Virus record (IMG/VR): IMGVR_UViG_3300032236_000307
Location: 1-51,453 of that record
Strand: one strand, 5' to 3'
DNA: 51,453 nucleotides
Source: a virus
Taxonomy: Duplodnaviria > Caudoviricetes
The translations under genes were made by a program, and so were the position numbers. Shown here piece by piece: positions 1 through 51,453 of this stretch. The notes under the pieces were generated by a model, which saw nothing but the letters and a program-made list of their open reading frames with translations, was not told where the DNA came from and ran no database searches. The first letter of the stretch is position 1, and the number at the start of each line of letters is the position of its first letter.

Positions 1-1
1 C

Positions 2-2287
2 GTAAGCCAGTACAAGAACCCTGCATTGATGGACAACATCGGCATCAACGAAGCTTTGGACATGAGCCCCAAGCAGTTCGTCAACCCTGATCCAAAGATG
101 GGCCACTCATTGCCTGTAGGCGGCGTGGACAAGGTCGGCGGCTTGCCCATCGGCGGCGTGGATCAAAGCGCGGCTCCCGGCATGCAGTTCGCCCCACAAG
201 ATCAACAGGGCCAACAAGGCCAGCCAGATCAGCAAGGTGGCCTGCCACAAGGTGGACAACCTCCAGCGGCTGGCCCAAGCGCCCCATCCCACCCCACCAA
301 TATCCTGAGCCTGACACCGCAAGGCCGGGCATTGGGAGCCATAGCACCTCAAGGCATGGCAAGGGGTGGAAGCATGACCCCCAAGCAAAGAGCCGCAATG
401 CGCTTCAAGATGGAGCAGAAGAAGCGCATGCCCCACTTGGCTGGTGGCGGTCAACCTCCAAAGAACAAAAAGCCATACGAGGAGATTGGGCACGAGAAGC
501 GCGTGCTGTTCCGTGGCGAAGGCTATGGAGACACCCAAGGCATCATCGTGCCTCGACACATGTGGCATGGCGGTCATGGCTCCAACGGAGAAAAGATGCC
601 GGGCATGCAGGAGTTGAATGAGGCTCGCGCACAGGTTTATGGATCAGAAAACCGCGACCCATTGCAAATCTCTCAGGTGGGGAAATTGCACCAGCAGATC
701 CTTAACGACCACTTTGCCAAACCACTGGACGAACAACTGGCGGCAGAGAAGGCCGCATTGATCAGGCTCAAGCAGGCCAAGCACATCAGCCAAAACGGCG
801 ACACATTGGACAAGAGCGAGAAGCTCGACACCGTGAACCACGAGCACGATGAGAAAGGCCGCACATACAAAGGCTTTGCATCCAAGGGCGTGGCAGGCAG
901 TTCCCTGTACACCTCAGGCCATGGTGAGAACCGCAAGTTCCACATCATCAACACCTGCCCCGGTCAAACGGTTGGCTGTGGCGGTGGACACGACGAGAAC
1001 GGCATCATTGACACTATGAAGGGCACCTGTTTTGCCCCCAATGCTGAGTCCCAGTATGCCGCCGCCGCCGTGCGCAGAGCGGCCCATGAGCAGGCCAAAC
1101 ACGACCCGGCAATGACAGGCGACTGGATCCTTGCACACACAGGTTCACTGCGTGATGCCGCAAGAGTTGCAGACAAGCAAAACAAACGCCTGCTGTTCCG
1201 CCCCAACGTGGTGGACGAGACCGACGTGTCTTCACGCCATGTCCTGCGCCACCTGAACAAGCAACGCAAGGAAAGCAAACTGCCTCCGATCACCGCCAAC
1301 TCATACGGCAAGACCAACGAGTTGCATGATCCAGAAAACGGTTACTTCGTGACCCACTCCAACGTCGGCCCTAAGGTCAAGCAAGGCGCATCGGTTGAAG
1401 GCAACATTGCACGAGACAAGGCTCGCGTGCGCAATACAATCTTGGCAACCGATTCATCCGGTCGTGACTTTGTCAATGAGCAGGGCAACAAGACACCACC
1501 CAAAGGCTCCTACATGGTGACCGATGTCAAGCGCGGCTCACCCTTGAGCAAAGAGATGGAGAGGCACATCACCCATGCCAAATATTGGGCCACTGGCAAA
1601 ACACCAGAGGAGATGAGCCGGGAAGAAAAGGCCGAGCCAGAGGAGGCTCACTACGATGGGAACGGCAACTTAACCACCGAAGACAAAGCTCACTACGGGC
1701 ACATCACCTTCAATGGCAAACGCTTTGACTATCAAAGACAGCACGTCCTTCACCCACGTTTGGTGAATGTGCCTGAGCGCAAGAAGAACAAAAAGACCGG
1801 CGAGATGGAAACAGTGGATCACCTGATCCCCACCGACTCACGGTTCAAAGACGAAGACTTCCTGCCCAAAGAACGCTACATGACCAAGACCGGCAAAAAG
1901 GCTGGTCACATCCTGATGACGACTCCAACTGAGTCCACCAGCACATTGGGCCACCAGACATCATTCACTCACCATGTTGGCCCAGAGCATATTGACTATG
2001 CCAAACGCAACAAAGGCGAGTATGAGATCGACGGCCCACTCCAACAGGAGATGGCGGCAGGTAAAGAATATGCCGAGCCACAACCAATTCAGATCCTGAA
2101 AAAGAAAAAGAACTTTGCTTTGGGCGGCTCTGTTGTGGGTGACAATAGCGACCACTTAGGTGACGACGACTTCCATGCATTCCCCGAAAGAAACTTTGCC
2201 GCACAGCATCACCTTGCAAAACGCATGGGTGTAGAGGACGTAAGCGAATTACATCCTTCTCTGTTACACAACTATGAGGCTCAATAA
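2..2287 (+). CDS. Large virion-module protein (5'-truncated by the window) with a GP88-like / radical-SAM-like Cys domain flanked by xxGG motifs
   Basis: Frame is open from nt 2 to the stop at 2287. Motifs NTCPGQTVGC...TCFA, RPNVVDETD, NSYGKT, YFVTHS and DSRFKD parallel GP88-family motifs. Q/P-rich linker; MARGG, LAGGG and FALGG motifs; directly upstream of the portal. Confidence 0.6.
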   Translation, partial: VSQYKNPALMDNIGINEALDMSPKQFVNPDPKMGHSLPVGGVDKVGGLPIGGVDQSAAPGMQFAPQDQQGQQGQPDQQGGLPQGGQPPAAGPSAPSHPTNILSLTPQGRALGAIAPQGMARGGSMTPKQRAAMRFKMEQKKRMPHLAGGGQPPKNKKPYEEIGHEKRVLFRGEGYGDTQGIIVPRHMWHGGHGSNGEKMPGMQELNEARAQVYGSENRDPLQISQVGKLHQQILNDHFAKPLDEQLAAEKAALIRLKQAKHISQNGDTLDKSEKLDTVNHEHDEKGRTYKGFASKGVAGSSLYTSGHGENRKFHIINTCPGQTVGCGGGHDENGIIDTMKGTCFAPNAESQYAAAAVRRAAHEQAKHDPAMTGDWILAHTGSLRDAARVADKQNKRLLFRPNVVDETDVSSRHVLRHLNKQRKESKLPPITANSYGKTNELHDPENGYFVTHSNVGPKVKQGASVEGNIARDKARVRNTILATDSSGRDFVNEQGNKTPPKGSYMVTDVKRGSPLSKEMERHITHAKYWATGKTPEEMSREEKAEPEEAHYDGNGNLTTEDKAHYGHITFNGKRFDYQRQHVLHPRLVNVPERKKNKKTGEMETVDHLIPTDSRFKDEDFLPKERYMTKTGKKAGHILMTTPTESTSTLGHQTSFTHHVGPEHIDYAKRNKGEYEIDGPLQQEMAAGKEYAEPQPIQILKKKKNFALGGSVVGDNSDHLGDDDFHAFPERNFAAQHHLAKRMGVEDVSELHPSLLHNYEAQ

Positions 2288-4731
2288 TGTCAGACGATAT
2301 CAACATTGACGAACAAGAAGACGGCTCGGCAGTCGTCGATATGCCTGAGATGGACACTGAGGAGCAACCCGACGGCTCCGCCATTGTTGAAGTCAATGAC
2401 GGCCCTGAGTTCAACCCAGAGTTCTATGACAACCTTGCCGACGTAGTTGACCCCGGCACGCTGTCAAGCCTGACCTTCCGCTACTTGGATTTGTTGGAGA
2501 GCGACAAGCAGGCCCGGGAACAGCGCGACAAACAATACGAAGAGGGCATCAAGCGCACAGGCATGGGCAACGATGCACCCGGCGGTGCCACCTTCATGGG
2601 TGCCAGCAAGGTGGTGCACCCCGCCATGGCTGAGGGCTGTGTGGACTTCGCATCCCGTGCCATCAAAGAGATGTTCCCACCTGACGGCCCAGTCAAATCA
2701 AAGATTGTCGGCAAGCAAGATGACATCAAGGCCGCCATCGCAGAGCGCAAGGTCAACTACCTGAACTGGCAGATCACCGAGCAGATTGAAGAGTTCCGCG
2801 ACGAGCAAGAACAGTTGCTGACTCAGTTGCCACTGGGCGGCTCACAGTATTTCAAGATTTGGTTTGACGAAGACAAGAAGCGCCCAGTCGTTGAGTTCCT
2901 GCCCATCGACCGTGTGATCCTGCCATTTGCGGCAACCAACTTTTACACCGCCCAACGCGCGGCTGAAGTGCACGAGATCACCACCCATGAACTTGAGCGC
3001 CGCATCAGTTCCGGCATGTACCGCGACATCAGCTACATCAAAGCCTCAGAGTCAATTGAAGAAGGCAAGGTGGCTCAGGCCAACAACAAGGTCGAGGGCA
3101 AAAGCTTTCAAGAAAACAAAGACGGCTTGCGCAAAATCTTCCACATCTACACCTATTTGGAACTGGAAGACGACAAGCACACCAAAGGCAAGATGGCACC
3201 GTACATCTTGATGATCGACGAGTTGGACAACGAGGTGCTGGGCCTATACCGCAACTGGGAAGAGTCCGACAAGACCATGACCAAGCTGGACTGGATTGTG
3301 GAGTTCAAGTTCATTCCATGGCGCGGTGCCTATGCCATTGGCCTGCCCCATCTGATTGGCGGCCTCAGCGCGGCTTTGACCGGCTCCCTGCGTGCTTTGC
3401 TGGACTCGGCACATATCAACAACGCCGCGACCATGCTCAAGCTCAAGGGCGCAAAGATCAGCGGTCAATCCCAGCAGGTCGATGTCACCCAGATCGTGGA
3501 GATCGAAGGCGCACCCGGCGTGCAGGACATCCGCCAGATCGCCATGCCCATGCCGTTCAATCCGCCCAGCCCTGTGCTGTTCGAGTTGCTGGGCTTCTTG
3601 GAAAAGGCCACCAGCAGTGTTTTGACCACGGCTGAGGAGAAGATAGCCGACATCAGCGCACAGGCTCCCGTAGGCACCACACAAGCCCTGATTGAGCAGG
3701 GCTCGCAGGTGTACTCATCCATCCACGCACGCCTGCATGAATCACAGGCTCGCGTGCTGAAGATCCTGTGCCGGTTGAACCGTTGGCACTTCGACGACAT
3801 GCAGAAGTCGGACATCGTCACCGACTTGGAAGTCACCCGCGAAGACTTCGCCAAGAACACCGACGTGGTGCCAGTCAGTGACCCGCACATCTTTTCTGAG
3901 ACCCAGCGCATGGCCCAGAACCAAGCGGTGCTGGCGCTGGCTGAGAAGCACCCCGACCAGTTCAACATGGGCAAGGTGATTGCTCGCCTGCTCAAGCAGA
4001 TGAAGATCCCCAACATCAACGAGATCATGGTGGATCAGCCGTCACCTGAACAGCGCACGTCTGCGGATGAAAATGCCGCCATGTTGATCGGTCAGCCTGC
4101 ATACGCATACATCCAGCAGGATCACATTGCGCACATTCAGGATCACCTGCAATTCGCCATGAACCCATTTATGGGCCAGTCGCCATTTGCTGACCCCAAC
4201 TACCTCAACAACCTGATTGAGCACATCAAGCAACACATGACCTTGTGGTACCTGAACCGCTCAAACGGCTACGTCGAGGAGTCCACCGGCAAGCCCATCA
4301 AAAACTACAACGATCCGAAATACACACCGGTTGTTGACAAGTTATACACAGTGGTTGGTGCGCATGTGATGATGGACACGCAAGAGGTGTTCAAAGACTT
4401 CATGCCGTCGTTTGAAAAGCTGACGCAGATGGCTCAACAGCGTCAGAACCAGCCTCCTCAGTTGCCGCCCGAGGCACAGGTGGTCAAAGACACCAGCATG
4501 GCTGAAACACAGCGCAAAGCGCAAGCTGACAAGGCCAAGCAGGCATACGAGCAGGCCAAGTTGCAGATGGAACAACAAGCCCATGCCATGGACAATCAGA
4601 CCAAGATTGAAATCGAGAATGCCAAGCTGACTCACGAGACGATTCAGCATGCAAACGAGTTGGCGTTTACGCCACCACCCGCCGCACCTGCGGCACAACC
4701 ACAAGGAGGCCAAGATGGCATCGGACAATGA
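2287..4731 (+). CDS. Portal protein (podovirus type)
   Basis: 814 aa, FYDNLA / GASKVVHP / QLPLGGSQYFK / PVGTTQALIEQG motifs, Q-rich coiled-coil C-terminus, first gene of the head module. Confidence 0.85.
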   Translation: MSDDINIDEQEDGSAVVDMPEMDTEEQPDGSAIVEVNDGPEFNPEFYDNLADVVDPGTLSSLTFRYLDLLESDKQAREQRDKQYEEGIKRTGMGNDAPGGATFMGASKVVHPAMAEGCVDFASRAIKEMFPPDGPVKSKIVGKQDDIKAAIAERKVNYLNWQITEQIEEFRDEQEQLLTQLPLGGSQYFKIWFDEDKKRPVVEFLPIDRVILPFAATNFYTAQRAAEVHEITTHELERRISSGMYRDISYIKASESIEEGKVAQANNKVEGKSFQENKDGLRKIFHIYTYLELEDDKHTKGKMAPYILMIDELDNEVLGLYRNWEESDKTMTKLDWIVEFKFIPWRGAYAIGLPHLIGGLSAALTGSLRALLDSAHINNAATMLKLKGAKISGQSQQVDVTQIVEIEGAPGVQDIRQIAMPMPFNPPSPVLFELLGFLEKATSSVLTTAEEKIADISAQAPVGTTQALIEQGSQVYSSIHARLHESQARVLKILCRLNRWHFDDMQKSDIVTDLEVTREDFAKNTDVVPVSDPHIFSETQRMAQNQAVLALAEKHPDQFNMGKVIARLLKQMKIPNINEIMVDQPSPEQRTSADENAAMLIGQPAYAYIQQDHIAHIQDHLQFAMNPFMGQSPFADPNYLNNLIEHIKQHMTLWYLNRSNGYVEESTGKPIKNYNDPKYTPVVDKLYTVVGAHVMMDTQEVFKDFMPSFEKLTQMAQQRQNQPPQLPPEAQVVKDTSMAETQRKAQADKAKQAYEQAKLQMEQQAHAMDNQTKIEIENAKLTHETIQHANELAFTPPPAAPAAQPQGGQDGIGQ

Positions 4732-4873
4732 GCAAAAAAGCGTGAATGTGCCCCAGCACAAGCGCCTTGCCCAAGGAGAGAAGCTGGACGGAACTAGCCT
4801 GAAACCGAAAGGTGGCAGTACTAATCCGATTAGTAAATCTCATGGCGGCTTGTCGCACGCGAAGAAGAAATGA
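4715..4873 (+). CDS. Small basic hypothetical protein
   Basis: AGGAGG RBS at 4704-4709, ATG at 4715, overlaps the portal stop and the next start (ATGA). Confidence 0.65.
   Translation: MASDNEQKSVNVPQHKRLAQGEKLDGTSLKPKGGSTNPISKSHGGLSHAKKK
4819..4835. promoter_or_regulatory. 17-bp palindrome TACTAATC-C-GATTAGTA (copy 1; candidate parS/operator)
   Basis: Perfect inverted repeat; identical arms recur at 15498, 39666 and 48105. Confidence 0.7.
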
Positions 4874-5049
4874 TCGAAGCTCTGATTCACAGAATCAAGA
4901 TATGCCAGAGTGAGTTGCAAGTATCCCTAGCGATAGGGATGCCGATAACTTGGGAAGCATATCAACGCATGGTTGGCGAATATCAAGGGCTCCAAAAGGC
5001 CATGGATATCATCGACAACATGTTGGAAGAGGAAAACAGTTCCGATTAA
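4870..5049 (+). CDS. Hypothetical protein (59 aa, not in the ORF track)
   Basis: ATG at 4870 coupled to the upstream stop; MIEALIHRIK...YQRMVGEYQGL...; fills the gap before groES. Confidence 0.7.
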   Translation: MIEALIHRIKICQSELQVSLAIGMPITWEAYQRMVGEYQGLQKAMDIIDNMLEEENSSD

Positions 5050-5103
5050 CCAAGCACTGCAAAGTGCGTCAATGCACCTGAAATATGGTGTGGAAGGAAA
5101 GTG

Positions 5104-5556
5104 ATGAGCGAGAAAGACCCAATCCCTACGATTGAGGGCAATGCAGGCGTAGCCGACCCAGTTGAACTGGCGTGGGCATTCCCTGAAGTAAACCCCGGAC
5201 AGCGTCCATTTGGGGGTCGAGTGATAGTGCAACTGCGGCGGATTAAAAAGAAGGCAGGACGCATCATCATCGTTGATGAAACCAAGGAAAACGAGAAGTG
5301 GAACAACATGATCGGCAAGGTCGTGGCTATTGGCCCACTCGCGTTCAAGAACCGAGACACCATGCAACCTTGGGCCGAAGGCTCATGGGCTGAGATTGGC
5401 GACTTTGTTCGCGTTCCTAAGTGGGGCGGAGACCGTTGGGAGCGAGCAGTTCCCGGTGAAGACGGCGAAGACCCAGTGTTATTCATGACGATCAACGACC
5501 ATGAACTGATTTCGGCAGTCACAGATGACCCGTTGTCGTTCAAAGCCTACGTTTAA
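5104..5556 (+). CDS. groES: Co-chaperonin GroES (Cpn10)-like protein
   Basis: PFGGRVIVQ, GRIIIVDETKE, GKVVAIGP, IGDFVRVPKWGG and INDHELI match the Cpn10 pattern. Confidence 0.85.
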   Translation: MSEKDPIPTIEGNAGVADPVELAWAFPEVNPGQRPFGGRVIVQLRRIKKKAGRIIIVDETKENEKWNNMIGKVVAIGPLAFKNRDTMQPWAEGSWAEIGDFVRVPKWGGDRWERAVPGEDGEDPVLFMTINDHELISAVTDDPLSFKAYV

Positions 5557-5565
5557 GGGGGAAAT

Positions 5566-6558
5566 ATGGCAACAGCAGAACAAAAAGAGCTTGCACTGGA
5601 AACCATTGAGTCGGATGACGGCTCTGCGGTGGTGGAAGTTGATCCCGCAATGCTCATTCCTGAGGAAAGTGATGAGCAAAACGGGTTTGAAAGAGCAAAA
5701 GAAGGCGGAAGTGTGGATAAATCCACCGATTCCGCTGACGAAGACCATCCAGACGATGATGAAGAGCTTCGTTCCGCCAAAAGGAACCGTCGCCGGGCTA
5801 AAAAAGACCTGATCCGCAAGACAAATCAGGAAAAAGATGCCCAGTTGATGGCCTTGAAGCGCGAAAACGAAGAGTTCAAGCGTCGTTTGAGCCTAGTTGA
5901 GCGCAGTGCCAAGACTGAAGGCTTGATGCGCATCGACAAAAACCTTGAGGATGCCAACTACCGGGTGGAATACGCCAAGTTGAAGCTGGCTGAGGCGACT
6001 CAAAACGCTGATGGTCAGGCAATGGTGGAGGCACAGACCCTCTGGAACGCCGCGCAACGCGAAGTTGACCAACTGACGCAGGTTCGCAAGCAGGCCGACC
6101 AAGAGTTGAGACAGCCTCAGCAACAGCAGGGTGCCGACCCCATGGTTCAGCGCCTCGCACAACGGTGGATGTCCCGCAATTCTTGGTACAACCCATCGGC
6201 AACAGACCCCGACAGCCGAGTCGCCAAAAAGATCGACGAACTGATGGGCGCACAGGGCTGGGATCCGACCGATCCCGACTACTGGGATGAGCTTGATAGC
6301 CGTTTGCAAAAAGAGTTGCCCCACCGCTACAATGACAGCAATGACGACGATTCCCGTAATGTCAGAAGACCAAGGAATGTTGTGGGTAGCTCAGGACGTG
6401 AAGCATCTGCCGCTTATGGTGGTTCTAACCGAACCCAATTTGTACTATCACCTGATAGGGTGAAAGCTATGAAGGAAGCTGGTGCTTGGGACAATCCTGA
6501 ACGCAAAGCAAAAATGATTAAGCAATTCATGGCTTATGACCGCGCCAACCGCAACTAA
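5566..6558 (+). CDS. Capsid scaffolding protein (putative)
   Basis: Acidic N-terminus, long coiled coil, WMSRNSWY motif, short helical C-terminus; lies between portal and MCP. Confidence 0.65.
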   Translation: MATAEQKELALETIESDDGSAVVEVDPAMLIPEESDEQNGFERAKEGGSVDKSTDSADEDHPDDDEELRSAKRNRRRAKKDLIRKTNQEKDAQLMALKRENEEFKRRLSLVERSAKTEGLMRIDKNLEDANYRVEYAKLKLAEATQNADGQAMVEAQTLWNAAQREVDQLTQVRKQADQELRQPQQQQGADPMVQRLAQRWMSRNSWYNPSATDPDSRVAKKIDELMGAQGWDPTDPDYWDELDSRLQKELPHRYNDSNDDDSRNVRRPRNVVGSSGREASAAYGGSNRTQFVLSPDRVKAMKEAGAWDNPERKAKMIKQFMAYDRANRN

Positions 6559-6575
6559 TCTAAGGGGAAAACATA

Positions 6576-7121
6576 ATGGAATCACGTCTCAAAAAATCTC
6601 TCAACGCTGGTGGTCGCCAAGACCGCACGAACGGGGAAGCATCCCACCAAGCGCCTGAAGATAAGTTCATTTCTACGCAGGAACTAGGAAACATGTGGAG
6701 CGAGGAATGGACGCAATCAGCATTGCCCAAACTGCCCGTCTTGGATGGGTGGCACCTTTGCTGGCTTTCAACAACCAACAGTTACGACTCCATCGATAAA
6801 AGGATTCGCCTCGGATACGTTCCAGTTAAATCTGAAGAGTTCCCGGGCTTTGAGAATTACCGAGTGAAGTCAGGCGAACATGTTGGCTACATCTCCTGTA
6901 ACGAGATGTTACTGTTCAAGATCCCAATGGAAATCTACCAGAAGGTCATGACCTTGATGCACCACGACAAACCTCGTGAGGAAGCTGAAAAGGTTCGTGT
7001 ACAGCAGGAAAATCTTCAAGGGGCACGCGACAGCAACGGTCGTCGGTTGGTGCAAGTTGAGGGCGAAGGTATGGGTTCTATTGATCAGCAACCAACCAAA
7101 ACGCCCGTATTTGCGGGTTAA
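6576..7121 (+). CDS. Conserved head-module hypothetical protein
   Basis: GGGG RBS; GWHLCWLS / RLGYVPV / EMLLFKIP; operon context. Confidence 0.7.
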   Translation: MESRLKKSLNAGGRQDRTNGEASHQAPEDKFISTQELGNMWSEEWTQSALPKLPVLDGWHLCWLSTTNSYDSIDKRIRLGYVPVKSEEFPGFENYRVKSGEHVGYISCNEMLLFKIPMEIYQKVMTLMHHDKPREEAEKVRVQQENLQGARDSNGRRLVQVEGEGMGSIDQQPTKTPVFAG

Positions 7122-7135
7122 CCAAGGAGTTAAAC

Positions 7136-7735
7136 ATGTCTAGTACATCCGCTCCGTTTGGCTTGCGTCCTGCGTTCCATCCCTCCGGTCTGGATCGCGC
7201 ACAGGCGCTGGCTAACGGCATCACATCGGGTTATTCAACCCAAATCTTGAAGGGCCAGCCTGTCGCATACTCTGCGTCAGCAGGCGTGATTGTTCCCCTC
7301 ACTACGGCTCCTGCCGCTGGCTCCGCTGTTGCGTGGTCTGGTGCATTTGCCGGCGTTGAGTGGACTGACACCACTGGTCGTCGTCGTGTGTCCAACTATT
7401 GGCCTGCAAGCACTGCCTACACCACTGGCTCTTGCGTAGCTTATTTCTATAACGACAACAACATCGTTTATGAAATCCAAGCTGACGGTTCAATGGCTCA
7501 AACCACCATCGGCAACGAATACAACTTCACCAACACAACCGCTGGTTCATCCACCACTGGTCTGTCACAAGCCACCTTAGGTGCTTCGACAGCCGCTGGT
7601 AACGGTGTCCAAGGTCAAATGCGTGTCGTTGATTTGGCCCCCTATGTGGACAATGCGTGGGGTGATTCCTACACCATCGTCCGTGTCGTTAACGCTCAGT
7701 CTCAGTTCTTCGGTGCTGTGACTGCCATTGCATAA
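7136..7735 (+). CDS. Capsid decoration / auxiliary capsid protein
   Basis: AGGAG RBS; APFGLRP N-terminus; beta-rich A/T/G composition; immediately upstream of the MCP. Confidence 0.65.
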   Translation: MSSTSAPFGLRPAFHPSGLDRAQALANGITSGYSTQILKGQPVAYSASAGVIVPLTTAPAAGSAVAWSGAFAGVEWTDTTGRRRVSNYWPASTAYTTGSCVAYFYNDNNIVYEIQADGSMAQTTIGNEYNFTNTTAGSSTTGLSQATLGASTAAGNGVQGQMRVVDLAPYVDNAWGDSYTIVRVVNAQSQFFGAVTAIA

Positions 7736-7746
7736 GGAGCTAAAAA

Positions 7747-8661
7747 ATGGCCGCACCAATGCGAAGTACGGACTTCCGTTCCATCGTTGAACCTATTCTC
7801 AACGAGTGTTTTGACGGAGTCTATGACCAACGTGCCGACGAGTGGAGCCGTGTGTTCCGCGAAGAAGATGGCATCCCCCGTAACTACCACGAAGAGCCCG
7901 TCCTGTACGGTTTCGGCGCGGCACCTCAGTTGCCTGACGGCACACCGGTGACGTACCAACAAGGTGGTGTCCTGTTCCTGAAACGCTATGTGTACAAGGT
8001 GTATGGCTTGGCCTTCGCTTTGACCAAAGTGTTGGTGGAAGACGGCGACCACATCCGTTTGGGTCAAGTTTATGCACGCCACTTGGCACAGTCTTTGGTG
8101 GAAACCAAAGAATTGTTGTCAGCCAACGTGTTAAACACTGCCTTCAACAGCGCCTACCCCGGTGGCGACGGTGTGTCTTTGATCAACACCGCTCACCCCA
8201 TCGTGAATGGCTCCTTCAGCAACCAGTTGGCTACCGCCGCTGTTCTGTCTCAGACATCTCTCGAACAGATGCTGATCCAGATCCGCCAAGCAGTGGACAA
8301 CAACGGCAAGAAGATTCGTTTGGTTCCCCGCCAGTTGGTGGTGGCCCCGGGCAACATCTTCCAAGCCGAAGTGTTGTTGAAGTCTGTTTTGCGTACTGGT
8401 AACGCAAACAACGACATCAACCCCATCAAGTCAATCGGCTTGCTGGACGAAGGTGCCGCAGTTCTGTCTCGTTTGACTTCATCTACCGCTTGGTGGGTTC
8501 AGACCGATGCTCCAGAGGGCTTCAAGCTCCTGATGCGTCGTCGTTTGGAGAAAACCATGGAAGGTGACTTCGAGACTGACACCATGCGCTACAAAGCGAC
8601 AGAGCGTTACGACGTTGGCTTCACTGATCCACGTTGCGCTTACGGTACCCCCGGTATCTAA
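7747..8661 (+). CDS. Major capsid protein (HK97 fold, Mu gpT-like family)
   Basis: AGGAG RBS, strong codon bias, GGDGVSL..TAHP, LVPRQLVV, EGDFETDTMRYKATERY; followed by a terminator. Confidence 0.85.
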   Translation: MAAPMRSTDFRSIVEPILNECFDGVYDQRADEWSRVFREEDGIPRNYHEEPVLYGFGAAPQLPDGTPVTYQQGGVLFLKRYVYKVYGLAFALTKVLVEDGDHIRLGQVYARHLAQSLVETKELLSANVLNTAFNSAYPGGDGVSLINTAHPIVNGSFSNQLATAAVLSQTSLEQMLIQIRQAVDNNGKKIRLVPRQLVVAPGNIFQAEVLLKSVLRTGNANNDINPIKSIGLLDEGAAVLSRLTSSTAWWVQTDAPEGFKLLMRRRLEKTMEGDFETDTMRYKATERYDVGFTDPRCAYGTPGI

Positions 8662-8666
8662 AAAGC

Positions 8667-8695
8667 AGGGCTGGTGTAAAAGCCAGCCCTTTTTT
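8667..8695 (+). terminator. Rho-independent terminator after the MCP
   Basis: GGGCTGG-N8-CCAGCCC stem followed by T6. Confidence 0.85.
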
Positions 8696-8730
8696 AAACC
8701 CTGAGTGGTTCAAGCCACAAGGAGAAAAAA

Positions 8731-9705
8731 ATGCCTCAATTTAGCGATGACTTATTTTTGGGCCCAGCACAAACCTACATGGGTACTGGCCTGAATCAAA
8801 CCGAAGCCGTCATGACTGGTTCCATTTCTGGCACCACCATGACAATCACATCAGTCTTGTCTGGTGAGCCCATTGTGTTGGGTCAATTTGTTGGTGGCAC
8901 AGGTGGTGGCGGTGTTTCCGCTGGCACATACGTCACTGCATTTGGATCTGGCTCTGGCGGTGTTGGAACCTACACGGTCAACAACTCACAGACAGTGACA
9001 AGCACAACCTTGACATTCTCTGGCGACGGTACTCTGAATGACCCGTCACCCATGGATCTGGGTGTTGGCCCATTGGGTCGCGTGTATGTGTGGGATTGCG
9101 TGCCACAAACACTGCAAACCGCAAACATTGCCGCCTCACAAACAGCCTCAGGCTCAGGCGCAGTGACACTGACCGCAGGTACTTCTGCCAAGTCTGTTGT
9201 TCGCGCAGACGGCACCACCGTGGTTCAGTTGAACACACCTCGTGCATTGCAGATCAACACGTCAACAACCGCACGAACCATCACCATCAGCGGCTACGAC
9301 TACTTTGGTCAACCCATGACTGAGGCAATCACAGTTGCAACTGCTGGTACCGCAAAGTCCGGCAAAAAAGCCTTCTACCAAATTGCCAGCGCAACCATCA
9401 ACGGTTCTGCTACCGCAGTGACCATTGGCACAACCGACATTCTTGGTTTGCCAGTTCGTTGCATCGACGCAGGCTATGTGGTCAAAGTGGGCTGGAACAA
9501 CACATTGGCTCAAGATGCAGGCACTTTTGTGGTTGCAGACATGACCAACCCAGCATCGAGCACAACTGGTGATGTGCGTGGCACATACACACCATCTTCA
9601 GCTTCTGACGGTGCGAAGCGTCTGGTCATGACCATTGCGCTCCCTGCAATCGCAGTTGGCCCCAATGCAAACCGCACTGGTGCTCTTGGCGTTACCCAAG
9701 CCTAA
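8731..9705 (+). CDS. Virion structural protein (T/G/S-rich, putative head fibre/decoration)
   Basis: AGGAG RBS; 324 aa beta-rich; strong codon bias; follows the MCP. Confidence 0.6.
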
Positions 9706-9717
9706 TAGGAGGACGAC

Positions 9718-11226
9718 ATGTCTAGCTTCAAACCAATGGTGAAAATGTTCACCGACGAGCCCAAGGTCAGCCTGAAGCTCAAAAAAGGTGGCAAGGTTCA
9801 CGCCAAGCACCACAAGGAGCACGAGGAGCATGGTCACAAGTCCATGCACCACGCCGCTGGTGGAATGATGCATGGTGCCCACCACGCATTCGAGTCTGAG
9901 CACGGCAAGGCACCCAAGAAGCCTTCTCATGCGGCTCGCCACAAGGCCATGAACCCCAACATGTACGCCAAGGGCGGCAAGGTGGCTCACAAGGTCATGG
10001 GCGGCGGTATGCCAATGGCTGGTGGCACTGCGCCCATCGCCAACCCTCAGTCAACTCCTATGCCTGCTATGGGTGGCGCTCCTGCTCCTACCCGCCCCAT
10101 GGGCTTGGCGGCATTGCAAGGCATGACACCTGCCAAGCGTGCCTCACGCGCCATGATGGTTCGCAAGGCTTTGAGCGGCATGAAAAAAGGCGGCTCTGCT
10201 CACGCTGAGTGCGCCAAGTTGGAAAAAGAACTCCATCACCACGAGAAGCTTGATGCCAAGCACGCACACCCCCAGAAGAAAGCTTCTGGTGGTGCGATTG
10301 ACAGGGATGAGACCCGCACAACCATTGAAAAGGGCGCGAAGAAATTCGAGAAGACCAAAATGGTTGACGGTCAACATCATGACAAGCACCATGGCACTGG
10401 CGAGATCCACGAGGGCAAGCCCGGTGGCTACAAGCACGGCGGTCATGCGCATCACGGGCACCACACCCACAAGATGCACCACAAGGCAACTGGTGGCGCG
10501 ATCCCTGCTGACACTCATGAGTCCAAGAACAAGGCCAAAACCAAAATGGGTGGCACTTACGAGGGCAATGAGCACGACTATGTCAACACTGAAATGCACT
10601 CTGCCAAAAAAGACAAAGCGCATGGCACTGGCGGCATCAAGGTGCAGAACGCTGGCGGCTTCAAGCACGGCGGCAAGATCCACCACAAGGCCCACGGCGG
10701 TAAAGCCCCGGGCGTTGGTCGTGCGATTGAGCATGATGGCAATTGGGAAAACCGTGCCGCTGATACAGCCAAGCCCGGCGTGACCAACACCAAGACTGGC
10801 GAAGTCAAGGAAGCCAATGCAGGCGGTTACAAGCATGGAGGCCATGCTTCAAAAAAGCACTACGCCACGGGCGGTAATGTCGTTGACGATGGCAAGGCAG
10901 TAAAAATGCCAAAGCACTTCGTCAGCCGACCCGTGGCTAACAGCTTGCAATCTGGCACCTTCAAGAAGGGTGGTAAGGTAAAAAAGTTTGATGATGGCGG
11001 CCCTACAAGCGATGACCAGTACACAGTCAAGAATCCAAAGGCTGTGTCTGACAAAGCAAGCAGGGAGCTTGAAGATGCTTTGAACCCGATTGGAATGGCG
11101 AAGGGGCTCTACAACAAAGCGAAGAGCTACTTCACACCATCCACCCCGGCTGGTAGCGTCACCAAGACTGAGAAATCAGTCACAGTGACTCCCGGCAAAC
11201 GCCACGGCGGTCGCGCAGGAAAGTAA
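9718..11226 (+). CDS. His/Lys-rich protein with about 15 xxGG repeats (putative internal capsid polyprotein)
   Basis: AGGAGG RBS; repeated LKKGG, YAKGG, MKKGG, YKHGG, FKHGG, YATGG, FKKGG, FDDGG and others. Confidence 0.75.
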   Translation: MSSFKPMVKMFTDEPKVSLKLKKGGKVHAKHHKEHEEHGHKSMHHAAGGMMHGAHHAFESEHGKAPKKPSHAARHKAMNPNMYAKGGKVAHKVMGGGMPMAGGTAPIANPQSTPMPAMGGAPAPTRPMGLAALQGMTPAKRASRAMMVRKALSGMKKGGSAHAECAKLEKELHHHEKLDAKHAHPQKKASGGAIDRDETRTTIEKGAKKFEKTKMVDGQHHDKHHGTGEIHEGKPGGYKHGGHAHHGHHTHKMHHKATGGAIPADTHESKNKAKTKMGGTYEGNEHDYVNTEMHSAKKDKAHGTGGIKVQNAGGFKHGGKIHHKAHGGKAPGVGRAIEHDGNWENRAADTAKPGVTNTKTGEVKEANAGGYKHGGHASKKHYATGGNVVDDGKAVKMPKHFVSRPVANSLQSGTFKKGGKVKKFDDGGPTSDDQYTVKNPKAVSDKASRELEDALNPIGMAKGLYNKAKSYFTPSTPAGSVTKTEKSVTVTPGKRHGGRAGK

Positions 11227-11228
11227 AC

Positions 11229-11255
11229 GGTGGGGGCTACGGCCCCTACCTTTTT
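11229..11255 (+). terminator. Rho-independent terminator
   Basis: GGTGGGGGC-TACG-GCCCCTACC stem followed by T5. Confidence 0.8.
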
Positions 11256-11266
11256 AAGGAATTGAC

Positions 11267-12019
11267 ATGGGAACTTATTCTTCCGCGACCCGGCAGGGCG
11301 CATTTGAGCCGTTTGAACTGCAAGTATCTCGCGGTCAAGTAGACGGTCACACACCAATCAACATTTTCGGATACAGCGCCGCAGTTGGATCCTCTGCACT
11401 TGGCCCATTGTGGGAAGGCTTGACTTTGTCTGGTGGCGCATATGCGTATCCCGGTTCAGCCGCACCATTGGTATTGGTCAGCGACTCCGCATCCGATACC
11501 TCTGCATTGAGCGTTCGCATTGAAGGCTTGGATGCCAACTATGCACCATTGATCGAAACAATTGCGATGAATGGCACAACCAACGTGACCACAACTGGTT
11601 CGTTCTTGCGCATCAACTTGATGTCTACCACCAATGGCCTGAACGTCGGCAACATCACCGCAAAGATTAGCTCGACGACCTATGCCAAGATCAGTGCCGG
11701 CATTGGTCAGACTCAAATGTCTTTGTACACCGTGCCAAAGGGCTACACCTTCTATTTGTCTTACATCCAATCAGATGCAAGCATTGGATTCACCTCAAGC
11801 AACTACATGAAGTATGTTGAGTACAACAAGGACAACACGACTGGTGAAATCAATGTGCTGAACCAAACAACCTTTGTTCAGTCACTCAACATTCCATATT
11901 CCTGCCCAATTCCGCATACTGAAAAAACTGACATTCAGTTTCAAGTCGTTGCAAATACAGGAAGCCCGTTCCTTGCCAACATTTATGCTGGCGGCATCTT
12001 GATCAAAAACCCAGATTAA
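11267..12019 (+). CDS. Virion structural protein (hypothetical, beta-rich)
   Basis: AAGGA RBS; FELQVSRGQV, GIGQTQMSLYTVP and EKTDIQ motifs typical of phage structural proteins. Confidence 0.65.
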   Translation: MGTYSSATRQGAFEPFELQVSRGQVDGHTPINIFGYSAAVGSSALGPLWEGLTLSGGAYAYPGSAAPLVLVSDSASDTSALSVRIEGLDANYAPLIETIAMNGTTNVTTTGSFLRINLMSTTNGLNVGNITAKISSTTYAKISAGIGQTQMSLYTVPKGYTFYLSYIQSDASIGFTSSNYMKYVEYNKDNTTGEINVLNQTTFVQSLNIPYSCPIPHTEKTDIQFQVVANTGSPFLANIYAGGILIKNPD

Positions 12020-12028
12020 GGAAGCATC

Positions 12029-12187
12029 ATGCCTCTGATCAAAAGCAAATCTGAAAAGGCATTCAAGAAGAACATTGCCACTGAAGTCAAGGCAGGTAAA
12101 CCTGTCAAGCAGGCCGTGGCAATCGCCTACAGCACCAAGCGTGCCGCCCCGCAGAAAAAATGCGGCGGTGGTAAGACTGGCTGGTAA
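12029..12187 (+). CDS. Small basic protein (KQAVAIAYS family, 52 aa, not in the ORF track)
   Basis: AAGGA RBS; [35 protein letters not shown]...CGGGKTGW. Confidence 0.7.
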
Positions 12188-12189
12188 TC

Positions 12190-12585
12190 ATGACCAAAAG
12201 GGGGCTATATGCCAATATCAATGCAAAGCGCGAAAGAATCGCTGAAGGCTCTGGTGAACGCATGCGTAAGCCGGGTGCAAAAAATGCTCCAACTGCTCAA
12301 GCTTTCAAAGAGTCAGCCAAAACAGCCAAATTGAAGGATGGAGGCGTGTCTCTTGCCGTCGGCAGGGGTGAGAAGCTTCCCGCTTCCAAAGGCGCTGGAT
12401 TGACCCAAAAAGGCCGCGAGAAATACAACCGCGAGACTGGGTCGCACTTGAAGGCTCCACAGCCTCAAGGTGGCTCGCGCAAGGACTCGTTTTGCGCCAG
12501 AATGAGCGGTGTAGTTGAACATTCAAAGGGTGACGCAGAGCGAGCGAAAGCATCATTAAAACGCTGGAAATGTCCCGGCTGGTAA
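12190..12585 (+). CDS. Basic hypothetical protein (GLYANI / SFCARMSG family)
   Basis: GLYANINAKRERI, RKDSFCARMSG, SLKRWKC; internal LKDGG. Confidence 0.7.
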   Translation: MTKRGLYANINAKRERIAEGSGERMRKPGAKNAPTAQAFKESAKTAKLKDGGVSLAVGRGEKLPASKGAGLTQKGREKYNRETGSHLKAPQPQGGSRKDSFCARMSGVVEHSKGDAERAKASLKRWKCPGW

Positions 12586-12595
12586 AGGAAACATC

Positions 12596-13093
12596 ATGAG
12601 CATGTACGGCAGTAGCAAAAGTAGCCCAGAGACAAAAAGAAAGATTGAGGAAGCCGCCAAGAAGGCTGAAGATTTTTTCAGTGGCAAAACGCCAAGAAAG
12701 ACTCCTGCTGAGGCAAAGGCAGAGCATGAGGCATGGAAGCAAAAGTCCATGGCTGATGTCAAGGCTCGCAATGAGAAGGCCAAGGCCGAAGCTTTGGAGC
12801 ACGAAAAAGAAACAGCCAAAAGAGATGCCGCTGATTTACCCAACTTGCAAAAGCAACATGCTGAGATGGAGGCAACCTACAACAAGGGCAAAAATTGGGA
12901 ATATGCCGACCGCGAGCAAAACCTGAGCCCCGAAGAGCGTACTGCTCGTGACATGCGCGGAAGCATGAGTCAACTGGCTCAACGCATCCACAACGTCAAA
13001 AAGCACGGCTTTAAGCAGGGCGGCAAGATCAACTTGAAGGATTGCTCGGTGTCAACGCACGAGAAAAATTCCAAACACAAAAATTCTTGGTAA
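12596..13093 (+). CDS. Hypothetical protein with C-terminal GGKIxLKDCxVSTH tag
   Basis: AAGGA RBS; helical charged body; C-terminal tag shared with the next gene. Confidence 0.7.
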   Translation: MSMYGSSKSSPETKRKIEEAAKKAEDFFSGKTPRKTPAEAKAEHEAWKQKSMADVKARNEKAKAEALEHEKETAKRDAADLPNLQKQHAEMEATYNKGKNWEYADREQNLSPEERTARDMRGSMSQLAQRIHNVKKHGFKQGGKINLKDCSVSTHEKNSKHKNSW

Positions 13094-13102
13094 GGAGCAA
13101 TC

Positions 13103-13573
13103 ATGCCTAATTGGAGATCACGTTCAGACACAGAGGCTTGGTGGTCAAGCCAGCCCGGCAATCGCGGCAAGGTATATCCCGGCGACGACATTGCAGAGAA
13201 GCAATATGAGCGCAACAAGGCCGCTGGTGAGAACAACTCCAGCTTTTTCCGCAACTTCTTTTTTGGCAAAAGCGATGCACGCAAGCGCCCGGTCGAAGAT
13301 GCGGTGAACAATGCCGACGTGGTGGATACCCCCTACGGCAAGCAAAGAATGACCAAGGACGCTCAAAGAGAAGCTTCTGAGGCCAGAGTCAAGCCTGCTC
13401 CCAGACAAAAGCCTATGGCTCAGTTGGGCGGCCTAGACATGGGTGAAACTGGCGACTATCCCGAAGATAGTAGCGGTCAGGTTTCGCTGAATGAGGCCAA
13501 AGGTGGGAAAATACGGTTGAAAGATTGCAAGGTATCAACTCATACCAAAAACAAAAAACAGCCAAACTGGTGA
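13103..13573 (+). CDS. Hypothetical protein with C-terminal GGKIxLKDCxVSTH tag
   Basis: AGGAG RBS; C-terminal tag shared with the previous gene. Confidence 0.7.
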   Translation: MPNWRSRSDTEAWWSSQPGNRGKVYPGDDIAEKQYERNKAAGENNSSFFRNFFFGKSDARKRPVEDAVNNADVVDTPYGKQRMTKDAQREASEARVKPAPRQKPMAQLGGLDMGETGDYPEDSSGQVSLNEAKGGKIRLKDCKVSTHTKNKKQPNW

Positions 13574-13581
13574 GGTAAACA

Positions 13582-14652
13582 ATGGCTTACAGCGGTACTG
13601 TCGGACAAACTGTAGTCAGTGTACAGAGCTTCATTGATCAAGGCGCACGCCTGTCTGGAAAGCTTGCAGAAGAGCTTACCGTCGAACAAGTACAAGCTTC
13701 AAAGCAAGCGCTCTTTTTTGTCTTGAGCAATTTGATCAATCAGGGCATCAACTACTGGTGCATCGACAAGAAGGTGTATGGCCTCAACGCCGACCAATTC
13801 GAGTACCTGCTCCCCTTGGGTGGCAATGACGTTTTGAACGCGCTGTATCGCCGTTTGAACCGCCCTACGCCTGCCCCGGGTGGCTCATACTTTGCGTCGT
13901 CCGGCGTGACCGGTCTAGCCTTTGACAACAACATCCTGACATCAGATGCGCAGACATCGCCCAACGGCTACATCGGCATCGACTACGGCCCCAACAACCC
14001 AATCTATGCTGGTTCAATCGGCATCCTGCCTGCCACGTCTGGCTCATTCCACATCCTGCTGGAGTGGTCAAACGACGGGGTGACATGGAACCTGCTTGAA
14101 GATACTGGCGTGACCACATGGGTGTCGGGAACATGGCTGTGGTACGACATCGACCCGGGCGTGACAGCCCAGCTTTACCGCATGCGCGAGACTGGCGGCG
14201 GCACGCTGAACGTGGCTGAGTTCTTTGTTGGCAACAACAGCACCGAAGTCACCATGGCTCGCCTGAACAGGGACGATTACACCAACCTGCCCAACAAGAA
14301 TTTCACCGCCAATCAGCCGTTTCAATTCTGGTTCAACCGCACATTGCCGCAGTCAAAGATTGTGCTGTGGCCTACGCCGTCAGACCCGTTTGTTCAGATG
14401 GTAGTTTGGTATTCGCGCCAGATCATGGATGTGGGCGACTTGAGTGGTCAGTTGGAAATCCCTCAACGCTGGAACCAAGCAATCCAATATTTGCTGGCTC
14501 ACCAGATGAGCTTGATCCTGCCTGATGTGCAACTTGTCCGTTCGCAATATCTGGAAGGCCAAGCAGAGAAATACTTCATCATGGCTGAGAACGAAGAGCG
14601 CGACAAGTCGCCGATCTATTTCGCCCCAAACATTTCCGTCTACACGAGGTAA
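13582..14652 (+). CDS. Head-tail adaptor / tail tubular protein with an inserted beta domain
   Basis: GAGG RBS; NQGINYW, RLNRDDYTNLPNK, LWPTPS and EIPQRW motifs of podovirus adaptors; central discoidin-like segment (LLEWSNDGVTW, LYRMRETGG). Confidence 0.6.
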   Translation: MAYSGTVGQTVVSVQSFIDQGARLSGKLAEELTVEQVQASKQALFFVLSNLINQGINYWCIDKKVYGLNADQFEYLLPLGGNDVLNALYRRLNRPTPAPGGSYFASSGVTGLAFDNNILTSDAQTSPNGYIGIDYGPNNPIYAGSIGILPATSGSFHILLEWSNDGVTWNLLEDTGVTTWVSGTWLWYDIDPGVTAQLYRMRETGGGTLNVAEFFVGNNSTEVTMARLNRDDYTNLPNKNFTANQPFQFWFNRTLPQSKIVLWPTPSDPFVQMVVWYSRQIMDVGDLSGQLEIPQRWNQAIQYLLAHQMSLILPDVQLVRSQYLEGQAEKYFIMAENEERDKSPIYFAPNISVYTR

Positions 14653-14655
14653 TCA

Positions 14656-15003
14656 ATGCCTCGTTTTCTCAATACCACTGGCAATGCTTCGATAGCCATC
14701 TTCATTTGCGACAGATGCAAGATGAAGCGTGCCATCATTGAGGCCATGCCAGACCCCAACTTTCCCGGGTTGAAGGTTTGCCAACAGGGTTGCGCCGATC
14801 AAAAAGACCCATATCGCCTGCCCGCACGCAAGACTGAGCGGATTAACCTGCAATACCCTCGCCCCGATGTCAGCGTGGCTGTGGAGCCTTATGACATCGT
14901 GACGCAACCGTATGGTGGTGAAATCCTGAGTACCGAGCAGTCAACGAATACCCCAGCCGACACAGGCAACAACGACACGCTGAAAACACAGCCGAGCCCT
15001 TAA
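14656..15003 (+). CDS. Small Cys-motif structural-module protein
   Basis: ICDRC...KVCQQGCAD..DP...PRPD. Confidence 0.65.
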   Translation: MPRFLNTTGNASIAIFICDRCKMKRAIIEAMPDPNFPGLKVCQQGCADQKDPYRLPARKTERINLQYPRPDVSVAVEPYDIVTQPYGGEILSTEQSTNTPADTGNNDTLKTQPSP

Positions 15004-17412
15004 ATGTCATCACAAGTCACGATCACCGAACTGCCACAAGCATTGCCCCTGACGGGCAGTGAGGTGGTGCCTGTCGTCCAAAACGGTGTCACCGTCAAGA
15101 CCACCACGGGCTCAATTGCTGGTGCAGGTGCGCTGAATTACCCATTCCTGACAGTTGGATCCACCGCCGGGTTAACGCAAGCACGCTACCTGACGACCGG
15201 AAACGGCATGTCGCTGACAGACAGCGGCGCAGGCAACACCTTGCGGATCAATATGACTGGGCCGGCATCAAGTCTGAACGCCGCAAGCAACGGACTCATC
15301 GTCAAAAACGGCCCCAGCACGGTCATAAACCGCCAGTTGACAGTTGGTTCAGGCATGACCATAGCCAATGCAGATGGGGTCGATGACAACCCGCTGATTG
15401 GCCTGAATACCAACCTGCAAAACGTAGCCAGCCTGTCCGGCACCGGACTGGTGACGGTCAAGGGATCAATCTTTTCCCAAACTGCAATCGTTGGTGTTAC
15501 TAATCAGATTAGTATTTCCAACGGAGATGCAGGTAGTGGATCGCCCACAATTGGCCTTGCTGACAACCCAATACTGCCCGGCGCATCCGGGGTTACGTTG
15601 CCTCAGGGCACCACAGTACAGCGTGCCGGAGCAAACGGCACCATACGCTACAACAGCCAAACACAGCAGTTTGAGGGTTATGCCAACAACACATGGAACC
15701 CGTTTTCACTGTCGGGCGGTGTAACGTCCTTCAGCGCAGGCACAACGGGCTTTACGCCGTCCACAGACACCACTGGTGCCGTTACCCTTGATGGCATCCT
15801 GAACGTGTCCAATGGCGGCACAGGAACGTCTACGCTGACCGGCTACGTCAAAGGCAACGGCTCAATCCCCATGACGGCCTCGGCGACCATACCGACGACC
15901 GATTTGTCGGGCACTGTGACCAATGCCCAGCTTACCAACAGCAGTGTGACCATCAACGGCACCTCAGTGAGCCTTGGCGGCTCCATTACGGTGACCGCAA
16001 CAGCCACCAATGCGTTGACCATTGGCACCGGGTTGAGCGGCGCAAGCTACAACGGCTCATCCCCAGTCACCATTGCGATTGATTCGACTGTGGCGACATT
16101 GACTGGCTCGCAGACATTGACCAACAAGTCAATCAGCGGCTCGACCAACACGCTAACCAATATTGGCAACTCCAGCCTGACCAACTCGTCGTTGACCATC
16201 GGCACGACATCGGTTGCGCTGGGGGCCACTTCGTTGACTTTGGCTGGCCTGACCTCAGTCACGCTGACTCAAAATCCGACCTCGGCCCTGCAAGCCGCCA
16301 CCAAGCAATACGTTGATGCGGCGGTGTCCAACGTCAACTATCACGCCGCTTGTAACTACGCCACAACGGTTGATTTGGGGTCTGTGACCTACAACAACGG
16401 CACATCTGGCGTTGGGGCTACGTTGACCAATGCGGGAACGCAAGCGGCCTTGGTGATCGATGGTCACACCTTCACGGCGACCGATGTCACCAACAGCGTG
16501 CGGATCCTGATCAAGAACGAAAGTTCGGGCCAGTACAACGGCGTTTATGTGCTGACCAATCAAGGATCGGTGTCAACAAACTGGTCGATGGTCAGGGCAA
16601 CCGATTACGACCAAACAGGCACTGGACAGAACGAAATCGCTCCCGGCGACACGATGTATGTCATCAGCGGCACGGTCAATAACGGAACTCAGTGGGTTCA
16701 GACAACCGACTTCCCCATCACCATCGGCACAACACCGCTGAGTTTTTCGCAGATTGCTGGCCCGGGCGCGTACACCGCAGGCACTGGCCTGACGCTGACT
16801 GGAACCCAGTTCAGCATTACCAACACCACGGTGTCTGCTGGCTCCTATGGATCAGCAACGCAGGTGGGAACCTTCACGGTCAACGCTCAAGGTCAACTGA
16901 CCGCCGCCGGAAACACCACCGTGACCCCGGCTGTGGGGTCTATCACCGGCTTAGGAACCAACGTAGCAACCGCCTTAGCAATTGCCGTTGGCACCTCCGG
17001 GTCTATCGTGACCAATGGCGGCGTTCTGGGCACCCCAAGCAGTGGCACGGTGACCAATCTGACAGGCACAGCCTCCATCAACATCAATGGCACTGTGGGG
17101 GCTACAACAGCCAATACAGGGGCGTTCACCACCATCTCAGCGACCGGTGTCATCACATCCACCGTTGCAACAGGAACAGCCCCGTTTACCGTGTCATCGA
17201 CGACGCAGGTGGCTAACCTGAATGCGGCGACCGCAGGCACCGCAACCAACGCCACAAACACCGGCATCACTGCCGTCACAACAGGCGCAACAAACTACTT
17301 GACCTTCGTTACCGCGACTAGCGGCAACTTGCCTCAATTGGTAAACTCATCAATAACTGTAAACGCAGTAAATGGCACCATCACAGGTGGCGTTACGGGC
17401 GGCACGTTCTAA
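15004..17412 (+). CDS. Long tail fibre protein
   Basis: 802 aa T/G/S-rich; ITELP N-terminus, GTIRYN..FEGY, AATKQYVD, RILIKNE..NGVY motifs; ends GGTF. Confidence 0.8.
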   Translation: MSSQVTITELPQALPLTGSEVVPVVQNGVTVKTTTGSIAGAGALNYPFLTVGSTAGLTQARYLTTGNGMSLTDSGAGNTLRINMTGPASSLNAASNGLIVKNGPSTVINRQLTVGSGMTIANADGVDDNPLIGLNTNLQNVASLSGTGLVTVKGSIFSQTAIVGVTNQISISNGDAGSGSPTIGLADNPILPGASGVTLPQGTTVQRAGANGTIRYNSQTQQFEGYANNTWNPFSLSGGVTSFSAGTTGFTPSTDTTGAVTLDGILNVSNGGTGTSTLTGYVKGNGSIPMTASATIPTTDLSGTVTNAQLTNSSVTINGTSVSLGGSITVTATATNALTIGTGLSGASYNGSSPVTIAIDSTVATLTGSQTLTNKSISGSTNTLTNIGNSSLTNSSLTIGTTSVALGATSLTLAGLTSVTLTQNPTSALQAATKQYVDAAVSNVNYHAACNYATTVDLGSVTYNNGTSGVGATLTNAGTQAALVIDGHTFTATDVTNSVRILIKNESSGQYNGVYVLTNQGSVSTNWSMVRATDYDQTGTGQNEIAPGDTMYVISGTVNNGTQWVQTTDFPITIGTTPLSFSQIAGPGAYTAGTGLTLTGTQFSITNTTVSAGSYGSATQVGTFTVNAQGQLTAAGNTTVTPAVGSITGLGTNVATALAIAVGTSGSIVTNGGVLGTPSSGTVTNLTGTASININGTVGATTANTGAFTTISATGVITSTVATGTAPFTVSSTTQVANLNAATAGTATNATNTGITAVTTGATNYLTFVTATSGNLPQLVNSSITVNAVNGTITGGVTGGTF
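15498..15514. promoter_or_regulatory. 17-bp palindrome TACTAATC-A-GATTAGTA (copy 2)
   Basis: Perfect inverted repeat inside the tail-fibre CDS. Confidence 0.7.
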
Positions 17413-17421
17413 GGAAACAAC

Positions 17422-18192
17422 ATGGCGGCAACAGGCTATACCCCGATTTCGCTCTACTACTCCAGCACGACCACCAACGTGCCTCTGGCGGCTAACCTCG
17501 TGAACGGCGAGTTGGCGCTCAACATCGCTGACGGCAAGCTGTTTTACAAGGATTCTGGCGGCGTTGTGCAGGTGCTGGCGACAAAGGGTGCAGGCACGAT
17601 TGGCGGCTCCAACACCCAGATTCAGTTCAACAACTCTGGTGCGTTGGGTGGATCAGCAAACCTGACATGGAATGGCACGTCGCTTGCGGTGACAGGCACG
17701 GTTGCAGTGACCGGCGCACTGACTGCCACGCTGGACTCGACATTCAGTTCAACTGGCGCTTTGTTGATCAGCAAAGGCACGACCGCTCAACAGCCCGGCT
17801 CGCCATCAACCGGCATGTTGCGCTACAACACGACAACCAACTCGTTTGAGGGTTACAGCGGCTCATCTCCTGCATGGAACCCTGTTGGCGGCGTATCGCT
17901 GTCCAACGACACCTCAACTTCAAGCAACATCTATCCCTTGTTTGCGGCGGCAACAAGTGGCGCTGTATCGACCATCTACACTGGCAATTCAAGCCTGCTG
18001 TACAAGCCAAGCACTGGTGAGTTGACTGCTGTGTCGCACTTGTCTTCAAGCGGACTGACAGGCAACTCAAACACTGTGGCGGCAAGCTATTCTCTTCCAT
18101 CTGGCTACAACGCAATGAGTGCAGGCCCCATCACAGTCAACACAGGGGTTACAGTCACCGTTCCGACTGGTAGCACTTGGACAGTTGTTTAA
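17422..18192 (+). CDS. Tail fibre / fibre-branching adaptor protein
   Basis: N-terminal GELALNIADGKLFYK, GMLRYN..FEGY, C-terminal NAMSAGPITV...GSTWTVV. Confidence 0.7.
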   Translation: MAATGYTPISLYYSSTTTNVPLAANLVNGELALNIADGKLFYKDSGGVVQVLATKGAGTIGGSNTQIQFNNSGALGGSANLTWNGTSLAVTGTVAVTGALTATLDSTFSSTGALLISKGTTAQQPGSPSTGMLRYNTTTNSFEGYSGSSPAWNPVGGVSLSNDTSTSSNIYPLFAAATSGAVSTIYTGNSSLLYKPSTGELTAVSHLSSSGLTGNSNTVAASYSLPSGYNAMSAGPITVNTGVTVTVPTGSTWTVV

Positions 18193-18201
18193 GGAGAACA
18201 C

Positions 18202-18882
18202 ATGAGTTCAGTACAAGTTCAGGGTAATGCAAGCGGCACAGGTGTGCTGACCATTGCCGCGCCCAACACAAACAGCAACTACACGATTACATTGCCAGCC
18301 GCCACCACCACATTGACAGGCACAGATGCAACTCAGACGCTGACAAACAAGACGTTGACCAGCCCAACAATTACCGGCGCGGTAGTGAGTTCAATGGCAT
18401 CCAGCGTGATTACGTCTGGAACTGCCGTGGCTTCCACCAGTGGAACAAGCATCACGTTTAGCTCAATTCCGTCTTGGGTAAAACGAATAACCATCATACT
18501 TGTCGGAGTTAGTACCAGCGGAACATCGCCCCCTCAAATTCAAATTGGCGCAGGTAGTGTTACTACTACTGGATATTTAGGCTCAAGTAGCGTACTTGGC
18601 ACATCTGGAGCCGCAAGCGCAAACTTTACTACTGGCTTTGGTATTGGCGTAAATACAGCTCAATGGACTGCCGCACAAGTTGGTCATGGCGCATTTACGC
18701 TCACTAACTTTGGTAGTAATACATGGGTTTGTACTGGAAATTTTGGCATGTCAACTACTGCCGCTAACTTTTTTACCGGCGGCTCTTTGGCTCTTGGCGG
18801 CACACTTGACCGCGTGGTAATAACGACGCTCAACGGCACTGACACCTTCGACGCTGGTTCAATCAACATTCTTTACGAGTAA
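18202..18882 (+). CDS. Tail fibre tip / receptor-binding protein
   Basis: AGGAG RBS; QTLTNKTLTSP repeat, SIPSWVKRIT, FDAGSINILYE. Confidence 0.7.
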   Translation: MSSVQVQGNASGTGVLTIAAPNTNSNYTITLPAATTTLTGTDATQTLTNKTLTSPTITGAVVSSMASSVITSGTAVASTSGTSITFSSIPSWVKRITIILVGVSTSGTSPPQIQIGAGSVTTTGYLGSSSVLGTSGAASANFTTGFGIGVNTAQWTAAQVGHGAFTLTNFGSNTWVCTGNFGMSTTAANFFTGGSLALGGTLDRVVITTLNGTDTFDAGSINILYE

Positions 18883-18887
18883 ACATC

Positions 18888-19865
18888 ATGACAGCAAAAC
18901 TCGACGGCACAAACGGACTGCTTCAGCAGTACGACTACCAAGTCCTAACGACTGGGTTCTCTTACACATTCGCCGCCGGAACAACTGTTCTGGTGATGAA
19001 CCCTGCTGGTACGCTGGCAACAGGCACAATCACAATGCCTGCGGCTCCTGCTGATGGCATGACCATCTCATTTAGTTCAACTCAAGCGATCACTGCGTTG
19101 ACTGTGAACGGAAACACTGGTCAAAGCATTGTTGGCAAACCAACCACAATGAATGCTGGCGGAGCCGCTACGTTTGTTTATCGTCTGTCGAACACTACTT
19201 GGTATACACAGGTCAACACAACAGTTTCATCTACAGGCGTTCCTGTCCTGAATGTTTACACATCGCCCGGCACATACGATGCCACAACTGCAAAAGCCGC
19301 CGGTTTAAAAGCAATTAAAGTGACTGTTGTTGGCGGTGGCGGCGGTGGTGGTGGCACTACTGGAGCCAATGCATCTGCTACGGGTGCTGGCGGCGGCGGA
19401 GCGTCTATTTTGATTTATCCCGCACCTTCGTTGCCCGGCCCTCAGCCATACACTGTTGGAACAGGGGGGACGGCAGGCCCAACTTCTAGCCCCGGCGCTG
19501 GAGGTGCTGGAAATACATCTTCATTTGGTGTCGCGCCGATTACGGTTATTTCTGCAACTGGTGGCGCTGGCGGTACTACAGGTGGTACTGGTGGCGCTGG
19601 TGGAACTGGGTCTAATGGAACTTTAAATGTTGGCGGTTCTGGAGGAATGACAGGAATTGGTAGTGGTACGACCGGATCAGGCTTTGGTGGTTCTGGAGGA
19701 AGTTCTATGCTTGGCGGCGGAGCGCAAAGCGTCAAGAACACAAACGCTACTGGAATAGCGGGTAATAATTACGGTGGTGGTGGTGGTGGCGGATCAGGAA
19801 CAAGTGTCGCAGAACCGGGCGGCGTTGGTGCATCAGGCGTAGTCATCGTAGAGGAGTTCTACTGA
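18888..19865 (+). CDS. Glycine-rich tail fibre protein (paralogue A)
   Basis: KVTVVGGGGGG...GGGGGG...GVVIVEEFY Gly-rich domain. Confidence 0.7.
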   Translation: MTAKLDGTNGLLQQYDYQVLTTGFSYTFAAGTTVLVMNPAGTLATGTITMPAAPADGMTISFSSTQAITALTVNGNTGQSIVGKPTTMNAGGAATFVYRLSNTTWYTQVNTTVSSTGVPVLNVYTSPGTYDATTAKAAGLKAIKVTVVGGGGGGGGTTGANASATGAGGGGASILIYPAPSLPGPQPYTVGTGGTAGPTSSPGAGGAGNTSSFGVAPITVISATGGAGGTTGGTGGAGGTGSNGTLNVGGSGGMTGIGSGTTGSGFGGSGGSSMLGGGAQSVKNTNATGIAGNNYGGGGGGGSGTSVAEPGGVGASGVVIVEEFY

Positions 19866-20977
19866 TGTGCGATCAACTCAGCCAATTCGTTGTTGAAAAA
19901 TACGTCCACCTCAAAGACTTCCTTGACAAGGACAACTGCCGTGACCTGACGACCGAACTCAAGCGTTTGGTCGCAGAGCAGAAGACCGTCAAAGACGACC
20001 AATGCCCGACATCTGAAGCGGTGCATGGTGCTATGGCTTTTGACAGCTTGTTGGTTCAACTGTTGCCGCACTTTGAGAAGGCATCCGGCAGACGGTTGTA
20101 CCCAACCTACAGCTACGCTCGCTTATACGCGCCCGGCGAAGAGCTTGTTATCCACACCGACCGCGAGTCATGCGAGATCAGCGCCACTGTGACCCTTGGG
20201 TTTGAAGGCGACGTATGGCCCATTTTCATGGGCGATGAAGGAGGTGCAAATGCCTCTGAAATCAAAATGGCTGTTGGTGATGCCGTCATGTACCGTGGCA
20301 TGGATAAACACCACTGGCGCAACAAGTACACCGAAGGCAAGTGGCAGGCTCAAGTGTTCCTGCATTATGTTGATGCCGACGGCCCAAATAAAGAATGGAA
20401 GTTCGACAAGCGTCCCGGTTTAAACCTGCCGCAGGAAGAGCTTCGCTACCGTGTGTTTCAGGATGTCCTGACACCTGAAGCCTGCGACATGTTGATTAAG
20501 CTGTACACCAGCGACAAAACAGAAAAGCAACCTCCTGTGATCGGTACAGGCACAGGTGCAATCGACACATCCATTCGCAATGTTGAACGTGTGATGTTGC
20601 CGACCTATAAAGACATTGGCGGTCGCTTGGCGGCTGTTGGTCTGTCAGCAAACCATGCCGCATGGCAGTTTGACGTTACCCATGCCAACCAAGCAGAGTT
20701 TTTGATCTACCCCGCAGGTGGGCGGTATCAGGCGCACGTTGACACGTTTCTGAAGCATGGCGAAGATTGCCGCAAGCTGACAGTGTTGGCTTTCCTGAAC
20801 GACGACTTCAAGGGTGGCAAGTTCTTCATCCAAGACGGTCAAAATAAACATTACCCACCGCAGACCAAAGGCACAGTATTGGTCTTCCCGAGCTTCATCA
20901 TGCATGGCGTGGAAGACATCGAAGAAGGCCAGAGATGCTCTGCTGTGTGCTGGATGGTCGGTAAATTCTTCAAATAA
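19865..20977 (+). CDS. Tandem two-domain 2OG-Fe(II) oxygenase (prolyl-hydroxylase/PKHD-like)
   Basis: Domain 1: PTYSYARLY, HTDR, CEISAT, HWR, QVFLHY. Domain 2: HVDT, RKLTVL, FKGG, FPSFIMHGV, R-S. Confidence 0.85.
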   Translation: MCDQLSQFVVEKYVHLKDFLDKDNCRDLTTELKRLVAEQKTVKDDQCPTSEAVHGAMAFDSLLVQLLPHFEKASGRRLYPTYSYARLYAPGEELVIHTDRESCEISATVTLGFEGDVWPIFMGDEGGANASEIKMAVGDAVMYRGMDKHHWRNKYTEGKWQAQVFLHYVDADGPNKEWKFDKRPGLNLPQEELRYRVFQDVLTPEACDMLIKLYTSDKTEKQPPVIGTGTGAIDTSIRNVERVMLPTYKDIGGRLAAVGLSANHAAWQFDVTHANQAEFLIYPAGGRYQAHVDTFLKHGEDCRKLTVLAFLNDDFKGGKFFIQDGQNKHYPPQTKGTVLVFPSFIMHGVEDIEEGQRCSAVCWMVGKFFK

Positions 20978-20986
20978 GGAGTTGAT

Positions 20987-21751
20987 ATGGCAACAACAAT
21001 CAGCGGAGGCCCCGCAGGCGTAAATACCGCATCAACCACGGTAGGCCCAGCAGGTATTACGTTTGGCGACGCATCAGTGCAGACTACTGCGGCAACAAGC
21101 CCAGCGGCTCCTGTAGTGACAATTTATAGTTCGCCTGCCACTTGGACAAAACCAGCAACAGTGAAATTTGTAAAGGTAACAGTTGTTGCTGGCGGCGGCG
21201 GAGGTGCGGCTGTTAGATCGCCTGCCTTGCAAGTAGCTTCGGGCGGAGGCGCTGGCGGTTCTGGATGGGGATACTATCCGGCCCCATCTGTTCCCGGCCC
21301 TATAGCGGTTACCGTTGGATCGGCGGGTGCAGGCGGAACAATGGCCCCAACAGGGCAACAACAAACCGCAGGAACATCCGGCGGCACTTCTAGTTTTGGT
21401 GCGCTTATTTCTGTGACGGGAGGAAGCGCTGCCTCTTCTACAGCGACACCATTTACCGGCATTGCGGCTGGCGGCACTGGCGGGACATTTACCCCCAGCC
21501 CAGTTAATTTTGGCGCAAGCGGCGGCCCGGGAGGAGCAGTGTCAGCACCAAACACCTCAAGCCCAAGCGGCAATGGTGGAAGTTCTTTATTGGGAATTGG
21601 TGGTGTGGGAGTGCTATTTGCAACCGCAGTCGCCGGAAATAATGGCTTGGGGTATGGTTCTGGCGGGAGCGGAAATTTGGCGGCTGGAACGCCCGGATTT
21701 CCCGGCGGCAATGGGGCCGCAGGTGTAATTATTGTTGAGGAGTTTTACTGA
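20987..21751 (+). CDS. Glycine-rich tail fibre protein (paralogue B)
   Basis: AGGAG RBS; KVTVVAGGGGG, YPAPSVPGP and GVIIVEEFY shared with 18888..19865. Confidence 0.7.
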   Translation: MATTISGGPAGVNTASTTVGPAGITFGDASVQTTAATSPAAPVVTIYSSPATWTKPATVKFVKVTVVAGGGGGAAVRSPALQVASGGGAGGSGWGYYPAPSVPGPIAVTVGSAGAGGTMAPTGQQQTAGTSGGTSSFGALISVTGGSAASSTATPFTGIAAGGTGGTFTPSPVNFGASGGPGGAVSAPNTSSPSGNGGSSLLGIGGVGVLFATAVAGNNGLGYGSGGSGNLAAGTPGFPGGNGAAGVIIVEEFY

Positions 21752-21948
21752 TGAAAGAAGCATTGATTTCAACCATTGAACCCCGTGAAACGGGTTACCG
21801 TGTGGCTCAGGTTGTCGCAGAGGGCGAAACATTCCCTGTGGCTCCGGCACTGTTTTGGACACCATGCGCAGATGACGTAGTAGCAGATCAATTCTGGTAC
21901 GACCCATCTGACCAGCAGATCAAACCAATCCCGCAACCAACTGAGTAA
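21751..21948 (+). CDS. Small tail-fibre-associated protein
   Basis: RVAQVV..FPVAPALFWTPCADDV..WYD; translationally coupled to the fibre gene. Confidence 0.6.
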   Translation: MKEALISTIEPRETGYRVAQVVAEGETFPVAPALFWTPCADDVVADQFWYDPSDQQIKPIPQPTE

Positions 21949-21952
21949 GAGC

Positions 21953-22117
21953 ATGGATCAAATTACATTTTCAACTGCACTGGTCAACACTGTTTTGCAG
22001 TACTTGGGCAATCGTCCTTATGCAGAAGTCTTTCAACTGGTAGAAGCAATTCAAAAAGAAGCGCAGAACCAGCCGAAGAAGGAATCGGTGGAGGTCAATG
22101 TCGATGGACAGTCTTGA
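21953..22117 (+). CDS. Hypothetical protein (54 aa, not in the ORF track)
   Basis: MDQITFSTALVNTVLQYLGNRPYAEVFQLVEAIQKEAQ..; fills the gap. Confidence 0.65.
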   Translation: MDQITFSTALVNTVLQYLGNRPYAEVFQLVEAIQKEAQNQPKKESVEVNVDGQS

Positions 22118-22298
22118 AAAGGAATTTGCCGTGCATGAAGCAGTTTGCGCCCAACGGTATGAGTCCATTCAAAAGGCTTTAAGCGAAGGCGACAAGCGCA
22201 TGACCAAGATCGAATACTTGCTGTATGCGGTCATGTTGTGCGTGTTGTTTGGCCCGGGCGTTGCTGGCGAGTTTGTGAAGAAGTTGTTGGGGCTGTAA
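22098..22298 (+). CDS. Small coiled-coil plus C-terminal TM protein (lysis-cassette, XhlA-like topology)
   Basis: GGAGG RBS; HEAVCAQRY..KRMTKIEYLLYAVMLCVLFG. Confidence 0.6.
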   Translation: MSMDSLEKEFAVHEAVCAQRYESIQKALSEGDKRMTKIEYLLYAVMLCVLFGPGVAGEFVKKLLGL

Positions 22299-22988
22299 AT
22301 TGACCCGATCACAATCCTCCTCGCCGCTAAAGCTTGTGCCGCCGCAATCCGCGAAGGAACCGAGCTTTACAAGCAATGTAAAGAGTCATTCATGGAGGTC
22401 AAGTCCTCTGTTGACCAAGCTGTTGGTGTTGCCAACGAGGTCAGAGGATTTTGGGCCAAGCTCTTTGGGTCAAAGCCAAAAGCCGCAGAGCCTGTGGCGC
22501 AAGCGAAAAGAAAAAAGGAAGCCTATGTGACCGTTGACGAGACCAAGGTGATGTCGGACATCGTTGAACAATTAACGACGTTCTTCCGCCTTCAGGATCA
22601 GTTAGCGGCGCATTTGAGGCAGGAAGAAGAGCGTTCAAGGAACGTCTATGACCCTGATGCCAACCTGATGGAGGCCGCGCTCAAGCGGATCATGGCGCAG
22701 GATCAGATGGCGGCCTTGGAGGTTGAGATTCGGGAATGCATGGTGTATGGCGCTCCCAAAGAGATGGGGGCCTTGTACAGCCGCACGTTTGAGACTCGTG
22801 ACATCATCATGCAGGAGCAGGAGCAGGCAAGATTGAAGGAGGAGGCAAAGGAAAGGGTGCGTCAATGGCAACGGTCAGAGGAAAAAAGAGACCTACGAGC
22901 CAACTCGGCGTATCTCGTCCTAACAGCAATCCTTACGATATACCTCTGGCTCTGGTTCCTGTACGTCGCACAACGGGGGAAGATTTGA
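22299..22988 (+). CDS. Coiled-coil protein with C-terminal TM; probable non-canonical ATT start
   Basis: ORF 22392..22988 extends in frame upstream to ATT-GAC-CCG-ATC (xDPITILLAAKAC), directly after the upstream TAA. Confidence 0.55.
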   Translation: MDPITILLAAKACAAAIREGTELYKQCKESFMEVKSSVDQAVGVANEVRGFWAKLFGSKPKAAEPVAQAKRKKEAYVTVDETKVMSDIVEQLTTFFRLQDQLAAHLRQEEERSRNVYDPDANLMEAALKRIMAQDQMAALEVEIRECMVYGAPKEMGALYSRTFETRDIIMQEQEQARLKEEAKERVRQWQRSEEKRDLRANSAYLVLTAILTIYLWLWFLYVAQRGKI

Positions 22989-23212
22989 TGGGCTGGATTG
23001 CGTGCGGTGTGTTGGTTGCGGTGTTGTTGCCCATGGGTGCAATGTTGTACCTTGATATCTTGCAAGCCAAGCATGAGGTAAAAGAACAGGTTGAAAAAGT
23101 TGAAAAGCTGAGGAGAGAAGTTGAACGACAAAAACGCAATGATCGCCCTGAGTCTTTTGGTGATAACCCTGTGTTTGATCGTCCTCGTGACCGTATGAAA
23201 GAACTCAAATGA
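22988..23212 (+). CDS. N-terminal TM plus coiled-coil protein
   Basis: TGATG coupling; MGWIACGVLVAVLLPMGAMLYL then a charged heptad helix. Confidence 0.6.
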   Translation: MGWIACGVLVAVLLPMGAMLYLDILQAKHEVKEQVEKVEKLRREVERQKRNDRPESFGDNPVFDRPRDRMKELK

Positions 23213-23412
23213 ACATCTTCTGCATATGGGGCTTGTCAATCTTGCTGGTACTGCTTTGCGGTTGCCACGACTCATACCGCTACCCTTGCCAAGACCCGCA
23301 AAACTGGGGCAAGCCTGAGTGCGAGCCACCGCAATGTGAAGCATCTGGCACCTGCACCAAAGACCTCGTTACCAAGGAAATTTACAATGCCTACAAGCAG
23401 AAGAACCCCTGA
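23209..23412 (+). CDS. Cys-rich lipoprotein
   Basis: Hydrophobic signal plus LCGC lipobox; RYPCQDP..ECEPPQCEASGTC. Confidence 0.7.
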   Translation: MNIFCIWGLSILLVLLCGCHDSYRYPCQDPQNWGKPECEPPQCEASGTCTKDLVTKEIYNAYKQKNP

Positions 23413-23803
23413 AGAATGGCACGCATTAGGCCAGTTTTTCACACAGATGGCCTTTGCCCTGTGTCTGGTGGGCGCGTGTGCCGGGGTGCTGTATTGCTTG
23501 ATCTTTGTTACTCAGCCCATGGGCAAGCAGGCCCCCAACGACGTGGTGCTGTTTGAGATCCTCAAAACGGTGCTGGTGAGCATGATTTCGATCATCGGCA
23601 CCCTGATGGCTGTCGGACACGGAAGCAACGCCACAGCGGCTCCTATCGTGCCCAAGCCCATCATTCCGCCTGCCCCAACGACCAGTTGGCCTGCCAGACA
23701 GCCTACCCCTCCAACCACCCCGCCAAAGCCCATGGTGCGCCCATTAAGCACGCCCAAGCCCGATGACGACGATGAACCAGTATTCAAAGGAGCCAGAGAA
23801 TGA
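23387..23803 (+). CDS. Two-TM membrane protein with Pro-rich tail (holin candidate)
   Basis: AAGGA RBS before ATG 23387; two hydrophobic helices around QAPND; upstream of Rz and the endolysin. Confidence 0.5.
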   Translation: MPTSRRTPEEWHALGQFFTQMAFALCLVGACAGVLYCLIFVTQPMGKQAPNDVVLFEILKTVLVSMISIIGTLMAVGHGSNATAAPIVPKPIIPPAPTTSWPARQPTPPTTPPKPMVRPLSTPKPDDDDEPVFKGARE

Positions 23804-24285
23804 GCTTGCTTAATCCTTACGCCATTCTTGGCATCGTCTTTGCCATCATCGGAGCCTTTGGTAGCGGTTATTACAAGGGCGGCGAAGCAGAGGCTGAAAA
23901 ACAGCAATTGGAAATCGCCCGGCTCAACAATGAAGCTCGTCAAAAAGAACAGGCACTGGTCAGTGCAGTCCACACCACCGCAACTCAACTCGTAAAGGCC
24001 AACAATGATGCAAAAATTCAAATCGCAAAGCGCAATTCTGATATTGACTCTGGCACTCTCAGGTTGCGGATTCCTGTCAAGCCCACGGTGTGCCCCGTAC
24101 ACACCCCCGGCGATCCCCCCGCTCCCAGCGGAACTGACACTGGAACAGCCGAATTACAGCCAGAGACTGCAAAAGATATTCTCGCCGTCGGAGACGACGC
24201 AGACGCAACCATCCGCAAGCTCAACGCCTGCATCACAGCCTACAACCAAATCCGTGAAGCCTTAAACCCGAAAGGAAAACCATGA
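23800..24285 (+). CDS. Rz: Inner-membrane spanin (Rz)
   Basis: N-terminal TM, coiled coil, GTLRLRIPV, C-terminal LNAC; contains an embedded lipoprotein ORF. Confidence 0.85.
   Translation: MSLLNPYAILGIVFAIIGAFGSGYYKGGEAEAEKQQLEIARLNNEARQKEQALVSAVHTTATQLVKANNDAKIQIAKRNSDIDSGTLRLRIPVKPTVCPVHTPGDPPAPSGTDTGTAELQPETAKDILAVGDDADATIRKLNACITAYNQIREALNPKGKP
24005..24265 (+). CDS. Rz1: Outer-membrane spanin lipoprotein (Rz1), embedded in Rz
   Basis: +1 frame inside Rz; LALSGC lipobox; Pro-rich PPAIPPLPAEL. Confidence 0.75.
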   Translation: MMQKFKSQSAILILTLALSGCGFLSSPRCAPYTPPAIPPLPAELTLEQPNYSQRLQKIFSPSETTQTQPSASSTPASQPTTKSVKP

Positions 24286-24884
24286 CCTCCGAACAACTTG
24301 CCCAAGCCCTGCACATGACCCCCGCCAAGGCGGAGGAATGGATCGAAGCCATCAACCAGACATTCGAGACATTTGGCATCGAAACCCCTGAACAGCAAGC
24401 ATCTTTTTTAGGACAATGCGCCCATGAATCAAATGGGTTTACTGCATTGGTTGAAAATTTGCGTTATTCGGCTGAATCACTTTGCAAAGTTTGGCCTAAA
24501 CGCTTTCCATCACTTGAAGCGGCACAGCCTTACAACCGCAATCCAGAAGCCATTGCTAACCATGTTTATGCTGGTCGTATGGGTAATGGTGACGAAGAGT
24601 CTGGTGATGGCTTCGCGTTCCGGGGTCGTGGTCTTATCCAGTTGACTGGTCGAGCCAACTACCGCGCGTGCGGTGAGGCACTGGGCGTGGACTTGGAGTC
24701 CGATCCTGATCTGGTGGCTACCCCGCAGTTTGCCGCGCTGTCAGCAGGCTGGTTCTGGCACACCCATGGGCTGAACAACATTGCCGAAGACATCACCGCC
24801 GTGACCAAAAAAATCAACGGCGGGACACTGGGTCTGGACGACCGGGTTGCCCGTACTGAGCGAGCCCTGAGCGCCTTGGCATAA
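24282..24884 (+). CDS. Endolysin, glycoside hydrolase family 19
   Basis: FLGQCAHES, ENLRYS, FRGRGLIQLTGRANY, SAGWFW, TKKINGG. Confidence 0.92.
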   Translation: MTSEQLAQALHMTPAKAEEWIEAINQTFETFGIETPEQQASFLGQCAHESNGFTALVENLRYSAESLCKVWPKRFPSLEAAQPYNRNPEAIANHVYAGRMGNGDEESGDGFAFRGRGLIQLTGRANYRACGEALGVDLESDPDLVATPQFAALSAGWFWHTHGLNNIAEDITAVTKKINGGTLGLDDRVARTERALSALA

Positions 24885-24937
24885 ACCCAAAGCTTCCATA
24901 AAATAAGGCTTTAGGGAACAACAGCCATGAAAGGACG

Positions 24938-25582
24938 ATGATGTCTACCACTCCCAGTTGGGTCATGACTTATGACTCCCTAACCTCTACCGTCCTTCAG
25001 TATTTGGAGCGTCAGGATGCGGCGGTTGTCAACGCCATCCCAACCTTCATCACCCTGTGCGAGTTCGAGATTGCCCAAGAGATCAAAACCTTGGGCCAGT
25101 TGCAAGTTGCCGAGTCAACCATGACGGCAGGTCAACCCACCCTGCAAAAGCCTGCACGTTGGCGCAAAACGGTGTCTATGAACTACACCGATGCCAGCGG
25201 CAACAAGAACCCTGTGCTCCTGCGCAAGTACGAATACCTGATCAACTATTCGCAGAACAGTTCAAACGATGGCCCTCCGCTGTACTACGCTGACACAAGC
25301 TGGGACTGGTGGTACATCTCTCCGACACCTGATCAGGCTTACTCATTCGAGGTGCTGTACTACGAGCGCATTGAGCCTTTGAGTTCAACAAATCAGACCA
25401 ACTGGCTGACACAGAATGCACCGACAGCAATGTTGTTTGGCACGCTGTTGCAGGCCATGCCTTTCCTGAAAAACGACCAACGACAGATCTTCCAACAGAA
25501 ATACCTTGAGGCAATCAAATCGCTCAAGACTGAGGACGTATCCAGAGTTGGAGACCGCCAAGCAGTTGCCGTGGATAGCTAA
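24938..25582 (+). CDS. Tail tubular / adaptor protein
   Basis: IPTFITLCE, ISPTPDQAY, TNWLTQNAP..LFGTLLQAMPFLKND; adaptor-like size and motifs. Confidence 0.65.
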   Translation: MMSTTPSWVMTYDSLTSTVLQYLERQDAAVVNAIPTFITLCEFEIAQEIKTLGQLQVAESTMTAGQPTLQKPARWRKTVSMNYTDASGNKNPVLLRKYEYLINYSQNSSNDGPPLYYADTSWDWWYISPTPDQAYSFEVLYYERIEPLSSTNQTNWLTQNAPTAMLFGTLLQAMPFLKNDQRQIFQQKYLEAIKSLKTEDVSRVGDRQAVAVDS

Positions 25583-25584
25583 TC

Positions 25585-26805
25585 ATGACTACATATACCA
25601 ATCCGTACACAGGCCAGACCATCAACCCATCGCAGGTGGGTTACGAGTCTTTGTCCATCACCGCCGACACCATCCTTCAGTGGCCCGTCAACGGCAACGA
25701 CTCAAGCATCGTCTCCAACATCATGGATGTCACGGCGAGCACAGATGGCTTGTCGTTGATCCTGCCATCAGCACAACAGGTGTCGGTCGGTCAGAACATC
25801 ATCATCCGAAACATTGGCTCGCACACATTCAGCGTGAAGAATGCCGGCCTGAGCGTCATTGCCAATATTTCATCGGGCATCGCCAACTTCATCTACCTGA
25901 CTGACAACACAACGGATGCCGGACTGTGGACGGTGATCACGTTTGGCGCAGGCACTTCATCAGCCAATGCGGCAAGCCTTGCAGGGTACGGCCTGACCGC
26001 TTTGAACACCACACTGAATGCGGCGTACAACGTCAGCATCCAGTACAGCAACTACCAAATCCTGAACACAGACCGCGCGTCGTTCTTGGTGTGGGAGTCT
26101 GGTGCCGGAACATTCACCCTGCCACCTGCCAGCAGTGTCGGCAACAACTGGTTTGTGATCATCCGAAACAATGGCACAGGCATCCTGAACATTGCTCTAC
26201 AGGGCTCTGACACCATTGATGGGAACGCCAATGCTCAGTTGCAAATCAGCGAGTCATTCGTTGTTTGCTCCAACGGGTCAAGCGGGTTTTTCAGCTTTGG
26301 TTACGGTCAAGCAACCAGCTTTTTCTTTACCCAGTTGGTAAAGAATGTGACTGGCGGCACCGTCACTTTGACTTCCGCCGAGGCATCAAACCTGATCCAA
26401 GAGTACACAGGCACACTGACATCGAATTGCACGGTGATCCTGCCGCCCACGGTTCAGCTTTACTCGTTGCAGAACAAGACAACCGGGTCATACACACTGA
26501 CATTCAAGACCACCTCTGTCGGCGCGACAACCGTTGTCCTGCCGCAGAATCAGACCATCATTGCCATCTGTGACGGCACGAACGTCTACAACTCACAGAC
26601 TGCATCAACGTCCACCTTGTCTGCATTGACGCTGGGCAACGGATCCATTGGCGGCCCATCACTGAACTTTGTGGGCGACACTACAACTGGTGTTTTCTTG
26701 GTTGGTAGTGGTCAGCTTGGTTTCACTGCTGGCGGTGCCGGAGGCATGACACTGACTACCACCAGCCTGCGCGTGCCTGTTGGCATTCCCGGGGGCACGT
26801 TTTGA
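25585..26805 (+). CDS. Tail fibre / baseplate-proximal structural protein
   Basis: T/S/G-rich beta repeats (TLPPASSVGNNWFVIIRN); ends GGTF. Confidence 0.65.
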   Translation: MTTYTNPYTGQTINPSQVGYESLSITADTILQWPVNGNDSSIVSNIMDVTASTDGLSLILPSAQQVSVGQNIIIRNIGSHTFSVKNAGLSVIANISSGIANFIYLTDNTTDAGLWTVITFGAGTSSANAASLAGYGLTALNTTLNAAYNVSIQYSNYQILNTDRASFLVWESGAGTFTLPPASSVGNNWFVIIRNNGTGILNIALQGSDTIDGNANAQLQISESFVVCSNGSSGFFSFGYGQATSFFFTQLVKNVTGGTVTLTSAEASNLIQEYTGTLTSNCTVILPPTVQLYSLQNKTTGSYTLTFKTTSVGATTVVLPQNQTIIAICDGTNVYNSQTASTSTLSALTLGNGSIGGPSLNFVGDTTTGVFLVGSGQLGFTAGGAGGMTLTTTSLRVPVGIPGGTF

Positions 26806-28571
26806 CAGCAAAAGTCACCACCCTACTGGTCAAGCCCGGCATCCAGCGGGACGGTACCCAGTTTGCCTCAGACACTTATGTCGATGGCGAGTGGGTGCGC
26901 TTTCAACGTGGCTTGCCTCGCAAAATGGGCGGCTACAACGGCATCTTCCTGAACGCGACAAACATCTCGCGCGGCATGACCATGACCTCAGTCAATGGTC
27001 TGAACTACGTTGTATCCGGCTACAACAACGGGCTGGAACAGTGGGTGACCGACAACGACGACGGCGTGGGCGCTGGCCCGACGCAGTACACCTTCTCGTC
27101 CGGGTTCACTGCCAGTGACAACAACCTGTGGCAGTTTGACATTGGCTACGACTCGACAGGCGGTGCCACAAACAACCTCATTGCTCACCCCGGCCTGAAC
27201 CTTGCCGCGATTGACAACACGACAAACACCCGCCCCTTGGCTGGGCAGTTCCCCGGCACATCGTTGGCTCCTGTAGGTGTTTTCACGGCCTCCGGCACAC
27301 TGACAAGCGGATCAAAGAACGTCACATTCGCCGCAGTCAACGTGGCAATGGGTGCAGGCGTATCGGTCTCAGGATCAGGCATTCAAGCAGGCACGACCAT
27401 TGTGTCCGCCTCTACCGTCGCAGGTGTCTGGACGGTCGTTCTGAGCCTTGCCGCAACCGCATCGGTGACCACGACACTGACCTTCGACAACAACATTTCC
27501 GTATCCGGCGGCGTGGTGATGCTTCACCCGTACCTGTTCGTGTATGGCAACAACGGCCTGATCCAGAATTGCTCTGCTGGCAATTTCAACGACTGGACAT
27601 CGGCTGATGCCAATGCCAACAACGTGTCCACCGGCAAGATCGTCAAGGGCCTGCCAATCCGTGGTGGTACCACATCCCCCTCCGGCTTGTTTTGGTCGCT
27701 GGATTCACTGATTCGCGTGTCCTACGCCCCGTCCACAGTGAATGGTGTGAACTTCTATTGGCGCTATGACCTGCTGACCAGCCAGACATCGATCATGTCT
27801 TCCCAGTGCGTGATCGAGTACGACGGCATCTTCTATTGGTGCGGTGTTGACCGCTTCCTCATGTACAACGGTGTTGTGCAAGAGATCCCCAACACCATGA
27901 ACCAGAACTACTTCTTTGACAACCTGAACTATGTTCAGCGTCAAAAAGTGTGGTGTACCAAGGTGCCTCGCTGGGGCGAAATATGGTGGTTCTATCCCAA
28001 GGGTGACGCAACCGAATGCACCGACGCAATCATCTACAACGTGCGCGAGAAGACTTGGTATGACGCTGGTCAAGCTGAGGGCGCACGCCGATCTGCTGGC
28101 ACGTTCTCCGAGGTGTTTAGAAAGCCCATCTGGGGCGGCGTTGATGCCAACATCACCGGCGGCTACACCTTGTGGCAACACGAGACCGGCACCGACCGGG
28201 TCTATACCAAGAACGTCGATGCCATCAAGTCCTCGTTTGAGACTTGCAACCTTGGCTTGGTGACTGGCGGCCCCGGCAACCCTCAACTGGTGGGCGACAA
28301 CATGTGGGCGCACATTGAGCGCATCGAGCCTGACTTTGTTCAAAGTGGGACAATGAATGTGTTTGTGACGGGTAAGGGCTACGCCGACGATGTTGACATC
28401 ACAACAGGCCCGTATCCGTTTGATCCAGACACACTGAAGATTGACATGCGTGAACAACGTCGTGAGTTGCGATTGAGGTTTGAGTCCAACACCCAGAATG
28501 GCAATTACCAGATGGGTAAGGTATTGATCTCTGTCGATGGCGGCGATGTTCGCGGAACAGGCAACCCATGA
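26802..28571 (+). CDS. Tail nozzle / tubular protein B (P22 gp10-like position)
   Basis: TTG start overlapping the upstream stop; WVRFQRGLPRKMGG, GEIWWFYP, IIYNVRE..WY, RIEPDF beta-propeller-type motifs. Confidence 0.65.
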   Translation: MTAKVTTLLVKPGIQRDGTQFASDTYVDGEWVRFQRGLPRKMGGYNGIFLNATNISRGMTMTSVNGLNYVVSGYNNGLEQWVTDNDDGVGAGPTQYTFSSGFTASDNNLWQFDIGYDSTGGATNNLIAHPGLNLAAIDNTTNTRPLAGQFPGTSLAPVGVFTASGTLTSGSKNVTFAAVNVAMGAGVSVSGSGIQAGTTIVSASTVAGVWTVVLSLAATASVTTTLTFDNNISVSGGVVMLHPYLFVYGNNGLIQNCSAGNFNDWTSADANANNVSTGKIVKGLPIRGGTTSPSGLFWSLDSLIRVSYAPSTVNGVNFYWRYDLLTSQTSIMSSQCVIEYDGIFYWCGVDRFLMYNGVVQEIPNTMNQNYFFDNLNYVQRQKVWCTKVPRWGEIWWFYPKGDATECTDAIIYNVREKTWYDAGQAEGARRSAGTFSEVFRKPIWGGVDANITGGYTLWQHETGTDRVYTKNVDAIKSSFETCNLGLVTGGPGNPQLVGDNMWAHIERIEPDFVQSGTMNVFVTGKGYADDVDITTGPYPFDPDTLKIDMREQRRELRLRFESNTQNGNYQMGKVLISVDGGDVRGTGNP

Positions 28572-28822
28572 CGACCACCTACGACCCGCGCGGCATGACG
28601 TGGGACTACTGGTGCAAGTTGACCGAGGAGCAGTTTGCACCTCAACAGCTTGGGCACCTGCCTGAAGAGCAATGGCGTGAGTGGGTTGACGGCATGGTGG
28701 GCATTGGGTACTTCTTGAATTCAGGTGTGCCAGATTCCCGTGGATTTGAAAATTGGCAAGAATGGGCGCAAACCTTCATGGGCATCATGAGCATTGACCC
28801 CAACCCCGGAGTGATTCTTTAA
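28568..28822 (+). CDS. Hypothetical Trp-rich protein
   Basis: DPRGMTWDYW...F.NWQEWA; translationally coupled. Confidence 0.65.
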   Translation: MTTTYDPRGMTWDYWCKLTEEQFAPQQLGHLPEEQWREWVDGMVGIGYFLNSGVPDSRGFENWQEWAQTFMGIMSIDPNPGVIL

Positions 28823-28823
28823 C

Positions 28824-29195
28824 ATGAAGCCATCTGACGTAATTACGATTGACTCACAGAAACGAGGCTTGGATCCCCGGGCCGTGCTTGTTGGTGTCCA
28901 TGCTGTTGTTAAGCGTGGCGGCTTTGTTTTAGGTCAAGGCAACACAGCACTGGTGTTGCAAAGAATTGCTCCCGGAGTGTTTGCGGCTCACCTGTTTACC
29001 CATGATCCACCTCTGGCCTTGTCAAAGGCTTTGGTGACCTTCTTTGGTCAAATGCAAGGTAAGGGCGTGCATCGCCTATATGGCAAAGCCGACAACCAAG
29101 AGATCATTGGCCTGCTCAAGCAGTTGGGCCAAAGAGAGGGTGTCGAAGTCCTGCCATCAGACAAACCTGATTACAACTGGATGATTGAGCTATGA
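28824..29195 (+). CDS. Hypothetical protein (possibly GNAT-fold, tail/ejectosome assembly)
   Basis: 123 aa between nozzle and ejection proteins; fold inferred from position only. Confidence 0.5.
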   Translation: MKPSDVITIDSQKRGLDPRAVLVGVHAVVKRGGFVLGQGNTALVLQRIAPGVFAAHLFTHDPPLALSKALVTFFGQMQGKGVHRLYGKADNQEIIGLLKQLGQREGVEVLPSDKPDYNWMIEL

Positions 29196-30811
29196 AACAC
29201 CTTGGCGGCTATCACACTCGCAACCTTGGTGCCCAGCCCAGAAAAGGCTACGACGGCACAGAAAAGATCGTAGACGGCTACATCGTGCGCAACTACGGCG
29301 GAGGTGGCGGCATACTGCTGGGCATTGGTTTGGCGGTTCTGACAGGTGGAGCAAGCCTTGCTTTAGACGCAGGCATGGCGGCGGCTGATACCGCAGTTGC
29401 GCTTGATGCCGTAGATACCGTGGCAACAGTTGCTGACACTGCGGCGGCGGCAGACACGATTGACACAGCCGCCAATGCAATTGATACCGTGAATTCGGTG
29501 ACGGATTTGCCGACCGACGTACCAGCCGATGTGCCTGCTGACGTGCCCACCCCCGATGCACCCACGCCCGACGCTCCTGCCCCAGATGGCGGACTGCCTC
29601 CGGTAAATGAGGGGCCAATGGGGCCACCCACTCCAGAAGGCCCAATGGGCCCACCTGAGCCTATGGGGCCGCCTACGCCCGATTCACCGCCTTACGACCC
29701 CAATGGCCTTGACAATCCGACTAAGCCCCCATACGACCAAAACGGCATGCCTGATGCGAAGCCGCCGGATCCCACAAAAACGCCAGACGGTCTTTCAAAG
29801 ATCACATCAAAGGTCGCAAAATCCTTTGCTAACAACTTGATGTCCAAACCAACCCCAACCCGCGCGTTGGGCACATCTAATGAGACTGCTTTAGGCAGTT
29901 CTTCCTCCAGCGGAGCAAACATGGCTACACCTAAATTTTTATGCAATCAGGCCGACCTTCTGACTGACAGAGGATCCTCCGCAGGCCCCAAGGGCGGCTT
30001 AGAAAAGTTGCAACAGATGCCATCCAATGCAGGCATGCAGTCTTCAGCCGCGCCGGTTTGCATGTACGCAATGCAAGACCAAATGGCAATGATGGGTCAA
30101 TCACCTGTTGGCTCAGGATTAGGCTACGCCATGGGCGGCATGGCTCATCTGGACGACGGCGGTCAGCCTGACAACAAAAACATAGATGCGGCAAAAATCT
30201 GGAAAGATGCCTTCTGTCAAAAAAGCCGCATGCCAAAATTTACATGCGATAAGCCTGAGTTGATGCACTATCAAGGAAGCCAGCAAAGCCATGGCTTATC
30301 TCCCCTGAAGCACATCTACACCTCAATGACTGGCGGTTACGCCAAGGGCGGCTTGCCTGAGAAGTACCATGCGGCGGCACCAGAGGGCCATCACCCTGAG
30401 TTCATCACTGGGGTGACCGGATACTATGCCTGCGGTGGCGGCACAGGCCAATCAGACGACATTCCAGCCATGCTTCACGACGGCGACTATGTCATGGACG
30501 CTGAGACTGTTTCAGCCCTTGGAGACGGCTCCAGCAAGGCTGGCAAGCATGTTCTAGACGGGTTCCGCACACAGGTGCCACATAAAGGCGGTGCTGGTGG
30601 CAACCCTGTGCCGGCAAAGATCGCAGACGGGGAGTATGTCTTTCCTGCGTCATTTGTAACTGCATTAGGTGGCGGCGATAATAAGCGCGGCGCGGAGATT
30701 TTGGACGGATTGCGGACAAAACTGCGTGCTCACAAAAGGGGTGCGCCGTTGGACAAAATCCCACCGAAAGCGAAAGACCCGATTGATTACATCAAAAAGG
30801 CAAAGGCATAA
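29192..30811 (+). CDS. Internal virion (ejection/pilot) protein with Pro-rich linker, xxGG motifs and duplicated DG(D/E)YV domain
   Basis: RNYGGGG plus hydrophobic segment, Pro/Asp repeats, YAMGG/LDDGG/YAKGG/YACGG, SDDIPAMLHDGDYV and PAKIADGEYV. Confidence 0.7.
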   Translation: MKHLGGYHTRNLGAQPRKGYDGTEKIVDGYIVRNYGGGGGILLGIGLAVLTGGASLALDAGMAAADTAVALDAVDTVATVADTAAAADTIDTAANAIDTVNSVTDLPTDVPADVPADVPTPDAPTPDAPAPDGGLPPVNEGPMGPPTPEGPMGPPEPMGPPTPDSPPYDPNGLDNPTKPPYDQNGMPDAKPPDPTKTPDGLSKITSKVAKSFANNLMSKPTPTRALGTSNETALGSSSSSGANMATPKFLCNQADLLTDRGSSAGPKGGLEKLQQMPSNAGMQSSAAPVCMYAMQDQMAMMGQSPVGSGLGYAMGGMAHLDDGGQPDNKNIDAAKIWKDAFCQKSRMPKFTCDKPELMHYQGSQQSHGLSPLKHIYTSMTGGYAKGGLPEKYHAAAPEGHHPEFITGVTGYYACGGGTGQSDDIPAMLHDGDYVMDAETVSALGDGSSKAGKHVLDGFRTQVPHKGGAGGNPVPAKIADGEYVFPASFVTALGGGDNKRGAEILDGLRTKLRAHKRGAPLDKIPPKAKDPIDYIKKAKA

Positions 30812-30813
30812 AC

Positions 30814-31965
30814 ATGGCAAACCTACTTCAAAGTTCACAACAAAAAACGACGTGCGTACCGTCGTTTTATACAAACTACCTGACCAACCTTGCGACCAAG
30901 GGTACGCAGGCGGCGTGTGCCGCAAAGTACGTTGGTGCACAGCCTTTACAAGTTGAGGCATTTAAAGCCGCAAATACCAACGCAGGAGCGGCACAGCCTG
31001 CATTCAAGACCGGCATGGGGTACCTTGGTTGCGCGGCAAACACCAAGATTGCTGGCGCGGCTTCTCCCTATCTGAATGAAGCGGAACAAACAAACACGGG
31101 TCAATTGGCCCAGTGTTACATGAGCCCCTACATCAACAATGCTGTGCAGAACATGTCAGACATTGGCATGAGGAACATCCGCCAGAATTTGGCACCGTCA
31201 GCCACCGCTGGCGCTGTTGGATCTGGTCAATTTGGCTCACAGCGCGGTGCTCAGGTGCTGGGTCAGGTTGAAGGCAATGCCATGCAGGATCTGAACAGCC
31301 AGATTGCAACCATGGAAAACGCTGGATATTCCAGCGCGTTGAATGCCGCCACCCAGAGACAGGCCCTGTTGAACCAATTGGGCTCCACAGCGGCTACAGC
31401 AAGCGCCGAATGTGCACGCGCGAAGCAGGCGGCAGGTCAAGCCATGGGCACACTGGGAACTGCCCTTACAAACGCCAACATTGCCTGCGAGAACGCAATG
31501 GCAACACTGGGTGGACAACAGCAGACCATTGCTCAGAATGCTCAGTGCTATGACTTGGCAAAGTACACCAAGGCCGCTGGCATTTTGCAAGGCGCACAGA
31601 TCCCGACATCAGTCAAAACAACCATGTGCGAGTCGCCATTCTCTGCGGCAGGTGGACTTGGCGCAGGCGTGCTTGGCGTGCTCTGCAAGTACCCCAACAT
31701 CATGTGCAAGGTTGGAAAAGGCTTGATGGATCTTTTGCCAAGCAGTTCATCATCCACGGGCGGACTTCCAAGTGGCACCGGCGCAGGTGATTCTGGTTAT
31801 CACGACCCAGTTTATAACCCGCCGGTGGATACTGCACCTGCCCCGGATTACGGCGTTGTGTGCCCTAACGATGCATGGGATTTTGCGAGAGGCGGCTCAA
31901 TCAAAGCGCGTGGCGCAATGGGATGTTCATCTACTCGCCACCATGGCGGTTTACCTAGAGGTTAA
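30814..31965 (+). CDS. Internal virion (ejection) protein, Cys-enriched
   Basis: A/Q/G-rich, YMSPY, GQFGSQRG and LGGQQQ motifs of DNA-ejection proteins; 12 Cys. Confidence 0.65.
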   Translation: MANLLQSSQQKTTCVPSFYTNYLTNLATKGTQAACAAKYVGAQPLQVEAFKAANTNAGAAQPAFKTGMGYLGCAANTKIAGAASPYLNEAEQTNTGQLAQCYMSPYINNAVQNMSDIGMRNIRQNLAPSATAGAVGSGQFGSQRGAQVLGQVEGNAMQDLNSQIATMENAGYSSALNAATQRQALLNQLGSTAATASAECARAKQAAGQAMGTLGTALTNANIACENAMATLGGQQQTIAQNAQCYDLAKYTKAAGILQGAQIPTSVKTTMCESPFSAAGGLGAGVLGVLCKYPNIMCKVGKGLMDLLPSSSSSTGGLPSGTGAGDSGYHDPVYNPPVDTAPAPDYGVVCPNDAWDFARGGSIKARGAMGCSSTRHHGGLPRG

Positions 31966-33569
31966 TGATGGCAACTACTACTCAAGATCCCAGCAAAACA
32001 GACTACACCTTTGCCGGAGGCTTGTCTGGTGTTAATCCTGCCGAGCTTGATCCTCAGGACATTCAAAGACTTCGTGACGTGACTGATCAGGGCATTGAAG
32101 CCCTGAAGCACCGTTATGACAACCCCAACTGGTTCAAGGTTGCGGCTGGCTTTGCCAAGCCCACGGGCGGCAACTTCTTGGCATCTTTGGGCAATGCAAT
32201 GGAGCCTCTAGGTGAAAACGTAGAGCAAGAGCGTGCCAACATTCAACCAGTTGTGAATGCGCAAATCCTGCGCGAGCAAAGCAACATGTTGCTTGGACAG
32301 AAAATTAAGCAAAACCAAATTTTCCAAGAGTGGCGTGCATCAGGCATGCCAATGGATGAGCGCACCTATTCACGGATTGCTTCATTGGGCGAGAACACGG
32401 ACGTTGCAAAGTCTGCCAAACAATATTGGGATCAAGCCAAGGCTCGTGTTGAGACAACCACGGGCGCTCAAAGGGCCAGATACGAGTTTCCTGAGCTTGA
32501 TGATGCATTCAAGAAATTTGTTGAAGTGTCAGCAGATCCAACTGCCGATCCAAAAGAAATCCAAAGAAGATCAGAGGCTGTCAGCAAGAACCTTGATGCG
32601 GCGAAGCCACCTCAGACAGAGCAGGCGACATGGGATGGCATGTCGTTGCAGGATAAGCGTAATGAAATCGCAAAATACGCTCATGATCAACAGACAATTG
32701 GCTTGACAGAAGAAGGCAAGTTCAGGTTTAACCACGACCAAGCGGTCAATCGCCTTCCATTGATGGAAACCATTCGCAATCAAGCATTGGGCAAAGGATT
32801 GCATGATGCTCAATTGAAGGACGAGAAAGGTCAAACCGTCACGCTTACAGGCCAACAGCAAATGGCTAAATTGCTGGGCATGTTTGGCGGCAACAACCCG
32901 TTTGAAATCATTGCCAAGGCGGCGAATGAAGGCAAGTTTGGCGACCTGTTTAAAGGCGCTGATCAGTTGGTTCGTCAGGGCATGATGACCTCTGAAGCTC
33001 GCACGGAGTTTGAGGCACTGGTTAAATCGTTGGCGATGCAGGAAGTTCAATTCCGCAATGGCGCGATCAATCCCACAAACGCATACCAATCCTTACAGCA
33101 GAGTGCTACACCGGGTGTCTGGAATTCACAAAGCTCTTTGGTTCATATTCTTGATTTGATGGCTCATGGCGAAAGCAATGAGATCAACAAATATCAACAT
33201 ATTCTTACCAAACCCACTAACCCACAAGAACCTTATGGGGGTCGTCGCATTGGCGCAGATAGCGCCTTCTATGACAAGCAAAGAGAGTGGGCGGCGGAGC
33301 ACGAGCGCATTGCAAAGAACATCTCTCAGATGCCTATGAAGACACCTGACTGGTACAGACCCGGCTACAAGCCTCAGCCAGATACAGAGCAAAAGCCTCA
33401 GGCCAATCCCCCTGCTGTACAGGCACAACCATCTGGCGGAGAACAGCGCAAGACCAACCCTCCCGCCAATGCGCCCCGCAGGAATGATCGGATTGTTGGT
33501 GCCAACGGCAACGTATGGCAAAGAGATCCACAGACTGGCAAATACAATGACACAGGGGAGAAACCGTAA
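31965..33569 (+). CDS. Internal virion (ejection) protein
   Basis: 534 aa helical; AAGFAKPT..F.ASLG N-terminus; position in the ejection cluster. Confidence 0.6.
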   Translation: MMATTTQDPSKTDYTFAGGLSGVNPAELDPQDIQRLRDVTDQGIEALKHRYDNPNWFKVAAGFAKPTGGNFLASLGNAMEPLGENVEQERANIQPVVNAQILREQSNMLLGQKIKQNQIFQEWRASGMPMDERTYSRIASLGENTDVAKSAKQYWDQAKARVETTTGAQRARYEFPELDDAFKKFVEVSADPTADPKEIQRRSEAVSKNLDAAKPPQTEQATWDGMSLQDKRNEIAKYAHDQQTIGLTEEGKFRFNHDQAVNRLPLMETIRNQALGKGLHDAQLKDEKGQTVTLTGQQQMAKLLGMFGGNNPFEIIAKAANEGKFGDLFKGADQLVRQGMMTSEARTEFEALVKSLAMQEVQFRNGAINPTNAYQSLQQSATPGVWNSQSSLVHILDLMAHGESNEINKYQHILTKPTNPQEPYGGRRIGADSAFYDKQREWAAEHERIAKNISQMPMKTPDWYRPGYKPQPDTEQKPQANPPAVQAQPSGGEQRKTNPPANAPRRNDRIVGANGNVWQRDPQTGKYNDTGEKP

Positions 33570-35053
33570 TGGCGGACAACACCGACATTCCAATTTCGAC
33601 TTGGAACAACAACCCGGGTAACCTGAGGCCGCCCAAGGGTGTGACCTACAAGGGTCAAATTGCAACCGACCCCAACACAGGCTTTGCTATTTTTGAAGAC
33701 CCTGAGTCAGGACGTAACGCGCTAGAGGGCGACATCAACATCAAGCTCAAGCGCGGCATCAACACGCCTCATGATTTTGTCGAAGCATATTTGGGCAAAG
33801 ATCCAAAGAACACAGATCAAAACAAGATCGACTACAAACAGCACATTGCAAACACCCTTGGCTTGAAGGATCCACACGAGCCCTTCCCTGAGAATTCCAC
33901 TTCCAAGATTGCTGATGCAATATCCGGCTTTGAAAGCGGCTCATGGAAAAAGCCAAAGCCTCAGCAGGCCGAGCCAGCCGATTCTGAAGAGGGCAAAACA
34001 ATCACAGGCGGTGACATCAAAAAAGATGAAGCCGCTGATGCGGATCAGGGCAACAAAGGAAATGTTCCAACAGTTGACCCTAGAAGTCTTCCCGGCACAA
34101 GCACTGCATACAAGCAGGACATAGGAACGCTGGGCGCTCTCACTGGAGCCGTGAGTGCTGGCGCGGTGGAGGCGGGGTCTGCAATCATTCCTGCAAAGTC
34201 AAACATTCTTGCCGCGATGCGCATCGGGTCTACTGACCCCAATGCTCCATCTACACGCTGGGGCCTAGATTCGTACACAAGAAAAATGTTTCCGATGGAT
34301 ACCGATATCCATTTGAAAGACTTGGAAAGTGAAGTCACAAAACTTCGTCAAGCGGCGGATCCAAAGGCACCCAAGGTCAAGCTCAGGACAATGTCTGAAG
34401 TGCAGGACGCAATAAAAGAAATTCAAGCCAAAGCACCTTCTGTCGTGCAAAAGCCTGTCATTTCGCCTGTGCCCGGATCTCCCGGTCAATTCAGCGACAC
34501 TGGAAGATTTGTGGTCAGAGATGTTCCCGGAACACCCGGCGCTGACCTGTCTGCCTATGTTCGCAACCCCAACACGCCCGTTAAAAATGCGGTGATGGCT
34601 CCTGTGAAAGCGGCACAAAGAGCGGTGACTGGCGCACTGCCTTCAGCCCTCCGAATTGGTACCGGCGCTTTAGGTGGCCTCAATGCGGCAACCAGTGGAT
34701 ATGACGCATGGGAGATGGCGCACGATCCCAAGTATGGCGGCTCATCTGAGCAAGGTAATTACTACAACCCCTATGTCTTGGGCAAGGGGGCTCAAATGGT
34801 AGGCGGCGCAATGATGATGGTGCCCGGCATGCAATTGCCCGGTGCCGCACTGACTGCTGTTGGTATGGCTCCTGAGGCGTATGACCTTGCAACAGAATAT
34901 GGCCCTAAGGCTTATGAGTATGCCAAGCGAGAGGCTCCGAAAGCTGTTCCAAGGGCTCGTGAATATTTGCACCGTACTCTTGCGCCTGAAACACAGGCCA
35001 ATCTAAAAAGGCAATACCCAGACGACACCGGCAACCTTGGCGCGTTGCCATAA
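33569..35053 (+). CDS. Internal virion protein with N-terminal NNPGN lysozyme-like domain
   Basis: NNNPGNLR..GFAIFEDPESG..AISGFESG; C-terminal hydrophobic Gly/Ala segments. Confidence 0.65.
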   Translation: MADNTDIPISTWNNNPGNLRPPKGVTYKGQIATDPNTGFAIFEDPESGRNALEGDINIKLKRGINTPHDFVEAYLGKDPKNTDQNKIDYKQHIANTLGLKDPHEPFPENSTSKIADAISGFESGSWKKPKPQQAEPADSEEGKTITGGDIKKDEAADADQGNKGNVPTVDPRSLPGTSTAYKQDIGTLGALTGAVSAGAVEAGSAIIPAKSNILAAMRIGSTDPNAPSTRWGLDSYTRKMFPMDTDIHLKDLESEVTKLRQAADPKAPKVKLRTMSEVQDAIKEIQAKAPSVVQKPVISPVPGSPGQFSDTGRFVVRDVPGTPGADLSAYVRNPNTPVKNAVMAPVKAAQRAVTGALPSALRIGTGALGGLNAATSGYDAWEMAHDPKYGGSSEQGNYYNPYVLGKGAQMVGGAMMMVPGMQLPGAALTAVGMAPEAYDLATEYGPKAYEYAKREAPKAVPRAREYLHRTLAPETQANLKRQYPDDTGNLGALP

Positions 35054-35055
35054 AT

Positions 35056-35083
35056 AACCCCCTCCGTATGTGGAGGGGGATTT
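35056..35083. terminator. Bidirectional terminator between the convergent late and early operons
   Basis: CCCCCTCC-N6-GGAGGGGG hairpin with A/T flanks between convergent stops. Confidence 0.7.
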
Positions 35084-35085
35084 GC

Positions 35086-35307
35086 TTACGCTTGTGATCT
35101 AACCTCAAGAATCTTGTCAGCCACCAAAGTGTTGTATGCGCGTGCAACATCTACGCATGCCTCACGTTCAGCTTTGACAATCTCTGGTGTTGCCTTCTTC
35201 ACAAAGGCATCAGCCAACATGACAAGGTCTTCTTCGAGGAAGTTGTAGTTTTCCTCCAGTTGAATATTCATGAAGGCTTCGATCACCTGTTCCTTGGTCA
35301 AGCTCAT
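35086..35307 (-). CDS. Hypothetical protein
   Basis: GGAG RBS, coupled to the upstream gene; EREACV motif. Confidence 0.65.
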   Translation of the reverse strand: MSLTKEQVIEAFMNIQLEENYNFLEEDLVMLADAFVKKATPEIVKAEREACVDVARAYNTLVADKILEVRSQA

Positions 35308-35516
35308 TTCTTCTCCTCAAGGTCAAGCTCCAAGTTGATGGGGCGAGCATACTCAACCTTCACCCCCTTACCCAAAAGCTCCACCAGATCGGTTTGTGAG
35401 GCTACAGCGGCGTTGTATTGGCTGTTAGCAACATAGGCGATGGCGGTCTGCCGGGTAGGGGCGCTGACAAGGTGGATACCTGTGGGGCCACCGACTACAT
35501 AGATACGTTCTGACAT
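35304..35516 (-). CDS. Hypothetical protein
   Basis: AAGGA RBS; operon context. Confidence 0.65.
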   Translation of the reverse strand: MSERIYVVGGPTGIHLVSAPTRQTAIAYVANSQYNAAVASQTDLVELLGKGVKVEYARPINLELDLEEKK

Positions 35517-35525
35517 GATGTTTCC

Positions 35526-36449
35526 TTATTTGACGTTGATGAATGGAACTGCACCGCCGCTGGTGGTGGGCAATTTGCCGTCCCAGCGTTCGATTGCTTT
35601 GAGTTGGACATAGGATGCCCCGCCTTGGCTGTTGATGGCCTGCGTTTCGATCTGGATTGCTTTGGCACGGCCTTCAGCCTTGGCAATCTCTTGTTTTGCT
35701 TCTACTTCGATGCGTTGCAAGTCTTGCTCGGCCTTCAGCTTGGACTGTGTTGCCACAACCTTGGACTCGATGGCACGTTGGTACTCTTCGCTGAACCCAA
35801 AGTTCACCAGACTGATGTCGCCTACCTCCACGCCGTACTTGACCAGCTTGCCTGCAACCTCTTCTTTGACTTGACCAGACACCACATCGCGCTTGGTAAT
35901 CAACTCTTCGCTGGTGTAGTGGGCCGTGACGGCTTTCAATGACTCACTCAGGGCAGGCAGGATGACTCGGTCTTGCAAGTCAAAGCCAAACTCTTTGTAG
36001 ATGTGAGCCGCCTTGGAGCCATCAATGCGGTAGTTCATCACGATGTCAGTGTGAATCTGTTGCAAGTCTTTGGTTCCCGCACTGGCCTTCTCAAGCTTGG
36101 TGGTGACCAAACGAACCTCAACCTCTTTGATGCGAGAGATCGGATTGACCATGTGCATACCCTCAGCCAATGTCTGTTGGTTGACTTCGCCCAGTGTCAC
36201 CTGCACACCAATGTGACCCGCAGGAATTACCGTAAACGATTCAAACGCAAGCGTTGACAGAATCAAACCCAGCGCAACCGCAGTAGGCAAAGATTTTTCA
36301 AATTCAGGCTTCGGCTCTTCGAATGGTCGTTTGTAGCTTTCGTTGTATTCCTTTTTGCGCTCCCATCCATCAAGCTCATTGCGATACCACGCATAGAAAC
36401 CACCAAACGTAACCAATGCCAAAAATAGTGAAAGAAAAATTAAACTCAT
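35526..36449 (-). CDS. SPFH/band-7 (prohibitin-like) membrane protein
   Basis: IPAGHIGVQVTLG, TKDLQQI, LKAVTAHYTSEELITKR, FSEEYQRAIESK, AIERWDGKLP; ATG 36449 with GGAG RBS. Confidence 0.88.
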   Translation of the reverse strand: MSLIFLSLFLALVTFGGFYAWYRNELDGWERKKEYNESYKRPFEEPKPEFEKSLPTAVALGLILSTLAFESFTVIPAGHIGVQVTLGEVNQQTLAEGMHMVNPISRIKEVEVRLVTTKLEKASAGTKDLQQIHTDIVMNYRIDGSKAAHIYKEFGFDLQDRVILPALSESLKAVTAHYTSEELITKRDVVSGQVKEEVAGKLVKYGVEVGDISLVNFGFSEEYQRAIESKVVATQSKLKAEQDLQRIEVEAKQEIAKAEGRAKAIQIETQAINSQGGASYVQLKAIERWDGKLPTTSGGAVPFINVK

Positions 36450-36450
36450 T

Positions 36451-37239
36451 TCAAACTCCAAAGTTGTTTTTCAATTTCCAAAAGCGCAAGAGACATTGAA
36501 ACATCTCCCAGCCCTTGACCAGTTCTTCCTCAGACCATTCCACAACCTTCACGAGGCCGGGGTGGGTGCGAGAAACAAACACGTTTGCACAGCGTGCATG
36601 AGGCACTCCAAGGCCGTGGCGATAGGCCGCGAGTTGAAGCAGATGTTCGTCATAGGCTTCCACCTTGTCGTCGGGGCCAAAGTCCTTCGACTTAGCATCC
36701 AACACAATGCCCACGGGCGCGTGCTCGTCAGCCGCGCAGTACAAGTCCACCTTGCCACCAAAGCCCAGCGCACTGGCAAACGACCGCTCGACCAACCAAG
36801 GCTGGAATGGGTGTGTTTTGAAGTGGTTGAAGATTGACTCTTCAAAGGCTTTGGCGATGTCCTTGTGCTCGACATCCTTCTTGCCGCCGAACCATGCCTC
36901 AATGGACTCGTGGATGCGCGTGCCACGCTCTGCGGCGGACTTGGCGGTCTCCTTGGAGTCGAACACGATCCGGGCGATGAAGTCCTTCTCAGACTCGCCG
37001 GGGTCGCGCGGCAGGGTCAGGGCGGCGAGAAGCATTTGCTCCTGCTTCCAAGCCTCCAGACCGGGCTTTGCGGCGATTTTGAGGACGGTGGTGACCGAAG
37101 GCACCAGATCCATCTTGCGTGCGTCCCTGAGGGTTGTAGGACGGTCGGAACCGTCCTTGGCCTTCACGGTGTACTGCGGCGCTCCGTCTTGTTGATACCA
37201 ATGAACCGACTCAGCGGCTCGTGCAATGATTGTGGTCAT
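36451..37239 (-). CDS. PD-(D/E)XK exonuclease (Cas4/RecB-like)
   Basis: PSVTTVL, AAERGTRIH, GGKVDL, LDAKS, QLAAY. Confidence 0.85.
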   Translation of the reverse strand: MTTIIARAAESVHWYQQDGAPQYTVKAKDGSDRPTTLRDARKMDLVPSVTTVLKIAAKPGLEAWKQEQMLLAALTLPRDPGESEKDFIARIVFDSKETAKSAAERGTRIHESIEAWFGGKKDVEHKDIAKAFEESIFNHFKTHPFQPWLVERSFASALGFGGKVDLYCAADEHAPVGIVLDAKSKDFGPDDKVEAYDEHLLQLAAYRHGLGVPHARCANVFVSRTHPGLVKVVEWSEEELVKGWEMFQCLLRFWKLKNNFGV

Positions 37240-37721
37240 TTTTTCTTTCCTCGTGGTTTGCGGTTAGCCAAGATTTTTTTACCTTCTGGTGTTTGAGTCC
37301 AATGCGGCTTTTTGTGAACCTCAACAATAGGAGGGCTTGTTTTCCAGAGTCCAGAACGTCTCATTGCTTCAACTTGAGTTGGATTCAATGTGAATGTTTT
37401 GGGCTTTTTTTCTTCAGCAGGCTCTTTGTATTCCATCCAATCATCAGCCAGCATGTCTGATTGGGACGCTAACCAACCGGGCAAGTAGGCTTGACGACCT
37501 TCCGAGTTGACTGTCCACATATCAATGTGCGGCAAAATTTCCAAATGATCCAAACCACGGCGCTTCAAGAACTCGGCGTTGATAGGGCCGTTGGGTTTTA
37601 CTTTGTCAGCTTCAACAAGGTAGCCGCCAGCACGAATTAAAAACATGCCCTTGCCATTCCACCCTTGACGAGTGACTGGATAACCTGCATTCAATAAAGT
37701 AATTGCTTCTCCAAATTTCAT
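37236..37721 (-). CDS. DUF2829 / Tad2-like protein with C-terminal extension
   Basis: MKFGEAI..VTRQGWNGKGMFL...PGWLASQSDMLADDW signature. Confidence 0.8.
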   Translation of the reverse strand: MKFGEAITLLNAGYPVTRQGWNGKGMFLIRAGGYLVEADKVKPNGPINAEFLKRRGLDHLEILPHIDMWTVNSEGRQAYLPGWLASQSDMLADDWMEYKEPAEEKKPKTFTLNPTQVEAMRRSGLWKTSPPIVEVHKKPHWTQTPEGKKILANRKPRGKKK

Positions 37722-37730
37722 TTTTACTCC

Positions 37731-37880
37731 TCAAGAAAACCAAAGAAAAAAGCCGTGGAATATTCCTATGGGGAAGAATATTGCGCCAGCAAGGAGGAAC
37801 CCCCAAGCGGCATGACCAAAGCAATAGAAGATGTGTGTGAGCCATGCAAAGAAGCAGGCCCATCCAATGACGTATCCCAT
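37731..37880 (-). CDS. Small hydrophobic membrane protein (49 aa, not in the ORF track)
   Basis: AGGAG RBS; MGYVIGWACFFAWLTHIFYCFGHAAWGFLLAGAIFFPIGIFHGFFLWFS. Confidence 0.65.
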   Translation of the reverse strand: MGYVIGWACFFAWLTHIFYCFGHAAWGFLLAGAIFFPIGIFHGFFLWFS

Positions 37881-37889
37881 GGTTGCTCC

Positions 37890-38177
37890 TTAGTATGGGA
37901 ATTTGGGCTTAGGTATGCACTGAACATCAATGACGATGTCTGACATCATTCCTGAGACCATGCGTTTAGAAAACACAGGTACAGCCCTCATACCATTGCT
38001 TTCGCAATCAATGGTGGCTTGTATAACCTCATTGCGGCTCATTTGCTGAACGCGAGAGTCCAGCACCAATTGAACTGGTGGAGGCCCTGCGTGCAAATAA
38101 GACGATGGCTGAGGCGGCGGAGGCGGTGCTGAGGCGCAACCCGCCAGCACCAGCGGGATCAAGAGTAGTGTTCTCAT
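37890..38177 (-). CDS. Lipoprotein
   Basis: LAGC lipobox, poly-Pro linker, MSRNEVI..C..C. Confidence 0.75.
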   Translation of the reverse strand: MRTLLLIPLVLAGCASAPPPPPQPSSYLHAGPPPVQLVLDSRVQQMSRNEVIQATIDCESNGMRAVPVFSKRMVSGMMSDIVIDVQCIPKPKFPY

Positions 38178-38179
38178 GA

Positions 38180-38830
38180 TCAGAAGGGGATATCGTCATC
38201 CATGTCGTCAAAGGCAGGCTTGGCGGCTGGTGCAAACACAGGCGCTGGTGCTTTGCCTTGCAATCGTTGCCATTCAGGCGACTGCATGATCTTTCCCTTG
38301 AGCTTTTCGTGGAAGGTTTCAAACATTGCCATGTCGGGCTTGTCGAGTTGAAAGATTTCATCCGGGTTGACCGCCGCAGGCAGGCCACTCTTTTTCATCA
38401 CCGACGGAACAGGAGTCACGCCTTTGACGTTGATGTAAGTCTTACCGTCGTTGCCTGTGCTCTCAATCAGGTTCAACATGCACCATGCACCCAACACAGT
38501 CTTCAGATCGAAGCGACGCATCTCTTCTTCGGTGAATGGCTTGCCTCGCCATGACTGAAGATCAATACGCAGGTTGGCCTTCGATGACCATGACAGCGTG
38601 TAGTTTTGGAAAGCGCCAAACGGACGACCATCCTTCATGCGAAGCGGATTGCCTTCGTCATCAGAACCGTGGATTTCCCAGTAGATGGCGATCTGGTGCA
38701 ACAGCTTGGCAACGCCTTTGAATTCCTTCTTCTGGGTGCCAAGGTCAATGATTCGGTAGCACCGCGCGAGGTGCATACCGGGTGGGCAACGCTCGAAGTC
38801 TCCACCCTTGTCTTCAACGATAAAACTCAT
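38180..38830 (-). CDS. Single-stranded DNA-binding / recombination protein (SSB-like)
   Basis: AGGAG RBS before ATG 38830; ARCYRIIDLGTQ; acidic tail ending DDDIPF. Confidence 0.7.
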   Translation of the reverse strand: MSFIVEDKGGDFERCPPGMHLARCYRIIDLGTQKKEFKGVAKLLHQIAIYWEIHGSDDEGNPLRMKDGRPFGAFQNYTLSWSSKANLRIDLQSWRGKPFTEEEMRRFDLKTVLGAWCMLNLIESTGNDGKTYINVKGVTPVPSVMKKSGLPAAVNPDEIFQLDKPDMAMFETFHEKLKGKIMQSPEWQRLQGKAPAPVFAPAAKPAFDDMDDDIPF

Positions 38831-38889
38831 GATTTCTCCTGTTAAAAAGTCCCGTAGGACACTCACACGATCAACTTGATCGCAGGAAG

Positions 38890-38922
38890 ACTATAACACG
38901 GAATTAGATAATGTGTTAGACT
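38890..38922. promoter_or_regulatory. Overlapping divergent promoters (19-bp TCTAA-N4-GTGTTA(T/G)A(G/C)T motif)
   Basis: Minus-strand TCTAATTCCGTGTTATAGT (38890-38908) and plus-strand GTGTTAGACT (38913-38922) between divergent operons. Confidence 0.65.
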
Positions 38923-38943
38923 CTTTCACAGAAAGGAGGATGC

Positions 38944-39144
38944 ATGAACCTGAAGCAATATTTCAAAGACGAGCCCTACGGGGCGAAGAAGGAAATGGCT
39001 GATCACCTTGGCATCACGCCGACATGGCTTGGTTTGCTAATCAGAAAAGCCAGACGGCCTTCACCTGAATTGGCGAAGAAGATTGAAAAAGCAACCGAAG
39101 GTCTTGTGAGCGCCAGAGAGTTGCGACCAGATTTGTTTGATTGA
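38944..39144 (+). CDS. Cro/YdaS-like HTH transcriptional regulator
   Basis: AGGAGG RBS; MADHLGITPTWL..RRPSPELAKKIEKATEGLVS..ELRPD. Confidence 0.85.
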   Translation: MNLKQYFKDEPYGAKKEMADHLGITPTWLGLLIRKARRPSPELAKKIEKATEGLVSARELRPDLFD

Positions 39145-39174
39145 CCCGATGTTGGGTTTTTTACAGGAGAGAAG

Positions 39175-39960
39175 ATGAAAAAAGTAAAGCTAGATGCCAT
39201 CAGACTCGATGGCGGGACTCAGTGCCGAGTAGTGATTGACCAACCCACGGTCTATGCCTACTTGGAGGCCATGAAAGAAGGCGATGAATTCCCACCATTG
39301 GAGACGGTGTTTGATGGCTCAACGCATTGGCTGACAGATGGGTTCCACCGTTGGCATGCGTACAAACTGTTGGGCATCAAAGAGCTTGAGGTGAAGTACA
39401 AGCCCGGCACCTTGCAGGACGCGCAAATCGAAGCATTGAAGGCCAATTCCAAACATGGCAAGACGCTGACCAATGAAGACAAGCGCAACAAGGTCGAGAT
39501 GGCTTTGAGCATTGATGGCTTTGACATGAGGTCGGACTACGAGATTGCCAAGCTGTGCGGGGTGTCACAACCCTTTGTGGCCTCAATCCGCAACCCGGAG
39601 AAGAAGGAAAAGCAAGCCGCCCAGCGAGCTAAGAGCAGTGCCAAGAAGTCTGAGGAGTTAAGTGTTACTAATCAGATTAGTAGTGAAAATACAACAGCTA
39701 ATCCTGATGCCGGGGCTGTTCCTGATGAGGCGGAGATGCAGGCCGCAGAGCGAGCCATGCAAGCCGACATGGATGCCATGTACAAGCTGTTGGAGTCCGA
39801 CGACGCATTGCAAACTGCGCACGAGGAGATCAAGCGGTTGAACTACTTGGTGGCTCAACAAGAAACCCGTATTCATGGGCTCATGAATGAACGTAATACA
39901 GCAGTGACCATGCTGAAGAAACTCCAAAAAGAAAACGATAAATTAAAGGCCAAAAAATGA
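39175..39960 (+). CDS. parB: ParB-like protein (ParB/Srx N-domain, HTH, C-terminal coiled coil)
   Basis: FPPL..LTDGFHRWHA, ANSKHG, SDYEIAKLCGVSQPFVASIR HTH, heptad C-terminus. Confidence 0.75.
   Translation: MKKVKLDAIRLDGGTQCRVVIDQPTVYAYLEAMKEGDEFPPLETVFDGSTHWLTDGFHRWHAYKLLGIKELEVKYKPGTLQDAQIEALKANSKHGKTLTNEDKRNKVEMALSIDGFDMRSDYEIAKLCGVSQPFVASIRNPEKKEKQAAQRAKSSAKKSEELSVTNQISSENTTANPDAGAVPDEAEMQAAERAMQADMDAMYKLLESDDALQTAHEEIKRLNYLVAQQETRIHGLMNERNTAVTMLKKLQKENDKLKAKK
39666..39682. promoter_or_regulatory. 17-bp palindrome TACTAATC-A-GATTAGTA (copy 3, inside the parB-like gene)
   Basis: Perfect inverted repeat. Confidence 0.7.
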
Positions 39961-41486
39961 CTGATACCCTAGCGCCAAGTGGGCGTAATGATGGAGCAAG
40001 ATTCCCCGATCCAAGACCCTTCCAAGTGACTGCACACAACGAGTTGCGCCAAGGGTTCAGGGACGGGCATAAAAACCAATTGATCATGGCCCCTACGGGG
40101 GCCGGGAAGACCTACCTTGGCCTGCGGATCTGCAACGAAGCAATCCAAAAGGGCAAGCGTGCGGTCTTCCTATGTGATCGCACCACCCTGATCAACCAAA
40201 CCTCTGCTGTGGCTGATAAGTACGGCATGAGGAATCACGGCATCATTCAAGCCAACCACTGGCGGCGCAGGCCAGAGGAGTTGTTGCAGATTGCCAGCGT
40301 GCAGACCATCGCCAAACGCGAGTTCTGGCCTCAGATGGACGTGCTGGTGGTCGATGAGGCCCACACCACCTACAAGGCGTGGACAGAGTTTGCTCAGGCC
40401 ACCGGTGCCACTGTGATTGGCCTGTCAGCCACACCGTTCACCACCGGGCTGGGCAAGATATTCAGCAACCTCGTAAACGCCACCACGATGCACGATTTGA
40501 CCGTGGACGGGGTACTGGTGCCCATGCGCATTTTTTCCTGCCAGAAGCCCGATATGACCGGCGCTGAGACCAAAGGCGGTGAGTGGACAGATAAGGCGGC
40601 GGAGGAGCGCGAACTCAAGATTGTGGGTGACGTAGTCAACGACTGGATCCGGTTCGGCGACAACCGCAAAACGATTGTGTTCGGAGCCACCATCAAACAC
40701 TGTGAAGAATTGTGTCGGCAATTTATTACACAGGGCCACATGGCGGCTGTGTTCACGTCGGAGACCACCGCAAAGGAGCGGGAAGACCTACTGAACGAGT
40801 ACCGCAAGCCTGACAGCCACCTGAAGATTTTGATCAGCGTGGAGGCGCTTGCAAAGGGTTTTGACGTGCCTGATGTAGGTTGTATCTGTGACGCGCGACC
40901 ATTGCGCAAATCGCTGTCCACCGCGATCCAGATGTGGGGCCGGGGCCTGCGGTCGTCACCCGACACCGGCAAGAAGGATTGTCACCTGCTGGATTTCAGC
41001 GGCAACATCATTCGGTTCTTTGAGGACTTCAACGACATCTACTTCAACGGTTTGGCGAAGCTGGATGACGGCGACAAGCTGGACAAGAAAATCCGCACCG
41101 CTGAGGAGTTCGAGGCCAAGGGTTGCCCCAAGTGTGGCTACAAGCCGTTCCACAAGCGGTGCATGGCCTGCGGGTACGAGAAGGTCAGCCGCATGATTGA
41201 CGATGCGGTGCCGGGCCACATGAAGGAGATATTCATTGGCGAAGGCAAGAACAAGAAAAAGCTGGCGGACAACGCCGAGCACCTGTGGCACCAAGTCGTG
41301 ACCTATGCACGCATGCACAGCAAGCCTGAGACTCAGCAGGGCCGTGCCTATCACCTGTTCAAGAAGATCACCGGGCAGGATCCCATGTGGCGCTTCACCA
41401 CTGCGCCCAACGTGGAGATCGGTCGCAACGTGATCAACAAGATCACACAGATGAACATGGCGTGGAAGAAGGGGATGGGCAAATGA
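39957..41486 (+). CDS. Superfamily 2 DEAH helicase with C-terminal Zn ribbon
   Basis: APTGAGKT, DEAH, GLSATP, KGFDVP, QMWGRGLR, CPKC..CMAC. Confidence 0.92.
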   Translation: MTDTLAPSGRNDGARFPDPRPFQVTAHNELRQGFRDGHKNQLIMAPTGAGKTYLGLRICNEAIQKGKRAVFLCDRTTLINQTSAVADKYGMRNHGIIQANHWRRRPEELLQIASVQTIAKREFWPQMDVLVVDEAHTTYKAWTEFAQATGATVIGLSATPFTTGLGKIFSNLVNATTMHDLTVDGVLVPMRIFSCQKPDMTGAETKGGEWTDKAAEERELKIVGDVVNDWIRFGDNRKTIVFGATIKHCEELCRQFITQGHMAAVFTSETTAKEREDLLNEYRKPDSHLKILISVEALAKGFDVPDVGCICDARPLRKSLSTAIQMWGRGLRSSPDTGKKDCHLLDFSGNIIRFFEDFNDIYFNGLAKLDDGDKLDKKIRTAEEFEAKGCPKCGYKPFHKRCMACGYEKVSRMIDDAVPGHMKEIFIGEGKNKKKLADNAEHLWHQVVTYARMHSKPETQQGRAYHLFKKITGQDPMWRFTTAPNVEIGRNVINKITQMNMAWKKGMGK

Positions 41487-42349
41487 GTTTCATTGACTTT
41501 GCACGAGCACACGGCGTGGAGATCGACCACGCCAAACTGTATGCATCAGATCGCATCAAGCGCACTGGTACCGTTGCCAAACCCAAGTCGGACAATGGTG
41601 CCTACTTCTGGGACGGTCAGCGTGGCTGGATCATGGATTGGTCGGGAGAGGCAAAAGTGATTTGGTACAACGACCCATCGGCACGACCATGGAGCGACGA
41701 GGAGAAACGTGCATGGGCGGCAAAGCGCCAAGCCCAGCAGACCGATCAACAGCACAGGTACGAGCAGGTGGCCTTGCAGGCCGATATCACTCTGCGGTCA
41801 GCCAAGACCATGACCCACAGCTATTTGCAGATCAAGGGCTTCAAGGATCTTGAAGGGCTGGTGCTGGACGATAAACTGCTGATCCCGATGCGCAACGTGG
41901 TGACCAACAGGTTGCAGGGCTACCAGCAGATCTACTGGGACGCTGAGAGCCGCAAGCATGAGAAGAAGATGCTGACAGGTATGCGTGCCAAGAATGCCGT
42001 CTTCTACCTTGGTCAGAGGGGCTTGGAGGAGGCTTGGCTGGTCGAAGGGTATGCCACTGGCCTGAGCGTCCTCCATGCCCTCAGAAGCTGTGGATTGAAG
42101 GCATCGGTGGTGGTGTGTTTTAGCGCAGGCAACATGGTGGCTGTTGCGGATCAGATACAGGGCAAGAAGTTTGTTTTTGCTGACAACGATGCCAGCCAGA
42201 CAGGAGAAAAATCGGCAATAAGTACGGGCTTGCCTTGGACGATGGCTGAAACTGTGGGCTGGGATGCCAATGATTTGCACATAAAGCAAGGCTTGTTTGC
42301 AGTGGTGAAAAAAATTATGGAGTGCCGAAATTCAGTGATATATTCCTGA
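41483..42349 (+). CDS. DNA primase (TOPRIM domain)
   Basis: LLIPMRN, EGYATG, FSAGN, ADND, DAND; ATG 41483 overlaps the helicase stop. Confidence 0.85.
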   Translation: MSFIDFARAHGVEIDHAKLYASDRIKRTGTVAKPKSDNGAYFWDGQRGWIMDWSGEAKVIWYNDPSARPWSDEEKRAWAAKRQAQQTDQQHRYEQVALQADITLRSAKTMTHSYLQIKGFKDLEGLVLDDKLLIPMRNVVTNRLQGYQQIYWDAESRKHEKKMLTGMRAKNAVFYLGQRGLEEAWLVEGYATGLSVLHALRSCGLKASVVVCFSAGNMVAVADQIQGKKFVFADNDASQTGEKSAISTGLPWTMAETVGWDANDLHIKQGLFAVVKKIMECRNSVIYS

Positions 42350-42351
42350 TC

Positions 42352-42448
42352 CTGTTTGCGATGTGTGAAGCGGGTTAGCGCCGCTTGTATTGGACTTCTT
42401 ATTCCTTATGTGCACAAACACTGCTTTATGTGAGCACATCGCAAACAG
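42352..42448 (+). ncRNA. Structured ncRNA candidate (14-bp closing stem)
   Basis: CTGTTTGCGATGTG (42352-65) is the exact reverse complement of CACATCGCAAACAG (42435-48); inner AAGCGG-GTTAGCG-CCGCTT hairpin; TGnTATATT just upstream. Confidence 0.6.
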
Positions 42449-43090
42449 CCAACAAGTGTGTGGATTGGCAGGTACGAAGCCGGTCAAGTGGCCTCTGAAA
42501 GTTCGGTGTCTTGCAAGCCAGCCGACTTTAAGCTATTCATCCCGGTGCTCTGCATGGGTCGCGCCCATAACAGTCCACACTCTTGTTGGTGAAAGCACAG
42601 ACTGATGTGCGACATGTTTGGTTGCTCTTGCATGATTGGACGAGGCGCTGACCGTGGGCGGATATGAACAGACACGGAAGCCGGAGGTGGTCTAGAACGC
42701 CAAAGGATTGCCAAGCTGGAGATCAGTACCAGCCACCAACAGCTAACACGCATGGGGATTGAAGCAAATCTGGGCGGATCGTCAGCCGCACCAATGAGCT
42801 ACAACCTGACGGATCAGTCCCCAGTCGTGTTGGTGAAAGCGGATGCCTTGTACCAGTGTCGAATACGTTCAAGGACGTAGCGAGTAGCCAACAACCTACA
42901 CGCATGGGGATTGCAACGGCAGAGTTTGGTTCTGATGCATCCCGTGGGGTTAAGTGAAGTCCCCGCAGTCCCCAGCCGTGTTGGTGAAAGCTCAGTGACC
43001 CTGAGTAGCGAACGAAAGTGACCGAGGCGATCAGGAAAGGTAAAGAATATCTGCTATCAGAGCCTTGATGCAGACGCACAGACACCAACA
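42449..43090 (+). ncRNA. Array of alternating hairpin cassettes (constant stems, variable inserts)
   Basis: TGTTGGTGAAAGC x3 (42584, 42828, 42979), CCAACA x4, ACACGCATGGGGATTG x2 pairing with CAGTCCCCAGYCGTGT x2; no credible ORF. Confidence 0.65.
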
Positions 43091-43097
43091 ACCCTTT

Positions 43098-43172
43098 AGC
43101 GGGGTGGAGAAGGAGTATCTCGACTGGCTCATAACCAGTAGGTCGTCAGTGCGAATCTGGCCCCCGCTACCA
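43098..43172 (+). tRNA. trnM: tRNA-Met (CAT), atypical
   Basis: AGCGGGG/CCCCGCT acceptor, ACTGG-CTCATAA-CCAGT anticodon arm, GTCAG-TGCGAAT-CTGGC T arm, encoded CCA. Confidence 0.8.
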
Positions 43173-43177
43173 AACAT

Positions 43178-43252
43178 TCCGAGATAGCACAGCGGTAGTG
43201 CAGTTGGCTGTTAACCAATTGGTCGGTGGTTCGATCCCACCTCTCGGAGCCA
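43178..43252 (+). tRNA. trnN: tRNA-Asn (GTT)
   Basis: TCCGAGA/TCTCGGA acceptor, GTTGG-CTGTTAA-CCAAT, GGTGG-TTCGATC-CCACC, G discriminator plus CCA. Confidence 0.93.
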
Positions 43253-43277
43253 AATGCGACACGGTGTCGCTTTTGAG

Positions 43278-43307
43278 TTGACATGTCGTGAGACCTGTTG
43301 ATAGAAT
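43278..43307 (+). promoter_or_regulatory. Sigma70 promoter
   Basis: TTGACA (43278-83), 18-nt spacer, TG-n-TAGAAT (-10 at 43302-07). Confidence 0.7.
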
Positions 43308-43323
43308 TTGAATCAAGTTGCAA

Positions 43324-43488
43324 GGTGTGGAAACCGAAGCAAGCAAAGCCGTTAAGTCAGATCCCGACCCCGACTGGGGTAGCGCGTCAGCCAAAAGCTG
43401 AGGTGTTTTTCCACCGGGGTCTGTCTTAACGGCTTTTTTGTTTTCCACTGCCCTGCCGTACTCCGCACGAAAGCAAGCACCCCAGTCG
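43324..43488 (+). ncRNA. C4/CI-like antisense RNA leader with cis target sites
   Basis: Long stem 43345-65/43416-36; internal TTTCCAC complementary to upstream GTGGAAA; CGACTGGGGT (43371-80) complementary to ACCCCAGTCG (43479-88). Confidence 0.5.
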
Positions 43489-43876
43489 TGGTGGCGCGGA
43501 AGGAAAGCGTACACGGTATGCAACCGTGGATTTGATGATGGTGATTGCCCGGACTGACGGGTATGACTTGTAGGCTGGATCGTTCTTTGGAATACGCAAG
43601 GTGGGGGCTTTGTTCCCCCTGAAAGTGCCAGCAAACCCAGAGTTCAGTACTGGGCACCATCATCAAGTTCATGGGCTAGGGGGCAGTTCCCGAATAATCC
43701 GTGCGGCTGGTCGAATCATCAAGCCGAGGGGTAGACGGTATCCAATCCGTCACATGATGATCCTGCTTGACAGGGGTGAAGCACCTTCCCTCTCTACTCC
43801 GGTTGGGGTAGGGGGGTCTTTGGGTGAAAGGAAAGGAAGAGGGGGGAGATGGGGGCAGGCCCCGCACCTGCCAGAC

Positions 43877-43895
43877 TCAAACCCCGTGTTAGACT
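43877..43895 (+). promoter_or_regulatory. Phage promoter motif variant
   Basis: TCAAACCCCGTGTTAGACT, 23 nt before ATG 43919. Confidence 0.55.
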
Positions 43896-43918
43896 TTAAC
43901 CAAACAACTGGAGAACCC

Positions 43919-44554
43919 ATGGACAAGCTGGAAGAGTTGCACTACTTCACCACCCCGATTTATTCGATAGTCAAGCCTGAGTTCTTGGAGCCCATCCGGG
44001 CGCTGTCTGCGAAGTATTTGGAGCACTCCAAAGAGGTCATGAAGGCTGACCGACCAATGACGGTGATGACGAACAACTTTTCGTTGGAGCCAGAGGCCGC
44101 AGACTTTGCGCAATACGTTTCACAGACTGCATGGAACATCCTGAACGCTCAAGGGTATGACATGGACAAGCTGGTGACTTACTTCACCGAGATGTGGACG
44201 CAGGAGCACAACTTCCATTCCAGCATGGATACCCATGTGCATGGAGGCGGAACACAAGTCAGCGCGTTTTACTTTTTGGAAGTCCCAGAGAACGCATGCA
44301 AGTTGATTATTCACGATCCACGGCCTGCCAAGGTCATCATTGACTTGCCAGAGAAGGACGACACCAAAGTCAGCCCAGCATCTCGCATGATCGTGTTTAC
44401 GCCGCAGGAGGGCACGTTGTTTTTTGCACCTGCATGGTTACCTCACCAGTTCACTCGCAACATGAATCCTGAGAAGCCTGTGCGCTTTGTACACATGAAC
44501 TTGTCAGTGACATTGGCACCGCATCAGCACGAGCCAGATGTGGAGGTGATATGA
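43919..44554 (+). CDS. 2OG-Fe(II) oxygenase (TIGR02466-like)
   Basis: GGAG RBS before ATG 43919; MWTQ, HVHGG, SAFYFL, HDPRP, PAWLPH. Confidence 0.85.
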   Translation: MDKLEELHYFTTPIYSIVKPEFLEPIRALSAKYLEHSKEVMKADRPMTVMTNNFSLEPEAADFAQYVSQTAWNILNAQGYDMDKLVTYFTEMWTQEHNFHSSMDTHVHGGGTQVSAFYFLEVPENACKLIIHDPRPAKVIIDLPEKDDTKVSPASRMIVFTPQEGTLFFAPAWLPHQFTRNMNPEKPVRFVHMNLSVTLAPHQHEPDVEVI

Positions 44555-44781
44555 AATTCAGAAAGAAGCCTGTGGTCATTGAGGCCACCCAGTGGTTCAA
44601 GATGGGCGACCATCCGAAAGTTGTTATTGAGTTTGAGGGAAAACCAATGCCGCCTTATGTCTGGACTCTTGAGGGTTTGATGCAAGTTAACCCCGGCGAC
44701 TGGATCATTACTGGCGTGAAGGGTGAACACTACCCATGCAAGCCCGACATCTTTGAGATGACCTATGAGGCTGTAGAGTGA
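44551..44781 (+). CDS. Small phage protein, KFRKKPVVIEA family (copy 1)
   Basis: MKFRKKPVVIEA...TLEG...GDWIITGVKGEHYPCKPDIF. Confidence 0.8.
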   Translation: MKFRKKPVVIEATQWFKMGDHPKVVIEFEGKPMPPYVWTLEGLMQVNPGDWIITGVKGEHYPCKPDIFEMTYEAVE

Positions 44782-45011
44782 AGTTCAGAATCAGATTCAA
44801 CAAGACCGCCGGGCAACCCGGCAGGGGCACCATCGATCACAAGTGGAGAGTGTTCGACGAGACTGGCAAAGAGTTCCTTTGCAAGAATGTTTGGTTGCTG
44901 ACCAAAGCATGGACAGCAGAAGATCCCAACGGGCACGATTGGAATTTTGTTGTTGAAGGTGTGATGCACATCAATCGAGCAGACTCCACAATCACTATTT
45001 CAGAAGTCTAA
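44778..45011 (+). CDS. Hypothetical protein
   Basis: GTG start coupled to the upstream stop; IRFNK..GRGT..H.WRVF. Confidence 0.65.
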   Translation: MKFRIRFNKTAGQPGRGTIDHKWRVFDETGKEFLCKNVWLLTKAWTAEDPNGHDWNFVVEGVMHINRADSTITISEV

Positions 45012-45025
45012 TTTTGTGTTAGACT
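45007..45025 (+). promoter_or_regulatory. Phage promoter motif
   Basis: TCTAATTTTGTGTTAGACT. Confidence 0.6.
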
Positions 45026-45059
45026 CCTCCTACCACAACGTGTGGGTATAGGAGGTCAA

Positions 45060-45353
45060 ATGAGACTGATGACGGAAGAGGAAACAGAGATTGCAGTTGC
45101 CAAGCACACCCGGCGACGCAGTACGTTTGAAGAGGAAGGGCTGAGTGCTGACGACGCATGGCATTTGGCTGACAGACTGTGGGAGAGGGATGCTGATCCA
45201 TTCGACGACAGACGTGTGTGCTTCGAGTGCAAGAAGTACGACGCAAAGAACAAAACATGCCCTAAGTATGTTGATCGTTGGGACAGACCACAGCGCCCAC
45301 CACGCTTCACCTTGCAACGATGCCCATGGTTTGAATTGAAGGGGAAGAAATGA
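45060..45353 (+). CDS. Hypothetical protein with Cys cluster (DDRRVCFEC..C..RC)
   Basis: AGGAGG RBS before ATG 45060. Confidence 0.7.
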   Translation: MRLMTEEETEIAVAKHTRRRSTFEEEGLSADDAWHLADRLWERDADPFDDRRVCFECKKYDAKNKTCPKYVDRWDRPQRPPRFTLQRCPWFELKGKK

Positions 45354-45586
45354 CACAAGATGAAATTATTGAGATGTGGAACAGCGTTATTAAATACGCA
45401 CCAAGCGAAGTGCGTCTTGAAGCTTTTTCCAAACTGATAGCCGCCAAAGAACGTGAAGCCTGTGCAAAGGTTGCTGATCAAATCAGCAACAAATATGGTT
45501 ATGGATATTACGGCAATGAAGTAGATACAGCAGTAGATACGGCAGATGAAATTGCCACCGCCATCAGAGCCAGAGGTGAAGCATGA
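45350..45586 (+). CDS. Hypothetical protein (MTQDEII...IRARG cassette, copy 1)
   Basis: Translationally coupled; paralogous to the next gene. Confidence 0.7.
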   Translation: MTQDEIIEMWNSVIKYAPSEVRLEAFSKLIAAKEREACAKVADQISNKYGYGYYGNEVDTAVDTADEIATAIRARGEA

Positions 45587-45807
45587 CACAAGATGAAATC
45601 ATTGAGATGGCTAGACAAGCTGGAATTATTGCTATCCACACCGACGGAGATGGTAATTGGCATCAGCAATTTGTTGCTCTTGAAGCCTTTGCCAAACTGG
45701 TAGCCGCCAAAGAACGCGAAAAGTTTTGTGTATTGTTGCGGCAATTCCATGACTCTATTTCATTGGCAAGTGACCCAAGCACAATTAAAGCCAGAGGTGA
45801 AGCATGA
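45583..45807 (+). CDS. Hypothetical protein (MTQDEII...IKARG cassette, copy 2)
   Basis: Translationally coupled; paralogous to the previous gene. Confidence 0.7.
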   Translation: MTQDEIIEMARQAGIIAIHTDGDGNWHQQFVALEAFAKLVAAKEREKFCVLLRQFHDSISLASDPSTIKARGEA

Positions 45808-46253
45808 GAGTCCTTGGTATTGACCCCGGCCTATCTGGCGCATATGTTCTGTTGGACAACGGCACACCAGTCATATGGGAGCGCATGCCGACCTACATGG
45901 TGGGCAAGAACAATCGAATCAACACCGCCGCATTGGCATCGCTGTTTCGATTCCTCGACGCTGACAAAGCGGTGATTGAGCAAGTGGGTGCCATGCCCGG
46001 TCAAGGTGTCACCAGCATGTTCACCTTCGGACACGCCGTGGGAAGCGTCATGGGCGTGCTAGGAGCCCTCGAAATACCTGTGAGCAGTGTTACCCCTCAG
46101 GTGTGGAAAAAGGCCGCTGGAGTCAACGGCAAAGACAAAGACGAAGCAAGATCAAAGGCGTTGCAGTTATGGCCTCAATGGCGTGAACTCGACAAAAAAG
46201 GTGCAGGTCAGGCATTTGCAGATGCCGCGTTAATAGGGAGATATGGACAATGA
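45804..46253 (+). CDS. ruvC: RuvC-like Holliday junction resolvase
   Basis: VLGIDPGLSGA, VIEQV, SMFTFG, PQVWKK, ADAALI. Confidence 0.85.
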   Translation: MRVLGIDPGLSGAYVLLDNGTPVIWERMPTYMVGKNNRINTAALASLFRFLDADKAVIEQVGAMPGQGVTSMFTFGHAVGSVMGVLGALEIPVSSVTPQVWKKAAGVNGKDKDEARSKALQLWPQWRELDKKGAGQAFADAALIGRYGQ

Positions 46254-46459
46254 GCACATTCAACAAACCAACAAACCCACCAGCATTCCCCCAACCAAAT
46301 ATGCAATATGACGAAGATAGAGGCATAACCTTGCGTGATTACTTTGCGGCAAAGGCTATGCAGGGAATGATGCACGATGTATCGCAACCTGTTGGCGAAG
46401 TAATTGCTGAATGGGCTTATCAAGTTGCAGACGCAATGTTGAAAGCGAAAGAAGCATGA
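46250..46459 (+). CDS. Hypothetical protein (GxTLRDYFAAKAMQ family)
   Basis: PAFP..GITLRDYFAAKAMQG..AYQVADAML. Confidence 0.75.
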   Translation: MSTFNKPTNPPAFPQPNMQYDEDRGITLRDYFAAKAMQGMMHDVSQPVGEVIAEWAYQVADAMLKAKEA

Positions 46460-46647
46460 GCGAAGAAGACTACATTGAAATGAGAATTCTCCCTGAACTA
46501 TCTGACTGGCAGTGCTACATGTTTGGCAATAGACCGGGCTATTTGGGCATTGTGTACCGCCCAAGAAAAGGCAGGGTTCCAAATTTGTTTGTGCGCTGGA
46601 TGATGCGCATTTGTTTTGATTGTTTGTGGGTAAAGGATAAGAAATGA
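46456..46647 (+). CDS. Hypothetical protein
   Basis: ATGA coupling at both ends. Confidence 0.6.
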   Translation: MSEEDYIEMRILPELSDWQCYMFGNRPGYLGIVYRPRKGRVPNLFVRWMMRICFDCLWVKDKK

Positions 46648-46916
46648 AATTCAGAAAGAAACCCGTAGTGATCGAAGCTACTCAGTGGTTCAAGATGGGT
46701 GACCATCATGCCGTCATGCCGGGTTGGTCTTTGATGGAAAGCGGCAAGAAGGAATATTTTTTCTTTGTCAATACTTTGGAAGGTCAAATGAAAGTTAATT
46801 ACGGCGACTGGATCATCACTGGCGTGAAGGGTGAACACTACCCATGCAAGCCTGACATTTTTGAGATGACCTACGAACCAGTTGAGATGACGTTTGAGCA
46901 CAGGAGCTACCCATGA
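46644..46916 (+). CDS. Small phage protein, KFRKKPVVIEA family (copy 2)
   Basis: Near-identical termini to 44551..44781. Confidence 0.8.
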   Translation: MKFRKKPVVIEATQWFKMGDHHAVMPGWSLMESGKKEYFFFVNTLEGQMKVNYGDWIITGVKGEHYPCKPDIFEMTYEPVEMTFEHRSYP

Positions 46917-47170
46917 CTGAGAAAAAAGAAATGAGCCAACTTGCTCGGCAACTGCTGGGTGGTTCCGGCGCGGTGACATTTTTCACCCAAGCTGAGTTCG
47001 ACGAGGCGCTGGCGCTGGCAAAGGCAGAGATCATGACCGTGGCTATTGAGACCACAAAGCGAGCCATCATGATCGAGCGAGAGGAGTGCGCCAAGCTCGC
47101 CGACGAGTGCGTGGACATTGAAAAGCTAGGCGACGCAATCCGTAACCGCATACCAACACAGAGGCAATGA
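46913..47170 (+). CDS. Hypothetical protein
   Basis: AGGAG RBS; EREECAK motif. Confidence 0.65.
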   Translation: MTEKKEMSQLARQLLGGSGAVTFFTQAEFDEALALAKAEIMTVAIETTKRAIMIEREECAKLADECVDIEKLGDAIRNRIPTQRQ

Positions 47171-47391
47171 TGGGATTCAGAGACACATTTGGCAAAGTCA
47201 TGCGGGAAGTCACCCGCACCAAAACCATCCGGGAAATCATCGCGGCGGAACTGCGCGAGGCCCACAAGAAAAAGTTGGAAGCGGAGTCCGGGGTCGAATA
47301 CGCCCGGTCAATCGTCCAGTACAACGAGCAACGCATCCAGCGCCTGCAAAAGCGCCTACTGGAGCACACCGAAGAAGGAGACTACACATGA
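47167..47391 (+). CDS. Hypothetical coiled-coil protein
   Basis: Translationally coupled ORF. Confidence 0.6.
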   Translation: MMGFRDTFGKVMREVTRTKTIREIIAAELREAHKKKLEAESGVEYARSIVQYNEQRIQRLQKRLLEHTEEGDYT

Positions 47392-47729
47392 ACCAAAAGG
47401 ACATCAACGATGCAGTGGACTACCTGTACACCCATGGTGCCAAGTATGCTGAGGCCAAAGCACAGCGCGTCTACCTCGAAGAGTTCCGCAAAAGCCAGAA
47501 GGCCATGCTGATGATCACCGCCAAGGTCAGTGGCAAGGCCAAATCCGAGGCGGCGGCAGAAACAGAAGCATATGCAGACCCAGCCTATGTCGAGATCCTC
47601 AAGGGCCTACAGGTGGCTGTAGAGCAGGAAGAAGCCTTGCGGTGGGGGTTGGTGTCGGCGCAGGCCAGAATCGACGTGTGGCGCTCGCAGGAGGCCAGCA
47701 ACAGGGCATTCGACAAGGCGGTGACATGA
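47388..47729 (+). CDS. Hypothetical helical protein
   Basis: AGGAG RBS; LEEFRKS..EAYA..IDVWRSQEA. Confidence 0.7.
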   Translation: MNQKDINDAVDYLYTHGAKYAEAKAQRVYLEEFRKSQKAMLMITAKVSGKAKSEAAAETEAYADPAYVEILKGLQVAVEQEEALRWGLVSAQARIDVWRSQEASNRAFDKAVT

Positions 47730-47854
47730 CAGACACACAAATGGCTTTATTGCTTGCCAACATCTGGCTTGCTCGGCATGCAGGCGAAGGATATTCGGGG
47801 TGCATGGCCCTGTTGTTTTTGTTTTTAGGGCTTTACAAAGGGTGGTTTGCATGA
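47726..47854 (+). CDS. Small hydrophobic protein
   Basis: ATGA coupling at both ends. Confidence 0.5.
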   Translation: MTDTQMALLLANIWLARHAGEGYSGCMALLFLFLGLYKGWFA

Positions 47855-48126
47855 ACGGCTCCTACAACAAGGATGAGCGAGCATGGGTGCATCTGGTGAA
47901 GGAGCAACCCTGCTCTGTATGCGGCACGCCCGGCCCATCGGACGCACATCACATCAAACAGGGCAAACACTACACCTGCGTGGCCCTGTGCAAGTCCTGC
48001 CACCAAGGCGCAAAGATGGGCTGGCACGGCGAAAAGCGAGCATGGGCAATTGCCAAGATGGACGAGCTTGATGCCCTAAATGAAACTATAAGAAACATAA
48101 GTACTACTAATCGGATTAGTAGTTAA
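47851..48126 (+). CDS. Zn-binding HNH/Ref/DUF968-like small nuclease-fold protein
   Basis: PCSVCG..DAHH..VALCKSCHQG..GWH. Confidence 0.7.
   Translation: MNGSYNKDERAWVHLVKEQPCSVCGTPGPSDAHHIKQGKHYTCVALCKSCHQGAKMGWHGEKRAWAIAKMDELDALNETIRNISTTNRISS
48105..48121. promoter_or_regulatory. 17-bp palindrome TACTAATC-G-GATTAGTA (copy 4)
   Basis: Perfect inverted repeat extending to ACTACTAATC-G-GATTAGTAGT; about 60 nt upstream of a promoter motif. Confidence 0.7.
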
Positions 48127-48181
48127 GCCAAACAGCATTAGGGTTTTCAGATGAAAATATTTTGCTCCCGCGCTCACAGAC

Positions 48182-48234
48182 TCTAACTTCGTGTTATAGT
48201 TCTCTCACTGCCAACGAGGCAGGTTTAACAGGAG
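48182..48234 (+). promoter_or_regulatory. Promoter plus leader plus RBS cassette (copy 1)
   Basis: TCTAACTTCGTGTTATAGT-TCTCTCACTGC..GCAGGTTTAACAGGAG. Confidence 0.7.
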
Positions 48235-48241
48235 ATTCCAA

Positions 48242-48559
48242 ATGACTGAAGTTCAAGCCACCATCCAAGCTCTCGCAACTGTTGAGAGCATCACCAACGA
48301 CATCGACACACTTGCCGTGTTGGATCGTCAACAAAAAGCTTTGACCGCTCAGGTCAAGACCCTCAAAGACAACATTGCCAACACCTACGGTGACGGCAAG
48401 CACCGTGGCGAAAAGTACGGCGTGACTATCAGCATCGCCAACGTCAAGGGCTCCGTCGATTACGACGCACTGTGCGCCCACTTCGGCATCACCGAAGAGC
48501 AACTCAACTCCTTCCGCAAAGAAGGCTCCTCACGCATCACTGTGACACCCACTGTTTAA
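48242..48559 (+). CDS. Hypothetical protein
   Basis: AGGAG RBS; strong codon bias. Confidence 0.75.
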   Translation: MTEVQATIQALATVESITNDIDTLAVLDRQQKALTAQVKTLKDNIANTYGDGKHRGEKYGVTISIANVKGSVDYDALCAHFGITEEQLNSFRKEGSSRITVTPTV

Positions 48560-48571
48560 GGAGAGCCAATC

Positions 48572-48718
48572 ATGCAAACACTCGTCGGATTTTGGATTTT
48601 CAGCCGCCGCTCCAGCTTGATGGGCGGTACATACCAAGTTTTTTATGCGGACGACGGATTTGGCGAATTGACACCAATCGCATTTCCAGTTCACGCCATC
48701 AACACAGCCAACCAATAA
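48572..48718 (+). CDS. Small hypothetical protein (48 aa, not in the ORF track)
   Basis: AGGAG RBS; followed by a GGGGC-TTCG-GCCCC hairpin. Confidence 0.55.
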   Translation: MQTLVGFWIFSRRSSLMGGTYQVFYADDGFGELTPIAFPVHAINTANQ

Positions 48719-48755
48719 ACCAACGGGGCTTCGGCCCCTCACAAAGGAACCCATC

Positions 48756-49166
48756 ATGGATAAAAACATTGCCGCGATCTTGCGCGAAGACACCAAGACC
48801 ATCAAGATTCAATTCAACAACGAGAACGGCACAGTTAGTCGTGATTACACCTATGTCACACACCTTGATGTGCATATCGGAAATTTTGTCATAGTGCCTG
48901 TTGGCAATTTTGATTTGTGGAAGATTGGAGAAGTTGTTCAAGTAGATGATGAACTCAACATTGAGCCCAACGCAGACATCAAATACAAATGGGTGGTTGA
49001 TGTGGTGGATGTGAAAGCCGCACACGAAAACCAACAACGCAACAAAGAGATTGAAAACATGTTGGCCCAGTCATATCACCGCAACGCACGTCAAGCCTAT
49101 GCACAGCAATTCTTGTCTGGCGCTGATCCCAAGGTACTGGCTTTGGTTAAAGGAGACAAGTCATGA
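48756..49166 (+). CDS. Hypothetical protein
   Basis: AAGGA RBS; YTYV..GNFVIVP..YKWVVDVVD. Confidence 0.75.
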   Translation: MDKNIAAILREDTKTIKIQFNNENGTVSRDYTYVTHLDVHIGNFVIVPVGNFDLWKIGEVVQVDDELNIEPNADIKYKWVVDVVDVKAAHENQQRNKEIENMLAQSYHRNARQAYAQQFLSGADPKVLALVKGDKS

Positions 49167-49447
49167 AAATCAAGCAAACCATTCACGTCCACTTTTCAAA
49201 GTGGGATTTTGAAGAAACAGGTGAGTACGTCATCTACAGCCACAAATTTGAAGACACCGACTTTCGGGCTCACATTTGCGAATGCGAAATTGAAATTGAA
49301 ATACCGGATGACTTTGATCCTCGCCCACAACAAATTGCTGCGCTGGAACAAAAAAAGCAAGAGGCTATGGCTGAATATCAAAACACCCTGACTGAAATCA
49401 ACGAGCGCATCAGCAGGTTGCAAGCCATCACCTACACAAAGGACTAA
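49163..49447 (+). CDS. Hypothetical protein
   Basis: AGGAG RBS; C-terminal coiled coil. Confidence 0.7.
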   Translation: MKIKQTIHVHFSKWDFEETGEYVIYSHKFEDTDFRAHICECEIEIEIPDDFDPRPQQIAALEQKKQEAMAEYQNTLTEINERISRLQAITYTKD

Positions 49448-49450
49448 ACC

Positions 49451-49567
49451 ATGTTTGACATCGAGCACTACAAGAAACCCACAGACTGGGCCCAGATTGC
49501 CATGTATGCGGTGTCAGTCATCGCTATCATCGTCGTGGTATTAGATGTCCTGTACTGGCGGAGGTAA
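49451..49567 (+). CDS. Small membrane protein (38 aa)
   Basis: AAGGA RBS; single TM ending LDVLYWRR. Confidence 0.55.
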   Translation: MFDIEHYKKPTDWAQIAMYAVSVIAIIVVVLDVLYWRR

Positions 49568-49569
49568 CC

Positions 49570-49698
49570 ATGGAAAGTCTTATCACCACCATCATCACCT
49601 TGATCATTCTGTTTTTGATGCTTGCCGGCATGGTATTCATTGGGTTGATCATCTTTGTGAACTTCGTTCTGTACGCCCAAGAGGAGGACAAAAAATGA
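49570..49698 (+). CDS. Small membrane protein (42 aa)
   Basis: GGAGG RBS; long hydrophobic stretch. Confidence 0.55.
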   Translation: MESLITTIITLIILFLMLAGMVFIGLIIFVNFVLYAQEEDKK

Positions 49699-50024
49699 CC
49701 AGAGAAGAAATGTTGGCCCAAATTGCCGAGATGAAAACCATGCAGGATCGACTCAATCCCCGCATCTCAAGATTCATGGAGCGCCTGCTGGACAACTACG
49801 ATGAGGACATGGTGCTGAACATTGCCACGCATATTGGCATCACCATGCTGGCGTGGTGCCTGCTGGTGGTGGAAGACCGAGGTGTCGATCCAGATGACTA
49901 CATGCATGCGGTGCTGGCTGGGCTGGCGCTCAAACACACCGAGGGCCGCGCCGGGGTGCAGGCGGACGAGGCCATCACCAAAGCCAGCATCACCAGCGGG
50001 TTCACCTGCCGACCAAGACACTAG
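49695..50024 (+). CDS. Hypothetical protein
   Basis: GAGGAGG RBS before ATG 49695. Confidence 0.65.
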   Translation: MTREEMLAQIAEMKTMQDRLNPRISRFMERLLDNYDEDMVLNIATHIGITMLAWCLLVVEDRGVDPDDYMHAVLAGLALKHTEGRAGVQADEAITKASITSGFTCRPRH

Positions 50025-50048
50025 GGAAAACACCTAAACATCTAACTA

Positions 50049-50102
50049 TCTAACTTTGTGTTATAGTTCTTTCACTGCAATGAAGCAGGTTTAAATCAGG
50101 AG
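50049..50102 (+). promoter_or_regulatory. Promoter plus leader plus RBS cassette (copy 2)
   Basis: TCTAACTTTGTGTTATAGT-TCTTTCACTGC..GCAGGTTTAAATCAGGAG; upstream TAGGGAAAACACCTA inverted repeat (50022-36). Confidence 0.7.
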
Positions 50103-50108
50103 AACGAA

Positions 50109-50306
50109 ATGGAAGACAAGTCAATCATGATCAAAACCCGAGAGGGCAATCGCACCATTTTCATCGACGAGTACACCGACAAAGAGATTTGGATCAGCAT
50201 TCAAGTAGCAGGCGGTGGTGCCAGCACATCAATGACCGTAGAGCAGGCCAAGCAAATGATTGCCGGCCTAACCAAATTCGTAGAAAACATGGAGGTAACA
50301 GCATGA
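50109..50306 (+). CDS. Hypothetical protein
   Basis: AGGAG RBS. Confidence 0.7.
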   Translation: MEDKSIMIKTREGNRTIFIDEYTDKEIWISIQVAGGGASTSMTVEQAKQMIAGLTKFVENMEVTA

Positions 50307-50512
50307 CACGCAAACCAACGGCACCAAAGGCCGCGCCAACTGAAGAGAAGCAGTACCGCATGCCTGCGGAGGTACACGACTGGATAGAGCAGGCCAACAG
50401 CCTGATCAAGTACCAAAAGAACGAGATCGCCGAACTGAAAGCGGAACTGAAGGAACTCAAGTCATACAAGGCATGGGCATCCAAGCGGCTCACACAGGCA
50501 GATTTTGAATAA
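50303..50512 (+). CDS. Hypothetical coiled-coil protein
   Basis: GGAGG RBS before ATG 50303. Confidence 0.65.
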   Translation: MTRKPTAPKAAPTEEKQYRMPAEVHDWIEQANSLIKYQKNEIAELKAELKELKSYKAWASKRLTQADFE

Positions 50513-50970
50513 TGATTGAAGTATTGAAACTGGCGCTAAAAGCGTTGAATGCTGGCGAACATGCTCATTTGATTATGAACACAGATGGTATTAAAGACAA
50601 AGTGCGCCAAGCCATCAAAGAGTTGCAAAGCCAAGAGCCTGTGGCGTGGTTGGTAACAGGTATTACGCCCTTATTTAATGGTGAAGTTATGTTTTATACA
50701 TTCAAACCAACACACAAGAATCCAGAATGGTGGCGGATTGAACCCCTCTACACCCACCCACCACAACACACAGAGCAAGAGCCTGCGGCAGATGATTTTT
50801 TTAGGATGATTGCAGATAGCAACCCAAAGCCTTTTCCACCACCACAGCGCACATGGGTAGGACTGACGGATGATGACGAGATTTTGGCAATCAGCAACAC
50901 CATGCCTTATGCGGATCGTTTTGAATTTGCCAGAGCGATTGAAGCCAAACTCAAGGAGAAGAACACATGA
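50512..50970 (+). CDS. Hypothetical mosaic protein (QEPVAW / PLYTHPP / WVGLT / AIEAKLKEKN modules)
   Basis: Translationally coupled; short modular motifs common in proteobacterial phage accessory genes. Confidence 0.7.
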   Translation: MIEVLKLALKALNAGEHAHLIMNTDGIKDKVRQAIKELQSQEPVAWLVTGITPLFNGEVMFYTFKPTHKNPEWWRIEPLYTHPPQHTEQEPAADDFFRMIADSNPKPFPPPQRTWVGLTDDDEILAISNTMPYADRFEFARAIEAKLKEKNT

Positions 50971-51176
50971 TCGACGATAAATACGGCGAACTGGCGGAGC
51001 GCCATGCCAAGGCGTTGGATGAATCAATGAAGAAAATAACTGACGATGCTTGCAACAGAGTTGAAGGGTACAGCGACCTGACACCAGCAGAACAGGAGTT
51101 CGTCAAGCGAGCGGCAATTTTGAATGTAGGTTTGCACTTTGGTGGGTTTAACAAGGAGAAGAACAATGGCAACTAA
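50967..51176 (+). CDS. Hypothetical protein
   Basis: AAGGAG RBS. Confidence 0.6.
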   Translation: MIDDKYGELAERHAKALDESMKKITDDACNRVEGYSDLTPAEQEFVKRAAILNVGLHFGGFNKEKNNGN

Positions 51177-51348
51177 TGCAAGAAGCGAAGGCTCGGAATA
51201 CCCTAGCCGTGAAGATGTCCAGCGTATGCAAGACGAGGAAGACCGTGACACACGGGATTGGAATCGCCGCGAAGACAAGATAAGAGATTATTTGCGCAAT
51301 CACCCGTCAGACTCATACGCCGAAGCTGAGTACAGAACAAGACGGTAA
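51166..51348 (+). CDS. Small charged hypothetical protein
   Basis: AAGGAG RBS before ATG 51166. Confidence 0.55.
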   Translation: MATNARSEGSEYPSREDVQRMQDEEDRDTRDWNRREDKIRDYLRNHPSDSYAEAEYRTRR

Positions 51349-51453
51349 CCAAAGCTGTACATCAACACCTGACCAGATGTAAACTCCAGTCCTATGCGCT
51401 GAAAGGATTGCGCCATGAAAGGACTGAAATATGACCGAGCAAAACAAGTTAGC

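Follow-up and report, generated by a model that had tools for sequence, protein, structure and literature searches.

A dispersed, genome-specific palindrome and its putative orphan ParB-like binding protein in a tailed phage

The palindrome and its gene context

The window analysed here is a stretch of 51,453 bp that makes up an entire virus record (IMGVR_UViG_3300032236_000307; Caudoviricetes), which is 93% complete and lacks the terminase-large region. An exact-match scan of the whole window identified four copies of a 17-base palindrome, TACTAATC-N-GATTAGTA (Table 1), confirming the identical 8-bp arms and variable central base (C, A, A and G) reported in a preliminary description of this DNA. 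No match was obtained in 100 dinucleotide shuffles, the 8-mer half-site did not occur in the window outside the four palindromes, and allowing up to three mismatches revealed no further site. This was also the sole palindrome family with arms of at least 6 bp to occur more than twice in the window. Four copies is a lower bound, because relatives carry one or two additional sites in the terminase-large region that is missing here. Among 97 IMG/VR stretches containing the exact palindrome, 83 were members of this phage family and 22 mapped to the tail-fibre-like gene that holds copy 2.

All four copies read ACT AAT CNG ATT AGT (T-N-P/Q/R-I-S) on the plus strand. The preliminary description had pointed to these T-ending codons in genes that favour C-ending ones, and the codon shares over 74 chosen ORFs agree (ACT, 19% of Thr; AAT, 29% of Asn; ATT, 39% of Ile; AGT, 9% of Ser). 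The context of copy 1 was seen again in one related contig (L070) and copy 3 is the family-wide in-gene site of the ParB-like gene. Copy 4 ends two codons ahead of the stop of its ORF; a conserved promoter-like element follows it downstream, the two centres being 77 bp apart.

Table 1. Positions of the palindrome copies and associated features in the window
Feature	Position	Strand	Context or best match
Palindrome copy 1, centre C	4819..4835	.	Small ORF 4649-4873, after portal gene
Palindrome copy 2, centre A	15498..15514	.	Codons 166-170 of 802-aa tail-fibre-like gene 15004-17412
NGO0469-family 'phage replication initiation protein'	38180..38866	-	NCBIfam NF046043, 2.1e-59, 199.9 bits (cut-off 75)
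Cro/YdaS-like small HTH gene	38944..39144	+	Directly upstream of ParB-like gene; Pfam YdaS_toxin 1.3e-9
ParB/Srx-fold + HTH + coiled-coil protein, 261 aa, proposed binder	39175..39960	+	PHROG 1033 at 1.3e-16
HTH-coding segment, residues 121-139	39535..39591	+	Y122, Q132, P133 covary with half-site
Palindrome copy 3, centre A	39666..39682	.	T165-S169 of ParB-like gene 39175-39960, disordered linker
RadD-like SF2 helicase with zinc ribbon	39957..41486	+	3e-29 to 6jde
Toprim primase-like gene, start codon uncertain	41387..42349	+	
Palindrome copy 4, centre G	48105..48121	.	Last codons of ORF 47800-48126
Promoter-like element with second palindrome TCTAAC-N5-GTTATA (48182-48198)	48173..48200	+	Context of copy 4

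The ParB-like protein matched the PDB profile of Myxococcus xanthus ParB (2e-6), and Foldseek placed ParB, Noc and KorB at the top of the matches to its AF2 model (pLDDT 79) over the N-terminal domain and HTH. The best fold and profile matches were 6sdk, 7bnk and 7nfu, with KorB (8qa9) among the top and sulfiredoxins also among the PDB matches, so that the modelled fold is ParB/Noc/KorB-like; the linker that holds the in-gene site was modelled at pLDDT <50. Residues Q16, R18, G56 and R59 are invariant, as are D12, D47, D55, H58, H94 and D102. Box II, however, has GFHR in place of GERR, box III has K-A-N without the Glu of E-N, and Pfam ParB_N was not matched at E≤0.01 (one of 17 reached E = 0.055); NCBIfam gave no match to the protein. 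These departures leave CTP-clamp behaviour unproven: to judge from the motifs, the protein may fail to bind CTP or to close as a clamp, and the earlier suggestion of a CTPase sliding clamp is not supported.

A search with PF13614 and PF01656 found no ParA in the window, as had been remarked in the preliminary description, nor in the four complete relatives searched, and the ParA-binding motif was present in none of 120 ParB-like proteins. Five genomes, including four complete ones, yielded no integrase, and no CI-type repressor or DNA polymerase was recognised among the 74 ORFs. The host element is likely to be a virulent phage and not a plasmid. The phage also encodes two 2OG-Fe(II) oxygenases, which are not of the Tet/JBP type by Pfam; the gene at 43601 has no homologue in the related genome G005, although G005 keeps the ParB-like protein and its sites.

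Palindrome sets and recognition helices in related phages

Each of six related phage genomes was found to contain 3–5 dispersed copies of its own odd palindrome: the TACTAATC type in G000 and G005 (four copies each), the TACTAATT type in G001 and the GTGTAATC type in G002 (five copies each), and a GTAGTC type in G003 and G004 (five and three copies, respectively). The capsid proteins of these genomes are 93–97% identical despite the differing palindromes, and the changes between genomes are symmetric, affecting both arms. In every case one of the copies falls within the ParB-like gene, in the codons for the disordered linker. All 24 first relatives had such an in-gene palindrome, as did 65 of 89 viral loci and 37 of 79 bacterial homologues, and in the remaining 24 viral loci and 42 bacterial homologues the searched part of the gene contained no palindrome with 6-bp arms. 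The flanks of the 37 bacterial loci with a site held no extra copy, leaving a single, in-gene palindrome.

Other positions are also retained. That of copy 4 is kept in G001, G003, G004 and G005, with each genome's own variant, and that of copy 2 in the tail gene carries the same site in G005 and, at the same codon position in G003, the peptide SSQTT encoding the GTAGTC palindrome of that genome. In G001 the TNQI peptide is kept with the codons ACC AAT CAG ATC, which lack symmetry. Retention of the TNxIS peptide without the nucleotide symmetry had been foreseen in the preliminary description as contrary to its idea, but since G001 has its own TACTAATT copies elsewhere, which match the helix of its own ParB-like protein, this case fits the idea rather than refuting it. 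To judge from these codons, the DNA sequence overrides the peptide at the tail-gene site, and the proposal of selection at the DNA level is borne out across relatives, where the palindrome is not a peptide artefact.

By our own count, 16 of the 26 sites in the six genomes lie at gene junctions (G000 is ~94% coding), and tandem site pairs in relatives are directly next to the start codon of terL or to the RBS of the gene that follows it. The earlier statement that the sites fall inside coding sequences thus holds for all four copies here but not as a general rule. We also noted that 14 of 29 extra sites are located 53–122 bp upstream of the promoter-like element (TCTAAC-N5-GTTAGA), these 14 representing one orthologous position and not independent events.

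The first two recognition-helix residues of the ParB-like HTH track the half-site. Pro133 occurred with A at position 6 in 30 of 30 loci, Thr133 with G in 11 of 11 and Ser133 with G in 19 of 21, both exceptions having two site types (Ser and Thr together, 30 of 32). All eight independent pairs agreed (p = 0.008) in a tree built from residues 1–115 only. The wider code associates Q with TACT, K or R with G at position 3, A or V with GTGT and H with GTGG, and the same code was found at the peptide level in 119 further proteins; Y122 and Q132 were the top non-linker columns by mutual information, and no reader residue was identified for the innermost position 8 (C/T/G). Own-type extra copies numbered 29, in 25 of 65 loci, with only seven foreign-type matches when 31 half-sites were tested per locus (~29 foreign to each). 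Because no more than ~100 nt separates the HTH codons and the in-gene site, these counts could be inflated by linkage or cassette exchange, an explanation argued against by copies 8–24 kb distant that still fit the local ParB helix. Exceptions comprised two loci with one foreign-type site each (L120 and L144), single peptide-level combinations of HT with TNxIS and of RT with SNxIT, and three distant homologues (L188, L217 and L281) in which QP accompanies other half-sites. Co-variation with the HTH had been proposed as a check on the pairing of the ParB-like protein with the palindrome, and the sequence comparison supports that pairing. If it is true, changing residues 132/133 from QP to KS or AP would shift preference toward TAGTAGTC or GTGTAATC.

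Proposed binder and competing explanations

In silico, the sites are non-random, genome-specific, conserved in position and covary with the HTH. We consider it probable that the four palindromes are specific binding or loading sites of the orphan ParB/Srx-fold protein, forming a ParA-less ParB/parS-like pair; what we infer beyond the observed pattern is binding, dimerisation, NTP use and spreading, as well as the biological role. The protein would act as a dimer, probably through its C-terminal coiled coil, with one HTH on each 8-bp arm and the centre base left free, and the arm would be read by residues 132–133 at the start of the recognition helix together with Y122. With one site built into the linker codons of its own gene, the protein could load in cis, and specificity and target would be inherited together. 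The other copies would be held at fixed places in the genome and would all change together with the helix.

The junction sites of relatives and the sites ~80 bp upstream of the promoter-like element suggest regulation of the KorB kind. A DNA-bound regulator or roadblock resembling KorB, VirB or BisD, acting at gene and operon junctions including those of its own replication operon, is a plausible role to which we would still give somewhat less than an even chance; it fits poorly as a promoter-operator system because all four sites here are intragenic. Beyond this role and the loader role considered next, the remainder is shared by condensation, nicking or something else, and classical partition is unlikely.

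A RadD-like helicase and a primase accompany the ParB-like gene almost universally, a linkage that the preliminary description does not mention, and on this ground a role in replication or recombination has to be taken seriously as a rival, possible though doubtful in our estimation. The same binder would then be an origin-type or loader protein that marks phage DNA, with the dispersed copies serving as extra start or loading points and the C-terminal part recruiting the co-translated helicase and the primase. Phage initiators that act in cis from a site in their own gene include lambda O at ori-lambda and SPP1 G38P, which has oriL in its gene and a distant oriR. A helicase homologue is directly downstream in 79 of 80 viral and 25 of 62 bacterial loci, here with its start overlapping the ParB-like stop codon (ATGA), and 76 of 80 viral loci have a primase ≤8 kb downstream; bacterial prophage loci show the gene order exonuclease, Sak4, SSB, RusA, ParB-like, helicase, primase. 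The single in-gene site of bacterial homologues, the combination of a variable DNA-reading part with a conserved C-terminal part, and the lack of a visible DNA polymerase among the 74 ORFs are likewise consistent with a loader. An origin is, however, poorly matched by the site itself, which had no AT-rich unwinding tract beside it in 59 loci and is usually a single palindrome with no iteron array. Moreover, the helicase is of the RadD-like SF2 type and not one of the known replicative helicases, a neighbouring gene, transcribed divergently from the Cro-like/ParB-like operon, encodes a distinct NGO0469-family 'replication initiation protein', and tandem sites tight against late-gene RBSs would be odd places for origins.

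An enzymatic role for the ParB/Srx domain, as a 'ParB-like nuclease' that would nick or cleave the palindromes and so create localized nicks, recombination hot spots or packaging starts, is unlikely. The invariant D12, D47, D55, H58, R59, H94 and D102 might together make up a catalytic or metal site, box II has an H-R that resembles the sulfiredoxin motif, sulfiredoxins are among the PDB matches, and sites adjoin terL; but the nuclease families of PHROG, Pfam and NCBIfam gave no match to the protein, its best fold matches are DNA-clamp ParBs, and cuts in its own gene and in the tail gene would require repair.

Odd palindromes of 17 bp are also typical of Cro/CI-type operators, a Cro-like gene lies directly upstream of the ParB-like gene in 65 of 88 viral loci, and tandem sites occur beside terL, all of which would suit another reader (the Cro-like HTH, a terminase small subunit or a host factor) with the ParB correlation arising from in-gene linkage. 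We regard this as quite improbable, since copies 8–24 kb away match the local ParB helix. The Cro-like HTH was rejected as the binder: its recognition helix is near-invariant across TACTAATC, TACTAATG, TACTAATT, GTGTAATC and TACTAGTT phages and does not covary with the palindrome. The invariant Cro-like protein would better fit the invariant second palindrome (TCTAAC-N5-GTTAGA).

A function as an RNA hairpin (in termination, processing or stability) or as a target of restriction-modification or base-modifying enzymes is very unlikely: folding is better than in shuffles for two of the four contexts (z -3.1 and -2.0) and the arms are longer in the G002 copy that follows the capsid gene, but the A/U stem is weak, the other two contexts are no better than shuffles, the MFE fold in the ParB-like gene does not use the hairpin, the innermost pair varies symmetrically though it would lie in the loop, and an RNA role gives no reason for one shared sequence per genome or for tracking of the protein helix. 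ParB-activated phage T-dioxygenases have been reported, with activator ParBs that lack a DNA-binding domain in the part of the report available (PMC13229309); this phage encodes two 2OG-Fe(II) oxygenases, but by Pfam they are not of the Tet/JBP type, and the 43601 gene has no counterpart in G005.

Comparison with known systems

Mycobacteriophage cluster A stoperators, which are asymmetric, oriented sites numbering ~20–30 and bound by the immunity repressor of a temperate phage, are likewise short, dispersed in and between genes, read by one phage protein and divergent in specificity among relatives, whereas the present phages have 3–5 symmetric sites and a ParB-fold binder. Lambda O and SPP1 G38P share with the ParB-like protein a site midway in the binder's own gene, where the linker is encoded, a variable DNA-reading half with a conserved C-terminal half, and helicase and primase as the next genes. 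In contrast, the phage protein has no sequence or fold relation to those initiators, its site is a single palindrome instead of iterons with an AT-rich tract, and its helicase is RadD-like.

Closer in fold are ParB/Spo0J with parS and Noc with NBS, which supply the best matches (6sdk, 7bnk and 7nfu). In Bacillus subtilis a parS lies inside the spo0J gene, and ParB/Noc specificity is set by few HTH residues. An HTH dimer on a ~16-bp palindrome would be common to both if the phage protein dimerises and binds as proposed, and Noc is similarly an orphan with dispersed sites. The phage-type proteins differ in lacking the ParA-binding motif (0 of 120) and a ParB_N match, in an odd palindrome (8-N-8) unrelated in sequence to parS, and in their linkage to helicase and primase.

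Plasmid RK2 has the gene order korA-incC-korB and 12 OB sites. KorB acts at OB operators with KorA as its clamp-locking partner (PMC11790492, in the part available). As far as that account extends, the likeness includes a ParB-fold N-domain followed by an HTH and a C-terminal dimerising part (putative in the phage protein), and short palindromes dispersed across a mobile genome, in part at a distance from promoters; a small HTH repressor gene also lies just upstream, and KorB is among the top fold matches. Unlike RK2, this probably virulent phage has no ParA/IncC, its protein has a GFHR box II and a box III without Glu, one site is always inside the binder's own gene, and specificity differs between close relatives.

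N15 is a phage with a ParB-family protein, SopB, and four separate inverted-repeat centromere sites, according to the available part of PMC7205306, and in these respects resembles the phage described here. It is, however, a plasmid prophage with SopA (ParA), whereas here neither ParA nor integrase was found and the 74 ORFs included no recognisable CI-type repressor.

Mobile elements also encode orphan proteins of the ParB-CTPase fold, among which a survey reports binders of CTP, ATP or GTP (PMC12704722). These proteins, as far as the available part of that survey shows, and likewise VirB and BisD, resemble the phage protein in being orphans encoded by mobile elements, without a ParA motif and with a divergent box III; the survey started from PF02195, which the phage protein does not match, and that part mentions neither cognate DNA sites nor in-gene sites nor a recognition code ('palindrom', 0 occurrences). 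The possession by each related phage of its own matched protein and palindrome points to a partner-less DNA-marking system of the ParB type.

The palindrome in the window and its relatives

An exact scan of the window confirmed the four copies of a perfect odd palindrome, TACTAATC-N-GATTAGTA, given in the preliminary description. No match arose in 100 dinucleotide-preserving shuffles of the window, a scan allowing up to three mismatches returned no site beyond the four exact ones, the 8-mer half-site (one arm of the palindrome) is never solitary in the window, and no other palindrome family with arms of at least 6 bp occurs there more than twice. All four copies read ACT AAT CNG ATT AGT on the + strand, and the earlier remark that these T-ending codons run against local preference also held genome-wide, each being a minority codon in the window genome (ACT 19%, AAT 29%, ATT 39%, AGT 9%). 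The record as a whole is 93% complete. It begins within a 761-aa ORF and lacks the terminase large subunit gene (terL) and an 880-aa gene that relatives carry between the window's ends; sites at the terL junction are thus invisible in the window.

We compared the window's genome (G000) with five fuller relatives (G001 to G005), four of which are complete with terminal repeats. Core genes are common to all six, with capsid proteins 93–97% identical to those of the window, and each genome contains three to five dispersed copies of one odd palindrome. The half-site is TACTAATC in G000 and G005 (four copies each), TACTAATT in G001 (five), GTGTAATC in G002 (five) and GTAGTC in G003 and G004 (five and three, respectively). 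Changes from type to type are symmetric, both arms being altered alike, and the centre base is free (T 31, C 27, A 26 and G 20 among 104 sites). Site positions are kept between genomes although the site sequences differ, and recur in the ParB-like gene, at the stop of the orthologue of the ORF starting at 47800, around codon 166 in the tail gene, and in the gap adjoining terL, where they often form a tandem pair 24–32 bp apart. Where several sites lie in tandem or within one gene, they are 24–52 bp apart and keep no constant helical phase.

At the tail-gene position the palindrome is present in G000 and G005; G003 has its own palindrome type there, with the peptide altered to SSQTT, and in G001 the peptide is still TNQI, but ACC and ATC codons are used and the DNA is not symmetric. 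Here the DNA dictates the peptide, not vice versa. A chance or peptide-driven repeat is ruled out by this codon comparison, the shuffles and the mismatch scan. The exact palindrome was also found in 97 IMG/VR stretches, 83 of which match the window's phage family by tblastx and 14 of which are unrelated; it lies in the tail-gene orthologue in 22, in or beside the ParB-like gene in 12, at the end of the 47800 orthologue in 5 and at the terL end in about 25.

Coordinates of palindromes, genes and related features (window unless a genome or locus is named)
Feature	Position	Strand	Remark
Palindrome, centre C	4819		in small ORF 4649-4873 after portal gene
Palindrome, centre A	15498		in 802-aa tail-fibre-like gene
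Palindrome, centre A	39666		in ParB-like gene
Palindrome, centre G	48105		in final codons of ORF 47800-48126
TCTAAC-N5-GTTAGA	38892-38908, 43877-43893, 45007-45023, 48182-48198, 50049-50065
Two ends of the record	1-2287 and 51177-51453		record begins within a 761-aa ORF
2OG-Fe(II) oxygenase gene	19865-20977		PF13640
2OG-Fe(II) oxygenase gene	43601-44554		PF13759; no homologue in G005
SPFH/Band 7 protein	35526-36461	-	PF01145, 6.7e-31
Tad2-like Thoeris anti-defence domain protein	37239-37721	-	PF11195, 2.4e-19; no homologue in the five relatives compared
NGO0469-family protein	38180-38866	-	divergent from Cro-like/ParB-like operon
Cro-like HTH gene	38944-39144	+
ParB-like gene	39175-39960	+
RadD-like helicase gene	39957-41486	+
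Paralogous small PHROG 419 proteins	44551-44781 and 46644-46916	+	early region
terL and 880-aa gene	G005 34384-38728 (L137:14384-18725)		missing from window
Queuine tRNA-ribosyltransferase-like gene	G005 31897-32520 (L137:11897-12520)		PHROG 887, 8.9e-42; region absent from window
ParB/Srx-DNA methyltransferase fusions	L253:9989-11323; L218:9956-11188; L282:11520-12692		bacterial prophage regions
Two overlapping palindromes	L107:10495-10523		types TAGTAGTC and TACTAATC in one ParB-like gene
Site foreign to own helix	L120:7494-7510		one site
Site foreign to own helix	L144:17468		one site

The ParB-like protein and its recognition helix

The structure model of the 261-aa ParB-like protein comprises a ParB/Srx-fold N-domain beginning at residue 2, a helix-turn-helix (HTH; helices 121–128 and 132–139), a disordered linker (165–180), precisely the part in which the palindrome codons fall, and long C-terminal helices. 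A PDB profile search found M. xanthus ParB (7o0n, E = 2e-6), Foldseek returned ParB-CDP, Noc, KorB and Spo0J at about 1e-6 to 6e-5 (probability 1.00 and E = 1e-6 to 6sdk, 7bnk, 7nfu and 8qa9), and PHROG 1033, "ParB-like partition protein", matched at 1.3e-16. By its modelled N-terminal fold the protein is predicted to belong to the ParB/Srx (ParB-CTPase fold) superfamily. It has no match to Pfam PF02195 (ParB_N) at E ≤ 0.01 and none in an NCBIfam search; PF02195 was found in one of 17 relatives (E = 0.055) and as a precomputed match in four of 120 listed homologues. Box I (Q-x-R) reads TQCR in 119 of these 120 proteins and box II (G-x-x-R) reads (D)GFHR[YW] in all of them, aligning to GERRWRA of M. 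xanthus ParB with the E and first R of GERR replaced by F and H; in box III, K-A-N, Glu is replaced by Ala and Asn retained. The family is large, with 21,349 cluster representatives at a cut-off of E ≤ 0.001, of which 14,478 remain at E ≤ 1e-10. All close relatives are metagenomic, and only three GenBank phage records hold one (best 57% identity, uncultured Caudoviricetes); none of the relatives is cultured. The closest full-length matches in the bacterial collection, Burkholderiales MAG contigs, give only a hint of the host.

An odd palindrome lies at the same place of the gene in all of the first 24 relatives, in 65 of 89 viral loci and in 37 of 79 bacterial-genome homologues, leaving 24 and 42, respectively, without one by the search criterion. 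The half-site varies with the residues that open the recognition helix. Pro133 is paired with A at half-site position 6 in 30/30 loci, Ser with G in 19/21 (both exceptions having two site types) and Thr with G in 11/11; for position 8 no reader residue was identified. The (VD)HKTV pairing was seen in a single viral locus, L123, and in four bacterial ones, by title Simplicispira, Paludibaculum, an alphaproteobacterium and a Planctomycetaceae bacterium. A further 119 proteins, drawn from a large protein collection, follow this code at the level of the peptide, with two exceptions, and Y122 and Q132 were the highest non-linker columns by mutual information, a phylogeny-uncorrected measure that serves for ranking only.

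Recognition-helix residues with the half-site and linker peptide that accompany them
Helix	Half-site	Peptide
QP	TACTAAT(C/T/G)	TNxIS
QS / ES	TACTAGT	TSxTS (QS)
KS / RS	(TA)GTAGTC	SSxTT (KS)
K/R-P		SNxIT
AP / VP	GTGTAATC	CNxIT (AP)
HP	GTGGAAT
HS / HT	GTGGAGT	WSxTP (HS)
DK	GCGATT
(VD)HKTV	TGGGGAA

The HTH codons lie about 100 nt from the in-gene site, so cassette exchange may have inflated the pair counts, a concern answered by the copies far from the gene, which match the local helix too. Distant own-type copies number 29, in 25 of 65 loci, and foreign-type matches seven, with about 29 foreign half-sites tried per locus. On a tree built from residues 1–115 only, all eight independent pairs on supported branches changed in the same direction (p = 0.008). 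The covariation strongly supports the pairing, suggested in the preliminary description, of the palindrome with the ParB-like protein as its predicted binder. Among distant homologues the two-residue code breaks down: in L188, L217 and L281 QP is paired with GTGATAAC or CTTATAAC instead. Three loci, L107, L120 and L144, have mixed specificities that may be traces of recombination or specificity switching. In the openly accessible literature searched, neither this palindrome nor in-gene sites nor any recognition code was described for phage ParB-like proteins.

The Cro/YdaS-like HTH protein served as a control. Its recognition helix is the same across five palindrome types, and it was rejected as the main candidate for reading the 17-bp palindrome. 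A second, invariant palindrome, TCTAAC-N5-GTTAGA, overlaps promoter-like -35/-10 elements of the early region, with five copies at up to two mismatches in the window (0.77 expected) and three exact copies each in G002, G003 and G004. Its conservation between phages with differing ParB-type palindromes makes it a candidate operator for the Cro-like HTH, which is likewise invariant.

Candidate roles of the protein and its sites

A KorB-like regulator or roadblock acting at the sites is a reading we favour tentatively, short of an even chance. Gene junctions hold 16 of 26 sites in the six genomes, against an ORF coverage of about 94% in G000, and tandem pairs lie directly against the ribosome-binding site of the gene that follows terL; in G002 such a pair adjoins the start codon of terL itself. 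Fourteen of the 29 extra sites lie 53–122 bp upstream of TCTAAC-N5-GTTAGA; these represent one orthologous position, retained through specificity changes. In 65 of 88 loci the gene before the ParB-like one encodes a small HTH protein, an arrangement reminiscent of KorA-KorB: in RK2, PMC11790492 describes a sliding KorB clamp locked by KorA at promoters.

That the ParB-like protein loads replication or recombination functions is possible, if rather less than probable, and the regulator and loader readings remain close. The next gene overlaps the ParB-like gene by ATGA and encodes an SF2 helicase closest to RadD (3e-29); a helicase follows in 79/80 viral and 25/62 bacterial loci, a primase follows in 76/80 viral loci, and prophage homologues lie between recombination genes and the helicase. 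The bacterial site is single and in-gene, like origins within initiator genes. Against loading, however, the in-gene site has no AT-rich tract next to it (AT 0.53–0.57 near the site versus 0.50 overall), the palindrome is usually single with no iteron array, and the helicase is not of the replicative type. Moreover, the NGO0469-family "phage replication initiation protein" (NCBIfam, 2.1e-59) is encoded next door, and the ParB-like protein matched no initiator family; the NGO0469-family protein occurs in 61/88 viral and 1/79 bacterial loci. A predicted complex of the helicase with the ParB-like protein scored 0.00 against a mark of 0.32, which speaks neither for nor against contact.

Smaller possibilities are nicking or cutting at the palindromes, their reading by a protein other than the ParB-like one, action as an RNA hairpin, for which folding at the four sites is weak (z-scores -0.3, -3.1, +0.3 and -2.0), and the targeting of a base-modifying enzyme. 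On the last, the ParBs that activate T-dioxygenases in PMC13229309 have no DNA-binding domain; Pfam does not place either of the window's oxygenases in the Tet/JBP type, and G005 lacks a homologue of one of them. A queuine tRNA-ribosyltransferase-like gene was also noted in G005, which might point to 7-deazaguanine DNA modification.

Partition of a prophage plasmid is unlikely, because neither ParA, a ParA-binding motif, an integrase nor a recognised CI-type repressor was found. ParA ATPases (PF13614, PF01656), which the preliminary description had also not seen in the window, were found in 0/5 genomes searched (four complete), with controls positive in 14/14 genomes; the motif [LFI]G[KR]G[LFI] was at the N-terminus of 0/120 proteins, tyrosine or serine integrases were absent from the genomes searched, and no CI-type repressor was recognised among 74 window ORFs.

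Possible self-addressing modules, and known ParB systems

More speculatively, and somewhat improbably as yet, the ParB/Srx-HTH family may consist of self-addressing modules that carry their own loading site in the linker codons. A recognition-helix code of two to three residues would set each phage's private address, and this address would diversify fast between phages with 93–97% identical capsids, as would be predicted if co-infecting relatives compete or host defences have to be evaded. Effectors would be directed solely to the phage's own DNA; in this phage they would be the RadD-like helicase and the primase, in prophage homologues the DNA methyltransferases fused to the protein, and the dispersed copies would be additional entry points for an NTP-gated complex. 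Such ParB/Srx-methyltransferase fusions occur in three bacterial prophage regions, and the one in L253 has the HTH as well, with a palindrome at the corresponding place in the gene.

In the literature searched, almost no orphan ParB-fold protein has a known DNA target, though such proteins are common on phages and mobile elements. For this family the gene sequence itself gives the target, with a residue-to-base code backed by several independent switches. The orthogonal protein/site pairs are at hand to ask whether GFHR-type ParB folds still load onto DNA, close and slide, and with which nucleotide. They also bear on the purpose of a ParB without ParA in a phage that is likely virulent, with regulation, replication/recombination loading and self-DNA marking as candidate roles. 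Thousands of genes now labelled "ParB-like" or hypothetical may be better annotated as a result, and the pairs are possible DNA-binding tools.

Phage initiators are known whose origin lies within their own gene, and the phage shares with them both a site in the predicted binder's gene and a place beside helicase and primase genes. Stoperators are asymmetric, oriented sites bound by the repressor of a temperate phage; the sites here are perfect palindromes, and no integrase was found. KorB-type regulators have dispersed operators placed relative to promoters and cooperate with a small repressor; the phage has dispersed sites too, and its upstream Cro-like gene may correspond to that repressor. 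CTP-dependent ParB clamps (ParB, Noc, KorB, VirB) have a full GERR box II and an E-N box III, whereas GFHR and K-A-N are found here; among orphans, a ParB-CTPase-fold survey (PMC12704722) reports CTP, ATP or GTP binders and also a frequent loss of box III, so that the protein here may or may not use an NTP. ParABS has a ParA partner and an N-terminal ParA-binding motif, and the phage system is ParB-like without both, while sharing a cognate palindrome (in-gene in 24/24 and 65/89 loci) that covaries with the HTH. Judged from sequence, it appears to be new within the ParB/parS kind: orphan and phage-borne, with an in-gene site, few position-conserved dispersed copies and a readable, fast-diversifying specificity code.
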